From NCBI RefSeq assembly GCF_042660705.1, contig NZ_JBHSUQ010000001.1: 40,000 bases of DNA, one strand, 5' to 3'. Numbering within the stretch: the first letter of the stretch is position 1; each line of letters opens with the position of its first letter. The position numbers and the translations under genes are program-made. Positions 1 to 40,000 of this stretch are shown here, one piece after another. This stretch comes from Undibacterium arcticum (GTDB lineage: Bacteria > Pseudomonadota > Gammaproteobacteria > Burkholderiales > Burkholderiaceae_D). Under the pieces are notes generated by a model. That model saw nothing but the letters and a program-made list of their open reading frames with translations. It searched no databases and was not told the DNA's origin.

Positions 1-158
1 AGGCGCGCGATACGGTCGAGGCGATCCGCCTGCGTGCGACCCGGTTAGCAGTGATCCGCGGCGGCCAAGTGATTGCGCGCACGCCGGCGGCAACGGCGAC
101 GCTGAGCCTGGTCGGCCGCCCGTCCGAGGTGAGCTGGATGGAACGCCGTCAGCCATAG
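1..158 (+). CDS. 3' end of a gene entering from the left edge; product not identifiable (amidohydrolase-like C-terminus is only a weak impression)
   Basis: Frame is open from the window edge to TAG at 156-158. Third codon positions are G/C-rich like the core genes. Tail reads ...LAVIRGGQVIARTPAATATLSLVGRPSEVSWMERRQP*. Confidence 0.4.
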   Translation, partial: ARDTVEAIRLRATRLAVIRGGQVIARTPAATATLSLVGRPSEVSWMERRQP

Positions 159-448
159 AGGGCACTGCTCTGTGTATGGCTCGTGTCAGTACATTTGTAA
201 TCGGAGTAACCGTTAAACGCAGCGCGCAAGAACTGTCGTCAGCGTGTGCACCGAACTCGGAGCACTGATCCCAGGTCTTGAGCAGTTCAGCCGCAAGCCG
301 GTAACCCGTCTCGTCTTTCCTGCTGTGGAGATGGCTGAACCGACAGAAGTGTAAAAGCCAGGCCGGCGGCCGTCCAGATGATTCATAGGTCAAGCGCCGG
401 CCAACTGAAAACTGTCAGCCTGCATTTCGAGAGGGGACTTGCCCTGGT

Positions 449-865
449 TTAGCCAGCACCAAGGAGGTCGCGCGCGTTAAGGATGGCATAGACAATGTCC
501 GGATTCTTCTCGAGACACCTGCGAATGGCTGCGGGAATGGATTGTCGCGTCTTCCTGCAAAGCCCGGGGCGTTCTATAAGCTGGATGCTAAAGCCACGCA
601 CCGTGCGTACTTCGCGAATACTTGGAGTGATCTGAAGGACAATGCCCAGCTGTGATTGCATGCGTTCTTCGATGTGCCTCAAGTCAGCATAGCTGGAAAT
701 ATTGTCAATCCGCGCGATGAGTTTTTTCTCTTCCTCCAATGTCAACATCAGTATGCGACTATCGCCGTAAGGGTCATTCAATAGGCTGCCCCGATCACAT
801 GTGCAGGCACCGGGTGGGCACTCCTTGCGAATCGGAACGGGGATCGATTGGAACATATGGATCAC
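449..865 (-). CDS. hypothetical protein (138 aa), no recognisable family
   Basis: ORF-track entry. Its ATG overlaps the stop of the upstream ORF in an ATGA (862-865), which suggests translational coupling. G+C is lower than in the neighbouring genes. No motif recognised. Confidence 0.4.
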   Translation of the reverse strand: MIHMFQSIPVPIRKECPPGACTCDRGSLLNDPYGDSRILMLTLEEEKKLIARIDNISSYADLRHIEERMQSQLGIVLQITPSIREVRTVRGFSIQLIERPGLCRKTRQSIPAAIRRCLEKNPDIVYAILNARDLLGAG

Positions 866-1296
866 ACTGCAGAGAAGTTGTCGTAACGCGAGGAAAAGCT
901 TACATCAATCCCCGCAAAATCCAGGGCAATCGCATGAAGGCCTTTATACCAGAGGCCCAGAAGCGGGCCGAGGTAAGAAACGTCCCATCCGGCCTTCAGG
1001 TGCTTGGCGATATCGTAATGCATTGGGCTTCTGTGCGGTAGCGCGGTCGTAGCTATTCGGAACGCCATCATGATCACGATCGCCATGAACGCCACATTGG
1101 GAGCGCCATCGTGAGCCGGGTGGGTGTCGCACTTGGTCATGCATAAGTATGTCCACAGCAAATGCGCATAAGCCCACTGTAGGCGCTCGCGCCGAGCCGA
1201 GCGGCCACTACTGCACCGGGATGTCACCGCTGACCTGCTTGACCGCTTCCGACCTTGAATTCTTCTATCTTCTGCCTTCTGTATACCGGTTTGCAC
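862..1296 (-). CDS. hypothetical protein; the real start is more likely the internal ATG at 1140 (about 92 aa)
   Basis: ORF-track entry. The first 52 residues are Arg/Ser-rich and look like a non-coding extension. From MTKCDTHPAHDG... the composition is protein-like. Coupled (ATGA) to 449-865. Confidence 0.3.
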   Translation of the reverse strand: MQTGIQKAEDRRIQGRKRSSRSAVTSRCSSGRSARRERLQWAYAHLLWTYLCMTKCDTHPAHDGAPNVAFMAIVIMMAFRIATTALPHRSPMHYDIAKHLKAGWDVSYLGPLLGLWYKGLHAIALDFAGIDVSFSSRYDNFSAV

Positions 1297-1560
1297 TCAT
1301 GACACCTCCATTTAACCTAATTCTTAGGCCTGGAAGCGTCGGGCGACTCATGCATGGACGTTGCTATGTTTCGATGATTGATTAGAGCGTGATATTGCGC
1401 TGGAGCCATGTTCAACCGGCGCGAACACTTGGATCCAGCGCCTGCCTCCAAACCGCATCTTGTTCCATATATAAAACAACGATTTATTTAAAACAAACCG
1501 CTGGCATTTTCCGGAATATCTGTTATATTTCAATCGCATAACCGCTCATATATGAATCAG

Positions 1561-1578
1561 TGTTTCGTATGTGAAACA
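1561..1578. promoter_or_regulatory. candidate operator: inverted repeat TGTTTC-N6-GAAACA upstream of the catabolic operon
   Basis: Perfect 6-bp arms lie in the A/T-rich gap about 115 bp upstream of the first operon gene (1694). A weaker TTGTT-N10-AACAA dyad is at 1460-1479. An IclR regulator is encoded in the operon. No consensus can be checked here. Confidence 0.25.
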
Positions 1579-1693
1579 AACAATGCTTCTTTGTGGCGAT
1601 AAGAAGTGGCTGGCCAGGTAGTTTGAATCACCGCTCACAGCAGGCATCCCCGCTTTAGCTTTCGAGCATCAACATTAACGAGTCAGAGACATC

Positions 1694-2482
1694 ATGATCG
1701 AAATCGAATTCCGTAAAGTTGGCAAGAGCTTCCTCGACCGGCAGACATCTGAACCACGTGCCGCGGTAACCAATGTCAATATTTCCATCCGCAGCGGAGA
1801 GGTGGTCTCGATTATCGGACCATCCGGCTGCGGCAAAAGCACCTTGCTCAACATGGGCGCCGGTCTGTATTTGCCGAGCGCGGGCGAAGTCTATGTGAGT
1901 GGCGAGCTCGTCACCAAGCCAGTGCGCAAAGTCGCGTTCATGCTGCAGAAAGACTTGCTGATGCCATGGCGTACCATCCGCGCCAATGTCTCATTGGGCC
2001 TTGAAATCGATGGCGTCGCACCGCGCGAACGACAACGCGTGGCCGACGAGCTGCTGGCCAAGTGTCACTTGAAAGGCTTTGAAGAGCATTACCCGTACCA
2101 GCTGTCCGGCGGCATGCGGCAGCGCGCGGCGCTGGCGCGCACCTTGGCGGTGGACCCGCAGGTATTGCTGCTGGATGAACCATTCTCCGCACTCGATGCA
2201 CAGACCAAGATGGTGTTGCAGCAAGACCTGGCGAAGATGCTGTATGAAAAACGCAAGACCGCGCTGTTCATCACCCACGATCTGGTCGAAGCGATCGCCT
2301 TGTCCGACCGTCTGCTCGTGATGAGCGAGCGTCCCGGCACCATCATCGAAGAAATCGTGGTCGATCTGCCGTATCGCGACAACCCACTGGAGCGCCGCAA
2401 GCTGCCGGAAATCGGGCCCTTGCAGGGGCGCCTGATGGAACTGCTGAAAGTGGGCAAGGAAGAAAGCGCCGAGCTGCATTAA
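1694..2482 (+). CDS. ABC transporter ATP-binding protein (NitT/TauT nitrate/sulfonate/bicarbonate-type)
   Basis: Walker A GPSGCGKST, signature LSGGMRQR, Walker B LLLDEPFSALD, H-loop ITHD. Followed by a matching binding protein and permease. Confidence 0.9.
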   Translation: MIEIEFRKVGKSFLDRQTSEPRAAVTNVNISIRSGEVVSIIGPSGCGKSTLLNMGAGLYLPSAGEVYVSGELVTKPVRKVAFMLQKDLLMPWRTIRANVSLGLEIDGVAPRERQRVADELLAKCHLKGFEEHYPYQLSGGMRQRAALARTLAVDPQVLLLDEPFSALDAQTKMVLQQDLAKMLYEKRKTALFITHDLVEAIALSDRLLVMSERPGTIIEEIVVDLPYRDNPLERRKLPEIGPLQGRLMELLKVGKEESAELH

Positions 2483-2554
2483 GGCGGCGCAGCCGTCGCA
2501 TACCCAATCAAAGCGCATCCAAATGCGTATTTAAGAAACTAACCAGGAGTGAAC

Positions 2555-3544
2555 ATGAGCATGAATAAACCTCTCGCATCTCTCTGCTGCACGTTGGCAC
2601 TGGCGGCAGCAGCAGTGGCGCCTCTCGCGCATGCCGCACCGGAGGAAATAACTTACCTGCTGCCGGCGCCGCCGAATACCCCCGCATTTGCGCCTTGGAT
2701 GATCGCGCAGCAAAAAGGCTATTACGCGGACGAAAACCTGAAGATCAATTTCGTCGCTGCCAAGGGCGGCGTCGATGTGGCAAAACAGATTGGCGCCGGC
2801 AATGCTTTGATCGGCGGTGCAATCGGCGACACGCCGATCATCGTGCGTGCCAACGGCGTGCCGGTGAAGGCGATTGCGGTGCTGGGCGCGGGCTCGCTGA
2901 CCATGGTCGGCGTGCACCAGAATGAAGGCATCAAATCCTTGCAGGATTTGAAGGGCAAGACGGTCACCGTGATGTCGTATACCGACACCACCTATTACGC
3001 TTTGCTGGGCAACCTGCGCGGCATCGGCCTGAGCAAGACCGATGTATCGATCCAGGCCGCCGGTCCGTCAGGCGTCTGGCAAGTGTTTGCCGGCGGCAAA
3101 GCGTCCGGGTTTGCCGGTGTGCCGGACTGGATTGTCAGCGCCACCGATGCCGGCGCCAAGGTCGACATCATCGAGAGCAATGGCTTTAAGAGCATGGCGC
3201 AGGCGATTCTCGCTTCCGACGACACCATTCAACACAAGCCCGAGCTGCTCAAGCGCCTAGTGCGCGCCACCCTGCGCGGCATGGAAGACATCATGAAGGA
3301 CCCGAAAGCCGCAGCTGCAAGTTATGTCGAGGCCGTGCCTTCGTATAAAGGCAAGGAAGCGAGCATCGAACAAATTTTTAATCTGTATCGCAAGCATGTA
3401 TATGCGAACCAGAAGCCGCTAGGCCAGATCGATGCGGCGCGCATGGAGAACGTGCAGAAATTTTATGTCAGCGAAGGCATCGTCAGCAAAGCCTCGCCGG
3501 TCAAAGATCTGTACACCAATCAATTCGTCGGGACAGATCGATAA
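2555..3544 (+). CDS. ABC transporter periplasmic substrate-binding protein (NMT1/SsuA/TauA-like)
   Basis: Signal peptide ...ALAAAAVAPLAHA-AP. Length and context fit NitT/TauT-family binding proteins. AGGAG (2545-2549) sits 5 nt before the ATG at 2555; the ORF track starts at GTG 2549. Confidence 0.85.
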   Translation: MSMNKPLASLCCTLALAAAAVAPLAHAAPEEITYLLPAPPNTPAFAPWMIAQQKGYYADENLKINFVAAKGGVDVAKQIGAGNALIGGAIGDTPIIVRANGVPVKAIAVLGAGSLTMVGVHQNEGIKSLQDLKGKTVTVMSYTDTTYYALLGNLRGIGLSKTDVSIQAAGPSGVWQVFAGGKASGFAGVPDWIVSATDAGAKVDIIESNGFKSMAQAILASDDTIQHKPELLKRLVRATLRGMEDIMKDPKAAAASYVEAVPSYKGKEASIEQIFNLYRKHVYANQKPLGQIDAARMENVQKFYVSEGIVSKASPVKDLYTNQFVGTDR

Positions 3545-4383
3545 TGGAAACCGCAACTACAGCAAACAATGTGGTCATGCCAGCACCAGCAAAACGCGGT
3601 CCTTCGTTTAATGACAAGGCCAAGACTGTCACCGGCAGCTTGCTGCTGCTGGCGCTGTTCCTGGCGCTGTGGGAATGGGGCCCGGGCTGGCTCGGCATGC
3701 CGGAATTTATTCTGCCCCGCTTTAGCAGGGTGGTGCAAGAAGCCGGCGTGATGTGGAGCAACAGCAACCTGCTCGGCCATTTCGGCATTACCGCGTTGGA
3801 AGTAGTGGTCGGCTTTCTGCTCGGTTCGCTGCTCGGCTTGGCGGTCGGCGTTGCGCTCGGCCTATCGCCGCGCGCCGAAGCAATGCTGTCGCCTTACATC
3901 CTGGCGCTGCAGATTGCGCCGAAAGTCGCCTTCGCGCCATTGTTCGTGATGTGGCTCGGCTACACCATCTATCCGAAGATCATCGTCGCGATCCTGATCG
4001 TGTTCTTCCCGGTAATGATCAATGTATTGTCCGCGATCCGCACGGTGGACCCGGACATGGTCAACCTGGTGCGCACCTTGAATGCGAGCCGCTGGCAGAT
4101 CTTCCATCTGGTCGAATTCCGTTCCGCGATGCCGGCGCTGTTCTCTGGTTTGCGCATTGCCTCGACACTGGCGGTGATCGGCGTCACGGTCGGCGAACTG
4201 GTCGGCGGCAACCAGGGCCTCGGCTTCCTGCTGGTCGACGGCGAAGGCCAAGGCAATACCGCGGCGGTGTTTGTCGCGATCTGCGCCTTGACCGTGACTG
4301 GCATCGTCACATACGGCGCCGTGGTCTGGGCCGAACGCCGCGTTCTGCACTACCTGCCCAAAGCGACCACTACCACCAAATAA
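3544..4383 (+). CDS. ABC transporter permease (SsuC/TauC-like, BPD_transp_1)
   Basis: Multi-pass hydrophobic protein. TAATG overlap with the binding-protein gene. Typical EAA-loop region ...ASRWQIFHLVEFRSAMPALFSGLRIA... Confidence 0.9.
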   Translation: METATTANNVVMPAPAKRGPSFNDKAKTVTGSLLLLALFLALWEWGPGWLGMPEFILPRFSRVVQEAGVMWSNSNLLGHFGITALEVVVGFLLGSLLGLAVGVALGLSPRAEAMLSPYILALQIAPKVAFAPLFVMWLGYTIYPKIIVAILIVFFPVMINVLSAIRTVDPDMVNLVRTLNASRWQIFHLVEFRSAMPALFSGLRIASTLAVIGVTVGELVGGNQGLGFLLVDGEGQGNTAAVFVAICALTVTGIVTYGAVVWAERRVLHYLPKATTTTK

Positions 4384-4395
4384 GGAAGCGCCGCC

Positions 4396-5160
4396 ATGCC
4401 TGCATTGAACCAACTTTTAGCCGGACGCCGGGTGCTGGTCACCGGCGCCGCGCGCGGCCTCGGTCTGGCCTTTGCCACCGCGATCGCGGAAGCCGGCGCC
4501 AGCGTTGCGATGGCTGACATCCTGGAAGAGAACCTGCGCCAAAGCGTGGCCGAGCTGACCCGGCGCGGCCTGCAGGTGCACGGCTATCTGCTCGACCTGG
4601 CCGATCCACAATCGATCGACACCTGCGCCCGGAGCGTGGTCGAACAGTTGGGCGGACTGGACGGCCTGGTGAATAACGCAGCGGTCACGAACTCCGGCGG
4701 CCGTTCGTCCGAGCAACTCGATATCGCGCTGTGGGACAAGGTGATGACGGTTAATGTGCGTGGCACCTGGCTGATCACCAATGCCTGTCTCCCGGCACTG
4801 CGCGCATCCGGCCGCGGCAGCATCGTCAACCTGGCTTCCGACACGCCACTGTGGGGCGCGCCGAACCTGCTGGCGTATGTGGCCAGCAAGAGCGCGCTGA
4901 TCGGCATGACACGCTCGCTGGCGCGCGAAGTCGGCGCCGATAACATCACCGTGAATGCGGTCGCGCCCGGTCTGACGCGGGTCGAAGCGACTGAATACGT
5001 GCCGGAAGAGCGCTATCGCACCTATCAGGACGGGCGCGCGCTGCAGCGCCTCCAGTTGCCCGACGATGTGTCCGGCGCAGTGGTGTTTGCACTGTCCGAC
5101 CTTTCCCGTTTTATCACTGGACAAGTGCTTGCCGTCAACGGCGGCTTTGTCATGAATTAA
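4396..5160 (+). CDS. SDR-family oxidoreductase
   Basis: TGAARGLG cofactor motif, NNAA, catalytic S...YVASK, and a C-terminal ...GQVLAVNGG tail. Confidence 0.9.
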   Translation: MPALNQLLAGRRVLVTGAARGLGLAFATAIAEAGASVAMADILEENLRQSVAELTRRGLQVHGYLLDLADPQSIDTCARSVVEQLGGLDGLVNNAAVTNSGGRSSEQLDIALWDKVMTVNVRGTWLITNACLPALRASGRGSIVNLASDTPLWGAPNLLAYVASKSALIGMTRSLAREVGADNITVNAVAPGLTRVEATEYVPEERYRTYQDGRALQRLQLPDDVSGAVVFALSDLSRFITGQVLAVNGGFVMN

Positions 5161-5254
5161 TTTAATCCAAGGAGCTAACGATGGGCGATGTTTCAGAACA
5201 ATTGAAATCCAGCGCAGCTGGGATCAGCCGGCGGGCGCGAGTTTTGAAGACTGG

Positions 5255-5719
5255 ATGAATACTCGCGTGGCCCGTTTTTCGACACGCCAGTATGACTGGA
5301 ACGCATTGAAGTTCCAGGCCGATTACGATCCGAAATACCGCCGCGCGCAAATGCGTTATATCGGCACTGGCGGCACCGGCGTGGCGACCGACAGCAACAC
5401 GATTCCGTCGGAACATTTCACCTTCTCCACCATGATCATTCCGGCCGGGCATGAAGGACCGTCGCATCTGCACATCGATGTGGAAGAAGTGTTCTTCGTC
5501 TTGCGCGGCAAGATCAAGCTGGTGCTGGAAAAGGACGGCGAGCGCTACGAAACCATTCTGACCGACCGCGATGTGGTGTCGATTCCGCCTGGCGTGTACC
5601 GCGAGGAAATAAACATCGGCGAAGAAGATGCGCTGATGTGCGTGATGCTCGGCTCGAACACACCGGTCACGCCGACCTATCCGCCGGATAGCCCGCTGAC
5701 CAAGATCAAGCGTGGCTGA
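5255..5719 (+). CDS. cupin-domain protein; the true start may be the RBS-preceded ATG at 5181 with a frameshift
   Basis: Cupin motifs GHEGPSHLHIDVEEVFFVLRG and PPGVYRE. AAGGAG precedes the ATG at 5181, which opens a 25-codon ORF ending in an ATGA overlap with the 5255 ATG. The cupin frame itself stays open upstream (…IEIQRSWDQPAGASFEDW-MNT). Confidence 0.7.
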   Translation: MNTRVARFSTRQYDWNALKFQADYDPKYRRAQMRYIGTGGTGVATDSNTIPSEHFTFSTMIIPAGHEGPSHLHIDVEEVFFVLRGKIKLVLEKDGERYETILTDRDVVSIPPGVYREEINIGEEDALMCVMLGSNTPVTPTYPPDSPLTKIKRG

Positions 5720-5720
5720 T

Positions 5721-6575
5721 ATGACGACCGCTTGCGCATCCGCGGTCCGCCGTGACGACCTGCAGGACGCCATGTCCCTGTTGGACGAACGCTTCCCCGA
5801 GCGTCGCATCGCGGTGGACGGCGGCGTCGTGTCTTACCGTACCTGCGGAACAGGTCCGGCCATCGTGCTGCTGCACGGGATCGGCTCTGGCGCAGCGTCC
5901 TGGCTGCCTTGCGCGCTGAGAATGGCGCACGAGGCGCAGGTGATCGCATGGAATGCACCGGGATACGGAAGTTCCTCGCCACTGGCCAATGCGCTGCCGC
6001 GCGCTGCGGATTATGCGGCGCGCCTGCACCAGTTGCTGACAACGCTGGACATCAAGCGCTGCGTGTTGGTCGGCCATTCGCTCGGCGCGATCATGGCTTC
6101 AGCGTATACCGCGGCGCATGGCGAAAGCGTGTCGAAGCTGGTGTTGCTCAGCCCTGCACAGGGTTACGGTAGCGCCGCCAGGCGCGCGCAGGGACAGCAG
6201 GTAGCGCAGGATCGCCTGGCCGCGCTGGAAAACATGGGCGTGAGCGGCATGGCCGAGCATCGTTCCGGTCGCATGCTGTCGCCGCAAGCAAGCGACGCGG
6301 CACGCGCCTGGGTGCGCTGGAACATGCAGCAGCTTGACCCCGCCGGATATACGCAAGCGGTGCATATGTTGTGCGGCGACGCAATCCAAAACTATGCTCC
6401 GGTAGGTGTTACAGGCGCCGTGTATTGCGGTGGTGCCGATGCGATCACCACGCCGCAAGACAGCCGGGCACTGGCGACGCAATTCGCGCTGCCGTTCGCG
6501 TTGATCGATGAAGCCGGCCATGCCTGTTACGTCGAACAGCCCGACGCGGTAGCTGCCGCGATTCGCCAGGATTGA
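5721..6575 (+). CDS. alpha/beta-fold hydrolase
   Basis: HG oxyanion motif (VLLHGIGSG), nucleophile elbow GHSLGA, C-terminal His (EAGHACY). The ORF track starts at GTG 5712; ATG 5721 follows the cupin stop. Confidence 0.85.
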   Translation: MTTACASAVRRDDLQDAMSLLDERFPERRIAVDGGVVSYRTCGTGPAIVLLHGIGSGAASWLPCALRMAHEAQVIAWNAPGYGSSSPLANALPRAADYAARLHQLLTTLDIKRCVLVGHSLGAIMASAYTAAHGESVSKLVLLSPAQGYGSAARRAQGQQVAQDRLAALENMGVSGMAEHRSGRMLSPQASDAARAWVRWNMQQLDPAGYTQAVHMLCGDAIQNYAPVGVTGAVYCGGADAITTPQDSRALATQFALPFALIDEAGHACYVEQPDAVAAAIRQD

Positions 6576-6602
6576 TAGTTAACAAATTCAACAGGAAAAA
6601 TC

Positions 6603-7436
6603 ATGACCAAACCAGAGCTGCCAGAAGAAGATACGCAGGAAAAATACGCCGTTCCAGGACTCGAGCGAGGTCTGCGCCTGCTGTGCGAATTTAATCGCCA
6701 GGACAAGACCCTGTCCGCGCCGGAATTGGCAAAGCGCCTGAGCGTGCCGCGTTCGACAGTGTTCCGTTTGCTGACCACGCTCGAGCGCATGGGCTTTGTC
6801 GAGCGCTCCGAAGGCGGCCGCGATTACCGTCTCGGCATGGCCGTGCTGCGCCTCGGCTTCGAATATCTGGCCTCGCTTGAGCTGACCGAGATCGGCCGTC
6901 CGCTGCTGGAACGCCTGCGCGATGAAATCGGTTATTCCTGCAACCTGGTGGTGCGTGACGGCCGTTACATCGTATACGTCGCCAAGTCCGTCACGCCGAC
7001 CGCCTTCGTCAGCTCGGTCAACGTCGGCACGCGGCTGCCGGCCCATGCGACGGTACTCGGCCGCGTGTTGCTGCAAGATCTGTCCTTGAACCAGTTACGC
7101 GAGCTGTATCCCGAAGATCATCTGGAAGTGTTCTCCGAAAACACGCCGAAGACCGTGCTCGAATTGTTCAACATCGTGCAGCAAGATATGGAGCGCGGTT
7201 ATGTGCTGCAAGAGGGCTTCTTCGAACGCGGCATATCGACCGTGGCAGCGCCGGTGCGCGACCATACCGGCAAGGTCGTGGCCGCACTCGGCGCGACCAT
7301 CCCTGCGCCGCACATCGAGGCCAGCCAGCTGGACGGTATCGTGGGCCACGTGCGTGGCAGCGCCAGTGAATTGTCACGTTTGCTCGACCATGCACCGGAA
7401 CAATCGGGCAAGGTCGTCAACCTGTGGCGGAGGTAA
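6603..7436 (+). CDS. IclR-family transcriptional regulator
   Basis: N-terminal winged HTH (LSAPELAKRLSVPRSTVFRLLTTLERMGFVER) and a C-terminal IclR effector domain. Typical length of 277 aa. Confidence 0.9.
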   Translation: MTKPELPEEDTQEKYAVPGLERGLRLLCEFNRQDKTLSAPELAKRLSVPRSTVFRLLTTLERMGFVERSEGGRDYRLGMAVLRLGFEYLASLELTEIGRPLLERLRDEIGYSCNLVVRDGRYIVYVAKSVTPTAFVSSVNVGTRLPAHATVLGRVLLQDLSLNQLRELYPEDHLEVFSENTPKTVLELFNIVQQDMERGYVLQEGFFERGISTVAAPVRDHTGKVVAALGATIPAPHIEASQLDGIVGHVRGSASELSRLLDHAPEQSGKVVNLWRR

Positions 7437-7441
7437 TCACC

Positions 7442-8245
7442 ATGCGCATGATCAATCTCGACGGTAAAGTCGCGGTCGTGACTGGCGGCTCTGCCGGCAT
7501 CGGGCTGGCAACCGTCGAGTTGCTGCTCGAAGCCGGCGCTGCGGTCGCGCTGTGCGGTCGCAATGCGGAGCGTCTCGCGCTGGCCGAAGCGGGTCTGCGC
7601 CAGCGCTTTCCCGACAGCCGCATCCTGAGCGCGGTATGCGACGTGCTGGCGCCGCAACAGGTGCGCGATTTCGCTGCCCAGGTCGAGCAGGCGCTCGGCA
7701 CCGTCTCCATCCTGATCAACAACGCCGGCCAGGGCCGTATCTCGACCTTCGCCGACACCGACGATGCGGCGTGGCTGGAAGAACTGCAGCTCAAATTCTT
7801 TTCCGTCATTCATCCGACCCGGGCCTTCCTGCCGCAGCTGCAACGCGCGCCCGATGCCGCGGTCGTCTGTGTGAATTCACTGCTCGCGGTGCAGCCGGAG
7901 CCGCACATGGTGGCAACCTCGGCCGCCCGGGCCGGCGTGCACAACCTGGTGCGCGCGCTGGCAACCGAATTCAGCGTCGACCAGATCCGCGTCAACGGGA
8001 TCCTGATCGGCCTGGTCGAATCCGGTCAATGGCGCCGCCGTTACGAGGCCCGGCCGGACCAGGAGCGCGCGCTGTCGTGGCAGCAATGGACCGCCCAATT
8101 GGCGCAGAAAAAACAGATTCAACTCGGCCGTCTCGGCCTCCCAGAGGAAGCGGCACGCGCGATCGTGTTTCTGGCGACGCCGCTTTCTTCTTACACAACA
8201 GGCAGCCATATCGATGTTTCAGGAGGACTTTCCCGCCATGCCTAA
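7442..8245 (+). CDS. SDR-family oxidoreductase
   Basis: TGGSAGIG motif, NNAG, and an SDR-like core. GGAGG (7429-7433) precedes ATG 7442; the ORF track starts at GTG 7424. Confidence 0.9.
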   Translation: MRMINLDGKVAVVTGGSAGIGLATVELLLEAGAAVALCGRNAERLALAEAGLRQRFPDSRILSAVCDVLAPQQVRDFAAQVEQALGTVSILINNAGQGRISTFADTDDAAWLEELQLKFFSVIHPTRAFLPQLQRAPDAAVVCVNSLLAVQPEPHMVATSAARAGVHNLVRALATEFSVDQIRVNGILIGLVESGQWRRRYEARPDQERALSWQQWTAQLAQKKQIQLGRLGLPEEAARAIVFLATPLSSYTTGSHIDVSGGLSRHA

Positions 8246-9914
8246 TCAAAACAAAATTACCGTCGGCTGCGCCATTGCAGCTTTTCTAGAACAGTGCAAC
8301 GTCAAGGCGGCGTTCGGCGTGATCTCGATTCACAACATGCCGATCCTCGACGCCTTGGGCGAGCGCGGCAAGATCCGTTTCGTGCCTGCGCGCGGCGAAG
8401 CGGGCGGTACCAACATGGCCGATGCCTATGCGCGCACCACCGGCGGCCTCGGTGTCTGCCTGACCAGTACCGGCACTGCCGCCGGAAATGCCTCCGGCGC
8501 CATGGTGGAAGCACTCACCGCCGGCACGCCCTTGCTGCACCTGACCGGCCAGATCGAAACCCCTTACCTCGACCAGAGTCTGTCATATATCCATGAAGCG
8601 CCGGATCAGCTGACGATGCTGAAAGCCGTCTCGAAAGCGGCCTTCCGCATCCGCAGCGTGGATACTGCGATCAGCACCATCAAGCTGGCGGTGCAAACCG
8701 CGCTGACGCCGCCGATGGGCCCGGTCAGCGTAGAAATCCCGATCGACATCCAGGCTGCACTGATCACCATGCCGGCCGATCTGCGCCCGCTGGCGATCGC
8801 GTGCCAGGCCCCGTCCGAGCAAGCGCTCGATGAACTGGCCGAGAAATTGATGAAAGCAAAACGTCCGCTGCTGTGGCTGGGTGGCGGAACGCGCGGTGCC
8901 AGTGCACAGGTCAAGCGCCTGATGAACATGGGCTTCGGCGTGGTGACGACGACACAAGGCCGAGGCGTGGTGCCGGAAGATGACGCGCGCTCGCTGGGCG
9001 CCTTCAACCTGCATAAGCCGGTGGAAAATTTCTATCAAACTTGCGATGCGATGGTGGTGGTCGGTTCCCGTTTGCGCGGCAACGAAACACTGAAATATGA
9101 ACTGAAGCTGCCGCGTCCCTTGTTCCGGATCGATGCCGATCCGGCCGCAGAAGGCCGCTGCTACCAGAGCGATGCCTTCCTCTGCGGCGATGCTGCGCTG
9201 GCGCTGCAAGGCCTGGCCGATCGCCTGGAAGGAAAAATGAAGGTCGATCCCGCTTTCATTGGCGACTTGCAAAAGGCGCGCGACACTGCGGTCGCCGGCC
9301 TGGTCGACGGCCTTGGCCCATACAGCGCGCTGGTATCGCGCCTACAGGAAGCTGCCGGCCGCAGCTTCAACTGGGTCCGTGATGTGACGGTGTCGAACAG
9401 CACCTGGGGCAACCGCTTCCTGCGCATTTTCGATCCGCTGGCCGGCGTGCATGCACTGGGCGGCGGCATCGGGCAGGGGCTGGCGATGGCGATCGGCGCC
9501 GCAGTGGGCGCCGCCGAGACCGCACCCGGCAAGAAAACGTTCTGTCTGGCCGGCGATGGCGGCTTCATCCTGAACCTGGGCGAGCTGGCAACCGCAGTGC
9601 AGGAACGTGCCGACATGGTGATCGTCCTGATGAATGACAAAGGTTATGGCGTGATCAAGAACATCCAGGACGCGCAGTACGGTGGCCGCCGTCATTACGT
9701 CGACCTGCATACGCCGGACTACGCGATGTTGTCGCAGTCGCTCCAGCTGCGCCATGCTCGCATCAGCAATCTGGCCGATGTCGGCGCCGGCTTGCGTAGC
9801 GCGCTGGCCGAACCCGGCCCGTTTCTGCTTGAAATCGACATGCTGTCGATCGGCAGCTTCAAGACCGCCTTTGCCGGCCCGCCGGTCAAGGTCGACGAAC
9901 CTGCAACAGCTTAA
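8238..9914 (+). CDS. thiamine-diphosphate-dependent enzyme (acetolactate synthase / benzoylformate decarboxylase superfamily)
   Basis: N-terminal PYR domain (GEAGGTNMADAYAR...). ThDP-binding motif GDGGF-x24-NDKGYG. AGGAGG precedes ATG 8238, which overlaps the SDR stop. Confidence 0.9.
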   Translation: MPNQNKITVGCAIAAFLEQCNVKAAFGVISIHNMPILDALGERGKIRFVPARGEAGGTNMADAYARTTGGLGVCLTSTGTAAGNASGAMVEALTAGTPLLHLTGQIETPYLDQSLSYIHEAPDQLTMLKAVSKAAFRIRSVDTAISTIKLAVQTALTPPMGPVSVEIPIDIQAALITMPADLRPLAIACQAPSEQALDELAEKLMKAKRPLLWLGGGTRGASAQVKRLMNMGFGVVTTTQGRGVVPEDDARSLGAFNLHKPVENFYQTCDAMVVVGSRLRGNETLKYELKLPRPLFRIDADPAAEGRCYQSDAFLCGDAALALQGLADRLEGKMKVDPAFIGDLQKARDTAVAGLVDGLGPYSALVSRLQEAAGRSFNWVRDVTVSNSTWGNRFLRIFDPLAGVHALGGGIGQGLAMAIGAAVGAAETAPGKKTFCLAGDGGFILNLGELATAVQERADMVIVLMNDKGYGVIKNIQDAQYGGRRHYVDLHTPDYAMLSQSLQLRHARISNLADVGAGLRSALAEPGPFLLEIDMLSIGSFKTAFAGPPVKVDEPATA

Positions 9915-9926
9915 GGAGAGAAAGAT

Positions 9927-10733
9927 ATGTTGCACGTTTCGATGATCGGCTATGGCGCTATCGGCGCCGGTGTTATGGAGTTACTCAAGAGCGATCCGGA
10001 GGTCGTGTTCGACGTCGTCATCGTGCCGGAAGCGGCACTCGCCAGCGCGGGCCCGATGGTGCGCGCGCTGGCGCCGCAGGCGCGGGTCGCCGTGCGCCTG
10101 GACTATGACGGAGTGCGCCCCGACCTGCTGATTGAATGTGCCGGTCATGGGGCGATTGAAGAACATATCCTGCCGGCGCTGGAACGCGGCATTGCCTGCA
10201 TGGTGGTGTCAATCGGCGCGCTGTGCGAACCCGGCCTGGCCGAACGTCTGGAACAGGCGGCTCGACGCGGCAAGACGCAGGTGCAATTGCTGTCTGGCGC
10301 CATCGGCGCGATCGACGCGTTGTCGGCGGCCAAGATCGGCGGGCTCGATTCGGTGGTCTACACCGGGCGCAAGCCGCCTGGCGCCTGGAAAGACACGCCG
10401 GCGGAAGCGCTGTTCGCGCTCGATGCACTGGACGGCGTCACCGTGATCTTTGAAGGCAGCGCGCGCGAAGCCGCACGGCTGTATCCAAAGAATGCCAACG
10501 TCGCGGCCACGCTGGCACTGGCCGGACTGGGGCTGGATCATACGCAGGTGCGCCTGCTGGCCGATCCAGCGGTCACGGAAAACGTGCATCACGTGGAAGC
10601 CAAAGGCGCATTCGGCGGCTTCGAGCTGACCATGCGGGGCAAGCCGCTGGTGGCCAACCCTAAAACCTCGGCATTGACGGTGTTCAGCGTGGTGCGCGCG
10701 CTCAACAACCGCGCACATGCATTGTCGATTTGA
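9927..10733 (+). CDS. L-aspartate dehydrogenase (NadX)-family protein
   Basis: GYGAIG Rossmann start. The central and C-terminal regions (...YTGRKPPGAW..., NVAATLALAG, HHVEAKGAFG) are typical of the aspartate dehydrogenase family. AAGGAGAG RBS. Confidence 0.8.
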   Translation: MLHVSMIGYGAIGAGVMELLKSDPEVVFDVVIVPEAALASAGPMVRALAPQARVAVRLDYDGVRPDLLIECAGHGAIEEHILPALERGIACMVVSIGALCEPGLAERLEQAARRGKTQVQLLSGAIGAIDALSAAKIGGLDSVVYTGRKPPGAWKDTPAEALFALDALDGVTVIFEGSAREAARLYPKNANVAATLALAGLGLDHTQVRLLADPAVTENVHHVEAKGAFGGFELTMRGKPLVANPKTSALTVFSVVRALNNRAHALSI

Positions 10734-10760
10734 GCCAACTTATATTGATCGAAGGCTGAC

Positions 10761-12248
10761 ATGAATCTGAACCAAACACTTCCCATCTGTATCGCCGGCC
10801 GCTGGCGCCTGGGGCAGGGCGACCGCTACGCCACGCTGTACCCGGCCACGGGTGAGGCAGTGGCTTACCTGAACGCGGCCAGCCTCGACGACGTGGAAGA
10901 AGCGATCCAGGGTGCCGATGTGGCCTTTCGCACCAGCGGCTGGGCGCAGCGCAAGCCGCACGAACGAGCCGCCGTGCTGTACCGCGTGGCGCAACTGATC
11001 CGCGAACGCGGCGAGGAACTGGCGCAGCTGCAGCGCCTGGACAACGGCAAGCCGATCACGGAAACACGCAACCTGGTCGGCAGCGCCGCCGCCACGTTCC
11101 AGTTCTTCGCTGCCGCCTGCGAGACGCTGGAAGAAACCATCACACCTAGCCGCGGCGACAACCTGACCATGAGCGTGTACGAGCCCATGGGTGTGATAGC
11201 GGCGATCACGCCGTGGAATTCGCCGATCGCAAGCGAAGCGCAAAAGATGGCGCCGGCACTCGCCGCCGGCAATGCGGTGGTGGTCAAGCCGGCCGAAGTG
11301 ACGCCGCTGATGGCGCTGGAACTTGCCAGGATTTGCGAAGAAGCAGGTGTGCCCAAGGGCCTGATCAGCGTGTTGCCCGGCAAGGGCTCGGTGATCGGCG
11401 ACGCCATCACGCTTCATCCGCTGGTGCGCCGCGTGTCATTCACCGGCGGCACCAGCACCGGCAAGCATATTGCGCATATTGCTGCCGACAAGATGATGCC
11501 GGTGTCGCTCGAACTGGGTGGCAAGTCGCCGACCATGGTGTTCGAGGATGCTGATCTGGATCACGCGGTGGCCGGCGTGCTGTACGGAATATTCAGCTCG
11601 TCCGGCGAATCCTGTATCGCCGGTTCGCGCCTGTTTGTCGGACATGGCATTTACGACACCTTCATGGAACGCCTGGCTGCCGGCGCCGCTGCGTTGCGGG
11701 TGGGCGACCCGGCCGACGAGCGCACGCAGGTCGGCCCGCTGATCACGGCGCGTCATCGCGAATCGATTGAATCCTATGTCGCGCTGGGTATTGAGGACGG
11801 CGGCCGCCTGCGTACTGGCGGCATGCGCCCGCAAGGCGCGCAATTCGATCGCGGCAATTACTACCTGCCGACCATCATCGAAGACGTGCGCAACGACCAG
11901 CGCATCTGCCAGGAAGAGATCTTCGGGCCGGTGCTGGTGGCGATGCCGTTCAGCGACGAAAACGATTTGATCGAACAGGCCAACGACAGCGTATATGCGC
12001 TCGCTGCTGGCATCTGGACCCGCGATTACAAGAAGGCCTGGCGATTCGGCCGCGCGGTACAGGCCGGTAATGTCTGGATCAATACCTACAAGCAGTTTTC
12101 GATCTCGACCCCGTTTGGCGGCTGGCGCGACAGCGGCCTCGGACGCGAAAAGGGCCGGCTCGGCATCCTGCAATACATGGAACAGAAGAGCCTCTACTGG
12201 GGCATGAACGAACAGCCGCTGCCTTGGGCTGGCGAGGAGAATATTTGA
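10761..12248 (+). CDS. NAD(P)-dependent aldehyde dehydrogenase
   Basis: ELGGKSP (catalytic Glu), GESCIAGSR (catalytic Cys), EEIFGPV; 495 aa. Confidence 0.9.
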   Translation: MNLNQTLPICIAGRWRLGQGDRYATLYPATGEAVAYLNAASLDDVEEAIQGADVAFRTSGWAQRKPHERAAVLYRVAQLIRERGEELAQLQRLDNGKPITETRNLVGSAAATFQFFAAACETLEETITPSRGDNLTMSVYEPMGVIAAITPWNSPIASEAQKMAPALAAGNAVVVKPAEVTPLMALELARICEEAGVPKGLISVLPGKGSVIGDAITLHPLVRRVSFTGGTSTGKHIAHIAADKMMPVSLELGGKSPTMVFEDADLDHAVAGVLYGIFSSSGESCIAGSRLFVGHGIYDTFMERLAAGAAALRVGDPADERTQVGPLITARHRESIESYVALGIEDGGRLRTGGMRPQGAQFDRGNYYLPTIIEDVRNDQRICQEEIFGPVLVAMPFSDENDLIEQANDSVYALAAGIWTRDYKKAWRFGRAVQAGNVWINTYKQFSISTPFGGWRDSGLGREKGRLGILQYMEQKSLYWGMNEQPLPWAGEENI

Positions 12249-13240
12249 TGGACGTTTTGGGTATCGACGAAATTACCTATGGCGCGGACGATCTGCCTCT
12301 GTGCAAGCGCTTCTTTGCTGACTGGGGTATGAGCCTGGTCGAAGAGAATGAAGGATTGCTGGCGTACGAAACGCAGAACGGCTGCCGCGTGCTGGTCAAA
12401 CGCAGTGATGATCCCGACCTGCCGCCGGCGATCGAAGCCGGGCCGACGCTGCGCGAAGTGGTGTGGGGCGTGTCAACCGCCGAAGTGCTGCAGCGTTTTG
12501 CGGCACGCATCGCCGGGCTGCCCGGTTACGTGAGCGATGGGACGCGCGTCGGCTGTACCGATCCGAACGGTCTGGCTGTGCGTTTCCAGGTCACCAAGAA
12601 GCGCGAGATCGAGGTCGAATGTGCTGAGATGAATACCTGGTCGCACCGACCACGCATCAATCAGCGCAGCCCGGCCTACGAACGCGCCGCGCCGATCGAA
12701 GTCGGTCATGTGGTGTTCTTTGTCGAGGACGTCAAGGCCTGCGAAGCGTTCTACTGCGAAAACTTCGGCTTCGTGCCGTCCGACCATTACCCGGGTCGCG
12801 GCGCCTTCCTGCGTTGCGCGGCCGAAGGCGGCCATCACGACCTGTTCCTGCTGCAAACGCCAGAAGCGCGCGCCGGCCTGAACCATGTGGCGTTCACGGT
12901 GCGCGATATCCACGAGGTCTTCGGCGGCGGCATGCACATGGCGCGCCAGGGCTGGGACACGCAGCTCGGACCTGGACGACATCCAATCTCGTCGGCCTAC
13001 TTCTGGTACTTCCGCAATCCGGCCGGCGGGCTGATCGAGTATTACGCTGATGAAGACCAGCTCGACGCCGACTGGCAGCCGCGCGATTTCGAGCCCGGAC
13101 CGACCGTCTTTGCCGAATGGGCGATTGAAGGTGGTCTCGATGGCAACACGCGCCGCCAGCGCAATGCGAATGCGCCGGGCGGCAAGTTTGACCGACAAAC
13201 CGAAGTCCTGACCCGCAGCATCCACATACAGCAAAGGTAA
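12248..13240 (+). CDS. two-domain VOC-superfamily (type I extradiol-like) ring-cleavage dioxygenase
   Basis: Second domain carries the His/His/Glu pattern (GHVVFFV, LNHVAFTV, IEYYAD) and GPGRH...FWYFRNPAG. TGATG overlap with the aldehyde dehydrogenase stop; the ORF track starts upstream at 12224. Confidence 0.75.
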   Translation: MDVLGIDEITYGADDLPLCKRFFADWGMSLVEENEGLLAYETQNGCRVLVKRSDDPDLPPAIEAGPTLREVVWGVSTAEVLQRFAARIAGLPGYVSDGTRVGCTDPNGLAVRFQVTKKREIEVECAEMNTWSHRPRINQRSPAYERAAPIEVGHVVFFVEDVKACEAFYCENFGFVPSDHYPGRGAFLRCAAEGGHHDLFLLQTPEARAGLNHVAFTVRDIHEVFGGGMHMARQGWDTQLGPGRHPISSAYFWYFRNPAGGLIEYYADEDQLDADWQPRDFEPGPTVFAEWAIEGGLDGNTRRQRNANAPGGKFDRQTEVLTRSIHIQQR

Positions 13241-13245
13241 ACCAT

Positions 13246-14406
13246 ATGTCTTCTCTGAAAATCGGCATTGTCGGCGCCGGTATTGGCGGGCTCACTGCAG
13301 CGATCGCCTTGCATCGCGCTGGCCATGATGTGGTCGTGTTCGAACAGTCGAAACAATTCCTGCGGGTTGGTGCCGACATAAATCTGACCCCGAATGCGGT
13401 GCGCGCACTGGACGGACTGGGCATCGGCGATGCCGTGCGCCACACTGCCGCGCGCCCCACGCACCGTATTAGCCGCACTTGGGACACCGGCGATGAAACC
13501 TCGCGGCTTGAGATGGGCGACAGCGCCGAGCAAAAATACGGCGCGCCGCAACTGACCATCCACCGCGCCGATTTGCTGGCCGCACTGGCCGCCGTGTTCC
13601 CGGCGGAGCGCGTCTTGTTCGCCAAGCGCGCTGAAGAAGTCAAGCAGGATGCGGATGGCATTACGCTGACGTTCACAGACGGCAGTACCTACCTGGTCGA
13701 TGCATTGATCGGCGCCGATGGCATCCATTCCGCGGTACGCACCGCGATGTTCGGCAGGGAAAATCCACGCTTCACCGGCGTGGTCGCGTTCCGCGCGGTG
13801 ATACCGGCCGAACGTGTAGCCCAGGTGCCGAACATTCAGGCGTTCACCAAATGGTGGGGCCCTAATCTGCAAAGTCAGATCGTCACTTTCCCGCTTAACC
13901 GCGGCAAGGATATTTTTATCTTCGCCACCACCGCGCAGGAAAGTTGGCATCTGGAATCGTGGACTACGCAGGGCAGCGTGCAGGAATTGCGCGACAGCTA
14001 CGCCGGTTTCCACCCCGACGCGCGGGCTCTTCTCGATGCCTGCGACGAAGTGTTGAAGACGGCGCTGTACGAACGCGATCCGCTCCCGCATTGGTCGCAT
14101 GACCGCATGGTGTTGCTGGGCGATGCCTGCCACCCGATGATGCCCTTCATGGCGCAAGGCGCGGGTATGTCGATCGAGGACGCGGTCGTTCTTGCGCGTG
14201 AGATCGCAGGGATTACTCAAGTTGCCGATATGGATACCGCATTCCAGCGTTACGAATCGTTGCGCCTGGAGCGCGCCAGCAAGATTCAGATCGGTTCGCG
14301 CGGCAACAACTGGTTGCGCGAAGGCGGCAATGCCGACTGGGTGTATGGCTACGATGCATGGACAGTGAAGGCGGAATCGGCCGCGCCTGATGCCCAATGC
14401 GATTGA
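13246..14406 (+). CDS. FAD-dependent aromatic monooxygenase (salicylate hydroxylase / 3-hydroxybenzoate 6-hydroxylase / NicC-like class A)
   Basis: GAGIGGLTAA dinucleotide fold, DG motif (ADGIHSAVR), GDACHPMMPFMAQGAGMSIEDA. Confidence 0.9.
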   Translation: MSSLKIGIVGAGIGGLTAAIALHRAGHDVVVFEQSKQFLRVGADINLTPNAVRALDGLGIGDAVRHTAARPTHRISRTWDTGDETSRLEMGDSAEQKYGAPQLTIHRADLLAALAAVFPAERVLFAKRAEEVKQDADGITLTFTDGSTYLVDALIGADGIHSAVRTAMFGRENPRFTGVVAFRAVIPAERVAQVPNIQAFTKWWGPNLQSQIVTFPLNRGKDIFIFATTAQESWHLESWTTQGSVQELRDSYAGFHPDARALLDACDEVLKTALYERDPLPHWSHDRMVLLGDACHPMMPFMAQGAGMSIEDAVVLAREIAGITQVADMDTAFQRYESLRLERASKIQIGSRGNNWLREGGNADWVYGYDAWTVKAESAAPDAQCD

Positions 14407-14463
14407 ATTGATGACTTGGTACCCGGCGCAAGCGCATCCGCGCACGCCACAGAAACGGAGGGA

Positions 14464-14691
14464 ATGATGCAAGAACTTTATTTGAATTCGCACCAGGCGC
14501 GCCGCCGCCTGCCGACCGCCTACGAGGATCTGCTGGGCGATTCGATCGAACGCTCGTTTGCGTCCGGCATTCATGATCTGGCGGCACTGGTCGAACACCT
14601 GAACCGCAGCGGGCCGAACTGCCCTGGCAGCGACGTATGGACCGAGCAAAACTATCAGACGGAAATGGCGCGTCTGGCCGCCGAATGCTAA
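14464..14691 (+). CDS. small conserved-looking hypothetical protein (75 aa)
   Basis: GGAGGG RBS before ATG 14464. Core-like codon usage. Lies between the monooxygenase and the Rieske oxygenase. No motif recognised. Confidence 0.5.
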   Translation: MMQELYLNSHQARRRLPTAYEDLLGDSIERSFASGIHDLAALVEHLNRSGPNCPGSDVWTEQNYQTEMARLAAEC

Positions 14692-14706
14692 TCAAAGAAA
14701 GGTCAA

Positions 14707-15735
14707 GTGATGAGAACTCAAGCAAACGATCCCGTTGATGCCGCACTGTCCATCGGCCTGAAGGATCTGTGGTATCCAATTTGCCCGTCCGAATTTGTCG
14801 CTGAACGCCCGGTGTCGCTGCGCCGTCTCGGCCGCAAGTTCGTGTTTTGGCGCGAAGCGTCCGGCGTGCTGCACGCGCTGGAAGACCATTGTCCGCATCG
14901 CGGCGCGCCACTCTCGCTCGGCATTGCGCTGGGCGACCGGATCGCCTGCGGCTACCACGGCGTGCAGGTGCGCGCCGACGGCGTGGTGATGAGCGTGCCG
15001 GGCAGCCCCGGCTGCAAGCTGGAAGGCGCCAAGGCGACTCGTTCCTTCCACGTGCGAGAAGCGGCCGGCGCAATCTTCCTGTACAACGCCAGCGGCGAGA
15101 TCGCCGAACCGCCGCCGCTGAACCTGCCGCCCGAACTGACCGGCGACGAGTATTCGAACTTCCTCTGCTACACCGAATGGAACGGCGATTACCGCTACGT
15201 GCTTGACAATGTGATGGACCCGATGCACGGCACCTTCCTGCACAAGCAGTCGCATTCGATGGCGGAAGGCGAATCCACGGCGGCATTCCGCGTGCGCGAT
15301 ACCGACACCGGCTTCGTGTTCGAGAAGGAAGGCCAGCGCGGCGTCAACTTCGACTGGACCGAATGGGCCGATACCGGCCTGCATTGGATGCGCCTGGAAA
15401 TTCCATATCCGAAAACGGGCGGGCCCGGCGGTAATTTCATCATCATCGGCAGCTACACGCCGATCTCGGACAACGTGTCGACCGCATTCCACTGGCGCGT
15501 GCGCAAGGTCAGCGGCTGGCAGCGCGACACCTGGCGCTTCCTGTATAAGAACCGCCTCGAGGAACGGCACTGGAAAGTGCTGGAACAGGACCGCGCGATC
15601 CTGGAAGCGATGGAGCCGGACGCCAATCAGCACGAAATGCTGTACCAGCACGACATGGGCATCGTCCGTCTGCGCCGTCACCTGCGCAGCCTGGCGAAAG
15701 CGCAGCTCGCAGCGGCCGAGGAAAAGGCGGCGTGA
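14707..15735 (+). CDS. Rieske [2Fe-2S] non-heme-iron oxygenase, alpha-only (phthalate/VanA family)
   Basis: Rieske motif CPHRGAPLS-x16-CGYHG. Mononuclear iron region NVMDPMHGTFLH. 342 aa, with no beta subunit, and followed by a PDR-type reductase. Confidence 0.9.
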   Translation: MMRTQANDPVDAALSIGLKDLWYPICPSEFVAERPVSLRRLGRKFVFWREASGVLHALEDHCPHRGAPLSLGIALGDRIACGYHGVQVRADGVVMSVPGSPGCKLEGAKATRSFHVREAAGAIFLYNASGEIAEPPPLNLPPELTGDEYSNFLCYTEWNGDYRYVLDNVMDPMHGTFLHKQSHSMAEGESTAAFRVRDTDTGFVFEKEGQRGVNFDWTEWADTGLHWMRLEIPYPKTGGPGGNFIIIGSYTPISDNVSTAFHWRVRKVSGWQRDTWRFLYKNRLEERHWKVLEQDRAILEAMEPDANQHEMLYQHDMGIVRLRRHLRSLAKAQLAAAEEKAA

Positions 15736-15797
15736 ACTTCTGCCGTGTTCCGACCTTCGACCTGTAATGCAGTTTAATTCTTGCAAGAGTTTGAACC

Positions 15798-16750
15798 ATG
15801 ACTAGCAGTCCTCTTCTTTCCGTCCGTGTGCAGGCAATGCGCTTCGAGGCAGCCGGCATCGTCAGCGTGGAACTGGTGTCGCCGGCGGGTACCGAACTGC
15901 CCGCCTTCGCCGCGGGCGCGCACATCGATCTGCATCTGCCGAACGGCGTGGTGCGCAGCTACTCGCTGTCGAACCCGCCGACCGAGCGGCACCGTTATGT
16001 GGTTGGCGTGCTGAATGACCGCAACAGCCGCGGCGGTTCGCGTTATGTGCACGAGCAGTTGCGCGTCGGCTCGACCATCGATATCTCGCTGCCGCGCAAT
16101 AACTTTCCGCTGGACGAATCGGCGCCGCATACGGTACTGATCGCGGGCGGCATCGGCATTACACCGATTTTTGCATGCTGAACCATCTGCGCAGCCTGGG
16201 CAAGTCGGTTGAACTTCTGTACTGCGCGCGCTCCCAGGCGGAAGCGGCGTTCTGCGACATGCTGCTGACGGACGGACGCGTGCAGACCCATTTTGACCAG
16301 GACAAAGGAGCGCCGCCTGATCTGCGCGCTTACCTTGCCGGCCAGTCCGCCACTGCGCATTTTTACTGCTGTGGACCGACGCCGATGCTGAACGCTTTCG
16401 AAAACATTTGCGCAGAGCTTGGTTTTCCGAACGTGCACATCGAGCGTTTCACCCCCGCGGAGCCGGTGGAGGCGGTCCAAGGCAGCGAGTATGTGGCCTA
16501 CCTGTCGCGCGCCAAGAAATCGGTCACGGTGCCGGCCGGAAAGTCGCTGCTGGACGCGCTGTTGGAAGCCGGAATGAGTGTCGACCACAGCTGCCGCGAA
16601 GGCGTGTGCGGTTCGTGCGAGACCAGGGTGCTGGAAGGCGTGCCTGACCATCGCGACGGCGTATTGACCAAGGCTGAGCGCGAATCCGGCAAGACCATGA
16701 TGGTGTGCGTGTCCGGTTGCAAGGGACAGCGCATGGTGCTCGATTTGTAA
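15798..16750 (+). pseudogene. PDR/VanB-type oxidoreductase (FMN/NAD-binding domain plus plant-type 2Fe-2S ferredoxin), split by a 1-nt frameshift as assembled
   Basis: ORFs 15798-16181 (RSYSLSN, GGIGITPIF) and 16175-16750 (MLNHL..., CREGVCGSCET) are the two halves of one reductase. The join lies at the T5 run 16168-16172; one extra T restores ...GITPIFCMLNHL... Confidence 0.85.
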
Positions 16751-16771
16751 TCGCTGACAGCTTCAGGAAAT

Positions 16772-16798
16772 GCCCGGATCAACTCGGGCTTTTTTTTT
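16772..16798 (+). terminator. Rho-independent terminator after the oxygenase/reductase genes
   Basis: GCCCG (16772-16776) / CGGGC (16785-16789) stem followed by T9 (16790-16798), about 20 nt after the reductase stop. Confidence 0.7.
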
Positions 16799-16933
16799 GA
16801 CGCTAGTGGATTTTTTAAAACGTTGTTTTATAGGTGAAACGCGTTTGTCTTTATTCACCGCGGCAAGCGAAGGGCGAGCGGGTGAAATGTACACGGCGTG
16901 CGCCGTGCAATTCAATAAAAGGGGGGGAGTTTG

Positions 16934-17997
16934 ATGAAACAGGTACTTTTTGTCATCGCGGCTACAGGCATGACTGCAGGTGCGTTCGCGCAAAGCAACG
17001 TGACGGTCTACGGCAGCATGGACGCCGGCGTTGCATACGTTAACAACGTGGGCGGCAAGTCAGTCACGCGGCTGGACCAGGGCACCATGCAACCGGACCG
17101 GATTGGTTTCCGCGGCACTGAAGATCTGGGCGAGGGTTTGAAAGCCAATTACCAGCTGGAGGCCGGTTTTTCCACCGATACCGGCGCCAGCACCAATGCT
17201 AACCGCCTGTTCAACCGTGCCAGCACTATCGGCCTGTCGGGCAGCTTCGGTGCGGTGACCTTGGGTAACATGCCGGATATCGTATTCGACTATGCAGGCA
17301 AACTGAGCAACGGCTTCCAGCTCACCAATTTCTACCTGTTCCATCCGGGTAATCTGGATACGCTGGCTAATACCTTTCAGTTCAACAACGCCGTCCGCTA
17401 CACCTCGCCCAGTTTCTCCGGACTGACTATGAGCGCGATGTACGGTTTTGGTGAAGTCGCGGGCGACAACAGCAAGGGTCGCAACATCAGCGCGGGCGCC
17501 AACTATGTACAGGGTCCGTTGCGCCTGGTGCTGGCGTACTCGAAGCAAACGATCGCGTAGCGGGCTATGCCGGCACCTTTCTCGGCAGCCTTGGTCTGGG
17601 CAATGGCGCGACCGTATTCAACAGCCTGACGACACTGGCAACAGGCGCCGGCTACACGATCGGCGATGTGCGTCTGAACGGCTTGTACACACAGAACAAG
17701 ATCGAACTGCCGGCATCCAGCTTGACGCAAAAGAATGTCGATCTCGGCGCGAGCTGGCATTACAACCCGGCCAATGCGCTGAACCTCGGCTACACGCATT
17801 CCAAACTGGAAGGCGCGCGCTATAACCAGATCAGCGTGAGCAATGTCTACTCGCTGTCCAAGCGCACCGAAGTCTATGCGCAGGCGGCGTACCAGCGCGC
17901 CGGGGGCACTGCGCACTTTGCGATCCAGAACAACACCGGTGTATCCAGCAGTGACAGCCAATGGGTGACAACGGTAGGCATGCACCACTCGTTCTAG
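16934..17997 (+). pseudogene. Gram-negative trimeric porin (Burkholderia OmpC/Omp38-like), split by a 1-nt frameshift as assembled
   Basis: Signal peptide ...GAFA-QSNVTVYGSMDAG. C-terminal ...VGMHHSF. ORFs 16931-17560 and 17668-17997 join through the open frame ...NDRVAGYAGTFLG... if the A3 run at 17547-17549 is read as A4. Confidence 0.85.
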
Positions 17998-18006
17998 GGT
18001 AGCTTT

Positions 18007-18037
18007 CGTCGCGCGCCGCGTGCTGCGGTGCGCGACG
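18007..18037 (+). terminator. strong GC hairpin 10 nt after the porin stop (no U-tract)
   Basis: 13-bp stem CGTCGCGCGCCGC / GCGGTGCGCGACG with a 5-nt loop. No T-run follows, so terminator function is inferred only. Confidence 0.45.
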
Positions 18038-18051
18038 GTTAGGGAGGAAGA

Positions 18052-18180
18052 ATGTTTGGAAATTTAAAGATCGGCACGCGACTGGCTATCGCTTATGCGG
18101 TATCGGAGAAGGAGACCGCGCGGGCGTCAGAGCGCAGGTTGCTGTTTGTCAAACTGGATAGCCAGAAACTGGCGACATAA
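18052..18180 (+). pseudogene. stub of a methyl-accepting chemotaxis protein gene (only about 17 N-terminal residues look genuine)
   Basis: GGAGG RBS plus ATG. MFGNLKIGTRLAIAYAV is a typical MCP N-terminus, but no transmembrane helix follows and the frame stops after 42 codons. The lower-G+C DNA begins here. Confidence 0.4.
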
Positions 18181-18211
18181 TACTGAATCCTGCCAAACGA
18201 AAGGAGCAGAC

Positions 18212-19013
18212 TTGGAAGAGATTAGCGTTTCCACCTGGGATGAATTTGTCTCCTTAAGCTCGACGCTGGACGGGTGGGCATTCCGGGGACAGCAGGATGC
18301 GCGATGGCCATTGCTGAGCTCGCTGTCGCGTTATCTCGATGCGTTCATTCCGGACAAGTCCACCTGGCGCCTGCGCGAAGAGCGCGCGATTCGCATCTTT
18401 CGCCGCAAGGCGCACAACTATCTGACCGATTCTTCGGTGCTGAGCAACGATTTACGCTGTATTGCATTGATGCAGCACCATGGTGCGCCTACCCGTTTGT
18501 TGGACTTTACGAAATCACCCTTCGTCGCCGTTTTTTTTTGCGCTCGAAAGCGCGGTGACCGATGCCGCGGTCTATGCGCTAAACACACCGAAATTGTGGG
18601 ATGCGACCCCGGCGAAAAATCCAGCCTTAAATCGGGAAACCATCGATCCCAGAAAGGCAGGAAACTTTGAGCGTTATTTCCTGCAGGACGACAATGAAAT
18701 TGTGTGGACTGGCGAACCGACCGAAATGGACAAGCGGCTGGTCGCTCAATCCGGTACGGTTGTCGTACCCGGCATTCTGAATAAATCGCTGGACGAAATC
18801 CTGAGCAAGTATCGTGATAACGATGCCCTGCTTAAAAAAATAGTTTTGCCGCAACACATACGCGAAGAAGCGATGAAAGCGCTCTACCGGATGAATATCA
18901 CCAATGCGACGCTGTTTCCTGATCTGGACGGTCTGGCAAAATCGATTCGCGTGGAGCTGGAAGTCATTTGGCCTGTGCCGGTAGGTGACGCGATGCGGGG
19001 TGACAATGCATAG
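18212..19013 (+). pseudogene. FRG-domain protein, frameshifted in a T9 run as assembled
   Basis: WAFRGQ, LMQHHGAPTRLLDFTKSPFVA, QSGT motifs. AAGGAG RBS 5 nt before TTG 18212. ORFs 18095-18670 and 18480-19013 join at T9 18531-18539 (...PFVAVFFALESAV...). Confidence 0.75.
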
Positions 19014-19102
19014 AGCGGTTTTCACGTGTACGAGGCCTATGCCGGTCGTTGCTCGCTGGTGAAGCTTCGGACAGAATCAGGCCCTGATTGGTGGACAATT
19101 TG

Positions 19103-20107
19103 TCAGTCGGCTTCGCGCAACAGTCGCATGCCCACAAGCGTATAACGCGTGTCCGGCGAATTCCAGTTGCGATAGGACGACCGCGCATAGAACGACCATG
19201 TGTGCCATGAGCCGCCACGACGCACGCGCACGGCTCCCGTCGCTGGCCCCTTTGGATCGTCGAGCGGCGAGTTCGCATAATAGTGCTCACCATACCAATC
19301 TGCGGTCCATGCCCATGCATTGCCGTGCATATCATAGAGTCCGAATGCATTCGGCGCAAAGCTGCCGACGGGCGACGTGAATGCAAAACCATCGTGTCCT
19401 GCAAGCGCATAGATTGCCCACTTTTCCCAATTTTTCTGCGCATCGGCATCGAATATATTGGCGGCTTTCAACAGAGATTGCGGATCGTCTCCGGTGTAAT
19501 AGCGCGTTCGGGTACCGGCGCGTGCTGAATATTCCCATTCCGCTTCAGTCGGTAGGCGATAGGTCTTCCCTTCCGTCTCGCTCAGCCATTTGCTCATCGC
19601 TACCGCATCGTTCCAGGTGACGTTCACTACCGGATGATCATCGCCTTGCTGAAATCCGGGATTGCGCCATGAGTATTTCGGGTTACGTCCTTCAAATGCA
19701 TCGCCGCGCACCGATTTGGCCGGGTCATAGTCGGGGTTGTAACCATAGCCACCGGTACCGTCGGTTTCGGATTCAGGCTTGTAGCCTGACGCTTCCAGGA
19801 ATCGTCGGAACTGGCCGACGGTGACATGGTGCTGTCCGAGATAGAACGCACGCGTGATGCGCACCTTGTGTACCGGTGCTTCGTCGTCAAGTTCCAGGAA
19901 ACGCGCTCGCTCGTATTGTGGATAGGACTTGGCGAGGGAATCGGGCGACTCATCACTGCCCATCATGAATTCGCCGGCGGGAACCAACACGAACTTCATG
20001 CCGACCGAGTTCTCGATTTGTGTCGGTAATGTTGCGGCCGGTCCGATTGACCAGGCTGATGAAGCCATCAGCGACGTGAAAAGGAGAAGCGTTGTTCGTA
20101 GCTGCAT
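19103..20107 (-). CDS. secreted formylglycine-generating-enzyme (SUMF1/FGE-sulfatase) domain protein, TagR-like
   Basis: Signal peptide MQLRTTLLLFTSLMASSAWS. Motifs HPVVNVTWNDA, RLPTEAEWEYSARAG, GLYDMHGNAWAWTADWY, RVRRGGSW. Confidence 0.85.
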   Translation of the reverse strand: MQLRTTLLLFTSLMASSAWSIGPAATLPTQIENSVGMKFVLVPAGEFMMGSDESPDSLAKSYPQYERARFLELDDEAPVHKVRITRAFYLGQHHVTVGQFRRFLEASGYKPESETDGTGGYGYNPDYDPAKSVRGDAFEGRNPKYSWRNPGFQQGDDHPVVNVTWNDAVAMSKWLSETEGKTYRLPTEAEWEYSARAGTRTRYYTGDDPQSLLKAANIFDADAQKNWEKWAIYALAGHDGFAFTSPVGSFAPNAFGLYDMHGNAWAWTADWYGEHYYANSPLDDPKGPATGAVRVRRGGSWHTWSFYARSSYRNWNSPDTRYTLVGMRLLREAD

Positions 20108-20429
20108 AGTGCCTCAAAAATGGTGAAGCTGCGCCTCTTAGGCCTCCCGCCAATTGCCGCCAACCGAACGGCCTCCAGCTTGAATTTCCGACCACAGCTT
20201 GTGTTTCCCTTGCGTTCCATGGGACACTTCTTTCAGAGCTAGTATGGCTCTTTTAGTGTGTCCACCAAACGTGGGCAAGATCAAAACGACCCATTAGAGA
20301 CATTCGCATTTCCCGCAAGCGGACGCTCAACGTTCGACATGAGACGGAGACAACGGCGGAACGCCGTCGTCTCTTAGTTCCATGGAGGGGTTAGGCTTCT
20401 TTTTACCTGCTCCATTTTTCATTTCCGAC

Positions 20430-21035
20430 TCAACGTTGATTACACAATATTGATGCGGTCTTTTCGCTACTTTTATTCTGCGAAGCGCATGGATACTGCG
20501 TGTGGACTGTTGATTTGTTATTTTGCTTTTTTGCCGGCCGGTTTGGCCGCCGCTTTTTTTTCGCCTGTTTGAAAACCGGCCCCCACAAAGGATGCTGTTT
20601 TTCACCGGCGTCCAGATCGAAGCTCGGATCAAGCTTCAAGGCTTTGTCGAATTGTTGGCGGCATAGCGTCATGCGTGTGGTCACACAATAACTGAAAGCC
20701 ATGGTTTTTAGTGCCGTCAGCTTCGTGCTCTTGTCAGCCGACCGGCTATCGGCGGGTAAGGAGAGTTTCTGGATCGCGCCGTTGAAATCGCCATTGTCGT
20801 ACAAAGTGAGGCCTTCTTTCAGTGAACTGTTCACTGCGGCCGGAACAACAATAGTTGCCACAGTCGGCGCAGGTGCCACCCTCGGTATCGTCGTCGGAGT
20901 GGAATTGTTGGCAACTGACTTCGGAGCCGGTTCGGCATTGTGGCGCATCTCTGCACAGCCTATCAAAGCGAAACACAGGATGACACATTGAGCAAAACCC
21001 AGGTTTGTCAGATTGGATGGCATGGTTGCTGTCAT
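20430..21035 (-). CDS. lipoprotein, TssQ-like; the C-terminal tail as assembled is probably out of frame, with a likely true stop at 20518
   Basis: Lipobox FALIGC. TPR-like core. Motif ...KTMAFSYCV...C..QFDKALKLDPSF...HPLWGPVF. Reading the T8 run (20554-20561) as 9 gives ...FKQAKKKAAAKPAGKKAK* ending at 20518. The ATG overlaps the reconstructed kinase stop (ATGA). Confidence 0.55.
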   Translation of the reverse strand: MTATMPSNLTNLGFAQCVILCFALIGCAEMRHNAEPAPKSVANNSTPTTIPRVAPAPTVATIVVPAAVNSSLKEGLTLYDNGDFNGAIQKLSLPADSRSADKSTKLTALKTMAFSYCVTTRMTLCRQQFDKALKLDPSFDLDAGEKQHPLWGPVFKQAKKKRRPNRPAKKQNNKSTVHTQYPCASQNKSSEKTASILCNQR

Positions 21036-22636
21036 TGCGATTTGTTGCCGTTGAAATCGTGTTCGAGCGTGGCCGGCTCGTTGTTGCTGACACGAATCTC
21101 TGTGACGTAGTCGGGGAAGGCGGGATTCACGATCCTAACCTTATATTTGCCCTCGGGCAGCGCGAGTTTCTTAATCGGTGGGCTTACTCCCTTTTCGACG
21201 CCGTTTTACATATACAACACCCCATGGCCTGACGCTGAGTTTGACATTGATGGCCTGCGCTGCAGCTTGGGTTGCCACATGCGCCGCGCTGGCAGCAGCG
21301 GTAGTTGTTACTGTACTTGCAACAGTACTTGCCACGGTTTTTTTCTGTCGGCAGTTTGTCTTGGGCTGCTCGCCGTTGCGCTGGTCGTTCCGCTGGCAGG
21401 GATGGTATGCAGATCGTCGGCCGATACCGTCGGTGCATTACTCGTGTTGGTGATCTCTGAAGCGGGAGTTGCTGCAACCAGCGGTGCCGGTGGATGGTCG
21501 ATGATAACTTGCTGATCCCTGCTACCCGGCGCAAATTTTGCAATAGCGACCAGGGTCAGTAGCGCCGCCGCAGCCACCGGCAGGGCGATTTTCCAACGCT
21601 TCCACCAGACCGTAGCGCCGGCAACTTCGACTTTCTTTTCGTCAGTTTCTAGAAGAGCAGAATTGATTAGAGGCGGCGCCGGTGAATAGGAAACCGCACC
21701 GGCCTTGACCCCGAGCAGGATACGAAATTCGGCGATGGTTTTCGGCCTTTGCTCCGGCAAAACTCTGAGACCGACATTGATCGCATCGAGGAAGGATTCG
21801 CTGTAAGCCGGGTAGTTGGCAGTGCTCAGATTTTCTATCGGATCCTTGATCATGCGCGCCACCGAGCTTGGCGGTGCCTTTTTCGCGATCAAGCTGTAAA
21901 TCACTGCGGACAAGGCGTAGATATCGGTCCATGGTCCCTGTGCCATGCTTTCGTCGTCGGCGTATTGCTCAACCGGGGCAAAGCGCGGTTTCAGGATCAC
22001 CGTCAGTGATTGCGGCATACCGCTGATGACTTGGCGCGCAGCGCCAAAATCCAGCAAAACCGGTGCGCCGTTTTTCTGGATCATGATGTTTTCCGGCGAA
22101 ATATCGCGATGCAGAACTTGCGCCTTGTAGAGCAAATCCAGCCCGGACAAAATCGACTGCAGCATTTTCTTTAACCAGGATTCGGTGATCAGCTCGGGTC
22201 GGTGTTCGGCCAGATGTTGCAAGGTTTGACCCTGGTAATACTGCATCGCCATGTAGGCGGTTTTGTTCTCTTCCCAAAAACGATACACCTTGACCAGTGC
22301 CGGATAATCGAATTGTGCCAGCAGGCGCGCCTCGTTGATATAGCTTTTCAGGCCGGTATCGAAAGCTTCCAGATGTTTGGCTGCGCGTACCAGGACGGTG
22401 TTGTGATGGCCGCGCGCGGCCAACGACATTGGCATGTACTCTTTGATGGCGACCGTGCGCTGCAGGCTGTGATCGAAAGCCATATAGACGATGCCGAAAC
22501 CACCTTCGCCAATCACGCCGGTGATTTCAAAATCGGACAGGCGCGTGCCGATGGGCAGGCAATTGGACGAGCCGCTTTTGCCGGGCAGCGGGCGAACTTT
22601 GTCTTCGGGGCTCGTGCTCATATCGTTACTTGGCAT
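21032..22636 (-). CDS. Hanks-type Ser/Thr protein kinase (PpkA-like): kinase domain, one TM helix, low-complexity linker, small PEGA-like periplasmic domain; two frameshifts in the 3' part as assembled
   Basis: GEGGFG, VAIKEY, HRDISPEN, DFGAAR, and TM helix WKIALPVAAAALLTLVAIA in ORF 21308-22636. Correcting the T7 run 21338-21344 and the T4 run 21204-21207 extends it through ...INVKLSVRPWGVVYVNGVEKGVSPPIKKLALPEGKYKVRIVNPAFPDYVTEIRVSNNEPATLEHDFNGNKSQ* to TGA 21032-21034. Confidence 0.8.
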
Positions 22637-23502
22637 TATTGCGCTTTGCTATTGGGAGATTGCGGCATCTGGTCAATCCAGATCGCAAATGCCGTCGTAT
22701 TATCGCGTACTGAAGTCGATTGGCCCTGATTGGCGCGGTGGTCGGCAATCCCTTGCATACGGCTCAGCCAGTCTTGTGCTGAACTCGCTTGCGTCAGCGC
22801 CTGCTCCATTTCGTCTTCAAGAACCCATTCCCACAAACCGTCACTGCAGAGCAGGAACGCATCGCCGGCCGCCAGCTCTTGCATCGTGCTGATGCAAGGG
22901 GTGTAATCGGTTTCGGCACCAATCGCGGCAATCAACACATGTCGATGCGGATGGATGCGCGATTGCTCGGCACCGCAATAACCGGCATCGATATATTGCT
23001 GCACCAAGCTGTGATCCTGACTCATCGCTTGAATTCTTTGCTGCCGGAAAAAATAAATGCGGCTATCGCCCAGATGCGCCCACAGCGCGGCGCCCCGCTG
23101 CGTATCGATCAGCAAGCTGACGACGGTGGTACTCATTTCGCGCAATTGCTGGTCGCTGTCTTGCGCTCGCGCCACGCTCTGGCTGGCGGCGTTCAAATAT
23201 GCGGATAACTTCTCTACGCTGAAAGCGGAATCGGCGGCAAACGCAGTGCTGATCGCCTTGATCGCAACTGCGGCAGCGATTTCACCACCCTTGTGTCCGC
23301 CTGCGCCATCGGCCACCAGAAAGCAATGCAGACCCTCATTGTGCAAACTGTCCAGTGCATCCTGATTACTGTCGCGGCCGCCGATCTGGCACATTTGTGC
23401 GGCATCGATCAGCCAACGCGTTTGCAACGCCCGGGCCATCGACTCACCCGCTACCGCTGCAGTTAAGTCATTTGCCAATGCATTTGCAAATTCGCCGCCC
23501 AT
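22636..23502 (-). CDS. PP2C-family Ser/Thr phosphatase (PppA-like)
   Basis: RDSNQDA, VADGAGGH, GDSR, CSDGL, and a late DN motif. The stop overlaps the kinase start (TAATG at 22634-22638). Confidence 0.85.
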   Translation of the reverse strand: MGGEFANALANDLTAAVAGESMARALQTRWLIDAAQMCQIGGRDSNQDALDSLHNEGLHCFLVADGAGGHKGGEIAAAVAIKAISTAFAADSAFSVEKLSAYLNAASQSVARAQDSDQQLREMSTTVVSLLIDTQRGAALWAHLGDSRIYFFRQQRIQAMSQDHSLVQQYIDAGYCGAEQSRIHPHRHVLIAAIGAETDYTPCISTMQELAAGDAFLLCSDGLWEWVLEDEMEQALTQASSAQDWLSRMQGIADHRANQGQSTSVRDNTTAFAIWIDQMPQSPNSKAQ

Positions 23503-23514
23503 GATTATCTTTCC

Positions 23515-24291
23515 TCAGCCTTGACCACCAGTTCGGACTTCAAAGAGTCGAACGGCGATTGCTCTTCGCAACGCGCGATTTCTTTCGTAGGCGTTCAGGA
23601 AAGCGTTGCCTATAGCCGGTTGTTCGTGATGTATGCCTTCCTTGCGGATTTGCCGGAACCTCACACCGTAGGCATCCCACATCTGGGCCTTGTGCCTGGA
23701 TGGGAACCATTTATCCATGCCAATTGGCTCCGGCACATGATCGCTGATATGGCGTGGATGAAAGCGATCCATCGCATCGCGCACACCGGCGCTAAAACCG
23801 GCAAGCATCGCTTTTTGATGCGCATACAAATCGCCGTAAGCCTCTTGCATCGCTTCCACCGGCTCCATGAAACCCGGCATTTTTTTGCGCAGCATCTGCA
23901 ATATGATGGTGTCGCTATCTTGTAAAAATTTCAATGGATTGTTGTTGCGCTTAACGACCACCGTCACATCGGCCTGCACTGCGCGCTTGACCATGGAACG
24001 GCTGGACAGCAAATTGTGCGTGCCGCGTATCGAGACCGATAGCAACTTGCCCAACATCTCCATCAATTCCGGCGTGAGTTTGGAACCAATCCCCCGTCCG
24101 GCCGGATCTTGCGCAATTCCCGCACCGCGCATAAATGCATCAAGCAATTCCTGATGAGCAGGGTCTTGACTGGCGATGTTGTTAACGTCGGCTCTCGGGT
24201 TCGGTTCGAACGAATGTTGATCTGACATCGGCGAGGCTCCTGATTGACGGTCATTACTTTGATGTGAGACGGTTTTGAGAGAGGGAATCAT
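23515..24291 (-). CDS. TagH/Fha1 C-terminal-domain-like protein that lacks the FHA domain
   Basis: ELLDAFMRGAGI, ...VVVKRNNNPLKF..., EAMQEAYGDLYAHQKAM, RFHPRHI, W..Y, and FLNAYE follow, from memory, the conserved pattern of the C-terminal half of T6SS FHA proteins. No FHA signature is present. The best start may be ATG 24228 (AGGAG 8 nt upstream). Confidence 0.55.
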   Translation of the reverse strand: MIPSLKTVSHQSNDRQSGASPMSDQHSFEPNPRADVNNIASQDPAHQELLDAFMRGAGIAQDPAGRGIGSKLTPELMEMLGKLLSVSIRGTHNLLSSRSMVKRAVQADVTVVVKRNNNPLKFLQDSDTIILQMLRKKMPGFMEPVEAMQEAYGDLYAHQKAMLAGFSAGVRDAMDRFHPRHISDHVPEPIGMDKWFPSRHKAQMWDAYGVRFRQIRKEGIHHEQPAIGNAFLNAYERNRALRRAIAVRLFEVRTGGQG

Positions 24292-24403
24292 CCTGACACA
24301 CTAGCTTAAATCATGCCATGCTGCAACATTCCGTGGGGCAAGCACTACAGTCCGACAGTTTTGAGTTATTTAGCAGGCTGCTGAAATGCTCCCAAAGCGG
24401 GCT

Positions 24404-24548
24404 AATGTCGTTCAGTTAAGGCATAACTACCAATTAGTGTCATTCCCGCGGAGGCGGGAATCCAGTGTCGTACGCACGCAAGCCACTGGATCCCCGCCTG
24501 TGCGGGGGCGACAAATTGGGGGGAATTGGCCCTTAACTGAACGGCATT
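24404..24548. repeat. MITE-like 145-bp element with 18-bp terminal inverted repeats and two internal hairpins
   Basis: AATGTCGTTCAGTTAAGG (24404-24421) against CCTTAACTGAACGGCATT (24531-24548), 17 of 18 complementary. Internal ATTCCCGC-GGAG-GCGGGAAT (24442-24461) and CCCCGC-CTGT-GCGGGG (24492-24507). Translations give the junk peptides ...IPASAGMT / SFPRRRES... typical of such repeats. Confidence 0.6.
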
Positions 24549-24769
24549 ACCCCATGCGGGCGGATTGCCGTGTTCGCAATGTTTGGTTTCACCCGGCACG
24601 TTCGCATCTTGAGTTTTTCGCCCATGGCGGGTCTGTTTTTAGCGATTCGGGGTTGATTTCTCCGCATTGCTCACTCCTCACGCCGCCTGTAGCCGTATTT
24701 GCCCCCAGAGAGCGCATTAGATCAAACCCAACAGAGGGCGGAAGTGGTCGAGCAATTCGGTGATACGAC

Positions 24770-25555
24770 TCATTTCTGCACAAAATGCACCGTCAGTGTG
24801 CCTAGGTCGCCATATTGAATGGCGATGTCTTCTCCTGCCGGCAGGTCAAAGCTCCCGGCATACGACCCTGTGATCACGGCTTGACCGGTTTGCAACCCCC
24901 GGCCTTTGCTGCGCAAAAACTCCGCCAGCCAATACAGTGGCGCGCGTGGATCGGCACTCGGATGGTGGCCCTCAAGTTGGGTTGCCTCGCCAGTTGCATG
25001 GGTGATCGTTATCGTCATGTCGCTGGCGGCGCTTGCTGGTCCGGCATCCACCTGCCGGCCGATGAACAGGCCCTGATTGAGCAAGCTATCCGCCAGATTT
25101 TCAGCAAAACTGGCGTCGGCAGCATCGCTGTAACGGCTGTCGATCAGCTCGAGCGCGAGGTGGGTACGCGCTATCGCGGCATCGACCTCGGCCGGCGTGT
25201 AGGGTAGGTCGCGCACGGGCAGGTCACGACCGAGGATGAAGGCGAGTTCCGGCTCCACCCGCGCCTGACCGGCGCGGACCCACACCGCGCATGGTGCGCT
25301 AGTGTGGACGGTGCTGGCATAGATAGGCGCCAAGACCAAGCGCCCGGCAGCGGGCAAGCCGCACTTCCATGCAGCGATGCCATCGCCGAGTTGCTCGCTG
25401 ACGGCGGCTTGTATGGCCAATGCAGCGTCAAGATTGGATGGCCGACAGGACTCCGGCAGGCGAGGCCCTTGCTCGCCCGACCTGCGGCGCACCACCAGGA
25501 TGGTTGCGGCAGTTGAAGCGACATGGTCGGGTTGATGATTCAGACGGTATCCCAT
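24770..25555 (-). CDS. 2-keto-4-pentenoate hydratase / FAH-family hydratase (MhpD-like)
   Basis: 261 aa with core-like high G+C. Overall pattern (...AIQAAV..., EPELAFILG, ...ALELIDSR..., VITGSY...) matches the MhpD/XylJ hydratase family. Confidence 0.7.
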   Translation of the reverse strand: MGYRLNHQPDHVASTAATILVVRRRSGEQGPRLPESCRPSNLDAALAIQAAVSEQLGDGIAAWKCGLPAAGRLVLAPIYASTVHTSAPCAVWVRAGQARVEPELAFILGRDLPVRDLPYTPAEVDAAIARTHLALELIDSRYSDAADASFAENLADSLLNQGLFIGRQVDAGPASAASDMTITITHATGEATQLEGHHPSADPRAPLYWLAEFLRSKGRGLQTGQAVITGSYAGSFDLPAGEDIAIQYGDLGTLTVHFVQK

Positions 25556-26372
25556 GTCTTTCTCGTTCTGATATAGGAGTCGTCATTGTAGAAAGGAGCA
25601 AACACTTCGCTGAAGAATGGAATGTCCTCACTCCCGGTTTGCATTGCTGTGTATTGAAGAGAGGACAGTAACTCAACCCAATAGCGGATGACTTGGAGTA
25701 CATATAGTTGGCGAAAAGGGGCAACGGCAGTCTGCATTCCGGTTCTACGGCTTGCATCTTCAACGTCTGTGATTTCGTCGCCGGTCTCAGACGTATGTCT
25801 GACCATGGCGTGCGGGGCGAGCATCGCGGCGATGGCGGTAGCGTTGCCATCGATGGCTTCCTTTTTGTTCCTCGATACGCGTGTCGCGTATAGCGGTATG
25901 TCTACTTGCGTGAACCATGACGCAATGGGATCACTTTGCCGTTTCGCGCCAACAATCAGATCAATGTTGGAATAGCGATCACCCTGCGCAAACTCTGCCA
26001 GGATTCTTAGAATGGCTTGATGGATGGGGTCATCGAGTTTGCGCAAAAAAAACTGCATGGATATCGACCGCTTCGAAGCTACCACCAGTGACTTCTCGTA
26101 GATGACACCAATCTTGTGTCCGATTTCGTTTTTTTCATGTAGTTGAAATCCGGGAACTGGCCGTTGTGATCAATGAAATGATCGAGCATAAGGCAGAGCT
26201 TTCCGATTCGCTCAAGGCCAGTAGACAGGCTTGTGAATGCTTGGAAATAAACACCCTTGGCTGCGTAGTTGGCGTTTCTAATTTGCGTAGCGCCTGAGCC
26301 AAGCATCTCCTTTGTGAATTGTGCCTCCTTGATCAGAGCATTGAAGGTCTCAGTAAACATGTACGTCGCCAT
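25540..26372 (-). pseudogene. hypothetical protein (about 275 aa once joined), frameshifted in a T7 run as assembled
   Basis: ORFs 26079-26372 and 25540-26085 join at T7 26129-26135 to read ...DFNYMKKNEIGHKIGVIYEKSLVVASKR... Low G+C. No family recognised; KNEIGH faintly resembles a HEPN-type xNxxxH motif. Confidence 0.5.
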
Positions 26373-26471
26373 TGGAAGGTTGAGGGGGCTTACATAGAAC
26401 TGAGCGGCTGGCCGCTCGGAACAAAAGCAAAAACTGACGGCGCGGCCCGGCCAGTCCGATCAACCACCATG

Positions 26472-27197
26472 TCAGAAGACATTCTTCGTAAGCCACTCGG
26501 CTCCTTGGATGAACTCTTCAACTTGCTCCTTGGTCGGTTCGGCGTCCTTCTTGTGCGAACATAGATTACGAAGGTCGGCAAGGAACGATATCTTACGCCA
26601 CGCGGGTATGTCGATAACCGAAGCAGATTTGAGAGGGTCATTCAAGTCCGCATTGGTCGGGTTCTTCTTACCAACAGTGACGCCATGACTTGATGCTACT
26701 TTCTGTAGGTGTCCCTCGATTACAACGCCCATGAGCGCTCCCGCGGCCCGAAGTCTCACCTTAGCCAATTGCCGCGCTATCACGATCTCGCTGTCCTGCA
26801 ACTCGGCGTACAGCTCGCCTTCAATGTTTGCCACAACGGAATCAATTCGCTCAGCGATTGCCTTAAACAGCGTGAGTTGATTAAAGAAGCACCTCAACGC
26901 TTGGTTTCTGCTGTCGAAATTTGGGTAACCTGATGGTATGACGTTTTTGAAAAAGTCCTGAATAACGTACGAGCCGTACCCGAGAGATTTACGTTTCGGA
27001 TCGATCTCATAGTAATTTCTGAACTCGGCGTATCGATCAGGCGCAAGCGTTGCAACGGCTTTTAATGCCTTCGTATACCAACGTTGGTAGTCGTATTGAA
27101 ACTGTTTATCCTGGTTATTCTGGAAGGCTTCACCTAGCACCGCGCCCTCTGCGTAAATGGCATCGATTTCTTTGCGGATTAGAGCTCGCTTCGACAT
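26472..27197 (-). CDS. HEPN-domain-like protein (putative RNase/abortive-infection type)
   Basis: Canonical Rx4H motif with the conserved Asn near the C-terminus (FLADLRNLCSHKKDAEPTKEQVEEFI). The rest is predicted all-helical by eye. Low G+C. Confidence 0.5.
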   Translation of the reverse strand: MSKRALIRKEIDAIYAEGAVLGEAFQNNQDKQFQYDYQRWYTKALKAVATLAPDRYAEFRNYYEIDPKRKSLGYGSYVIQDFFKNVIPSGYPNFDSRNQALRCFFNQLTLFKAIAERIDSVVANIEGELYAELQDSEIVIARQLAKVRLRAAGALMGVVIEGHLQKVASSHGVTVGKKNPTNADLNDPLKSASVIDIPAWRKISFLADLRNLCSHKKDAEPTKEQVEEFIQGAEWLTKNVF

Positions 27198-27333
27198 ATA
27201 TCCTCTAACGAATAGCGTTTATCCGCCGCCCCGGAAACGCGAAAATAAAATCCGCGAAATACCGGCGGCGGACACCCGACAGAGCGAAGCGAGGAAGCTC
27301 ATCGTCCGTTTACAACGCGTGGAGCCGACACCT

Positions 27334-27830
27334 TCAATCTCGACCTTTGCCGGCAACATTGTTTTCTACGACAGGGGTCATTTTTCCAACTTCCCCACGC
27401 ATGTCCACGCCGGTTAAACTAACGAAGAGGTTCCCTAAGAATGAAAGAACAAATTCCTGCGGCGTTGCCTCAGCATTCAATATGACTGAATGAATATTTG
27501 CTGACGCCGCCACTTTCTGAGCACCCTCTTGCAATCCCAAGGGGGAAACCATGAACCCTCCCGCAGCACCTGTATCCTGAATGCGAAATGCGAGCGCACC
27601 AACGGCTTCTTGCTTGATTCTTGAAGTCGTATAACGCCGACACTCGACTATCACAAATGCCTCCGACCCGCTCTGGATGCCCTTCGCATCCAACTCCCAT
27701 TCTGCCCCTGAGAGACCGGGAATAGATTGTTTCGCTTCAACTGCCGAAAGGCCAAGTGCCCCCTAAGACGGCCAAGGATTTCAGCGGCGACCTCTTCATA
27801 CGTTTGCCACTTCTTTGGTGAATCTGCCAT
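27334..27830 (-). pseudogene. Mrr-cat / PD-(D/E)xK restriction-endonuclease-like protein, frameshifted in a C5 run as assembled
   Basis: GGAGG RBS before ATG 27830 (MADSPKKWQTYEEVAAEILGRLRG). Joins at C5 27769-27773 to ...AEWELDAKG...AFVIVECRRYTTSRIKQEAVGALAFRIQDTGAAGGFMVSPLGLQEGAQKVA..., the D...ExK-like core and layout of Mrr-type nucleases. Confidence 0.6.
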
Positions 27831-27920
27831 CGTCTGCCTCCGATTCTGTCGGCCAACTTTGTTACAGTGTCCAACGATCGCCAAATGGTACCTGAACTGG
27901 TGACTAACTCCACCAGATAA

Positions 27921-27947
27921 CAAAAAGGCCAATCCGAAGATTGGCCT
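27921..27947 (-). terminator. Rho-independent terminator of tRNA-Pro
   Basis: On the minus strand, AGGCCAATC-TTCG-GATTGGCCT (27926-27947) is followed by TTTTTG, about 17 nt after the tRNA 3' end. Confidence 0.8.
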
Positions 27948-27963
27948 AAGTGTTTGATTTAAT

Positions 27964-28040
27964 TGGTCGGGACGGTGTGATTCGAACACACGACCCCTTG
28001 CACCCCATGCAAGTACGCTACCAGGCTGCGCTACGCCCCG
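27964..28040 (-). tRNA. tRNA-Pro (anticodon GGG)
   Basis: The reverse complement reads CGGGGCGTAGCGCAGCCTGGTAGCGTACTTGCATGGGGTGCAAGGGGTCGTGTGTTCGAATCACACCGTCCCGACCA. It has a 7-bp acceptor stem, D and T arms (GTTCGAATC), anticodon loop AT-GGG-GT, and an encoded CCA. Confidence 0.95.
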
Positions 28041-28323
28041 ACGAGCTAATAATTATAGCAGTAGCGACCGTCGATTTGGGCGGTAAACTTGTGCTGAATG
28101 GCAATTTTTCTCCAGTGCCAAGCTAAAGTCGCCTGCGTGTTACACCTGAATTATCCGGTGCTTTGCTAAAGGGCATAAAACCGGGAAAATGGCGCGATCG
28201 GTTTGCCGGGCGGTCGGACTGCATGTAGCCGGGCTCACGGCGCGGCGGCCGCACGGGCAATTTCTAAGATTCCACTCCACTTCACCAACGGCAGCGCCTG
28301 CCGCGCACTGCGAGAAAATTTTC

Positions 28324-29448
28324 ATGACAATTAAAATCAGCCAAAACTTTGATGCCGGTGCCATCGAGATCCAGTGTGCCGAGAGTGCCAGCAATATTGA
28401 ATTGAATCTGCGCAAGGATTCGCATGCCGATATCGCACAGTGGTTTTATTTCCGCCTCCAGGGTGCTCGCGGACAAGCCTGCACGATGCGTTTTCTGAAC
28501 GCGGCGCAGGCGACTTATCCGAAGGGGTGGGTCACGTATCAGGCGGCCGCCAGTTACGACCGCGAGAACTGGTTCCGCGTGCCGACCGCCTTCGATGGCA
28601 AAGTGATGACCATCACCCATACGCCCGAGCGCGACAGCGTGTATTACGCCTACTTCGAGCCGTACTCGTGGGAGCGCCATCTGCGCCTGCTGGCGCGGGC
28701 CGAGGAATCACCTCTGGCGCGGGTGCAGGACCTGGGCAGCACGGTCGATGGGCGTGATATGAATGTGGTGGTGGTGGGCGACCCGGCCGCGAACAAGAAA
28801 ATCTGGGTCATCGCGCGCCAGCATCCGGGCGAGACCATGGCCGAATGGTATGTCGAAGGCATGCTTGAGGCGTTGCTGGACCGCGCCAATCCGGTCGCGC
28901 GCCGGCTGCTGGAGCAGGCGGTGTTCTATATCGTGCCGAACATGAATCCGGATGGCTCGGTGCGCGGCAATCTGCGCACCAACGCAGCTGGCGCCAACCT
29001 GAATCGCGAGTGGATGGCGCCGAGCCTGGCGACCAGCCCTGAGGTGTTCGTGGTCAAGCACAAGATGCATGAAACTGGTTGCGACCTGTTTCTCGACATC
29101 CACGGCGACGAGGCCTTGCCGTATGTGTTTGTGGCCGGCAGTGAGATGCTGGCAGGCTTCAGCGCACAACAGGCGGCCGCGCAGCAGGGGTTTATTGATG
29201 ATTACAAGCAGGCCAATCCGGACTTCCAGGACAAGGTTGGCTATGCGGCCAGCAAGTACAACGAGGACTTGCTGAAACTGGCATCAAAATATGTCGGCCA
29301 CACCTTCCAGTGCGTGTCGTTGACGCTGGAAATGCCGTTCAAGGACAACGTCAACCTGCCCGATGCGCAGGTCGGCTGGGACGGCGCTCGCAGTGCGGTG
29401 CTGGGTGCGGCGGTGTTGCAGCCGATCTTGCGCGCGATCGGGAAATAA
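28324..29448 (+). CDS. M14-family zinc carboxypeptidase-like protein
   Basis: HPGETMAEW (HxxE zinc site), NMNPDG, NLNREW, DIHGDE. Start taken at MTIKISQNF (ATG 28324); the ORF track's longer N-terminus is Arg/Ala-rich. Confidence 0.8.
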   Translation: MTIKISQNFDAGAIEIQCAESASNIELNLRKDSHADIAQWFYFRLQGARGQACTMRFLNAAQATYPKGWVTYQAAASYDRENWFRVPTAFDGKVMTITHTPERDSVYYAYFEPYSWERHLRLLARAEESPLARVQDLGSTVDGRDMNVVVVGDPAANKKIWVIARQHPGETMAEWYVEGMLEALLDRANPVARRLLEQAVFYIVPNMNPDGSVRGNLRTNAAGANLNREWMAPSLATSPEVFVVKHKMHETGCDLFLDIHGDEALPYVFVAGSEMLAGFSAQQAAAQQGFIDDYKQANPDFQDKVGYAASKYNEDLLKLASKYVGHTFQCVSLTLEMPFKDNVNLPDAQVGWDGARSAVLGAAVLQPILRAIGK

Positions 29449-29463
29449 GCTGGAGGAGGGCGG

Positions 29464-29928
29464 ATGGGTGTCGAGATCGAGCGCAAATTTCTGCTGCGCG
29501 GTGACGGGTGGCGGGGGCTGGGGCAGCGTGTGTTGCTGCGCCAGGGCTATCTGTCATCCGATCCGGCGCGCGTGGTGCGGGTCAGGATCGAGGGCGAGTC
29601 GGCCATGTTGACGATCAAGGGCAGAAATACCGGCGCCAGCCGCGGCGAATGGGAATATCCGATTCCGCTGGCTGATGCCCAGGTTTTTCTGGACACGCTG
29701 TGTCAGCAGCCGATCATTGAAAAGTACCGGAGTCGCATCGCGCATGCTGGCATGGTCTGGGAGGTCGATGAATTTCTGGGGGCGAATGCCGGTCTGGTGC
29801 TGGCAGAGATCGAATTGACGGCGGAGGATCAGCCGTTTGCGCGGCCGGACTGGGTCGGTGACGAAGTGACGGACGACCCGCGTTATTACAACGCGAATCT
29901 GATCGCGCGCCCGTTTTCGGTGTGGTGA
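29464..29928 (+). CDS. CYTH-domain protein (triphosphate tunnel metalloenzyme)
   Basis: N-terminal EIERKFLL signature, 154 aa, GGAGGAGGG RBS. Confidence 0.85.
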   Translation: MGVEIERKFLLRGDGWRGLGQRVLLRQGYLSSDPARVVRVRIEGESAMLTIKGRNTGASRGEWEYPIPLADAQVFLDTLCQQPIIEKYRSRIAHAGMVWEVDEFLGANAGLVLAEIELTAEDQPFARPDWVGDEVTDDPRYYNANLIARPFSVW

Positions 29929-30104
29929 TCGCAGGTTTGATCGGGCTGTCCCGATTGCTGGCTTGATTGTGGGGTGACAGCGTTGCGCGCTGCGGCTCAC
30001 TTACTCTTGGTGCGCAATACGCCACTGGGCCCCAGCGTTCGCTGGGGCGACGCTATTACCGGTGGTAGGTAGCACGATCCACGATTGCACCGCGCCGCAT
30101 ACAA

Positions 30105-31490
30105 TCAATGGAAATGCTGCGTGCCCGGGGGCGCATCTTCCGGCATCTCCGGGTGCACAAGTTCGCCGTCGGCATCTGCGAATAGCGGAGCGCCGCAGTC
30201 ATCGCAGAACTCCATCGGGAAGCGTTCCTGATGGTTCTTGATATGCACGACACCGGCCTCGTGTAACAACCCGAGGATTTCTTCGATCGGTGTGGCGGGT
30301 ATTGCGGTCGTGGCGGCGCCGGGCGTTGCAGCGCCGACGGTTGCCATCGCGCGCAATTCTTCCTCGGCATCTTCCTGCCCATACAGCGGCCAAACGATGC
30401 CATACGCGACTGTATCGCTTTGGCGCAAAGTGAAGCCGATCCGGTATTCCTCGATCCCCTCCTGCGTTGCCGGATCGCCGAAACCACCGATGATGGCGCG
30501 CAAATCGACCGGCGCAACGCTCAGGGTATGGGTCAGGAAATGCACTGCTGCGCGAATGGACGCCGGGCGGATCTGCTTGTCGGCCTCGCGACAGGCGACG
30601 TAGTAGGCCTCCGGCAACAACAGTTCGACACCGCAACCGGGCAGTAACTTTGCCAGATTGGGTGTGGCCTGGTCGCGCCATTGCTGCAGTGCGTGATCGC
30701 GCTCGGTGTTGGCATCGAGCGGATTGGTGACGCCCTGCCAACGGAACAACGGCGTGCCGGCGGGCGCGGCGATCACTGCCAGCAGATAGCGGGTATCGGC
30801 CAGGAAGGGGACGGTTTGTGCCGGATGGGCGCTGGCGCGCACTACTCCGTCTTTCAGTGCCGTCTGTGCCATCCGCTGTGTCAGCACAAAGGCTTCGGCA
30901 TGGTTGTGCGGCAGCTGGTCGATCGAAAACAGGTGCGGCGCCATCGCCAGTCGGGTCCCGGGCGCCAGCAGATGCGCCGACAAATGGGCCGACAATGTGT
31001 GCAACATGTCGGTCGGGATGGCGCCCGACGCGATCGAAAAGCGGGTCCATGCCAGCACCGGTGCGGCGATCAGCAGCGCGTCATAGGCCGCGCCGTCGTG
31101 TTCGATGCTGCAGGATTCACTGACGGCTTCGGCCGATTCCATCAACGCATCGTAGGCGTCCAGATCGGTCGCGAACAGATGGTCCAGCGTATGGTCGATC
31201 GCATCCTGATGATTAGCCTTCAGCAGCTTGTGCACGGCGGCGTCGAGGCTGCGCTCCCAGTTGCGTTCTTCCAGGCGGCTGGCGGCCTGGATCGTGGCCT
31301 GTGCGAGTGCAGCCAGACGCTGGCTATCGGCAGAAAGTTTTGGAGAAGCAGTTTGGATGGACGACGCATGGTGGGGAAATGGTGGCAGGGGATGGCTATT
31401 GTAGTGGATTTGCAAACGGGAGCGGTGATTGGGTGCCGCTGGCAATGTCGCACGGTCGCCAATTCGGCGCCTGGTGATGCGTGGCTGCAC
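30105..31490 (-). CDS. DUF2863-family protein; the true start is probably ATG 31369 with a frameshift at T4 31338-31341
   Basis: Long conserved-looking ORF ending ...CDDCGAPLF...HPEMPEDAPPGTQHFH. The first 40 residues of the listed ORF are Arg-rich junk. The out-of-frame ATG at 31369 gives MRRPSKLLLQ, which joins to KLSADSQRLAALAQ... if the run is one base longer. Confidence 0.65.
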   Translation of the reverse strand: MQPRITRRRIGDRATLPAAPNHRSRLQIHYNSHPLPPFPHHASSIQTASPKLSADSQRLAALAQATIQAASRLEERNWERSLDAAVHKLLKANHQDAIDHTLDHLFATDLDAYDALMESAEAVSESCSIEHDGAAYDALLIAAPVLAWTRFSIASGAIPTDMLHTLSAHLSAHLLAPGTRLAMAPHLFSIDQLPHNHAEAFVLTQRMAQTALKDGVVRASAHPAQTVPFLADTRYLLAVIAAPAGTPLFRWQGVTNPLDANTERDHALQQWRDQATPNLAKLLPGCGVELLLPEAYYVACREADKQIRPASIRAAVHFLTHTLSVAPVDLRAIIGGFGDPATQEGIEEYRIGFTLRQSDTVAYGIVWPLYGQEDAEEELRAMATVGAATPGAATTAIPATPIEEILGLLHEAGVVHIKNHQERFPMEFCDDCGAPLFADADGELVHPEMPEDAPPGTQHFH

Positions 31491-31667
31491 CTCGGAACAC
31501 GATATTATTAGGGAGTATGTTAGGAAAATGCGCCAATCCCCTTGATTTTATTGCGAAGTTAAAAATACAGGGTATAGTATATTACGTTGTTGTATCGTGT
31601 ACTGTCTTGCACTATGCAGGTTCGCGGTGGTCTGGAAACGGCTATGCCAAGCTTGGCGGTACCCCGG

Positions 31668-31967
31668 CTAGTGCGGGGCGGGCTGCGCATCACGGCCGCG
31701 TCGAGAACCGATGATCGTGCCGGTGGTGCTCATCCGGATCGGCGCCGGCTTGCTACCGGGCTCAGTCGCCAACTGCGTGGTCGCGCTATCTGGCACCGGT
31801 GCATTCGGCAGTACGCCAGACCTCGCTGCACCGGCCTCAGCGGGATTGCCGGCCGCGTGGGTGTCGGCCGGGCTGGCTAGCTCGTCGCCGCGTTCATCGG
31901 TACCCAGCATGAAGTACAGCCATCCGGCCAGCGCCAGCAGCGCGACCACGACCATCGACGTGCGCAT
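31668..31967 (-). CDS. possible small membrane-anchored protein (99 aa)
   Basis: N-terminal TM helix (MVVVALLALAGWLYFML) and a GGGAG-like RBS. However, it starts only about 18 nt after the acnA terminator and the rest is low-complexity. Confidence 0.3.
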   Translation of the reverse strand: MRTSMVVVALLALAGWLYFMLGTDERGDELASPADTHAAGNPAEAGAARSGVLPNAPVPDSATTQLATEPGSKPAPIRMSTTGTIIGSRRGRDAQPAPH

Positions 31968-31984
31968 GTTGTTGCTCCCCCCGG

Positions 31985-32009
31985 AAAAAAACGCCGGACG
32001 AATCCGGCG
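31985..32009 (-). terminator. Rho-independent terminator downstream of acnA (potentially bidirectional)
   Basis: CGCCGGA-CGAA-TCCGGCG stem-loop (31992-32009). An A7 run on the plus strand (31985-31991) reads as T7 on the minus strand after the hairpin. A CTTTTGTTT tract lies on the other side. Confidence 0.75.
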
Positions 32010-32124
32010 CTTTTGTTTCGATTGCCCTTGCGATTGCCCTTCTCAGTAGACCGCCCACCGTCGCGTTGGTTCGCCAGGTGGACGAACCAGGCCACGGCGG
32101 CAGATCACCCGAGCAGCGCGATCA

Positions 32125-34842
32125 TCAGGCGGCGAGCAGCTGACGCAGCACGAACGGCAGAATCCCGCCGTGCTTGTAGTAGTCGACTTCGATCGGGGTA
32201 TCGATGCGCAGCTTGAGCTTGACTTCCTGACTTTGGCCGTTGCTGCGATGAATCACCAGCGTGACGTCCTGCTGCGGCTTGATGTCACCCTCGATGCCTT
32301 TCAGGTCGAAGGTTTCATCACCCTTGATGCCAAGCGTCTCGACGCTGTCGTCGCCAAGAAATTGCAGCGGCAACACGCCCATGCCGACCAGATTGGAGCG
32401 GTGGATGCGTTCGAACGAACGGGTGATCACCGCCTTGACGCCCAGCAACTGGGTACCCTTGGCGGCCCAGTCGCGCGACGAGCCGGTACCGTACTCTTCG
32501 CCGCCGAATACCATGGTCGGCACGCCATCGTTGACGTAGCGCATCGCGGCGTCATAGATCGACATTTCTTCGCCGGACGGCTGGTGGATCGTGATGCCGC
32601 CTTCGACGCTGGAGCCGTCGGCCGTCAGCGGGATCATGCGGTTCTTGATACGCACGTTGGCAAAGGTGCCGCGCATCATGATCTCGTGATTGCCGCGGCG
32701 CGAGCCGTAGGAGTTGAAGTCGGCCTTCAGCACGCCGTTTTCAGTCAGCCATTTACCGGCCGGGCTGGATTCCTTGATCGAACCGGCCGGCGAGATGTGG
32801 TCGGTGGTGATCGAATCGCCGAACACGCCCAGTGCGCGCGCAGCGACGATACCGGTGGCGGGTGGTTTCGGCTGCATCGTGAAGCCGTCAAAGAATGGCG
32901 GCTCGGCGATGTAGGTCGACGCTGGCCAGTTGTAGACCTGGCCCGAGACGCTGGTCACCTTTTCCCACAGCTTGCCCGGATCGCCTTTGACGTCCGCGTA
33001 GTTATCCTTGAAGGTCTTGGCATTCAACGCATGCTTCATCAGCTTGCCGATTTCCTTGCTGGTCGGCCAGATGTCGCCGAGGAAAATGTCCTTGCCCTTG
33101 ACGCGGCCCACCGGCTCGGTCATCAGATCCTTGGTCATGTTGCCGGCGATCGCATAGGCGACCACCAGCGGTGGCGATGCCAGGAAGTTGGAGCGGATGT
33201 TCGGATGGATACGCGCTTCGAAGTTGCGATTGCCCGACAGCACGGCCGAGGCCACGATGTCGTTCTTGGTGATCGCTTCATTCATCGCCGGCGTCAGGTC
33301 GCCGGCATTGCCGATACAGGTGGTGCAGCCGTAGGCGGTGACGCCGAAGCCGAGTTTCTCGAGGTAGGGCAGGAGACCCGCTGCTTCGAGGTACTCGGTC
33401 ACGACGCGCGATCCCGGCGCCAGCGAGGTCTTGATGTGCGGCGATACCTTGAGACCGGCTTCGACCGCTTTCTTGGCCAGCAGGCCGGCGGCCAGCATCA
33501 CACTCGGGTTGGAGGTGTTGGTGCAGGAGGTGATCGCGGCGATCAGGACGTCGCCGTTCCTGACCGAGACGCCATCGGCATTTTGGTAGACCGCATCGAG
33601 ATCTTCCGGCTTTTTGTTGAAGCCGTTTTCCGAGGTCGGCTTGGCGAACAGCTCGGCGAAATTGGCCTTGACGTGACCGATTTCAATCCGGTCCTGCGGA
33701 CGCTTCGGACCGGCCAGCGACGGTGCGACGCTGCCAAGGTCGAGTGCCACCACCTTGGTGTAATCGATGTCGCCCGATTTCGGGATGCCGAACAGCTTTT
33801 GCGCCTTGAAATAGGTTTCGAAGGCGGTGATTTCGGCCTTGCTGCGGCCGGTGCCCTTGAGGTAGTCGATGGTGGCTTCATCGACCGGGAAAAAGCCCAT
33901 GGTGGCGCCGTATTCCGGTGCCATGTTGGCGATCGTGGCGCGGTCGGTCAGCGACAACGATTCGGTGCCTTCACCGAAGAATTCAACGAACTTGCCGACT
34001 ACTTTTTCCTTGCGCAGCATTTCGGTGATCGTCAATACCAGATCGGTCGCGGTCACGCCTTCGCGCAACGCCCCGGTCAGGTTGACGCCGACCACGTCCG
34101 GTGTCAGGAAGTAGACCGGCTGACCCAGCATGCCGGCTTCGGCTTCGATGCCGCCGACGCCCCAGCCGACCACGCCGATACCGTTGATCATGGTGGTGTG
34201 CGAGTCGGTACCGACCAGCGTGTCAGGGTAGTAGATGTCGCCTTTCTTGGAGGCAGCCTTGTGCACGCCGCGCGCCAGGTATTCCAGATTGACCTGGTGC
34301 ACGATGCCGAAGCCCGGCGGCACGACGCCGAAGGTGTCAAACGCCTGCATGCCCCATTTCATGAACTGGTAGCGCTCGTTATTGCGCGAAAATTCCAGTT
34401 TCATGTTCAGGTCGAGCGCTTTTTTCTCGCGGAAATGGTCGATCTGGATCGAGTGGTCAACCACCAGATCGACCGGCACCAGCGGCTCGATATTTTTCGG
34501 GTTCTTACCCATTTTGGACGCAACATTGCGCATCGCCGCCAGATCCGCCAGCAGCGGCACCCCGGTGAAGTCCTGCAATACCACGCGCGCCACCACGAAC
34601 GGGATTTCATCGACGCGATCGGCGCACGGGCTCCAGTTCGCGAGCTGCCTGACATGCTCTTCGGTGACTTTCTTGCCGTCGCAATTGCGCAGTACCGATT
34701 CGAGCACGATACGGATCGACACCGGCAGGCGCGAGACGTTGACGCCTAGCGTTTTTTCCAGCGCGGGCAGCGAGTAGAACTTGCCCTTCCTGGTATCTGA
34801 AAGCTTGAAGTCCTTCAGTGTGTTCAATGTGTTGCGGGACAT
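32125..34842 (-). CDS. acnA: aconitate hydratase A
   Basis: 905 aa. Full-length match to the AcnA/IRP pattern (…[26 protein letters not shown]…, [16 protein letters not shown], …SRDWAAKG…). Confidence 0.95.
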
Positions 34843-34932
34843 GGCCTCTCCTTGGTTTTCTTGGCAGCGGATAAAAAAATTACATCAGTTCTCTTGCATG
34901 GCGGATCGGGATACCGGTAAGTCGGTAGCCGC

Positions 34933-35385
34933 TCAGGATCCTGCTTTCATCTGTTCGGCGGTCTTGCAATCGTTGGCCAGCTGGTGCCCTTGTTTCGAGT
35001 CGAGCAGCATGCCCTTGGCTGGAATGCCGATCCAGACCAGGCCGTAGTGATGATTTTCAAAACGATTGGCGCCGGTGGTGGTGCCGACGCGGGTGAGACG
35101 GTGAATACGTTTGTGCCAGCGCAGTGCGACGTGCTTGTCGTCGTCGGCATTCTGGAAAATGGTCAGGCTATTGCCCAGCTCGCAGGTGTAATCGATGGTG
35201 GTGCTGCCTTTGGTATCCGGCTCGTCTTCTTCTTCGTTCGGCTCATGCGGTGCGGCCTTGGCCGGCGTCTTGTGCGCGGCCTTCTTGGTGCTCTTGGCTT
35301 GGGCTGGTTCGGCTGCGACTGCCGGTTGCGCGCACACGGCGATGCTGGCGGCGATCAGGACAGACAGGGATAGGGATTTGAACAT
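34933..35385 (-). CDS. secreted protein, MliC-like fold suggested
   Basis: Signal peptide ...AVCAQPAVA-AEP, a Lys/Ala/Glu-rich linker, then Y-x-C ... GANRFEN...GLVWIG.PAKG ... C, reminiscent of MliC-type lysozyme inhibitors (weak, from memory). Confidence 0.6.
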   Translation of the reverse strand: MFKSLSLSVLIAASIAVCAQPAVAAEPAQAKSTKKAAHKTPAKAAPHEPNEEEDEPDTKGSTTIDYTCELGNSLTIFQNADDDKHVALRWHKRIHRLTRVGTTTGANRFENHHYGLVWIGIPAKGMLLDSKQGHQLANDCKTAEQMKAGS

Positions 35386-35450
35386 GGGATTGGTCTCCGT
35401 TGGACTATGATTGAAGGTGTTGATGTCGGTGCGCCGGACTAACGGCCGAC

Positions 35451-35488
35451 TTTGGGTAATTCAGCTTTGGGTAATTCAGCTTTGGGTG
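35451..35488. repeat. 15-bp tandem repeat (TTTGGGTAATTCAGC x2 plus a partial third copy)
   Basis: Two identical units at 35451-35465 and 35466-35480, plus TTTGGGTG. Lies in the gap between the CitE-like gene and the secreted-protein gene. Confidence 0.8.
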
Positions 35489-35520
35489 GTTCGTCATTCG
35501 ATCAGTCAGCATTGGGTCAG

Positions 35521-36483
35521 TCATAACAGGGATGCCGCCGATTCCGGCAATGCCAGGCCACTGGCCTTGGCGCGCTGCAAAACTGTCCAATAATAGCGAT
35601 AGCTGGCGCGATCATGCAAGCTGCCGTTGCGCTGGATCGGTGCCCACTGTACCGCTTGCGCCTCGGTCAGGATATGGGCGGCTTCATCGACTTCCGCACT
35701 TTGTGGCGCAAAGGCTTTGATGATCGGCTGTATTTGATCGGGATGGATGCTCCACATCCTGGTGTAACCGAACTCGGTCGCCGCCCGCAGTGCGTCGTTG
35801 GCGACCACAGCGCTGTCCCCGATGTCGGTCGTCACGTTATGCGACGGCACCTTGCCGTGCGCGTGGCAGGCGGCCGCAATCTCCAGTTTGGCGCGCGTCA
35901 CCAGTGGATGCGTGAACTGGCCGGGGCTGCGCATGGCATTGGCCGGAATCGCGCCGTAGTGGGCAGAGACAAAATCCATGATGCCGAACGACAGGCATTC
36001 GACCTGGTCCAGTGCCGCGATCGCATCCACATCGCGCAGTGCGCCATGGGTTTCGATCAGCACGTGGATCGGTAGCTTGCGACTTGCGCTGTGGCGGTTG
36101 ATGCGGTCGATCGCGTCCCTGGTTTGCGCGACGCCGTCAACTTTGGGCAGGACGACATAGGCGAGGCGGATCGCTGCCGACTGGCAGATCAGGGTGACAT
36201 CCTGTTCGAAGAATGGGCTGGCGACGTCGTGGACTCGCACGCCGATCCGGTCGAAATGGTTGTCGGGGCTGTTGATCAGCTCTGCCACCAATTGTGCGTG
36301 GCGTTGCTCGTTGCCGGCGGCGGCGCCATCTTCGCAGTCGAAGGTGATGTCGAAGACCGGGCCAAGCTTTTGTTGCAAGGCCATCGATTTACGCATCAGC
36401 TTGTCAGAGCCGGCGTAATGATCGCAGACCGGTAAACTAACCGGAAACTGCGTGCCCTGGAATAAGACCTCGGTGGGATGCAT
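35521..36483 (-). CDS. HpcH/HpaI aldolase / citrate-lyase beta (CitE)-like family protein
   Basis: 320 aa. ...DITFDCEDGAA..., VRVH, VLPKV, LIETHGAL, FGIMDF are typical of CitE-like acyl-CoA lyases. Lies between acnA and mdh. Confidence 0.75.
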   Translation of the reverse strand: MHPTEVLFQGTQFPVSLPVCDHYAGSDKLMRKSMALQQKLGPVFDITFDCEDGAAAGNEQRHAQLVAELINSPDNHFDRIGVRVHDVASPFFEQDVTLICQSAAIRLAYVVLPKVDGVAQTRDAIDRINRHSASRKLPIHVLIETHGALRDVDAIAALDQVECLSFGIMDFVSAHYGAIPANAMRSPGQFTHPLVTRAKLEIAAACHAHGKVPSHNVTTDIGDSAVVANDALRAATEFGYTRMWSIHPDQIQPIIKAFAPQSAEVDEAAHILTEAQAVQWAPIQRNGSLHDRASYRYYWTVLQRAKASGLALPESAASLL

Positions 36484-36487
36484 TGAT

Positions 36488-36542
36488 GCGTTTGGTACGT
36501 GATTGGTACGTGATTGGTGCGTGAATGTTGCGTATTGGGTGC
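36488..36542. repeat. degenerate 11-bp tandem repeat x5 (GTGATTGGTRC-like) just upstream of the CitE-like gene
   Basis: Units gcgtttggtac / gtgattggtac / gtgattggtgc / gtgaatgttgc / gtattgggtgc, beginning 5 bp from the start codon at 36483. Confidence 0.7.
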
Positions 36543-36575
36543 TGAAAGAGTTGCCGAGTTGCGGGCGATTATGTA

Positions 36576-36610
36576 GGCCGGCGGCGCTGAGAATAATAGC
36601 GCCGCCGGCC
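36576..36610 (-). terminator. 13-bp GC-rich hairpin downstream of mdh (no clear U-tract)
   Basis: GGCCGGCGGCGCT-gagaataat-AGCGCCGCCGGCC, about 37 nt after the mdh stop. Confidence 0.5.
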
Positions 36611-36646
36611 CGACCTGGTTACAGCGTCTTGCTGCCGTCGGTCGCC

Positions 36647-37720
<1,074 letters not shown>

Positions 37721-37830
37721 TCAAGTCAGCCTGATCGCTGCGGCACGCGACTGCTAAACTGAAGAGTGCGCCAAGTGTGAATGTTGTTCGCGAGTGTAGG
37801 CGGGCCGGATCGCCCTGTCAATGACTATCT

Positions 37831-37850
37831 TATGTCTTATATAAGACATA
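37831..37850. promoter_or_regulatory. perfect 20-bp palindrome TATGTCTTATATAAGACATA, a candidate GntR-family operator
   Basis: Self-complementary over all 20 nt. Contains the GT-N-AC core typical of GntR/HutC operators. Lies in the divergent mdh / GntR-regulator intergenic region, about 57 bp upstream of the regulator ATG. Confidence 0.6.
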
Positions 37851-37906
37851 TAACCAATCGCTTTTTTGCTAGACGGCAACGGGTGTTTTGTGGTGAAATC
37901 GCAGCT

Positions 37907-38697
37907 ATGAGTTCTGTCCTGCCCAATCTGGTCAACAATGGTACCTCCGCCGCGGGTGGGGCAGCGTCCGTCGCTGGCGCCTCGCCGACATTTAGCCCGT
38001 TGTATCAGCAAATCAAGGTGCTCATAACGCAGAGCCTGCAATCTGGCGAGTGGAAGCCGGGCGAAATGATTCCAAGCGAAGTCGAACTGGCGGGCCGCTT
38101 CAAGGTCAGCCAGGGCACCGTGCGCAAGGCGATCGACGAGCTGTCCGCAGAGAACCTGGTGGTGCGGCGCCAGGGCAAGGGCACCTTTGTTGCGACGCAT
38201 CACGAAGAGCGTGCCCAATTCCGTTTCCTGCGCCTGGTGCCTGACGAGGGCGAGCCGCACAATCCTGCCAATAAAATCATCGAAGTCAAGCGCTTGCGCG
38301 CGCCGGCCGAGGTCGCGCGCACGCTCGACATCAAATCCGCCGACTCCGTCGTGTTCATCAAGCGCGTCCAGTCGTTTGACGGCGCACCGACGATTCTCGA
38401 AGAGTTGTGGCTGCCGGGCGCGATCTTCAAGGGTCTGACCGCCGAGCGGCTGAACGACTACAAGGGGCCGATGTATGGCCTGTTTGAAACAGAGTTCGGG
38501 ACGCGCATGATCCGCGCGACCGAAGCGATCCGGGCGCTGAGCGCCGACGCCGAGGCGGCCCAATTGCTCGGCATCGCGCCCGGTACGCCGCTGCTGAGTG
38601 TCGAGCGGGTGTCGTTACCTATGGTGACAAGCCGGTCGAATTAAGGCGCGGCCTGTATCTGACCGCACAGCATCATTATCAGAATGAGTTGAGCTGA
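37907..38697 (+). pseudogene. GntR-family (HutC/UTRA-type) transcriptional regulator, 3' frameshift as assembled
   Basis: wHTH ...IPSEVELAGRFKVSQGTVRKAIDELSAENLVVRRQGKGTFV plus a UTRA-like C-domain. After ...LLSVERV the conserved ending ..VTYGDKPVELRRGLYLTAQHHYQNELS* continues in the -1 frame (shift near 38606-38612), with its stop at 38695-38697. Confidence 0.85.
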
Positions 38698-38835
38698 AGC
38701 GAGCCATGGATATGGGGCAAGTCCTATACAATGTGGGCCTGACTGATTGTTTACACTGCACAATTATTGGCTGTGCCGCACAAAAATCGGCGAAAATTGC
38801 ATGATTTATTTTAGTTAGACTGGGGAGTTCCTGTT

Positions 38836-39258
38836 ATGTCTGAAGCCGTAAAAGAAGTTGCCAAGAGCGACCGGCCGCAGTTCCGCAACATTCACGTTAC
38901 GCAACTGGCGCATTATCGGCTGCCACTGGCGGGTCTGGTGTCGATTCTGCATCGCATCAGTGGCCTGTTCATGTTCCTGTTGTTGCCATTCATCCTGTTC
39001 CTGCTGGACCGGAGCCTGACCTCCGAAAGTACGTTCGAGTATTTCAGGATTCTTACCTCCGGCTGGTTCGTCAAGCTGGTCATCCTGGCGCTGAGCTGGT
39101 CCTATCTGCAGCATTTCTGCGCCGGCGTGCGCCACCTCGTGATGGACCTGCATATCGGTCTCGACAAGGACTCCGCGCGTCAATCGTCGGTCGTGGTGCT
39201 GGCCGTCAGCCTGGTGCTGACAGCGCTGGTCGGGTTGAAATTAATCGGAGCGTACTGA
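38836..39258 (+). CDS. sdhC: succinate dehydrogenase cytochrome b556 subunit
   Basis: 140 aa with three TM helices. Motifs SILHRISG and HF..G.RHL. Immediately followed by sdhD and sdhA. Confidence 0.9.
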   Translation: MSEAVKEVAKSDRPQFRNIHVTQLAHYRLPLAGLVSILHRISGLFMFLLLPFILFLLDRSLTSESTFEYFRILTSGWFVKLVILALSWSYLQHFCAGVRHLVMDLHIGLDKDSARQSSVVVLAVSLVLTALVGLKLIGAY

Positions 39259-39622
39259 ATGACAAATAACAATATCGGCCCCAAGCGCCTGGTCGTCGGC
39301 GCCCATTACGGCCTCAAGGACTGGCTGGCGCAGCGCATCACGGCGATCGTGATGGCGCTGTATACGATCGTTCTCCTTATCGCATTTGACCGGCAGCAAT
39401 TTCAGCTATGACGGCTGGGCCGGGCTGTTCGCGCAGCAATGGTTCAAGATCATGACCTTCGTGGTCTTCGTCGCCTTGTTCTACCACGCCTGGGTTGGCG
39501 TGCGCGATATCTGGATGGACTATGTCAAGTCGGTATCGGTCCGGCTGGCATTGCAAGTTGCCACAATTTTGTGGCTGATCGCATGTGCCGGATGGGCGGT
39601 ACAGATTTTGTGGAGAGTGTAA
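39259..39622 (+). pseudogene. sdhD: succinate dehydrogenase membrane anchor subunit, frameshifted as assembled
   Basis: ATG 39259 gives MTNNNIGPKRLVVGAHYGLKDWLAQRITAIVMALYTIVLLIA. Reading continues in the +1 frame as [21 protein letters not shown]...[13 protein letters not shown]... The shift is at the T3 run 39385-39387. Confidence 0.85.
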
Positions 39623-39624
39623 AC

Positions 39625-40000
39625 GTGGCTGCAATCAAATCCACAATTCCTTCCCGTCGCTTCGACGCGGTGATCGTTGGCGCCGGCGGTTCCGGCATGC
39701 GTGCCTCGCTGCAATTGGCTGAGGCCGGTCTAAACGTCGCCGTACTGTCGAAAGTGTTCCCGACCCGCTCGCATACCGTTGCGGCGCAAGGCGGCATCGG
39801 CGCATCGCTCGGCAACATGTCGGAAGACAACTGGTTCTGGCACATGTTCGACACCGTCAAGGGCGGTGACTATCTGGGTGATCAGGACGCAATCGAATAC
39901 ATGTGCCGCGAAGCGCCGAAAGTCGTGTACGAGCTCGAACACTTCGGCATGCCGTTTGACCGCAACCCTGACGGCACGATTTACCAGCGTCCGTTCGGCG
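39625..40000 (+). CDS. sdhA: succinate dehydrogenase flavoprotein subunit (5' part, runs off the window)
   Basis: GTG 39625. [18 protein letters not shown] fold, [10 protein letters not shown] (His for covalent FAD), [12 protein letters not shown]-like segment. Confidence 0.9.

Follow-up and report, generated by a model that had tools for sequence, protein, structure and literature searches.

A conserved oxygenase gene cluster of Undibacterium arcticum with a shared palindrome and a candidate role in kynurenate degradation

Gene content and integrity of the cluster

We analyzed a 40,000-nucleotide stretch of Undibacterium arcticum DNA (contig NZ_JBHSUQ010000001.1), hereafter called the window. 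An open reading frame (ORF) list together with Pfam and NCBIfam profile searches identified 17 co-directional genes on the plus strand between positions 1694 and 17997 (Table 1), and every gene type that a first-pass annotation had listed was confirmed there. The intergenic gaps range from -8 to 62 nt from the first gene through the reductase gene, and positions 1694 to 16750 probably constitute a single 16-gene operon closed by the intrinsic terminator. The porin gene is a separate transcription unit, co-regulated with the operon. The earlier description of a single-strand cluster holds for the run of 17 co-directional genes, with the refinement that the porin gene forms its own unit after the terminator.

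Table 1. Genes and putative regulatory features of the cluster (window positions)
Feature	Position	Strand	Evidence and remarks
Operator-like palindrome, site 1, GTTCCATATATAAAAC	1462-1477		PWM 26.3, top in genome
Sigma-70-like promoter	1501-1529	+	Consensus scan, 9/12 matches, TG extension; weak alone; 5' of first gene
Operator-like palindrome, site 2, GTTTCGTATGTGAAAC	1562-1577		PWM 23.9, second in genome; in conserved upstream block
ABC transporter ATPase, NitT/TauT type	1694-2482	+	PF00005, 4.6e-31
Periplasmic substrate-binding protein, NMT1/THI5-like	2549-3544	+	PF09084, 2.1e-31; SsuA_fam 97 bits, below cut-off of 163
ABC permease	3544-4383	+	PF00528, 1.6e-30
SDR1, classical short-chain dehydrogenase	4396-5160	+	PF13561, 2.9e-58; core gene, 66-85% identity in relatives
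Cupin, true length 179 aa	5181-5719	+	PF07883; frame broken at 5204 in window assembly; intact in L099
Alpha/beta-fold hydrolase, 267 aa	5772-6575	+	PF12697, 3.3e-24; start from L099 gene call
IclR-family regulator, PcaR/PobR-like	6603-7436	+	PF01614 and PF09339; TIGR02431 173 bits, below cut-off of 285
SDR2	7442-8245	+	PRK07062 equivalog NF005468 (NCBIfam), 442 bits, above cut-off of 266
ThDP-dependent enzyme	8238-9914	+	Three TPP domains; NF005470, 921 bits
L-Aspartate dehydrogenase family protein (AspDH)	9927-10733	+	NF009827 equivalog, 471 bits versus cut-off of 226; PF01958 and PF03447
NAD(P)-dependent aldehyde dehydrogenase (ALDH)	10761-12248	+	PF00171, 6.9e-169
Two-domain type I extradiol (VOC) dioxygenase, 321 aa	12248-13211	+	PF00903; intact in L099
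Class A FAD monooxygenase, NicC-like fold, accessory	13246-14406	+	PDB 5eow, 7.1e-87
HTH_62 protein, 75 aa	14464-14691	+	PF20552, 4e-30, full length; directly before Rieske gene
Alpha-only Rieske oxygenase, VanA_C type	14710-15735	+	PF00355 and PF19112
PDR/VanB-type reductase, flavin/NAD domain and C-terminal 2Fe-2S, 317 aa	15798-16750	+	Fer2 and NAD_binding_1 on L099 copy
Intrinsic terminator	16772-16798	+	GC stem, then T9 run (T7 in L099 assembly)
Operator-like palindrome, site 3	16825-16840		PWM 23.2, third in genome; before porin gene
Gram-negative porin, 354 aa	16934-17997	+	PF13609; split at 17546 in window assembly; intact in L099

As assembled, four of these genes are broken or altered: the reductase is split at 16167-16172 by a one-base difference within a T run (15798-16181 and 16175-16750), the porin is split into 16931-17560 and 17668-17997, 25 residues are missing from the N terminus of the cupin, and the VOC dioxygenase is shifted in frame at 13186, so that its C terminus is altered and its ORF extends to 13240. 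If these frameshifts were real, the cluster would be decaying and the pathway inactive in this strain. However, another public assembly of this DNA (L099), aligned to window positions 4713-25734, showed 0 mismatches over these 21 kb and 11 gap openings, every one of them in A/T homopolymer runs (A4 versus A3 in the porin), and all four genes are intact in it at the lengths given in Table 1. Because L099 differs only in A/T homopolymer lengths, the four breaks are assembly errors. Like errors also strike unrelated neighbors (FRG and kinase genes), and the genome completeness of just 89.7% for a 3-contig assembly is expected of uncorrected long reads. Decay is effectively refuted by the intact L099 copy; the cluster is real and intact.

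The Rieske oxygenase carries the C-x-H...C-x2-H and D-x2-H-x4-H motifs of the Rieske center and the mononuclear iron. A PDB sequence search returned no close characterized relative, the top match being the O-demethylase GdmA (7qwt) at only 4.8e-19, and we assume that the enzyme dihydroxylates its substrate. In an alignment to homoprotocatechuate 2,3-dioxygenase, the VOC dioxygenase retains the complete catalytic set of a catechol extradiol dioxygenase, six residues in total (His155, His200, His214, His248, Tyr257, and Glu267). SDR1 is a candidate cis-dihydrodiol dehydrogenase and SDR2 a candidate second oxidoreductase, acting as a diol dehydrogenase or a side-chain reductase. The cupin, a candidate metal-dependent oxygenase, carries an H-x-H-x3-E metal motif, but the His of motif 2 is replaced by Arg, so one canonical metal ligand is absent; among PDB sequences it is closest to the Ni-quercetinase QueD (2.5e-06), and its predicted structure (pLDDT 66) gave generic cupin matches only. 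The alpha/beta hydrolase has a G-H-S-L-G nucleophile elbow and distant PDB matches to a vitamin B6 pathway amide hydrolase (3kxp), MhpC, and RutD.

The genes for the ThDP enzyme, AspDH, and ALDH follow one another in this order, separated by 12 and 27 nt. PDB matches of the ThDP enzyme are acetolactate synthases (∼1e-48), 5-guanidino-2-oxopentanoate decarboxylase scores best among the NCBIfam models that name a defined enzyme, and we regard the protein as a candidate 2-oxoacid decarboxylase. The models nearest to ALDH (BADH and HpaE) and to the ABC ATPase (SaoA and taurine ATPases) were both matched at scores under their cut-offs.

Conservation and a shared operator-like palindrome

We compared the cluster with 80 related loci from Herbaspirillum, Massilia, Collimonas, Cupriavidus, Ralstonia, Alcaligenaceae, and Pseudomonas. 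A core of 11 genes (SDR1, cupin, hydrolase, IclR regulator, SDR2, ThDP enzyme, AspDH, ALDH, VOC dioxygenase, Rieske oxygenase, and reductase) is syntenic in all 80, with protein identities of ∼45 to 96% among syntenic orthologues; the cupin is the most conserved protein of the set (78 to 90%), and the ThDP enzyme is 76 to 89% identical. As judged from these loci, the arrangement, with its core order kept throughout, is well beyond chance. The loci differ in importer type, FAD monooxygenase, and porin: the FAD monooxygenase was undetected in ∼56 of the 80 loci, the ABC ATPase is missing from those of Cupriavidus, Ralstonia, and Collimonas, and MFS or TctC carriers stand in for the ABC importer in other lineages. 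We therefore class the importer and the FAD monooxygenase as variable accessories outside the core. The HTH_62 protein is present in about half of the loci (41 to 77% identity), invariably adjoining the Rieske gene. In loci from Herbaspirillum, Collimonas, Alcaligenaceae, and Pseudomonas, the Rieske and reductase genes are separated by a RidA-family gene, and an Old Yellow Enzyme (OYE) ene-reductase gene adjoins the cluster in L009 and in Massilia/Pseudoduganella and some Cupriavidus loci.

The unit occurs in many bacteria of soil and clinical origin. Synteny with it extends to the Pseudomonas loci L084 and L086, and the P. aeruginosa Rieske orthologue (P0086) is 72% identical. We take the PAO1 counterpart to be PA3498-PA3514, with matching gene content and order, in which the AspDH orthologue, PA3505, is reported to be a specific L-aspartate dehydrogenase. 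PA3499 is mentioned in a publication on the YjgF/RidA family, which fits the RidA gene flanking the Rieske gene in Pseudomonas loci. Our literature search found no function for the orthologues or for PA3498-PA3514. The search for characterized orthologues, proposed along with the first-pass annotation, returned close syntenic relatives that all bear generic names and among which we found no characterized one, and the description of an unusual enzyme mix without a characterized pathway was borne out.

Alignment of 29 upstream regions revealed a conserved block containing a 16-bp palindrome, GTTTYATATATGRAAC, which is found in the promoter regions of nearly all of the related loci. A position weight matrix (PWM) was built from the relatives only and scanned over the whole 5.74-Mb genome; the three best sites are those of Table 1, and the next-best score, 19.3, lies beside an IS5 transposase. 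The palindrome has 2 matches in the window versus 0.15 expected. The paired site ∼100 bp upstream of site 2 recurs in relatives (for example, L009 3231/3333), and equivalents of site 3 lie upstream of the porin gene in L009, L018, L027, L031, and the Collimonas and Ralstonia loci. As a putative promoter mark of these loci, the palindrome is new here, and its sequence matches no operator known to us from the literature. Most likely, the operon and the porin gene form one regulon under their own IclR-family regulator, with GTTTYATATATGRAAC as the putative operator.

Candidate substrate and route

The replacement of the ABC importer by MFS or TctC carriers points to a carboxylate as the substrate, and AspDH in the core together with the frequent RidA-type enamine/imine deaminase points to nitrogen in it; the RidA gene also suggests that an enamine or imine arises along the route. 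The same carrier swaps, AspDH, and RidA support the suggestion made at first pass of a charged, probably nitrogen-containing (hetero)aromatic substrate. The OYE gene beside the cluster in some relatives suggests a C=C reduction step. From the observed gene content, intactness, conservation, catalytic motifs, and shared operator, we infer a substrate and a sequence of steps. We see an even chance that the cluster is a functional catabolic regulon that imports and fully degrades a nitrogen-containing bicyclic or heteroaromatic carboxylic acid, most likely kynurenate (4-hydroxyquinoline-2-carboxylate).

The classical kynurenate ("quinoline") pathway of tryptophan catabolism in pseudomonads reportedly goes back to the Hayaishi laboratory, 1959 to 1963. 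It runs through EC 1.14.99.2, 1.3.1.18, and 1.13.11.10 and then through oxopropyl, formylethyl, and carboxyethyl dihydroxypicolinates (KEGG map00380), with glutamate, alanine, acetate, and CO2 as reported end products. To our knowledge, it has been described as biochemistry only, and the steps past carboxyethyl-dihydroxypicolinate were never defined; our literature search found no genes assigned to it. The enzyme classes of the cluster appear to fit this pathway step by step. The earlier statement that the set could not be mapped onto a described pathway from sequence alone stands as far as assigned genes are concerned, but the set does map onto a biochemically described route.

In the proposed kynurenate route, the porin and the ABC system would take up kynurenate, and the Rieske oxygenase with its reductase would form the 7,8-cis-dihydrodiol, which one SDR would re-aromatize to 7,8-dihydroxykynurenate. 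The VOC dioxygenase would cleave the benzene ring at 8,8a, giving 5-(3-carboxy-3-oxopropenyl)-4,6-dihydroxypicolinate. Reduction of its side-chain double bond would fall to the second SDR here and, in some relatives, to the adjacent OYE. The ThDP enzyme would decarboxylate the 2-oxoacid to an aldehyde, which ALDH would oxidize to 5-(2-carboxyethyl)-4,6-dihydroxypicolinate. In the most speculative step, the cupin and the alpha/beta hydrolase would open and hydrolyze the hydroxypyridone ring to two fragments, one of the 2-oxoglutarate type and one corresponding to aspartate or iminoaspartate (N1, C2-carboxyl, C3, and C4), the latter being interconverted with oxaloacetate and ammonia by AspDH. 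The route leaves the FAD monooxygenase and the HTH_62 protein unexplained, without a step. Acinetobacter baumannii, which has the AspDH, ALDH, and ThDP enzyme trio (A1S_0956-0958; PMC5757984), is said at second hand in a review to grow on kynurenic acid (PMC10732645).

The same logic could serve another nitrogen-containing aromatic carboxylate, such as xanthurenate, quinaldate after hydroxylation, another hydroxyquinoline or hydroxypyridine carboxylate, or an amino-aromatic acid, with kynurenate at most a side substrate. We rate this as rather unlikely, yet to be taken seriously: AspDH, RidA, the MFS/TctC swaps, and extradiol chemistry are all generic to nitrogen-containing carboxylates, and the variable NicC-like monooxygenase suggests several entry substrates. 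Moreover, kynurenine genes are unlinked to the cluster, since no tryptophan or kynurenine genes lie beside it in any locus examined and the kynU-kynA pair of the U. arcticum genome is 1.3 Mb away. On the other hand, the Pfam search found in the cluster no molybdenum hydroxylases of the kind that typify the quinaldate, picolinate, and nicotinate routes, and no other described pathway known to us requires, in this order, dihydroxylation, extradiol cleavage, ene reduction, 2-oxoacid decarboxylation, and aldehyde oxidation and also leaves an aspartate-type N-C(COOH)-C-C fragment.

The adjacency of the AspDH, ThDP enzyme, and ALDH genes, which are also annotated together in A. baumannii, could alternatively reflect two fused modules. 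One would convert an aromatic or aspartate-like amino acid by Ehrlich-type chemistry, through its 2-oxoacid and then the aldehyde, to an acid; this amino acid might be kynurenine, whose 2-oxoacid cyclizes to kynurenate. The other, an oxygenase module, would degrade the resulting aromatic acid. This reading seems improbable, as in the 80 loci the trio always accompanies the oxygenase, VOC, cupin, and hydrolase genes and is not free-standing, AspDH reaches the aspartate dehydrogenase equivalog model, in line with the specificity reported for PA3505, and the importer swaps favor an acid over a zwitterionic amino acid. The VanA_C domain and the presence of the O-demethylases GdmA and DdmC among the best solved Rieske relatives would suit a van-like route in which the Rieske enzyme O-demethylates a lignin-derived methoxy-aromatic acid and so supplies the VOC dioxygenase with a catechol. 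We consider this very improbable: the two matches are very distant (∼1e-17 to 1e-19), the Rieske protein reaches no NCBIfam VanA or equivalent model, AspDH, RidA, the ThDP enzyme, and OYE would be left without a role, and no genes for formaldehyde or tetrahydrofolate handling were found in the cluster with Pfam and NCBIfam.

Comparison with known systems

The assignment of the FAD monooxygenase to the NicC type held in part: NicC (6-hydroxynicotinate 3-monooxygenase, 5eow) is its best solved relative and matches over the full length, but the catalytic His47 and Tyr215 of NicC are Asn and Thr here, and, unlike the nicotinate pathway, the cluster contains no NicAB, NicX, NicD, or NicF. Like the class IA Rieske systems, namely, phthalate dioxygenase/PDR, VanAB, and OxoOR (2-oxoquinoline 8-monooxygenase), the cluster combines an alpha-only VanA_C-type oxygenase with a single flavin-[2Fe-2S] reductase. 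It differs from them in that solved members match at 1e-07 to 5e-19 only, and in the conserved HTH_62 gene before the Rieske gene and the RidA gene that often follows it. The regulator resembles PcaR/PcaU/PobR-type IclR proteins, TIGR02431 being its closest model, and shares with them palindromic operators in the promoters that it presumably controls; in contrast to them, it scores under the subfamily cut-off and its gene lies mid-operon rather than divergently. The Pseudomonas version of the cluster carries RidA-like and 108-aa genes, both absent here.

The requirements of the kynurenate pathway correspond one to one to enzyme classes found here, from an NAD(P)H-dependent two-component dihydroxylating oxygenase, a diol dehydrogenase, and an Fe(II) extradiol dioxygenase to the later NADH-dependent side-chain reduction, 2-oxoacid decarboxylation to an aldehyde, and aldehyde oxidation. 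Its end products agree with the proposed 2-oxoglutarate-type and aspartate-type fragments. If the kynurenate reading is true, the cluster would represent the genes for the kynurenic acid pathway of tryptophan catabolism of the 1960s.

Gene content and integrity of the cluster

Profile searches against Pfam and NCBIfam bore out the gene inventory of the first-pass annotation: ORF calling placed all 17 credible genes at 1694-17997 on the plus strand, and the distances between neighboring genes range from -8 to 62 nt as far as the reductase gene.

Features of the cluster and its flanks, with profile matches and predicted regulatory sites (window positions)
Feature	Position	Strand	Assignment or remark
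Three ORFs	1-393, 449-865, 862-1296	-	lower-G+C DNA
Predicted operator sites 1 and 2	1462-1477 and 1562-1577		upstream of the ABC ATPase gene; 100-bp spacing conserved
Probable 16-gene operon	1694-16750	+	ABC ATPase to reductase
ABC ATPase, NMT1/THI5-like binding protein, permease		+	NitT/TauT type
SDR1		+	classical short-chain dehydrogenase
Cupin		+	small, Cupin_2
Hydrolase		+	alpha/beta fold
Regulator		+	IclR family
SDR2		+	short-chain dehydrogenase, NF005468, above cutoff
ThDP enzyme		+	NF005470, 921 bits
AspDH		+	L-aspartate dehydrogenase family, NF009827, 471 bits versus cutoff of 226
ALDH		+	PF00171
VOC dioxygenase		+	two domains
FAD monooxygenase		+	class A
75-aa protein		+	complete HTH_62 domain, PF20552, 4e-30
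Rieske oxygenase		+	alpha-only, VanA_C type
Reductase		+	flavin and [2Fe-2S], PDR/VanB type
GC-rich hairpin, then T run	16772-16798		directly 3' of the reductase stop codon
Predicted operator site 3	16825-16840		between terminator and porin gene
Porin	16934-17997	+	Gram-negative porin
Chemoreceptor gene deletion	17998-18200		versus L009:19867-21447
FRG gene	18198-18418		homology with L009 picks up here

In the assembly that contains the window, the reductase and porin genes are each in two pieces, the cupin gene starts 25 codons late, and the final residues of the VOC dioxygenase are out of frame. This assembly consists of 3 contigs and has a marker completeness of only 89.7%, figures that are typical of uncorrected long reads. 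A search with the window's Rieske protein led to another public assembly of this DNA (GCA_042646465.1, 74.7-kb contig; L099). Across window positions 4713-25734, the alignment with L099 contained no substitutions and 11 gap openings (at 5204, 13186, 16167, 16790, 17546, 18531, 20115, 21204, 21338, 23582, and 24586), all of them in homopolymer runs of A or T. L099 encodes a complete cupin (179 aa), VOC dioxygenase (321 aa), reductase (317 aa), and porin (354 aa), and the FRG and kinase genes beside the cluster are also whole. Since L099 differs only in the length of A/T homopolymers and all of its genes are whole, we attribute the breaks to assembly errors and treat the cluster as fully functional, with gene coordinates corrected by comparison with L099. 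From this alignment, the copy in the window is evidently intact. Any apparent frameshift in this genome, those in the FRG and PEGA kinase genes among them, should be presumed to be an assembly error until checked.

Homology between the window and the closest relative locus, L009, begins only at 1455. The three ORFs at the left end of the window, which had no Pfam or NCBIfam match, stand where L009 has a divergent gene for an Old Yellow Enzyme (OYE). At the other end, a gene for a 4HB-MCP chemoreceptor directly follows the porin gene in Oxalobacteraceae (L009, Massilia, Pseudoduganella, and several Herbaspirillum loci), and this gene is deleted in the window.

Conserved core and predicted regulon

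A search of a species-representative genome collection with the ThDP enzyme yielded 559 confirmed relatives. The best 80 of these 559 are 76 to 89% identical to the query and come from Herbaspirillum, Noviherbaspirillum, Collimonas, Massilia, Pseudoduganella, Duganella, Cupriavidus, Ralstonia, Alcaligenaceae, Rhodoferax, and Pseudomonas. When every protein of the window was compared with these best 80 loci, an 11-enzyme core emerged whose order is kept: SDR1, cupin, hydrolase, IclR, SDR2, ThDP enzyme, AspDH, ALDH, VOC, Rieske, and reductase. In relatives, the ABC importer is exchanged for MFS or TctC carriers, the porin is missing from some loci, and the FAD monooxygenase was undetected in about 56 of the 80. 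RidA-family and 108-aa genes lie on either side of the Rieske gene in many lineages and are absent from the window. An OYE gene adjoins the cluster in L009, in Massilia and Pseudoduganella, and in some Cupriavidus loci; no OYE orthologue was found in the present genome, where the best match is a paralogue with 43% identity. The distribution of the ThDP orthologue is patchy: of 301 genomes sampled evenly across the order, only 12 carried it, and within the window's own family it was absent from every other sampled genome.

The 108-aa protein, which has no family match, and the RidA-family protein travel together, for example, in a related locus (L034:16228-16554 and L034:17850-18296), and the pair also occurs next to the Rieske gene in loci from Herbaspirillum, Alcaligenaceae, and Pseudomonas. 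The pair is absent from the window and also from L009 and Massilia/Pseudoduganella, which have the OYE gene instead.

The regions 5' of the first gene were aligned for 29 related loci, which revealed a conserved 16-bp palindrome with the consensus GTTTYATATATGRAAC. This palindrome is present at promoter regions in nearly all 80 related loci, before whichever gene leads the cluster and also before the porin and substituted transporter genes. When a weight matrix built from relatives only was run on the whole 5.74-Mb genome, the three window sites, all intergenic, took ranks 1, 2, and 3 (scores of 26.3, 23.9, and 23.2), and the next score was 19.3. This fourth match (G000:C1:4952968) is immediately 5' of a gene for an IS5-family transposase and probably arose by chance or belongs to the IS end. 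As the best further match only adjoins this transposase gene, we rejected an additional regulon member beyond the cluster. An Rfam search of window positions 1-19000 matched no family.

The porin gene starts 136 nt beyond the hairpin and is predicted to be a separate, co-regulated transcription unit. On the simplest reading of these sequence patterns, the embedded IclR protein would control a regulon that consists of this locus alone, namely, the 16-gene operon and the separately promoted porin gene. With its effector in hand, the IclR protein could be developed together with the operator into a biosensor. In two Pseudomonas loci, a conserved protein of ∼410 to 440 aa without a Pfam or NCBIfam match is encoded downstream of the reductase (L084:18500-19825 and L086:18751-19980). 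Operator-like sites lie upstream of its gene, which may be a further regulon member in Pseudomonas.

Kynurenate as a candidate substrate

The locus is very probably an aromatic-acid catabolic regulon. Because ABC, MFS, and TctC importers are exchangeable, its substrate should be an organic acid. AspDH belongs to the core and RidA, an enamine/imine deaminase, is frequent; both suggest nitrogen in the substrate along with an aspartate-like N-C(COOH)-C-C fragment. In the VOC protein, the six catalytic residues of catechol extradiol dioxygenases are all conserved, which suggests that a catechol is formed and cleaved, and the recurrence of an ene-reductase gene beside the cluster implies the reduction of a C=C bond. 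The AspDH and RidA genes, the exchangeable importers, and the lack of a characterized orthologue support the first-pass proposal of an unusual enzyme mix for a charged and possibly nitrogen-containing (hetero)aromatic substrate. We are highly confident that the cluster is an intact regulon under IclR control, that its substrate is an aromatic carboxylate containing nitrogen, and that it has no characterized orthologue. Several other readings were considered and rejected. The riboflavin/lumichrome pathway shares keywords with the cluster but depends on a P450 and a xanthine oxidase (PMC12746152), both of which are absent here. Sulfonate catabolism is unlikely, as the importer type is exchangeable and the cluster has no desulfonation genes, and the absence of protocatechuate genes makes phthalate improbable. 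SDR1 and the hydrolase resemble the vitamin B6 pathway only weakly and no lactonase is present, so that vitamin B6 is an unlikely substrate as well.

In the kynurenate pathway, as laid down in enzyme nomenclature and KEGG map00380, the NAD(P)H- and O2-dependent kynurenate 7,8-hydroxylase (EC 1.14.99.2) forms 7,8-dihydro-7,8-dihydroxykynurenate, which is processed by an NAD-dependent dihydrodiol dehydrogenase (EC 1.3.1.18) and then by an Fe(II) extradiol enzyme, 7,8-dihydroxykynurenate 8,8a-dioxygenase (EC 1.13.11.10). The 3-carboxy-3-oxopropenyl side chain is subsequently reduced, decarboxylation gives a formylethyl compound, and oxidation yields 5-(2-carboxyethyl)-4,6-dihydroxypicolinate. To our knowledge, this is one of the oldest tryptophan catabolic routes without genes, having remained so for ∼60 years, and its lower half is undefined. 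By our analysis, the classical pathway would need exactly the enzyme list deduced for the cluster, and our judgment on kynurenate specifically as the substrate is evenly balanced.

In the proposed scheme, the Rieske oxygenase and its reductase would convert kynurenate to the 7,8-dihydrodiol, assuming dihydroxylation. The two core SDRs are the candidate dihydrodiol dehydrogenases of the cluster, and one of them, arbitrarily chosen, would act next. The VOC dioxygenase would then carry out the 8,8a cleavage of 7,8-dihydroxykynurenate. Reduction of the oxopropenyl side chain could be ensured by OYE in some lineages, this genome being without the orthologue. The ThDP enzyme would decarboxylate the resulting 2-oxoacid to an aldehyde, which ALDH would oxidize to the acid. 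More speculatively, the cupin and the serine hydrolase would open and hydrolyze the hydroxypyridone ring, and AspDH would take up an aspartate or iminoaspartate fragment. The ring of carboxyethyl-dihydroxypicolinate holds the skeletons of 2-oxoglutarate (C6, C5, and the carboxyethyl chain) and aspartate (N1, the C2 carboxyl, C3, and C4), which fit the end products reported for the pathway, glutamate and alanine. We propose only tentatively, and with more doubt than belief, that the cluster represents the missing kynurenate pathway genes and that the lower half opens the ring by a new route, in which a cupin oxygenase and an alpha/beta hydrolase release 2-oxoglutarate and iminoaspartate, the latter being captured by a catabolic AspDH.

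According to a passage in a review, Acinetobacter baumannii grows on kynurenic acid (PMC10732645), and this species carries the AspDH, ALDH, and ThDP-enzyme trio (PMC5757984), which together provide indirect organismal support for kynurenate. No kynurenine-forming genes were found beside the cluster in the flanks of 12 annotated loci, and the absence of such linked genes is a weak point of the kynurenate assignment. In the present genome, a kynureninase gene (TIGR01814, 358 bits) adjoins a tryptophan 2,3-dioxygenase gene (PF03301, 223 bits) at G000:C1:3689445-3691646, unlinked to the cluster and 1.3 Mb away. With this adjacent kynU-kynA pair, the strain should be capable of the standard conversion of tryptophan to kynurenine.

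Among the tryptophan metabolites of animals, plants, and microbes, kynurenic acid is a major one, and it has signaling roles in gut and brain. Reviews of its microbial breakdown still cite 1960s enzymology only. The candidate gene set, present in soil Burkholderiales and, by other evidence, also in P. aeruginosa and A. baumannii, would make three orphan EC activities and an undefined lower pathway testable, so that a 60-year-old gene-less pathway would become directly accessible to experiment. If correct, the assignment would provide the first physiological role for the mesophilic AspDH family, account for the retention of an aspartate dehydrogenase outside NAD synthesis in mesophilic bacteria, and offer markers with which kynurenate turnover could be followed in microbiomes.

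Comparison with characterized systems

We found no published gene assignment for kynurenate degradation or for the combination of AspDH with a Rieske oxygenase. Neither did we find a characterized orthologue of the cluster: the closest Rieske and cupin homologues are all generically named, including one from P. aeruginosa that shares 72% identity with the Rieske oxygenase. The first-pass reading therefore stands, as no close syntenic orthologues from a characterized pathway were found. The cluster presumably corresponds to PA3498-PA3514 of P. aeruginosa PAO1, and the papers found to mention these tags give no function for the genes. PA3499 is mentioned in a paper on the YjgF/RidA family, in agreement with the RidA gene of the Pseudomonas loci.

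The Rieske oxygenase and the PDR-type reductase, both core, have intact cofactor motifs. Solved structures are only distantly related to the oxygenase (about 1e-17 to 4.8e-19), the best being the O-demethylase GdmA (4.8e-19). Its VanA_C match (57 bits) concerns a general domain only, and its sole NCBIfam match, a sterol monooxygenase, scored 55 bits versus a cutoff of 600. In contrast to the VanAB vanillate O-demethylase, the protein reaches no VanA-type family model. The PDB match of the VOC protein is an uncharacterized Novosphingobium protein. The VOC protein itself retains all six catalytic residues that homoprotocatechuate 2,3-dioxygenase uses for metal binding and acid-base chemistry, and it would correspond to EC 1.13.11.10 at the level of enzyme class only. 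For the ThDP enzyme, the PDB matches are acetolactate synthases (∼1e-48), and among NCBIfam models that name a defined enzyme, a 2-oxoacid decarboxylase scored best; the ThDP gene and that of ALDH, both core, are two genes apart, with AspDH between them. An H-x-H-x3-E metal site is present in the cupin, which distantly resembles quercetinase; its AlphaFold model (pLDDT of 66) matched only generic cupins in Foldseek (germin, quercetinase, and phosphoglucose isomerase; TM of ∼0.4), matches that do not discriminate between functions.

The FAD monooxygenase had been classed as a salicylate hydroxylase/NicC type. Its overall likeness to NicC is strong (7.1e-87, PDB), but the residues aligned with His47 and Tyr215, which NicC needs for 6-hydroxynicotinate turnover, are Asn and Thr, so that the assignment stands for the fold and not for this catalytic pair. 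No Mo-hydroxylase, NicX-type dioxygenase, or deformylase was detected in this cluster by Pfam, and the other nic genes (nicAB, nicX, nicD, and nicF) are absent. AspDH reaches the curated model for the L-aspartate dehydrogenase family, but, in contrast to the NAD-biosynthesis context of the NadX type, its gene has no adjacent nadA or nadC and is embedded in a catabolic operon. Finally, a palindromic operator confined to regulated promoters, as in IclR aromatic-acid regulons, appears to be present at this locus.

Follow-up and report, generated by a model that had tools for sequence, protein, structure and literature searches.

A four-gene threonine-phosphorylation cassette unlinked to T6SS genes in Undibacterium arcticum, a probable orphan offshoot of a Burkholderia T6SS module

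The 40-kb window analysed here, the whole stretch of Undibacterium arcticum DNA under consideration, carries on its minus strand four closely spaced genes that we treat as one cassette, followed by a fifth gene in the same orientation.

23505..24228, minus strand: TagH-like protein consisting of a T6SS_FHA_C domain alone, about 240 aa after correction (ORF as read, 23515-24291)
22636..23502, minus strand: PppA-like PP2C-type Ser/Thr phosphatase (PP2C_2, 2.8e-17)
21032..22636, minus strand: membrane Hanks Ser/Thr kinase with a C-terminal PEGA domain (Pkinase, 1.9e-34 on ORF 21308-22636)
20518..21035, minus strand: TssQ-family lipoprotein, about 170 aa after correction (NF038027; ORF as read, 20430-21035)
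19103..20107, minus strand: secreted FGE-sulfatase-family protein (PF03781, 1.3e-59; under every NCBIfam equivalog cut-off, with PvdO at 141.9 versus 500), judged to lie outside the cassette

All five ORFs are present where a preliminary description of the locus had placed them, and its junctions were all found: a 12-nt gap between the TagH-like and PP2C genes, a TAATG overlap between PP2C and kinase at 22636, and an ATGA overlap between kinase and TssQ at 21032-21035. In profile searches of the five proteins, every domain call lies above its HMM cut-off. The ORF coordinates hold as read, but the start and stop of the TagH-like gene and the stop of TssQ do not, and move after correction to (probably) 24228, to 23505 and to 20518, respectively. 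The cassette has a G+C content of 0.544 against 0.585 in its flanks, in line with the lower-G+C setting described. The reported lack of T6SS machinery is likewise borne out, as tblastn with 14 core proteins detects no T6SS core gene in the window and gives strong matches in the control loci (L088-L090).

The TagH-like ORF (23515-24291) matches PF20232 (T6SS_FHA_C, 1e-45) over profile positions 12-179 of 180. It also exceeds the cut-off of the TagH model TIGR03354 (138.5 versus 120.25 bits), with a match confined to profile positions 204-418, and hence the protein has no FHA domain. An HMM search with PF00498 found no FHA match in the protein, and an FHA profile made from relatives gave none within or upstream of U. 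arcticum tagH. The proposal of an Fha1-type target is thereby upheld for the TagH/T6SS_FHA_C homology and not for the FHA domain, which is absent. Translation probably starts at the second ATG (24228), which is preceded by a Shine-Dalgarno-like AGGAG and agrees with the starts of two homologues (P0002 and P0003), and an A-run indel near 23585 puts the C-terminus out of frame. In an alignment of TagH relatives, the segments RNNNPLKF and QMLRKKMPGF are invariant or almost so; NNPLKF is common to the T6SS_FHA_C domain of U. arcticum and both T6SS-embedded TagH proteins aligned, which could mean that the partner remains a T6SS component. In a tree, the U. arcticum protein groups with the FHA-less Undibacterium terreum/TJN25 clade, one of several separate TagH clades in which the FHA domain has been lost.

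The phosphatase ORF reaches 1.6e-48 with an Stp1-type model, under the cut-off of that model, and the metal-binding motifs DGAGGH, SDGLW and DN can be read in its sequence. In the kinase, a cytoplasmic kinase domain with intact VAIK, HRD and DFG motifs is followed by one transmembrane helix, a periplasmic linker rich in Ser, Thr and Ala, and PEGA at the C-terminus (PF08308, 35.1 bits versus a cut-off of 20.8). The PEGA score comes from the reconstructed protein, which has about 534 aa and ends at 21032. An interruption of this gene, implied by the earlier reading, goes back to indels in two A-runs, near 21338 and near 21206, which shift the frame for about 45 codons; the frame switch and return were mapped by tblastn with the kinases of relatives. 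PpkA carries a periplasmic vWA domain. The kinase at this locus has no vWA match and carries PEGA as its periplasmic domain, which does not support its mapping onto PpkA. The suggestion of a TssQ-type lipoprotein, on the other hand, is corroborated by a score of 108.9 bits on NF038027 (TssQ_fam, cut-off 65), and relatives from Collimonas arenae and metagenomes score 74-117 bits on the same model. The lipobox reads L-I-G-C, with the cysteine kept in 10 relatives, and the frame is lost at about 20553-20560, within an A8 run.

Among 87 related loci, drawn from Oxalobacteraceae and other Burkholderiales and surveyed to 10 kb on either side, the order TagH-PP2C-kinase-TssQ recurs in about 75. The four genes were found in 83, 75, 74 and 66 loci, with PP2C second in gene order in 75 and TssQ fourth in 66, and the next real neighbour in 20; no conserved fifth gene exists among the 87. 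The carriers are about 80 related bacteria from soil and water, and the genera include Undibacterium, Collimonas, Massilia, Telluria, Janthinobacterium, Noviherbaspirillum, Herbaspirillum, Glaciimonas, Pseudoduganella and Paucimonas. A core-protein search that scored 60-2256 bits in the control loci found T6SS core genes within 10 kb in none of the 87; the U. arcticum locus is not a local rearrangement. The cassette is thus stand-alone and T6SS-type by homology, as had been proposed, and its homologues are not always inside T6SS clusters, an arrangement that the preliminary description had also considered. The G+C content of the cassette equals that of its flanks in most genomes (median difference 0.0005, 58 loci), and it therefore looks native there. 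Across the Oxalobacteraceae, the four genes are a unit inherited and relocated together, and the cassette is a genuine orphan form of the threonine-phosphorylation module of T6SS, apparently one not described before.

Several other readings of the locus have to be weighed. The cassette could be what is left, as pseudogenes, of a T6SS since lost, with real frameshifts: four indels break the frames of the kinase, TagH and TssQ, three of the four genes, the G+C content lies below that of the flanks, accessory genes surround the cassette, and C. arenae Ter282 likewise has a split TssQ. Such decay is nonetheless highly improbable, as every indel sits in an A-run, with insertions and deletions both represented, the unrelated neighbouring porin and FRG genes are frame-shifted as well, tagH of another U. 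arcticum assembly carries homopolymer indels that differ from those of the window, and the metagenomic homologue P0002, 88% identical, is uninterrupted. Indels aside, the invariant motifs of the family are kept. The frameshifts in kinase, TagH and TssQ are most likely assembly errors, and the U. arcticum cassette is therefore probably intact. The FGE-sulfatase-family gene had been taken for a fifth member, which would yield a P. aeruginosa-style pathway with this protein as a TagR-like periplasmic activator and TssQ as a TagQ-like anchor. It is adjacent and co-oriented, its product is apparently secreted (with a signal-peptide-like N-terminus) and covers profile positions 4-255 of 255 of PF03781, the fold family given for TagR in the preliminary description, and TagR is entered in a T6SS accessory-gene review as a periplasmic COG1262 protein. 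However, none of the 87 related loci has an FGE homologue within 9 kb of its cassette; the orthologues of the FGE gene (75-85% identity), far better conserved than the cassette proteins, are solitary and have unrelated surroundings, and in Noviherbaspirillum massiliense the distance to the cassette is 1.6 Mb; and about 410 nt separate the FGE start from the corrected TssQ stop. Neither the cassette nor the related loci contain a TagS/TagT ABC pair, the sole ABC genes of the window (1694-4383) lying 16 kb away and forming an NMT1/BPD_transp uptake system, and the sensor domain of the kinase is PEGA. We judge the FGE gene to be an unrelated bystander and consider the five-gene pathway very unlikely; with the FHA domain missing too, the mapping of the locus onto TagQ/TagR-PpkA-PppA-Fha1 is not supported.

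An anti-phage kinase system within a defence island would accord with matches of the kinase to PADLOC mad6 (7.8e-46) and PD-T4-6 and of the phosphatase to PDC-M21C, and with neighbours that include an FRG gene, matching the candidate defence gene PDC-S15, and a gene with a HEPN-like motif. The FRG neighbour is as originally described; the HEPN assignment is backed by the R-x4-H motif in 26472-27197 alone, with no HMM match. We give this reading next to no weight: the PADLOC matches span generic kinase and PP2C domains only, TagH and TssQ have none, housekeeping genes flank the cassette elsewhere at host-like G+C, and the cassette is found in many species of several genera, clustering largely by genus, whereas defence islands are usually patchy. 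An envelope-damage or phage-sensing output, as earlier suggested, is speculation, with no supporting context beyond the U. arcticum genome. A further alternative is that the cassette is a remote controller, a switch for a T6SS elsewhere on the U. arcticum chromosome that possibly lacks its own tagH and kinase, with the TagH-like protein working in trans on the membrane complex or baseplate of that system. In its favour, all parts are homologous to T6SS accessory proteins, two of them under the NCBIfam names TagH and TssQ; a homologous TssQ/TagH/PEGA-kinase set lies within a complete Burkholderia T6SS cluster; the T6SS-embedded TagH proteins share the NNPLKF segment; and some Collimonas species are reported to have a T6SS. 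Against it stand the lack of T6SS linkage in all 87 loci and the distribution in Collimonas, where the cassette occurs in every genome or MAG recovered, including C. arenae Ter10 and Ter282, whereas T6SS is reported as variable: Song et al. 2015 (PMC4690342) described T6SS clusters in C. fungivorans and C. pratensis and none in C. arenae, the T6SS-free status of the latter coming from one published SecReT6 analysis. The presence of the cassette in C. arenae, reported to be T6SS-less, favours a T6SS-independent role. In studied systems, moreover, the FHA domain binds phospho-PpkA or phospho-TssL according to reviews, and it is this domain that has been repeatedly lost. We therefore regard remote control as unlikely, though still worth serious consideration.

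Because the cassette is unlinked to T6SS genes and kept in genomes reported to lack T6SS, T6SS assembly is probably not its only output. On balance, its gene content and homologies lead us to interpret the region 20518-24228 as probably a four-gene transmembrane threonine-phosphorylation switch, an orphan offshoot of the Burkholderia T6SS module with an output that probably reaches beyond T6SS. In such a switch, the TssQ lipoprotein and the periplasmic PEGA domain of the kinase would sense an envelope cue; the kinase would autophosphorylate and then, by the precedent of Fha1/TagH, phosphorylate the cytoplasmic T6SS_FHA_C protein, and the PP2C phosphatase would reset the system. The helical T6SS_FHA_C domain may relay the phosphorylation state to a partner encoded elsewhere. 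A broader proposal, which we put forward tentatively as possible rather than probable, is that T6SS_FHA_C together with PEGA kinase, PP2C and TssQ forms an envelope-sensing phospho-switch whose main output in the Oxalobacteraceae is not T6SS. If so, the module would have a more general signalling role, with the versions embedded in T6SS clusters as one specialised application, and repeated FHA loss would mark rewiring, with the TagH C-terminal domain acting as substrate or effector only.

Two recent reviews discuss TagH/Fha, PpkA and PppA solely in the setting of T6SS, and names such as "T6SS-associated TagH" and "TssQ" spread the assumption of a T6SS into genome annotations. Since the cassette is family-wide, lies beside T6SS genes in none of the related loci and occurs in genomes reported to be T6SS-less, TagH and TssQ annotations are no evidence of a T6SS. 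T6SS_FHA_C is an uncharacterised domain without a relative of solved structure, and it probably has a function open to study independently of the secretion apparatus. Collimonas, with the cassette throughout and species reported both with and without T6SS, offers a natural test bed, in which comparison could address both the target of the switch and the cue sensed by TssQ and PEGA.

The kinase of the P. aeruginosa H1-T6SS is a vWA kinase, whereas that of U. arcticum is a PEGA kinase. The cassette otherwise resembles that system, as described in reviews, in combining a membrane Hanks kinase, a PP2C phosphatase, a T6SS_FHA_C target and an outer-membrane lipoprotein. It departs from the TagQRST-PpkA-PppA-Fha1 pathway in lacking TagS/TagT, in having no FGE/TagR-like gene as a conserved partner, in its FHA-less target and in its position outside a T6SS cluster. 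The RtkS-PpkA-PppA-Fha system of Serratia marcescens and PpkA-TssL-Fha of Agrobacterium share with it the trio of kinase, phosphatase and FHA protein and, according to reviews, exert post-translational control of assembly; there, the FHA domain binds phosphothreonine on Fha or TssL and the genes lie within the T6SS locus, whereas the U. arcticum cassette has neither an FHA domain nor a linked TssL. TagH of V. cholerae (VCA0112/VasC) has a reported role outside T6SS, the repression of hlyA, without a cognate kinase (cited in a review), and sets a precedent for T6SS-independent TagH activity; it differs from the U. arcticum protein in lying within a T6SS cluster, carrying an FHA domain and having no kinase or phosphatase partners.

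The nearest T6SS-embedded relative among those found is not H1-T6SS but the T6SS cluster of Burkholderia arboris (NZ_CP101525), which contains TssQ next to TagH, a PEGA kinase and TagF, with identities to the U. arcticum proteins of 40% for TssQ, 37.5% for TagH and 46.5% over the kinase domain. It is probably of the "T6SS-6" type, which carries TagH/TagE according to a 2026 accessory-gene review. In B. arboris, these genes lie among tssK-L-M, tagF, tssA-B-C, hcp, tssE-H and vgrG, whereas in U. arcticum they stand without T6SS genes, TagF included; TssQ is correspondingly T6SS-linked in B. arboris and unlinked in the window and in the 66 related loci with a TssQ gene. The B. arboris TagH keeps its FHA domain, which the U. 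arcticum protein lacks. Conversely, the PP2C phosphatase is present in U. arcticum and was not detected in 49 kb of B. arboris, and, unlike the B. arboris arrangement, the U. arcticum cassette is a single four-gene operon.

The five minus-strand ORFs of the preliminary description were all found where it had placed them, and profile searches bear out each of its domain assignments (TagH, PP2C, Pkinase, TssQ, and FGE-sulfatase), as well as the coupled junctions, in which a gap of 12 nt is followed by overlaps at TAATG and at ATGA. Coordinates marked as corrected allow for the frameshifts discussed below.

23505-24228 (corrected), minus strand: TagH-like protein (T6SS_FHA_C, PF20232, 1e-45; TIGR03354 TagH, 138.5 bits against a cut-off of 120.25)
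Minus strand: PP2C phosphatase (PP2C_2, 2.8e-17)
21032-22636 (corrected), minus strand: kinase of ~534 aa (Pkinase, 1.9e-34; C-terminal PEGA domain, PF08308, 35.1 bits)
20518-21035 (corrected), minus strand: TssQ-family lipoprotein (NF038027 TssQ_fam, 108.9 bits against a cut-off of 65)
19103-20107, minus strand: FGE-sulfatase-family protein (FGE-sulfatase, 1.3e-59)

Because the TIGR03354 alignment is restricted to profile positions 204-418, the TagH-like protein of the window lacks the N-terminal FHA domain. In the corrected kinase, a single TM helix and a linker join the kinase domain to a PEGA domain on the far side of the helix. Catalytic motifs are intact in the cassette, the lipobox is kept among TssQ relatives, and the operon structure is tight. 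No relative of the T6SS_FHA_C domain with a solved structure was found by sequence or by fold, and an Rfam search yielded no RNA elements within or around the cassette.

Several of these genes are interrupted in the assembly. The kinase ORF ends at 21308, with the kinases of relatives resuming their alignment at 21223-21038 in the original frame and ~45 codons in between matching in another frame; the shifts map to an A7 run near 21338 that is one base short and to a GTAAAAC near 21206 with one base extra. TagH shifts frame toward its C terminus after "NAYE" (site 23585), and TssQ does so inside an A8 run (20553-20560), the expected continuations being seen in an intact metagenomic TagH of 88% identity and in the TssQ proteins of relatives. 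The neighboring porin and FRG-domain gene are likewise split, which brings the count to at least six frameshifts in 8 kb (porin, 16931-17997; FRG gene, 18095-19013; TssQ, 20553-20560; kinase, 21206 and 21338; TagH, 23585). A-runs are present at all four sites inspected, namely those in TssQ, the kinase (two), and TagH. In another U. arcticum assembly the same tagH gene carries different indels, one adding a Phe and one shifting the frame after "AHQK," which suggests that the assembly analyzed here is poorly polished and that pseudogene calls in it are unreliable. From these differing indels, the split neighbors, and the A-run sites, we conclude that the indels in the cassette genes are presumably homopolymer assembly errors; the cassette itself is probably intact.

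A protein search recovered a large family of TagH relatives, some without an FHA domain (205-240 aa) and others with one (350-450 aa). Scanning one genome per species gave 253 relatives, the best 80 of which were taken as loci, all from Oxalobacteraceae and allied Burkholderiales, and combined with seven metagenomic loci into a survey set of 87. The order TagH-PP2C-kinase-TssQ is found in ~75 of these 87 loci. Clustering of flanking ORFs identified the four cassette genes as the only conserved ones, present in 83, 75, 74, and 66 loci; after them, the most frequent genuine neighbor is a DEAD-box helicase, in 20 loci. The G+C content of the cassette is close to that of its flanks in related loci (median difference 0.0005, n = 58); in U. 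arcticum it lies 4 points below, and accessory genes surround the cassette.

T6SS linkage was probed by tblastn with 14 core proteins from an annotated Caballeronia cluster, and three control loci scored strongly. As the preliminary description had claimed, the 40-kb window gave no match; by Pfam annotation, its other large ORFs comprise genes of catabolism, a cluster for the TCA cycle, one porin gene, and a small number of accessory genes. Its stand-alone reading is supported by the neighborhood survey, in which none of the 87 related loci (the best 80 of 253 plus the seven metagenomic ones) has a T6SS core gene within 10 kb of the cassette. The analysis thus supports extending the stand-alone cassette to a whole bacterial family. 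In U. arcticum the cassette may serve a T6SS encoded elsewhere in the genome.

Collimonas offers one available test of the dependence of the cassette on a T6SS. T6SS clusters have been described in C. fungivorans and C. pratensis, with none in C. arenae (Song et al. 2015, PMC4690342). The cassette is nonetheless present in C. arenae Ter10 and Ter282, where TagH is 399 aa long and carries an FHA domain, and in all other Collimonas genomes and MAGs recovered. The Ter10 TagH is 75% identical to a second protein labeled C. arenae; the two agree in both domains and diverge in the linker. TssQ is intact in Ter10 (L094, 13839-14312; 157 aa) and split into two ORFs of 58 and 99 aa in Ter282 (L095, 13839-14311), which reflects either a sequencing indel or incipient decay in a strain for which the absence of a T6SS has been reported.

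In a neighbor-joining tree of C-domains from the related loci (L008-L087), which is crude, FHA-less proteins fall into no fewer than four or five distinct clades with FHA-bearing forms interposed: U. arcticum/terreum/TJN25; Pseudoduganella; Noviherbaspirillum/Herbaspirillum; N. massiliense; and several Massilia/Telluria groups. Kinase, phosphatase, and TssQ are kept where the orphan TagH, encoded away from T6SS genes, lost its FHA domain. Recurrent FHA loss is the simplest reading. No FHA relic was found upstream of the FHA-less genes. A peptide upstream of the likely TagH start in the window, "MIPSLKTVSH," resembles the N terminus of FHA-bearing relatives; since other FHA-less relatives show no such relic, it was taken as chance.

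Solitary FHA-less TagH-C proteins of 220 aa form a sister clade whose surroundings lack kinase, PP2C, and TssQ genes (loci L013, 10064-10726; L014, 3008-3670; L015, 1568-2230; and L091-L093, three metagenomic loci with called genes, where an unannotated protein of 312-364 aa precedes each). Undibacterium MAG 339R holds both a solitary TagH-C gene and a complete FHA-bearing cassette (L034). Undibacterium sp. Ren11W (L058, 9524-15593) has one PP2C-kinase-TssQ set between two FHA-bearing TagH genes, the second of which (14406-15593) branches off close to the base of the orphan clade.

The FGE gene had been counted as a fifth member of the cassette, a claim that the survey does not support: no FGE homolog lies within 9 kb of the cassette in any of the 87 related loci, and on a single N. 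massiliense contig the FGE orthologue (0.72-0.74 Mb) is far from the cassette (2.31-2.33 Mb). Orthologues of 75-85% identity occur in Herminiimonas (among unrelated neighbors), Noviherbaspirillum, Herbaspirillum, Cupriavidus, and Sulfuricella, a conservation far above that of the cassette proteins. In the window, ~410 nt separate the gene from corrected TssQ, and a tblastn search of plasmids with the FGE protein yielded no T6SS link and nothing beyond generic similarity at ≤40% identity. Judged by this distribution, the FGE gene is a bystander to the cassette. Its product (19103-20107; also L097, 6001-7020, and L098, 6001-6987) is apparently secreted, always solitary, and below every NCBIfam equivalog cut-off, which together with its conservation points to a widespread predicted periplasmic FGE-fold enzyme.

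Of the neighbors claimed previously, the FRG-domain gene (18095-19013, plus strand) stands; its frameshift-split halves match the PADLOC candidate defense family PDC-S15 (1.4e-27 and 1.4e-19). The HEPN assignment reduces to an R-x4-H motif, "LRNLCSH," at the end of ORF 26472-27197, one of three low-G+C minus-strand ORFs (25540-27197) with no match in Pfam, NCBIfam, or PADLOC. The other two, which overlap each other (25540-26085 and 26079-26372), could represent a single gene with a frameshift. A tRNA-Pro(GGG) (27964-28040, minus strand) has its 3' end toward this accessory stretch; a search for a genomic island bounded by it found neither an integrase nor a direct repeat matching the end of the tRNA, and an island boundary here is not supported. 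Upstream of tagH lies a MITE-like element (24399-24553), whose 23-nt inverted arms, 91% complementary and 109 nt apart, flank a G+C-rich palindrome of the REP type "gcgggaatcc."

Homology to the PpkA/PppA/Fha systems suggests a scheme in which an envelope cue would be sensed by TssQ and the PEGA domain, the kinase would phosphorylate the TagH-like protein, and PP2C would reverse this. The helical T6SS_FHA_C domain could then relay the state to a partner, presumably encoded away from the cassette. Two recent reviews of T6SS regulation and accessory genes treat TagH, PpkA, and PppA solely in the setting of T6SS loci and do not include TssQ; the "TssQ" of the literature is an unrelated membrane-complex protein of Bacteroidota. 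Our literature searches found no description of the orphan cassette.

TssQ homologs in the plasmid/chromid collection were confined to Burkholderia and Paraburkholderia, beside the best TagH matches. In B. arboris, TssQ-TagH is divergent from tssK-L-M, tagF, a PEGA kinase, tssA-B-C, hcp, tssE-H, and vgrG, with identities to the window of 40% for TssQ, 37.5% for TagH, and 46.5% for the kinase domain. No PP2C was detected in the 49 kb examined around this cluster, whereas the cassette of the window has one. The conserved threonine of the TagH "LTPE" motif was considered as a counterpart of the Fha1 phosphorylation site; it is not conserved in the two T6SS-embedded TagH proteins aligned, and no such assignment is made. 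On this layout and these identities, the orphan cassette is homologous to the Burkholderia T6SS-type TssQ/TagH/PEGA-kinase module, and not, as the earlier parts-list analogy had it, to the P. aeruginosa TagQRST/vWA-PpkA system.

Follow-up and report, generated by a model that had tools for sequence, protein, structure and literature searches.

Genomic organization of the locus

The window, by which we mean the whole 40,000-nucleotide stretch of Undibacterium arcticum DNA analysed here, carries on its minus strand a gene of the TagH/Fha family, which is followed by the genes of a PppA-like PP2C Ser/Thr phosphatase, a PpkA-like membrane kinase of the Hanks type and a lipoprotein of the TssQ family, in this order (Table 1). 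The junctions between the four genes are tight, and the kinase TGA and the lipoprotein ATG overlap as ATGA at 21032-21035. The enzyme pair known from the T6SS threonine-phosphorylation pathway, a Hanks kinase and a PP2C phosphatase, is encoded directly beside the TagH-like gene. The cassette has a G+C content of 51-56%, compared with about 62% in its flanks, and a sigma-70 promoter scan upstream of the operon returned no match.

To place this arrangement in the family, one genome per species of Oxalobacteraceae was scanned, which yielded 80 loci. Downstream of the TagH gene, a PP2C phosphatase was present in 74/80, a Hanks kinase of about 500-630 aa in 71/80 and a TssQ-family lipoprotein of 155-200 aa in 65/80; the loci without one or more of these partners have short or truncated flanks, and most of those without the lipoprotein run off the contig end. 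In the relatives, the cassette is flanked by unrelated genes of housekeeping or accessory type and not by T6SS genes. The TagH-like gene opens an operon of four genes that is conserved across Oxalobacteraceae. The co-oriented gene that follows the lipoprotein gene in the window encodes an FGE-sulfatase-domain protein, and residues 127-359 of TagR belong to the same FGE-sulfatase superfamily (PMC13713981). Since no homologue of it was found in any of the 80 related loci, this gene is probably a neighbour and not a component of the cassette. As a separate observation, the C-terminal tail of the TssQ lipoprotein (window 20430-20560) is rich in Lys and Arg, unlike that of the relatives, and the protein has 201 aa compared with 155-190 aa there; a frameshift may be the cause.

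Table 1. Features of the cassette and its surroundings in the window
Feature	Position	Strand	Evidence and remarks
FHA-less TagH/Fha-family gene (T6SS_FHA_C domain only)	23515..24228	-	237 aa as assembled; PF20232 1e-45
Shine-Dalgarno AGGAG	24237..24241	-	8 nt 5' of ATG 24228; conserved in the close relative L106
2-bp deletion site relative to L106	23586..23587	-	TAC--GAAAG vs TACGAGAAAG; pairwise DNA alignment
PP2C Ser/Thr phosphatase (PppA-like)	22636..23502	-	PF13672 2.8e-17; Stp1/IreP-type PP2C 1.6e-48, below the model's 230-bit cut-off
Membrane Hanks-type Ser/Thr kinase (PpkA-like), one TM helix, periplasmic PEGA domain	21032..22636	-	Pkinase 1.9e-34; PEGA 2.6e-6
TssQ-family lipoprotein	20430..21035	-	NF038027 1.5e-31, above cut-off; signal peptide and lipobox LIGC
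FGE-sulfatase-domain protein	19103..20107	-	PF03781 1.3e-59; co-oriented, 322-bp gap to the TssQ gene
MITE-like nested inverted-repeat element	24399..24553	no strand	Upstream of the operon; also upstream of the L106 orthologue
Hydratase-family gene	24770-25555		Next gene upstream of the TagH-like ORF; gap 478 bp

Domain content and start codon of the TagH-like gene

An open reading frame of 258 codons exists as read at 23515-24291. PF20232 (T6SS_FHA_C) is the sole Pfam match of its product, covering residues 70-237 and profile positions 12-179 of 180, and the NCBIfam model of TagH, TIGR03354, matches over profile positions 204-418 of 420 only, with a score of 138.5 bits that lies above the cut-off of 120.25. 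The Pfam search gave no match to the FHA model PF00498 in the product, and the NNNPLKF motif is present. The similarity to the C-terminal domain of TagH is thus significant, and the sequence-only reading, which had recognized only a C-terminal-type domain in this gene, was right in this respect. It had also reported stop codons in all frames upstream, and one per frame was indeed found within 25 nt 5' of ATG 24291 (TGA 24313-24311, TAA 24308-24306, and TAG 24303-24301).

Two lengths had been proposed for the protein, 258 or 237 aa, and the comparison with relatives favours the shorter. The alignment places an invariant Met at ATG 24228 in 16 FHA-less homologues, while L106, a close relative with about 93% DNA identity in the alignable parts, has TTG in place of the window's ATG 24291. 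Because of these two observations we assign the true start to ATG 24228, which gives 237 aa as assembled, and discard the 258-aa start. FHA-less orthologues that share this N-terminus therefore do exist in related genomes.

The 3' end of the gene needs a small correction. A 2-bp deletion relative to L106 throws 24 C-terminal residues out of frame (in the L106 frame, 26 codons up to the stop). The assembled C-terminal tail departs from the family consensus, which the corrected frame follows up to its stop, TAA 23507-23505, two bases short of the phosphatase ATG. The gene, running from ATG 24228 to about 23505 and encoding roughly 240 aa, belongs to the TagH/Fha family and naturally lacks both the FHA domain and the linker; its product starts with a short disordered N-terminus and a single short helix, and the rest is the helical T6SS_FHA_C domain.

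FHA-less TagH proteins in Oxalobacteraceae

A protein search returned dozens of homologues of 205-230 aa that carry PF20232 alone, for instance from Undibacterium sp. TJN25, U. terreum and Massilia, together with FHA-bearing homologues of 310-410 aa. Of the TagH genes in the 80 Oxalobacteraceae loci, 27 lack the FHA domain and 53 have it; when ten borderline cases among the FHA-less genes were extended back to the upstream stop codon, Pfam detected only PF20232 in 10/10. In a family-wide profile search, 4489 cluster representatives matched, and among the top 150 roughly 10-15 do not have the length for an FHA domain. In the literature searched, FHA-less TagH proteins are nowhere described.

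A tree computed from the C-domain places the window gene with its L106 orthologue in an exclusively FHA-less clade of 10 sequences (SH-aLRT 95), and the sister groups of this clade are FHA-bearing proteins. Mapping FHA presence and absence onto the tree needs five changes, at least three of which are forced by well-supported branches. A single origin of the FHA-less state was rejected (delta lnL 117, AU p = 5e-9) in an AU test that was run after the tree had been seen, with the FHA-less group defined by domain content. The topology hence indicates that the TagH gene of this cassette has lost its FHA domain several times independently, and that the copy in the window belongs to one old FHA-less clade. 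Of the two origins that the sequence-only reading had considered, a naturally FHA-less family and a deletion associated with a repeat, these data speak for the former. Besides, two TagH-like genes were observed around a single cassette in Undibacterium sp. Ren11W (L076:7524-13590); they lie on the same strand at a distance of about 3.7 kb, and the second is very divergent.

A conserved threonine and the predicted structure

The AlphaFold2 model of the protein, built on a 77-sequence alignment, is all-helical (mean pLDDT 78.9, pTM 0.65), with a disordered N-terminus, a short helix spanning residues 23-35 and, from residue 53 onward, long helices. Between helices, residues 85-99 make up a loop of low confidence, which contains Thr89 and RNNNPLKF. 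Thr89 (Thr110 of the 258-aa ORF) is invariant in 77/77 sequences, within the loop motif ADVT-x6-NNNPLKF, and in the alignment it falls opposite T640 and T639 of two family members of 777 aa; the equivalence with the Acidovorax citrulli site is one of motif and position only. In a 497-aa family member the aligned Thr lies at position 356, compared with the published position 362 for Fha1. In A. citrulli, the 777-aa Fha has its conserved phosphosite at T640, and the T640A mutant is non-functional (PMC12607579), while T438 of Serratia marcescens Fha and T362 of Pseudomonas aeruginosa Fha1 are the sole PpkA targets in these species (PMC6082577; PMC5995506; PMC13713981). By alignment, Thr89 is thus a candidate phospho-acceptor, and the earlier proposal that the retained part carries both the phosphorylated threonine and the NNPLKF domain gains support.

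When the model was compared with the PDB by Foldseek, the best match had an E value no lower than 1.2, and a profile search of PDB sequences matched the FHA part of the profile only, so that no solved structure of the C-domain was found there. The C-terminal domain of A. citrulli Fha alone is membrane-associated via an amphipathic helix and pulls down TssE and TssL (bioRxiv 10.1101/2023.12.21.572528); in an 18-residue hydrophobic-moment scan of the window protein, no single amphipathic helix comparable to that one stood out. In the same species, deletion of the FHA domain impairs but does not abolish T6SS killing, and deletion of the disordered linker, which is indispensable for T6SS assembly, abolishes it (bioRxiv 10.1101/2023.12.21.572528). 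Because the linker is indispensable in A. citrulli and loss of the FHA domain impairs assembly, a protein that has neither of them may not be doing the canonical job.

T6SS occurrence and selection on the cassette

TssB, TssC, Hcp, TssM and TssF were not found in this genome (a 3-contig, 5.74-Mb assembly), and no T6SS-related genes were found elsewhere in the window. The sequence-only reading had assumed the canonical T6SS pathway, an assumption that does not fit a genome in which the T6SS core genes are not detectable. In a sample of 151 genomes of the same family, TssC was found in 63/151 and the TagH C-domain in about 46/151. Wherever contigs allow, the distance from TagH to TssQ is at most about 4 kb, and where a T6SS exists the cassette is usually far from it. 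TssC was not found in 17 C-domain-bearing genomes, and in 14 of these 17 TssM was not found either. The cassettes of these 14 genomes are all FHA-bearing, and several of the genomes reach 100% completeness by marker genes (the cassettes L113 and L114, at G057:C30 and G094:C151, as well as L111, L112, and L115, lie in genomes with neither TssC nor TssM). Among genomes with FHA-less cassettes, only 1/11 is without both TssC and TssM, namely the window's own, and TssC is mostly present, on another contig, in the closest FHA-less relatives of the window gene. U. terreum and Massilia atriviolacea both have FHA-less proteins, and TssC was found in U. terreum. Since all 14 genomes without TssC and TssM are FHA-bearing and the FHA-less relatives are mostly TssC-positive, FHA loss and T6SS loss are not linked, and the whole cassette is only loosely tied to T6SS.

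The dN/dS of the window gene against its L106 orthologue is 0.25 over 213 codons. For two genomes of one genus in which neither TssC nor TssM was found, dN/dS values, approximate because dS is high (about 1.2-1.7), are 0.083 for TagH (FHA part 0.044, linker 0.25, C-domain 0.044), 0.10 for the phosphatase and 0.12 for the kinase. The cassette is maintained even where a T6SS is not found.

Alternative explanations

We were concerned whether the FHA domain is truly missing, and if so, whether it disappeared recently. An HMM trained on the first 120 residues of cassette homologues with an FHA domain was run on six-frame translations; its best score in 24100-26200 was 1.6 bits, and the translated whole genome gave no match, so that no FHA-encoding fragment was found upstream or elsewhere. 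Homopolymer indels do occur in this assembly and could in principle mask an FHA domain encoded upstream, yet the ORF-to-hydratase gap of 478 bp is mostly occupied by the repeat element, no frame of the 24100-26200 region scores above 1.6 bits, and the upstream region matches base for base that of L106, an independent assembly; we regard such an artefact as practically out of the question. The upstream inverted repeat, which had been described as a MITE-like element at 24404-24548, is real, and its arms span 24399-24553: the outer arms of 23 nt (24399-24421 and 24531-24553) are 91% complementary, and the inner arms measure 37 nt. It lies 171 bp 5' of the true start in an accessory region of lower G+C content, which would suit the reading that this genome lost its FHA module recently, through a deletion caused by, or associated with, the element. 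However, the genome holds only two full copies (the other, 78.5% identical, at C1:1877243-1877390), an FHA remnant is absent in every frame, and the element also precedes the L106 orthologue, which has the same FHA-less start. The FHA-less state and this start are moreover common to orthologues that are only 52-58% identical. We consider the repeat-associated deletion advanced by the sequence-only reading very improbable, as the loss of the FHA domain must be far older than the local arrangement if orthologues at 52-58% identity are FHA-less as well; by this comparison, it predates the split from the 52-58% identical Undibacterium orthologues. A native FHA-less protein is also conceivable that works with a separate FHA protein in trans. 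The generic FHA model detected five domains in four ORFs elsewhere in the genome, all in unrelated contexts, and since these proteins sit in unrelated modules and none fits the cassette-type FHA model, this candidate was rejected.

A natural FHA-less protein could still be the decaying remnant of a system that became useless when the T6SS was lost, with the 2-bp deletion and the kinase frameshifts as real mutations on the way to a pseudogene. The kinase gene is split by two frameshifts, at an A7 run (21338-21344) and an A4 run (21204-21207), so that the assembled ORF stops at 21308; the PEGA domain is encoded beyond this stop, and tblastn with the kinases of relatives recovers the kinase C-terminus in the shifted frames. 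Decay would account for this double split, for a deletion in the TagH-like gene that does not lie in a homopolymer, for T6SS core genes that were not found in the genome while the closest FHA-less relatives do have TssC elsewhere, and for the copy of a second strain (P0003), which is also frameshifted, at other positions. Against it, both kinase frameshifts fall in A-runs, and an unrelated ferredoxin-reductase gene (15798-16750) is split into the ORFs 15798-16181 and 16175-16750 beside a T5 run (16168-16172). Marker-gene completeness is only 89.7% for an assembly of three contigs. Because the kinase shifts lie in A-runs, the reductase is split at T5 and completeness is this low, the kinase and reductase frameshifts point to assembly-wide homopolymer errors, while the 2-bp deletion, being outside any homopolymer, may be real. 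The dN/dS of 0.25 against L106 also argues against decay, as do the 14 other family genomes that keep the cassette without TssC or TssM and in which, for the two genomes compared, purifying selection is strong. On balance we deem a decaying remnant unlikely.

Two further observations from these searches may be recorded. A porin gene at 16931-17825 also appears broken, suggestive of assembly-wide homopolymer indels. In the same genome, a 208-aa FHA protein adjoins a second PP2C phosphatase (L002, G000 C1:4360585-4363773), forming another Ser/Thr signalling pair, and three FHA-domain proteins are encoded within 20 kb (L003-L006, G000 C1:2475150-2496789), namely an FHA protein of 279 aa next to a GAF/HD-domain gene, a TPR protein with two FHA domains and a fusion of adenylate cyclase with FHA. 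As for the repeat itself, the L106 element (L106:420-880) holds a 60-bp tandem expansion of a GAATGACACTG-like unit.

Proposed function of the cassette

The reading that we regard as probable is that of a natural FHA-less TagH protein, encoded by the first gene of a conserved kinase/phosphatase/TssQ cassette, for which we propose a reversible phospho-switch acting on a helical domain close to the membrane. An envelope signal would be sensed through the PEGA ectodomain of the kinase, possibly with the help of the lipoprotein, and would activate the kinase, which would phosphorylate Thr89 in the exposed ADVT-x6-NNNPLKF loop; the PP2C phosphatase would reverse this modification. Because there is no FHA domain for phospho-threonine docking, the kinase would have to recognize its substrate by direct contact, helped by the location of both proteins at the inner membrane. 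In relatives that have a T6SS elsewhere, the switch might act on that T6SS in trans. No T6SS is detectable in the genome studied here; in it, as in the 14 family genomes that lack TssC and TssM, either the output would have to be T6SS-independent or the module would be orphaned.

A broader speculation, to which we give somewhat less than an even chance, is that the Oxalobacteraceae cassette as a whole is a T6SS-independent envelope-signalling module, in which the phospho-regulated T6SS_FHA_C domain acts on a non-T6SS target at the inner membrane and the FHA domain is dispensable. If this were true, the dispensability of the FHA domain would explain its repeated loss, and the "T6SS-associated" label of the T6SS_FHA_C domain would be too narrow.

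Comparison with known systems

In the standard model of Fha/TagH function, the FHA domain and the disordered linker dock and scaffold, and the C-terminal domain is mainly the carrier of the phospho-threonine. The cassettes described here depart from this division of labour, as the FHA domain and linker were repeatedly removed while the C-domain, its threonine, the kinase and the phosphatase were kept under purifying selection, and in many genomes we could find no T6SS. This retention suggests that the C-domain has a function of its own. FHA-less TagH would thus offer a minimal natural substrate for studying how PpkA-type kinases recognize Fha without phospho-threonine docking. For genome annotation, an automatic "TagH, T6SS-associated" label in Oxalobacteraceae does not imply that a T6SS is present.

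The closest parallel is the FHA-bearing cassette of other Oxalobacteraceae, such as Collimonas, Undibacterium aquatile and Paucimonas, with a TagH of about 310-420 aa. It has the same four-gene order, likewise lies away from T6SS cores and shares 40-50% identity in the C-domain. It retains an FHA domain, though a divergent one, and roughly 100 residues of linker, whereas the proteins of the window's clade start about 25 residues before the first conserved helix.

With TagH/Fha1/Fha (TIGR03354), which serves P. aeruginosa, S. marcescens and A. citrulli as scaffold and PpkA substrate in the T6SS threonine-phosphorylation pathway, the window protein has in common the homologous T6SS_FHA_C domain, genes for a PpkA-like kinase and a PppA-like PP2C phosphatase alongside and, by alignment, the putative acceptor Thr in the ADVT...NNNPLKF loop, which corresponds to 639/640 of the two 777-aa members. 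It differs in having neither the FHA domain nor the disordered linker, and its gene does not lie in or near a T6SS cluster, in a genome without T6SS core genes. The TagQRST-PpkA-PppA sensor system of the P. aeruginosa H1-T6SS resembles the cassette in that it combines a membrane Hanks kinase and a PP2C phosphatase with an outer-membrane lipoprotein, and an FGE-sulfatase-domain protein, the domain type of TagR, adjoins the cassette in the window. However, that FGE gene recurs in 0/80 related cassettes, the lipoprotein is of the TssQ family (NF038027), a small PEGA domain forms the ectodomain of the kinase, and no TagS/TagT-like ABC genes occur in or beside the operon. Taken together, the locus presents an FHA-less, linker-less TagH in a free-standing phospho-signalling cassette.

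Follow-up and report, generated by a model that had tools for sequence, protein, structure and literature searches.

The stretch of DNA analysed here (the window) comprises 40,000 nucleotides of Undibacterium arcticum and carries, at positions 25540–27830, three co-oriented minus-strand ORFs (g1, g2, and g3) following a tRNA-Pro(GGG) gene [Table 1]. The G+C content is 0.50 over 25.5–28 kb, compared with 0.59–0.63 on both flanks, and the low-G+C islet is about 2.4 kb in length. A first-pass annotation of the same DNA had described three co-oriented minus-strand genes of low G+C behind a tRNA-Pro terminator; the ORFs, the tRNA, the hairpin, and the low G+C content were all recovered in our analysis. 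The tRNA gene, the sole match in an Rfam scan (Rfam has no attC family), bounds the islet on its upstream side and lies outside the gene cassettes discussed below.

Table 1. Features of the islet and its upstream edge, in window coordinates; attC remnants are putative assignments.
Feature	Position	Strand	Description
tRNA-Pro(GGG)	27964..28040	-	ARAGORN; Rfam tRNA 55.6 bits
Terminator-like hairpin of the tRNA gene	27926..27947	-	9-bp stem, then TTTTTGTT
GTTGGCC	27851..27857	-	R'-type junction core, 5' edge of g1 cassette; 20 nt before ATG
g1	27334..27830	-	165-aa Mrr_cat (PD-(D/E)xK-type) nuclease gene; frame broken at G5 run 27759-27763
GC-rich hairpin GTCCGCCGC ... GCGGCGGAT	27222..27272	-	g1-g2 spacer; DNA fold, z-score -1.3
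GTTAGAG	27203..27209	-	R'-type junction core, 5' edge of g2 cassette; homologue consensus cGTTAGAAGACAT, then ATG
g2	26472..27197	-	Intact, 241 aa; helical N-domain 1-~135 and C-terminal DUF4145-type HEPN ~141-241
Decayed attC (putative)	26387..26477	-	g2-g3 spacer; position and blastn homology
TTCTGAC	26471..26477	-	R''-like, over g2 stop codon; part of putative decayed g2-g3 attC
Dyad GACTGGC / GCCGTC, then T-tract TTTTTGCTTTTG	26422..26456	-	Inside putative decayed attC
L-box-like hairpin GAGCGGCCAGCCGCTC	26402..26417	-	Part of putative decayed attC; the hairpin called by the terminator scan
GTAAGCC	26387..26393	-	Degenerate R'-like, 5' junction of g3; part of putative decayed attC
g3	25540..26372	-	275-277-aa all-alpha protein, unnamed family; frame broken at A7 run 26129-26135

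The g1 ORF lies in two frames which are split at the G5 run, and one additional G yields 165 aa; the protein repaired in this way (G6) aligns without gaps with intact homologues of 160–186 aa (85% identity, 99% coverage). The earlier description of g1 as a nuclease of about 165 aa, similar to Mrr-cat and preceded by a GGAGG ribosome-binding site, holds, since the frame-repaired protein scored 24.2 bits against Pfam PF04471 (Mrr_cat; cutoff 21) and GGAGG is found 7–11 nt ahead of the ATG. Most of the 681 g1 homologues are 155–190 aa long. ELDAKG and VECRR are conserved, and all 16 sequences aligned share the D...E-x-[KR] core (D48, E63-C-R65), in which Arg takes the place of Lys. Passing the PF04471 threshold and having this core, g1 resembles Mrr-type (type IV) restriction endonucleases but differs from them in the replacement of the usual core Lys by Arg. 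A full Mrr protein is about 300 aa long with an N-terminal DNA-binding domain, and g1 is far shorter and without that domain. A PDB sequence search returned no relative of g1, which would be a small Mrr-type DNA endonuclease acting alone.

The g2 protein had been annotated as a 241-aa HEPN protein with the motif LRNLCSH, and several lines of evidence bear this out. The R, N, and H of this motif (R210-N-L-C-S-H215) are invariant in 121 of 121 sequences. The protein is named DUF4145 domain-containing in UniRef; its own score against Pfam PF13643 (DUF4145) is 12.4 bits, below the cutoff of 23.1, and 36 of 37 family members likewise match DUF4145 below threshold (profile positions 3–84 of 88, best E-value 1.6e-4). 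In the AlphaFold model (pLDDT 83.7), a four-helix HEPN fold is predicted, for which Foldseek repeatedly returned HEPN structures, all with weak E-values (0.45–4): 2hsb with a probability of 1.00 (TM 0.70, rmsd 3.0 over 115 columns), HepT, the HEPN toxin 7ae6, Csm6, and AbiV. Searching PDB by sequence, with profiles as well as single sequences, found no relatives, and the N-terminal 135 residues of g2 match no family; this helical N-terminus lacks a Cys4 motif. The DUF4145 domain is an active RNase in RAZR (PMC13017515). g2 shares with RAZR / PD-T7-4, a zinc ribbon joined to a DUF4145 HEPN RNase (PMC13017515), the C-terminal DUF4145-type HEPN with conserved Arg and His and the one-protein layout of a non-catalytic N-terminal domain followed by HEPN, but lacks the Cys4 zinc ribbon and matches no PADLOC model at E<=1. 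A genuine ZnF+DUF4145 protein (196 aa, locus L003) could be aligned to g2 over about 44 residues, with an hhalign probability of 42%. By analogy with RAZR and the AbiV/AbiU2 cassettes, g2 may act as a HEPN RNase dimer whose N-terminal helical domain would keep the RNase inactive until a trigger arrives. The dN/dS of g2 is 0.086 against its nearest homologue, dS being saturated against all others, and GC3 ranges from 0.29 to 0.64 across hosts.

Frame-restored g3 (275–277 aa) shows 83–87% identity to intact homologues of 271–275 aa and has a dN/dS of 0.07 after frame repair. We found 776 homologues, and about 1070 clusters at 50% identity, nearly all of them stand-alone proteins of about 270 aa. 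The first-pass annotation had recognised no family for this protein of about 275 aa, and the same conclusion was reached here: there was no usable match in Pfam, PADLOC, NCBIfam, or PHROGs, PDB searches by sequence and profile found no relatives, and the AlphaFold model of the g3 homologue P0122 (pLDDT 88, pTM 0.87, all-alpha) has no Foldseek neighbour in PDB or BFVD. A relation between the g3 and g2 families was considered and rejected, as hhalign shows none. The annotation had also seen in KNEIGH a faintly HEPN-like motif; the motif is present, and across the wide family its His is conserved in 59 of 61 sequences and the basic residue in 58 of 61, but the fold of g3 has no supported assignment. 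Invariant residues are E16, E54, R55, K58, F126, and W151, and H85, R131, Y132, N134, R228, and D263 are near-invariant. The conserved [KR]x3-4H, ERxxK, and RYxN weakly suggest a divergent HEPN-like nuclease, and g3 would be a self-contained enzyme. Distant relatives of g3 lie at a prophage-host junction and next to a dGTPase gene on Klebsiella plasmids. We tentatively suggest that g3 might found a new, widespread family of one-protein immunity or toxin enzymes with an all-alpha fold lacking any solved or viral neighbour, a family that crosses phyla in integron cassettes and is also present on conjugative Klebsiella/E. coli plasmids and at the ends of prophages; its nuclease site, composed of these motifs, would then be HEPN-like but new or highly divergent. 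In an IMG/VR scan, g2 was found in only three contigs and g3 was absent; neither is primarily phage-borne. Where g2 does occur in phage contigs, it adjoins a second DUF4145-like gene.

The boundaries of the three genes were then compared with those of their homologues. Homology to the homologue cassettes stops at GTT-type junction cores, 5–20 nt upstream of each ATG, the blastn extents being 27339–27857 for g1, 26471–27210 for g2, and 25540–26376 (up to 26416) for g3. For g1, 27857 is the exact end of the homology to locus L029 (87.9% over 520 nt); L029 has GTTAGCC at this junction position, followed by the same leader, CCGACAGAAxCGGAGG. For g2, similarity among 14 loci is lost entirely 5' of the GTT of GTTAGAG, and homology to L014 and L008 ends at 27209–27210. 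For g3, homology to L023 runs to 26416, and 26387–26416 is the 3' half of the attC which precedes g3 in that locus. Two attC models (R1 and R2, filters off) found no significant site over 25.4–28.0 kb (best local score 4.5–5 bits), and an intact attC in the g1-g2 or g2-g3 spacer was rejected because neither folding nor the local model search was significant. Position and blastn homology point instead to decayed attC remnants in these spacers. The attC model also found nothing at the GC-rich hairpin of the g1-g2 spacer, which may be an L-box remnant of the attC of the g1 cassette. As for the g2-g3 spacer, the dyad and T-tract which had been proposed to separate transcription units do exist, but they lie where g2 homologues have their attC, and the terminator scan did not call the dyad, calling the neighbouring hairpin at 26417–26402. 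Since g2 homologues have an attC there and 26387–26416 matches an attC 3' half, the dyad is more plausibly what is left of a recombination site than a terminator in its own right.

At the homologue loci, attC sites were found beside relatives of all three genes. The flanks of g2 homologues show an R'' TTCTAAC overlapping the stop codon, L-box stems, a variable loop, and an R' GTTRRRY 55–65 nt downstream. The consensus structure of these flanks is 86.9% paired, against 17–58% in slid controls, with a covariation score of 0.34 which was reached in none of 500 shuffles. Covariance models, which derive from these flank sites, a narrow class of attC, and differ from the curated IntegronFinder model, placed an attC directly after the g2-homologue stop in 11 of 15 distinct loci, in each of these 11 starting within the stop codon (TTCTAAC). 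The same models located sites that follow or surround g3 homologues at 3 of 10 loci (on both sides in L023, and in L027 and the L033 series) and sites at both g1 loci, ending 21 nt before the gene in the L043 series and lying after the next ORF in L029. Every attC match at these loci is on the gene's own strand. Because 7 of the 10 close g3 loci are without attC, g3 has further means of spreading or persisting. Several homologue loci are arrays of multiple cassettes in which toxin-antitoxin genes abound. Elsewhere, g2 with its attC stands as a solo cassette between gyrB and exoD (L005), beside argG (L008), or beside ubiCA (L055); such solo g2 cassettes between housekeeping genes match the published SALIN/attG route (bioRxiv 10.1101/2022.09.11.507474). 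A tblastn search of the 40 kb with an approximate IntI1 query found no IntI-like sequence, and the intI remnants detected by it in L020 and L043–47 served as the positive control.

Considering these observations together, the islet is probably a decayed array of three unrelated integron-type gene cassettes rather than a three-gene system, and each gene probably serves by itself in defence or as a toxin of nuclease type. In other bacteria, each family travels singly, its ORF having no promoter and an attC behind it; copies occur in integron arrays, in integrase-less arrays, or singly between housekeeping genes. The proposed U. arcticum cassettes lie head to tail beside tRNA-Pro, each keeping a GTT-type core before its ORF, with attC sites decayed or lost and no integron integrase within 40 kb; they are probably no longer excisable. 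Formally, the islet is neither an integron nor a CALIN or SALIN (0 significant attC and no intI in 40 kb). It resembles CALINs (Cury 2016, PMC4889954) and SALIN/attG insertions (Loot et al., bioRxiv 10.1101/2022.09.11.507474) in its co-oriented, promoterless single ORFs of foreign composition, in the GTT junction core before each ORF, in having no integrase nearby, and in that homologues of its genes elsewhere are bounded by attC in arrays and single insertions; it differs from them (a CALIN having at least 2 attC) in that no attC of the islet is significant, and would be a decayed derivative.

The first-pass annotation had taken the trio for a candidate uncharacterised defence locus next to a tRNA and had proposed a PADLOC search and a test of whether the trio is conserved. 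That nuclease, HEPN protein, and partner form one joint anti-phage or abortive-infection system is suggested by their co-orientation, their tight spacing in a low-G+C islet beside a tRNA, and the nuclease-type domains of two of the three, but this reading is close to refuted. Relatives of g1, g2, and g3 did not co-occur in any of the other loci retrieved (15 for g2, 10 close and 3 distant for g3, 2 for g1), a small sample inspected over ±3–8 kb or over the whole contig where shorter; the sole locus with more than one of them is L028, a second assembly of the same organism. The closest relatives are likewise solo (g2 at 81–82% identity in L014 and L055, g3 at 83–87% in L011 and L054, g1 at 83% in L029), each family comes with cassette junctions and attC sites of its own, and PADLOC recognised no known defence family among the three proteins. 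Searches of NCBIfam and PHROGs with all three likewise produced nothing of use. An apparent sharing of one contig by P0021 and P0242 (both 5995 bp) was rejected as coincidence, L029 being without g2, and no remnants of the ORFs which accompany g1 in L029 were found in the window. A classical genomic island that a tyrosine integrase placed at the tRNA-Pro 3' end and that has since eroded would fit the adjoining tRNA, the atypical composition, and two possible pseudogenes among three genes. It is nevertheless very unlikely, given that the window has no integrase and that similarity to relatives is lost at the individual gene junctions and not at island ends. For a tRNA-proximal island there is neither an integrase nor a convincing tRNA-derived direct repeat; the one candidate, D3 (26530–26550), is 76% identical and within conserved g2 coding sequence, and was rejected as a chance match.

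The state of the islet and the role of its genes have to be weighed as well. The second assembly shows 0 mismatches to the window and 38 homopolymer-length differences in 10.4 kb; as the two differ at homopolymers only, the frameshifts in g1 and g3 may be sequencing errors, and they are either very recent or, more likely, such homopolymer errors. Conceivably, though less probably, the frameshifts are genuine, in which case g1 and g3 would be dead and the islet no more than inert debris in U. arcticum: neither assembly has an intact g1 (G5 in the window, G7 in L028), both have A7 in g3, and the attC sites are decayed. However, both lesions are single homopolymer slips in ORFs which are otherwise free of stops with dN/dS of about 0.07, the disagreeing assemblies bracket the in-frame length G6, and at least one further gene of the window, the FRG-domain gene, is likewise interrupted in a long homopolymer (T9), which points to assembly error. 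Judged from dN/dS of 0.07–0.09 and mostly saturated dS, the genes are old, constrained, and functional. It is also rather unlikely that the genes, while of cassette origin, serve as addiction or stabilisation toxins of arrays or in housekeeping-like accessory roles and not in phage defence. Arrays with g1 and g3 homologues are indeed full of PemK, HicAB, ParE/Phd, and BrnTA toxin-antitoxin pairs, PADLOC gave no matches, and g2 and g3 are 63–87% identical across phyla at dN/dS of about 0.07–0.09. Defence genes usually evolve faster than this, and a non-defence role would account for the unusually strong conservation. On the other hand, no antitoxin partner is conserved beside g2 or g3, whose neighbours differ at every locus; stand-alone DUF4145, AbiV, and AbiU2 HEPN proteins are experimentally antiviral; and relatives are found in phage accessory regions.

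On the preferred reading of three independent cassettes, each gene would be a self-contained one-protein nuclease-type immunity or toxin module. Single-gene defence systems, among them HEPN proteins of AbiV and AbiU2 type, are indeed known from integron cassettes. The phage-resistance integron cassettes called BRiCs (Kieffer et al. 10.1101/2024.07.02.601719; HEPN AbiU2 cassette 10.64898/2026.03.17.712381) are similarly compact one-gene cassettes spread by integrons and encode HEPN or other nuclease-type abortive-infection proteins. In the portions of these reports consulted, the g1, g2, and g3 families are not among the families reported; the cassettes of g1–g3 come from environmental chromosomal arrays and not from mobile class 1–5 integrons.

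These observations emphasize that a nuclease, a HEPN protein, and a gene of unknown family beside a tRNA can arise by chance adjacency of independently mobile cassettes, and that inspecting the flanks of homologues for attC junctions guards against inventing false multi-gene systems. Homopolymer lengths are unreliable in both U. arcticum assemblies, and apparent pseudogenes there should not be trusted as such. g2, in which a new N-terminal domain precedes a predicted DUF4145 HEPN RNase, is a candidate integron-borne immunity gene. In essence, g2 and g3, the latter of unknown fold, add two candidates to the integron-borne immunity genes, both of which are very widespread and very conserved.

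In the window, tRNA-Pro(GGG) and its terminator-like hairpin are followed by three co-oriented minus-strand ORFs, encoding an Mrr_cat nuclease (g1), a HEPN protein (g2) and a protein of an unnamed family (g3), in DNA of ~50% G+C as compared to 59-63% on both flanks, as the first-pass annotation had described. From our analysis of homologous loci, the description that best fits this islet is that of a three-cassette array that has decayed. DNA similarity of g1, g2 and g3 to their cassette-borne relatives stops at junction cores in the window.

Features of the islet and extents of DNA similarity to cassette-borne relatives
Feature	Coordinates	Strand	Remarks
tRNA-Pro(GGG)	27964-28040	minus	upstream of the g1-g3 ORFs
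Terminator-like hairpin of tRNA-Pro	27947-27926	minus	precedes the three co-oriented ORFs
g1	27334-27830	minus	GGAGG ribosome-binding site; split at G5 run 27759-27763
g1 homology	27339-27857	minus	GTTGGCC at 27857-27851; 20-nt leader common to locus L029
g2	26472-27197	minus	intact, 241 aa
g2 homology	26471-27210	minus	GTTAGAG at 27209-27203; TTCTGAC over stop codon
g3	25540-26372	minus	split at A7 run 26129-26135
g3 homology	25540-26376; to 26416 vs locus L023	minus	degenerate R'-like core GTAAGCC at 26393-26387

The flanks of g2 homologues have non-coding ends conserved across unrelated genomes, with cGTTAGAAGACAT directly 5' of the ATG, the stop codon inside TTCTAAC (reverse complement of GTTAGAA) followed by an imperfect dyad, and a second GTTRRRY 55-65 nt downstream. 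Judged from sequence, this anatomy is that of integron attC sites, whose R and L boxes come with unpaired spacers, a terminal structure of variable form and AAC/GTT triplets that are conserved (PMC4889954). When twelve sites were aligned with MAFFT, 6 of the 13 pairs in the consensus fold showed compensatory changes; in a 14-pair structure, 86.9% of cells pair versus 17-58% with partners slid, and the covariation score is 0.34 versus 0.18 when shuffled (0/500 shuffles reach 0.34). We built two covariance models, R1 and R2, the latter without any window sequence, and every match at a homologue locus was on the gene's own strand. In 11 of 15 g2 loci the stop codon is directly followed by an attC, and L001 and L020 are arrays because further attC sites lie upstream of the g2 homologue, which in L020 has attC on both sides (7932-7991, 8727-8790). 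The region 6237-9294 of L020, a gammaproteobacterial MAG, is a degraded integron in which an opposite-strand intI N-terminal remnant is followed by four co-oriented cassettes. For g3, attC sites flank the gene in L023 and follow it in L027 and in the L033 series, the last being an IS-interrupted five-attC array with many PemK/RHH pairs. For g1, the L043 series (an array that also carries HicAB, ParE/Phd, and BrnTA) has an attC whose end is 21 nt upstream of the gene, and one follows the ORF next to the homologue in L029; intI remnants adjoin the arrays of L020 and L043-47. The single cassettes located between housekeeping genes are consistent with the SALIN/attG route of insertion that has been published (bioRxiv 10.1101/2022.09.11.507474).

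Within the window, R1 and R2 found no significant attC in 25.4-28.0 kb (best local scores 4.5-5 bits), no attC was found 3' of g3, and tblastn with an IntI1 query found no IntI-like sequence within the 40 kb. The islet is therefore not a CALIN by definition. The g3 similarity extending to 26416 spans the 3' half of the attC preceding g3 in L023. A dyad and T-tract (26422-26456), previously taken to suggest separate transcription units, is indeed present, and its position is that of the attC L-box and loop in g2 homologues; from position we infer part of a decayed attC, the match itself not being significant. An attC-like site on the same strand as g1-g3 (20325-20396, minus; 20.7 bits, E ~0.012 with the model that excluded window sequences) is located 34 nt past the stop codon of a lipoprotein ORF (20430-21035), ahead of an FGE-sulfatase-like ORF (19103-20107), and may represent either another cassette junction or a hairpin that arose by chance. 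Immediately downstream of the islet, 21308-24291 (minus) encodes a 442-aa Ser/Thr kinase, a 288-aa PP2C phosphatase, and a T6SS_FHA_C-domain protein (Pfam labels as assigned in L028, another assembly of Undibacterium arcticum, the source of the window), a set resembling a module for post-translational regulation of type VI secretion (PpkA/PppA/Fha-like). The stretch 24292-24769 is devoid of genes and carries nested inverted repeats (24399-24421/24531-24553, 91% complementary; 24438-24474/24477-24513) suggestive of a structured repeat element, REP-type or otherwise.

The trio had been proposed as an uncharacterised three-gene defence locus, and its co-occurrence does not bear this out. Homologue loci (15 distinct for g2, 10 close and three distant for g3, two for g1), taken from genomes and metagenomes as well as IMG/VR, plasmids, and phages, were each searched by tblastn with the three proteins, and L028 alone contained more than one of them. 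Every nearest relative stands alone (g2 81-82%, g3 83-87%, g1 83% identity), with varying neighbours at every locus, e.g., g2 between gyrB and exoD, between argG and, further on, murB, or beside ubiCA, and g3 between corC (not adjacent) and eno or beside glmM-folP-ftsH. Homologues of g2 share 66-82% identity over a range that spans Cyanobacteria to Acidobacteriota, and those of g3 share 63-87% across phyla; the GC3 of g2 (0.29-0.64) varies with the host, dS is saturated for most pairs, and the nearest pairs have dN/dS of 0.07-0.09. These genes are old, under strong constraint, and functional, not recently transferred.

Are g1 and g3 then pseudogenes? With one G added, g1 encodes 165 aa that align gap-free to homologues of 160-186 aa (85% identity, 99% coverage), and repaired g3 is 83-87% identical to intact 271-275-aa proteins; since the homologues lack an extra Lys, A5 or A8 would restore its frame. 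Both ORFs are stop-free aside from the slips, with dN/dS ~0.07 versus relatives. Across the 10.4 kb aligned to window 22417-32776, L028 (GCA_042683345.1) has 0 substitutions and 38 indels in homopolymer length, its run being longer at 37 of 38 sites, and its gene calls are fragmented, with g2 and the T6SS FHA gene split. The g1 run is G5 in the window and G7 in L028 (in-frame length, G6), while the g3 run is A7 in both. An FRG-domain gene (18095-18670/18480-19013) changes frame at a T9 run (18531-18539) and a porin (16931-17560 and 17668-17997) near 17560, where there is no long homopolymer; the four broken genes all fall in that portion of the window where G+C is lower (16.9-27.8 kb). For g1 and g3, sequencing error seems a somewhat likelier cause than genuine pseudogenisation. 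In a Verrucomicrobiae MAG (L022, 5735-6464), a g2 homologue is also frameshift-split, at query residue 73 (two tblastn segments in different frames).

The earlier domain calls were largely right. Frame-repaired g1 passes the Pfam Mrr_cat threshold (24.2 bits vs 21). The g2 protein (100% identical to ACFQAT_11875) carries RNxxxH in its C-terminal 100 residues, invariant in 121/121 sequences; DUF4145, an established HEPN family (PMC3710099), matches 36 of 37 family members, all sub-threshold (best E-value 1.6e-4), and Foldseek with the AlphaFold model (pLDDT 83.7) repeatedly returned HEPN structures at weak E-values, i.e., 2hsb (probability 1.0, TM 0.70), HepT, 7ae6, Csm6, and AbiV. Its helical N-domain matched no family, and g2 no PADLOC model. 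In the single-protein defence system RAZR/PD-T7-4, DUF4145 is the active RNase domain (PMC13017515), but g2 is without RAZR's zinc ribbon. In L030 (8001-9396), an IMG/VR phage contig that encodes a portal and a large terminase, the gene after a g2 homologue specifies a 199-aa DUF4145-like protein whose N-terminal membrane helix with 'WP' signature and LRELRNQVAH match the membrane-anchored DUF4145 HEPN type of Anantharaman 2013; this phage accessory region thus has two HEPN genes in tandem.

For g3, we found no Pfam, NCBIfam, or PADLOC match, no useful PHROG match, no PDB relative by sequence, and no Foldseek neighbour in PDB or BFVD, though the all-alpha model is confident (pLDDT 88, pTM 0.87). 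At 50% identity the family forms ~1070 clusters, almost all of which are ~270 aa long and stand alone. Among members at 25-59% identity, E16, E54, R55, K58, F126, and W151 are invariant and H85, R131, Y132, N134, R228, and D263 near-invariant. KNEIGH, noted earlier as faintly HEPN-like, belongs to a family-wide [KR]-x3-4-H motif (basic residue 58/61, His 59/61); HEPN_AbiV touches only 2/61 members (E 0.004), and we take a HEPN relationship as a lead rather than a finding. Distant relatives (25-34% identity) occur on 133 plasmids (113 conjugative), mostly of Klebsiella, E. coli, and Salmonella, and at the prophage-host junction of three E. coli prophages, settings weakly compatible with an accessory immunity role. 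One such gene (25% identity, full length) on K. pneumoniae IncFIA/IncR plasmid OW967852.1 (L051, 3649-5825) is adjacent to, and divergent from, a dGTP triphosphohydrolase-like gene. In Pandoraea pulmonicola (L003/L004, 1-6825), an integrase-bounded island that looks like a defence island includes a g3 homologue, a RAZR-like zinc-ribbon+DUF4145 protein (196 aa) overlapping a 276-aa partner, and a TIR-DnaB_C fusion (460 aa).

Integron cassettes are by now known carriers of many single-gene phage-defence systems, including AbiV- and AbiU2-type HEPN proteins. We propose that g2 would act as a HEPN RNase dimer switched on by a trigger, the N-domain serving as its sensor or autoinhibitor, RAZR-like in logic though not a RAZR family member, and that g1 would be a minimal Mrr-type DNase. 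That the cassette genes act instead as addiction toxins is a live alternative. On this reading, the islet represents a known type of element that has degraded, and two families in it merit testing singly.
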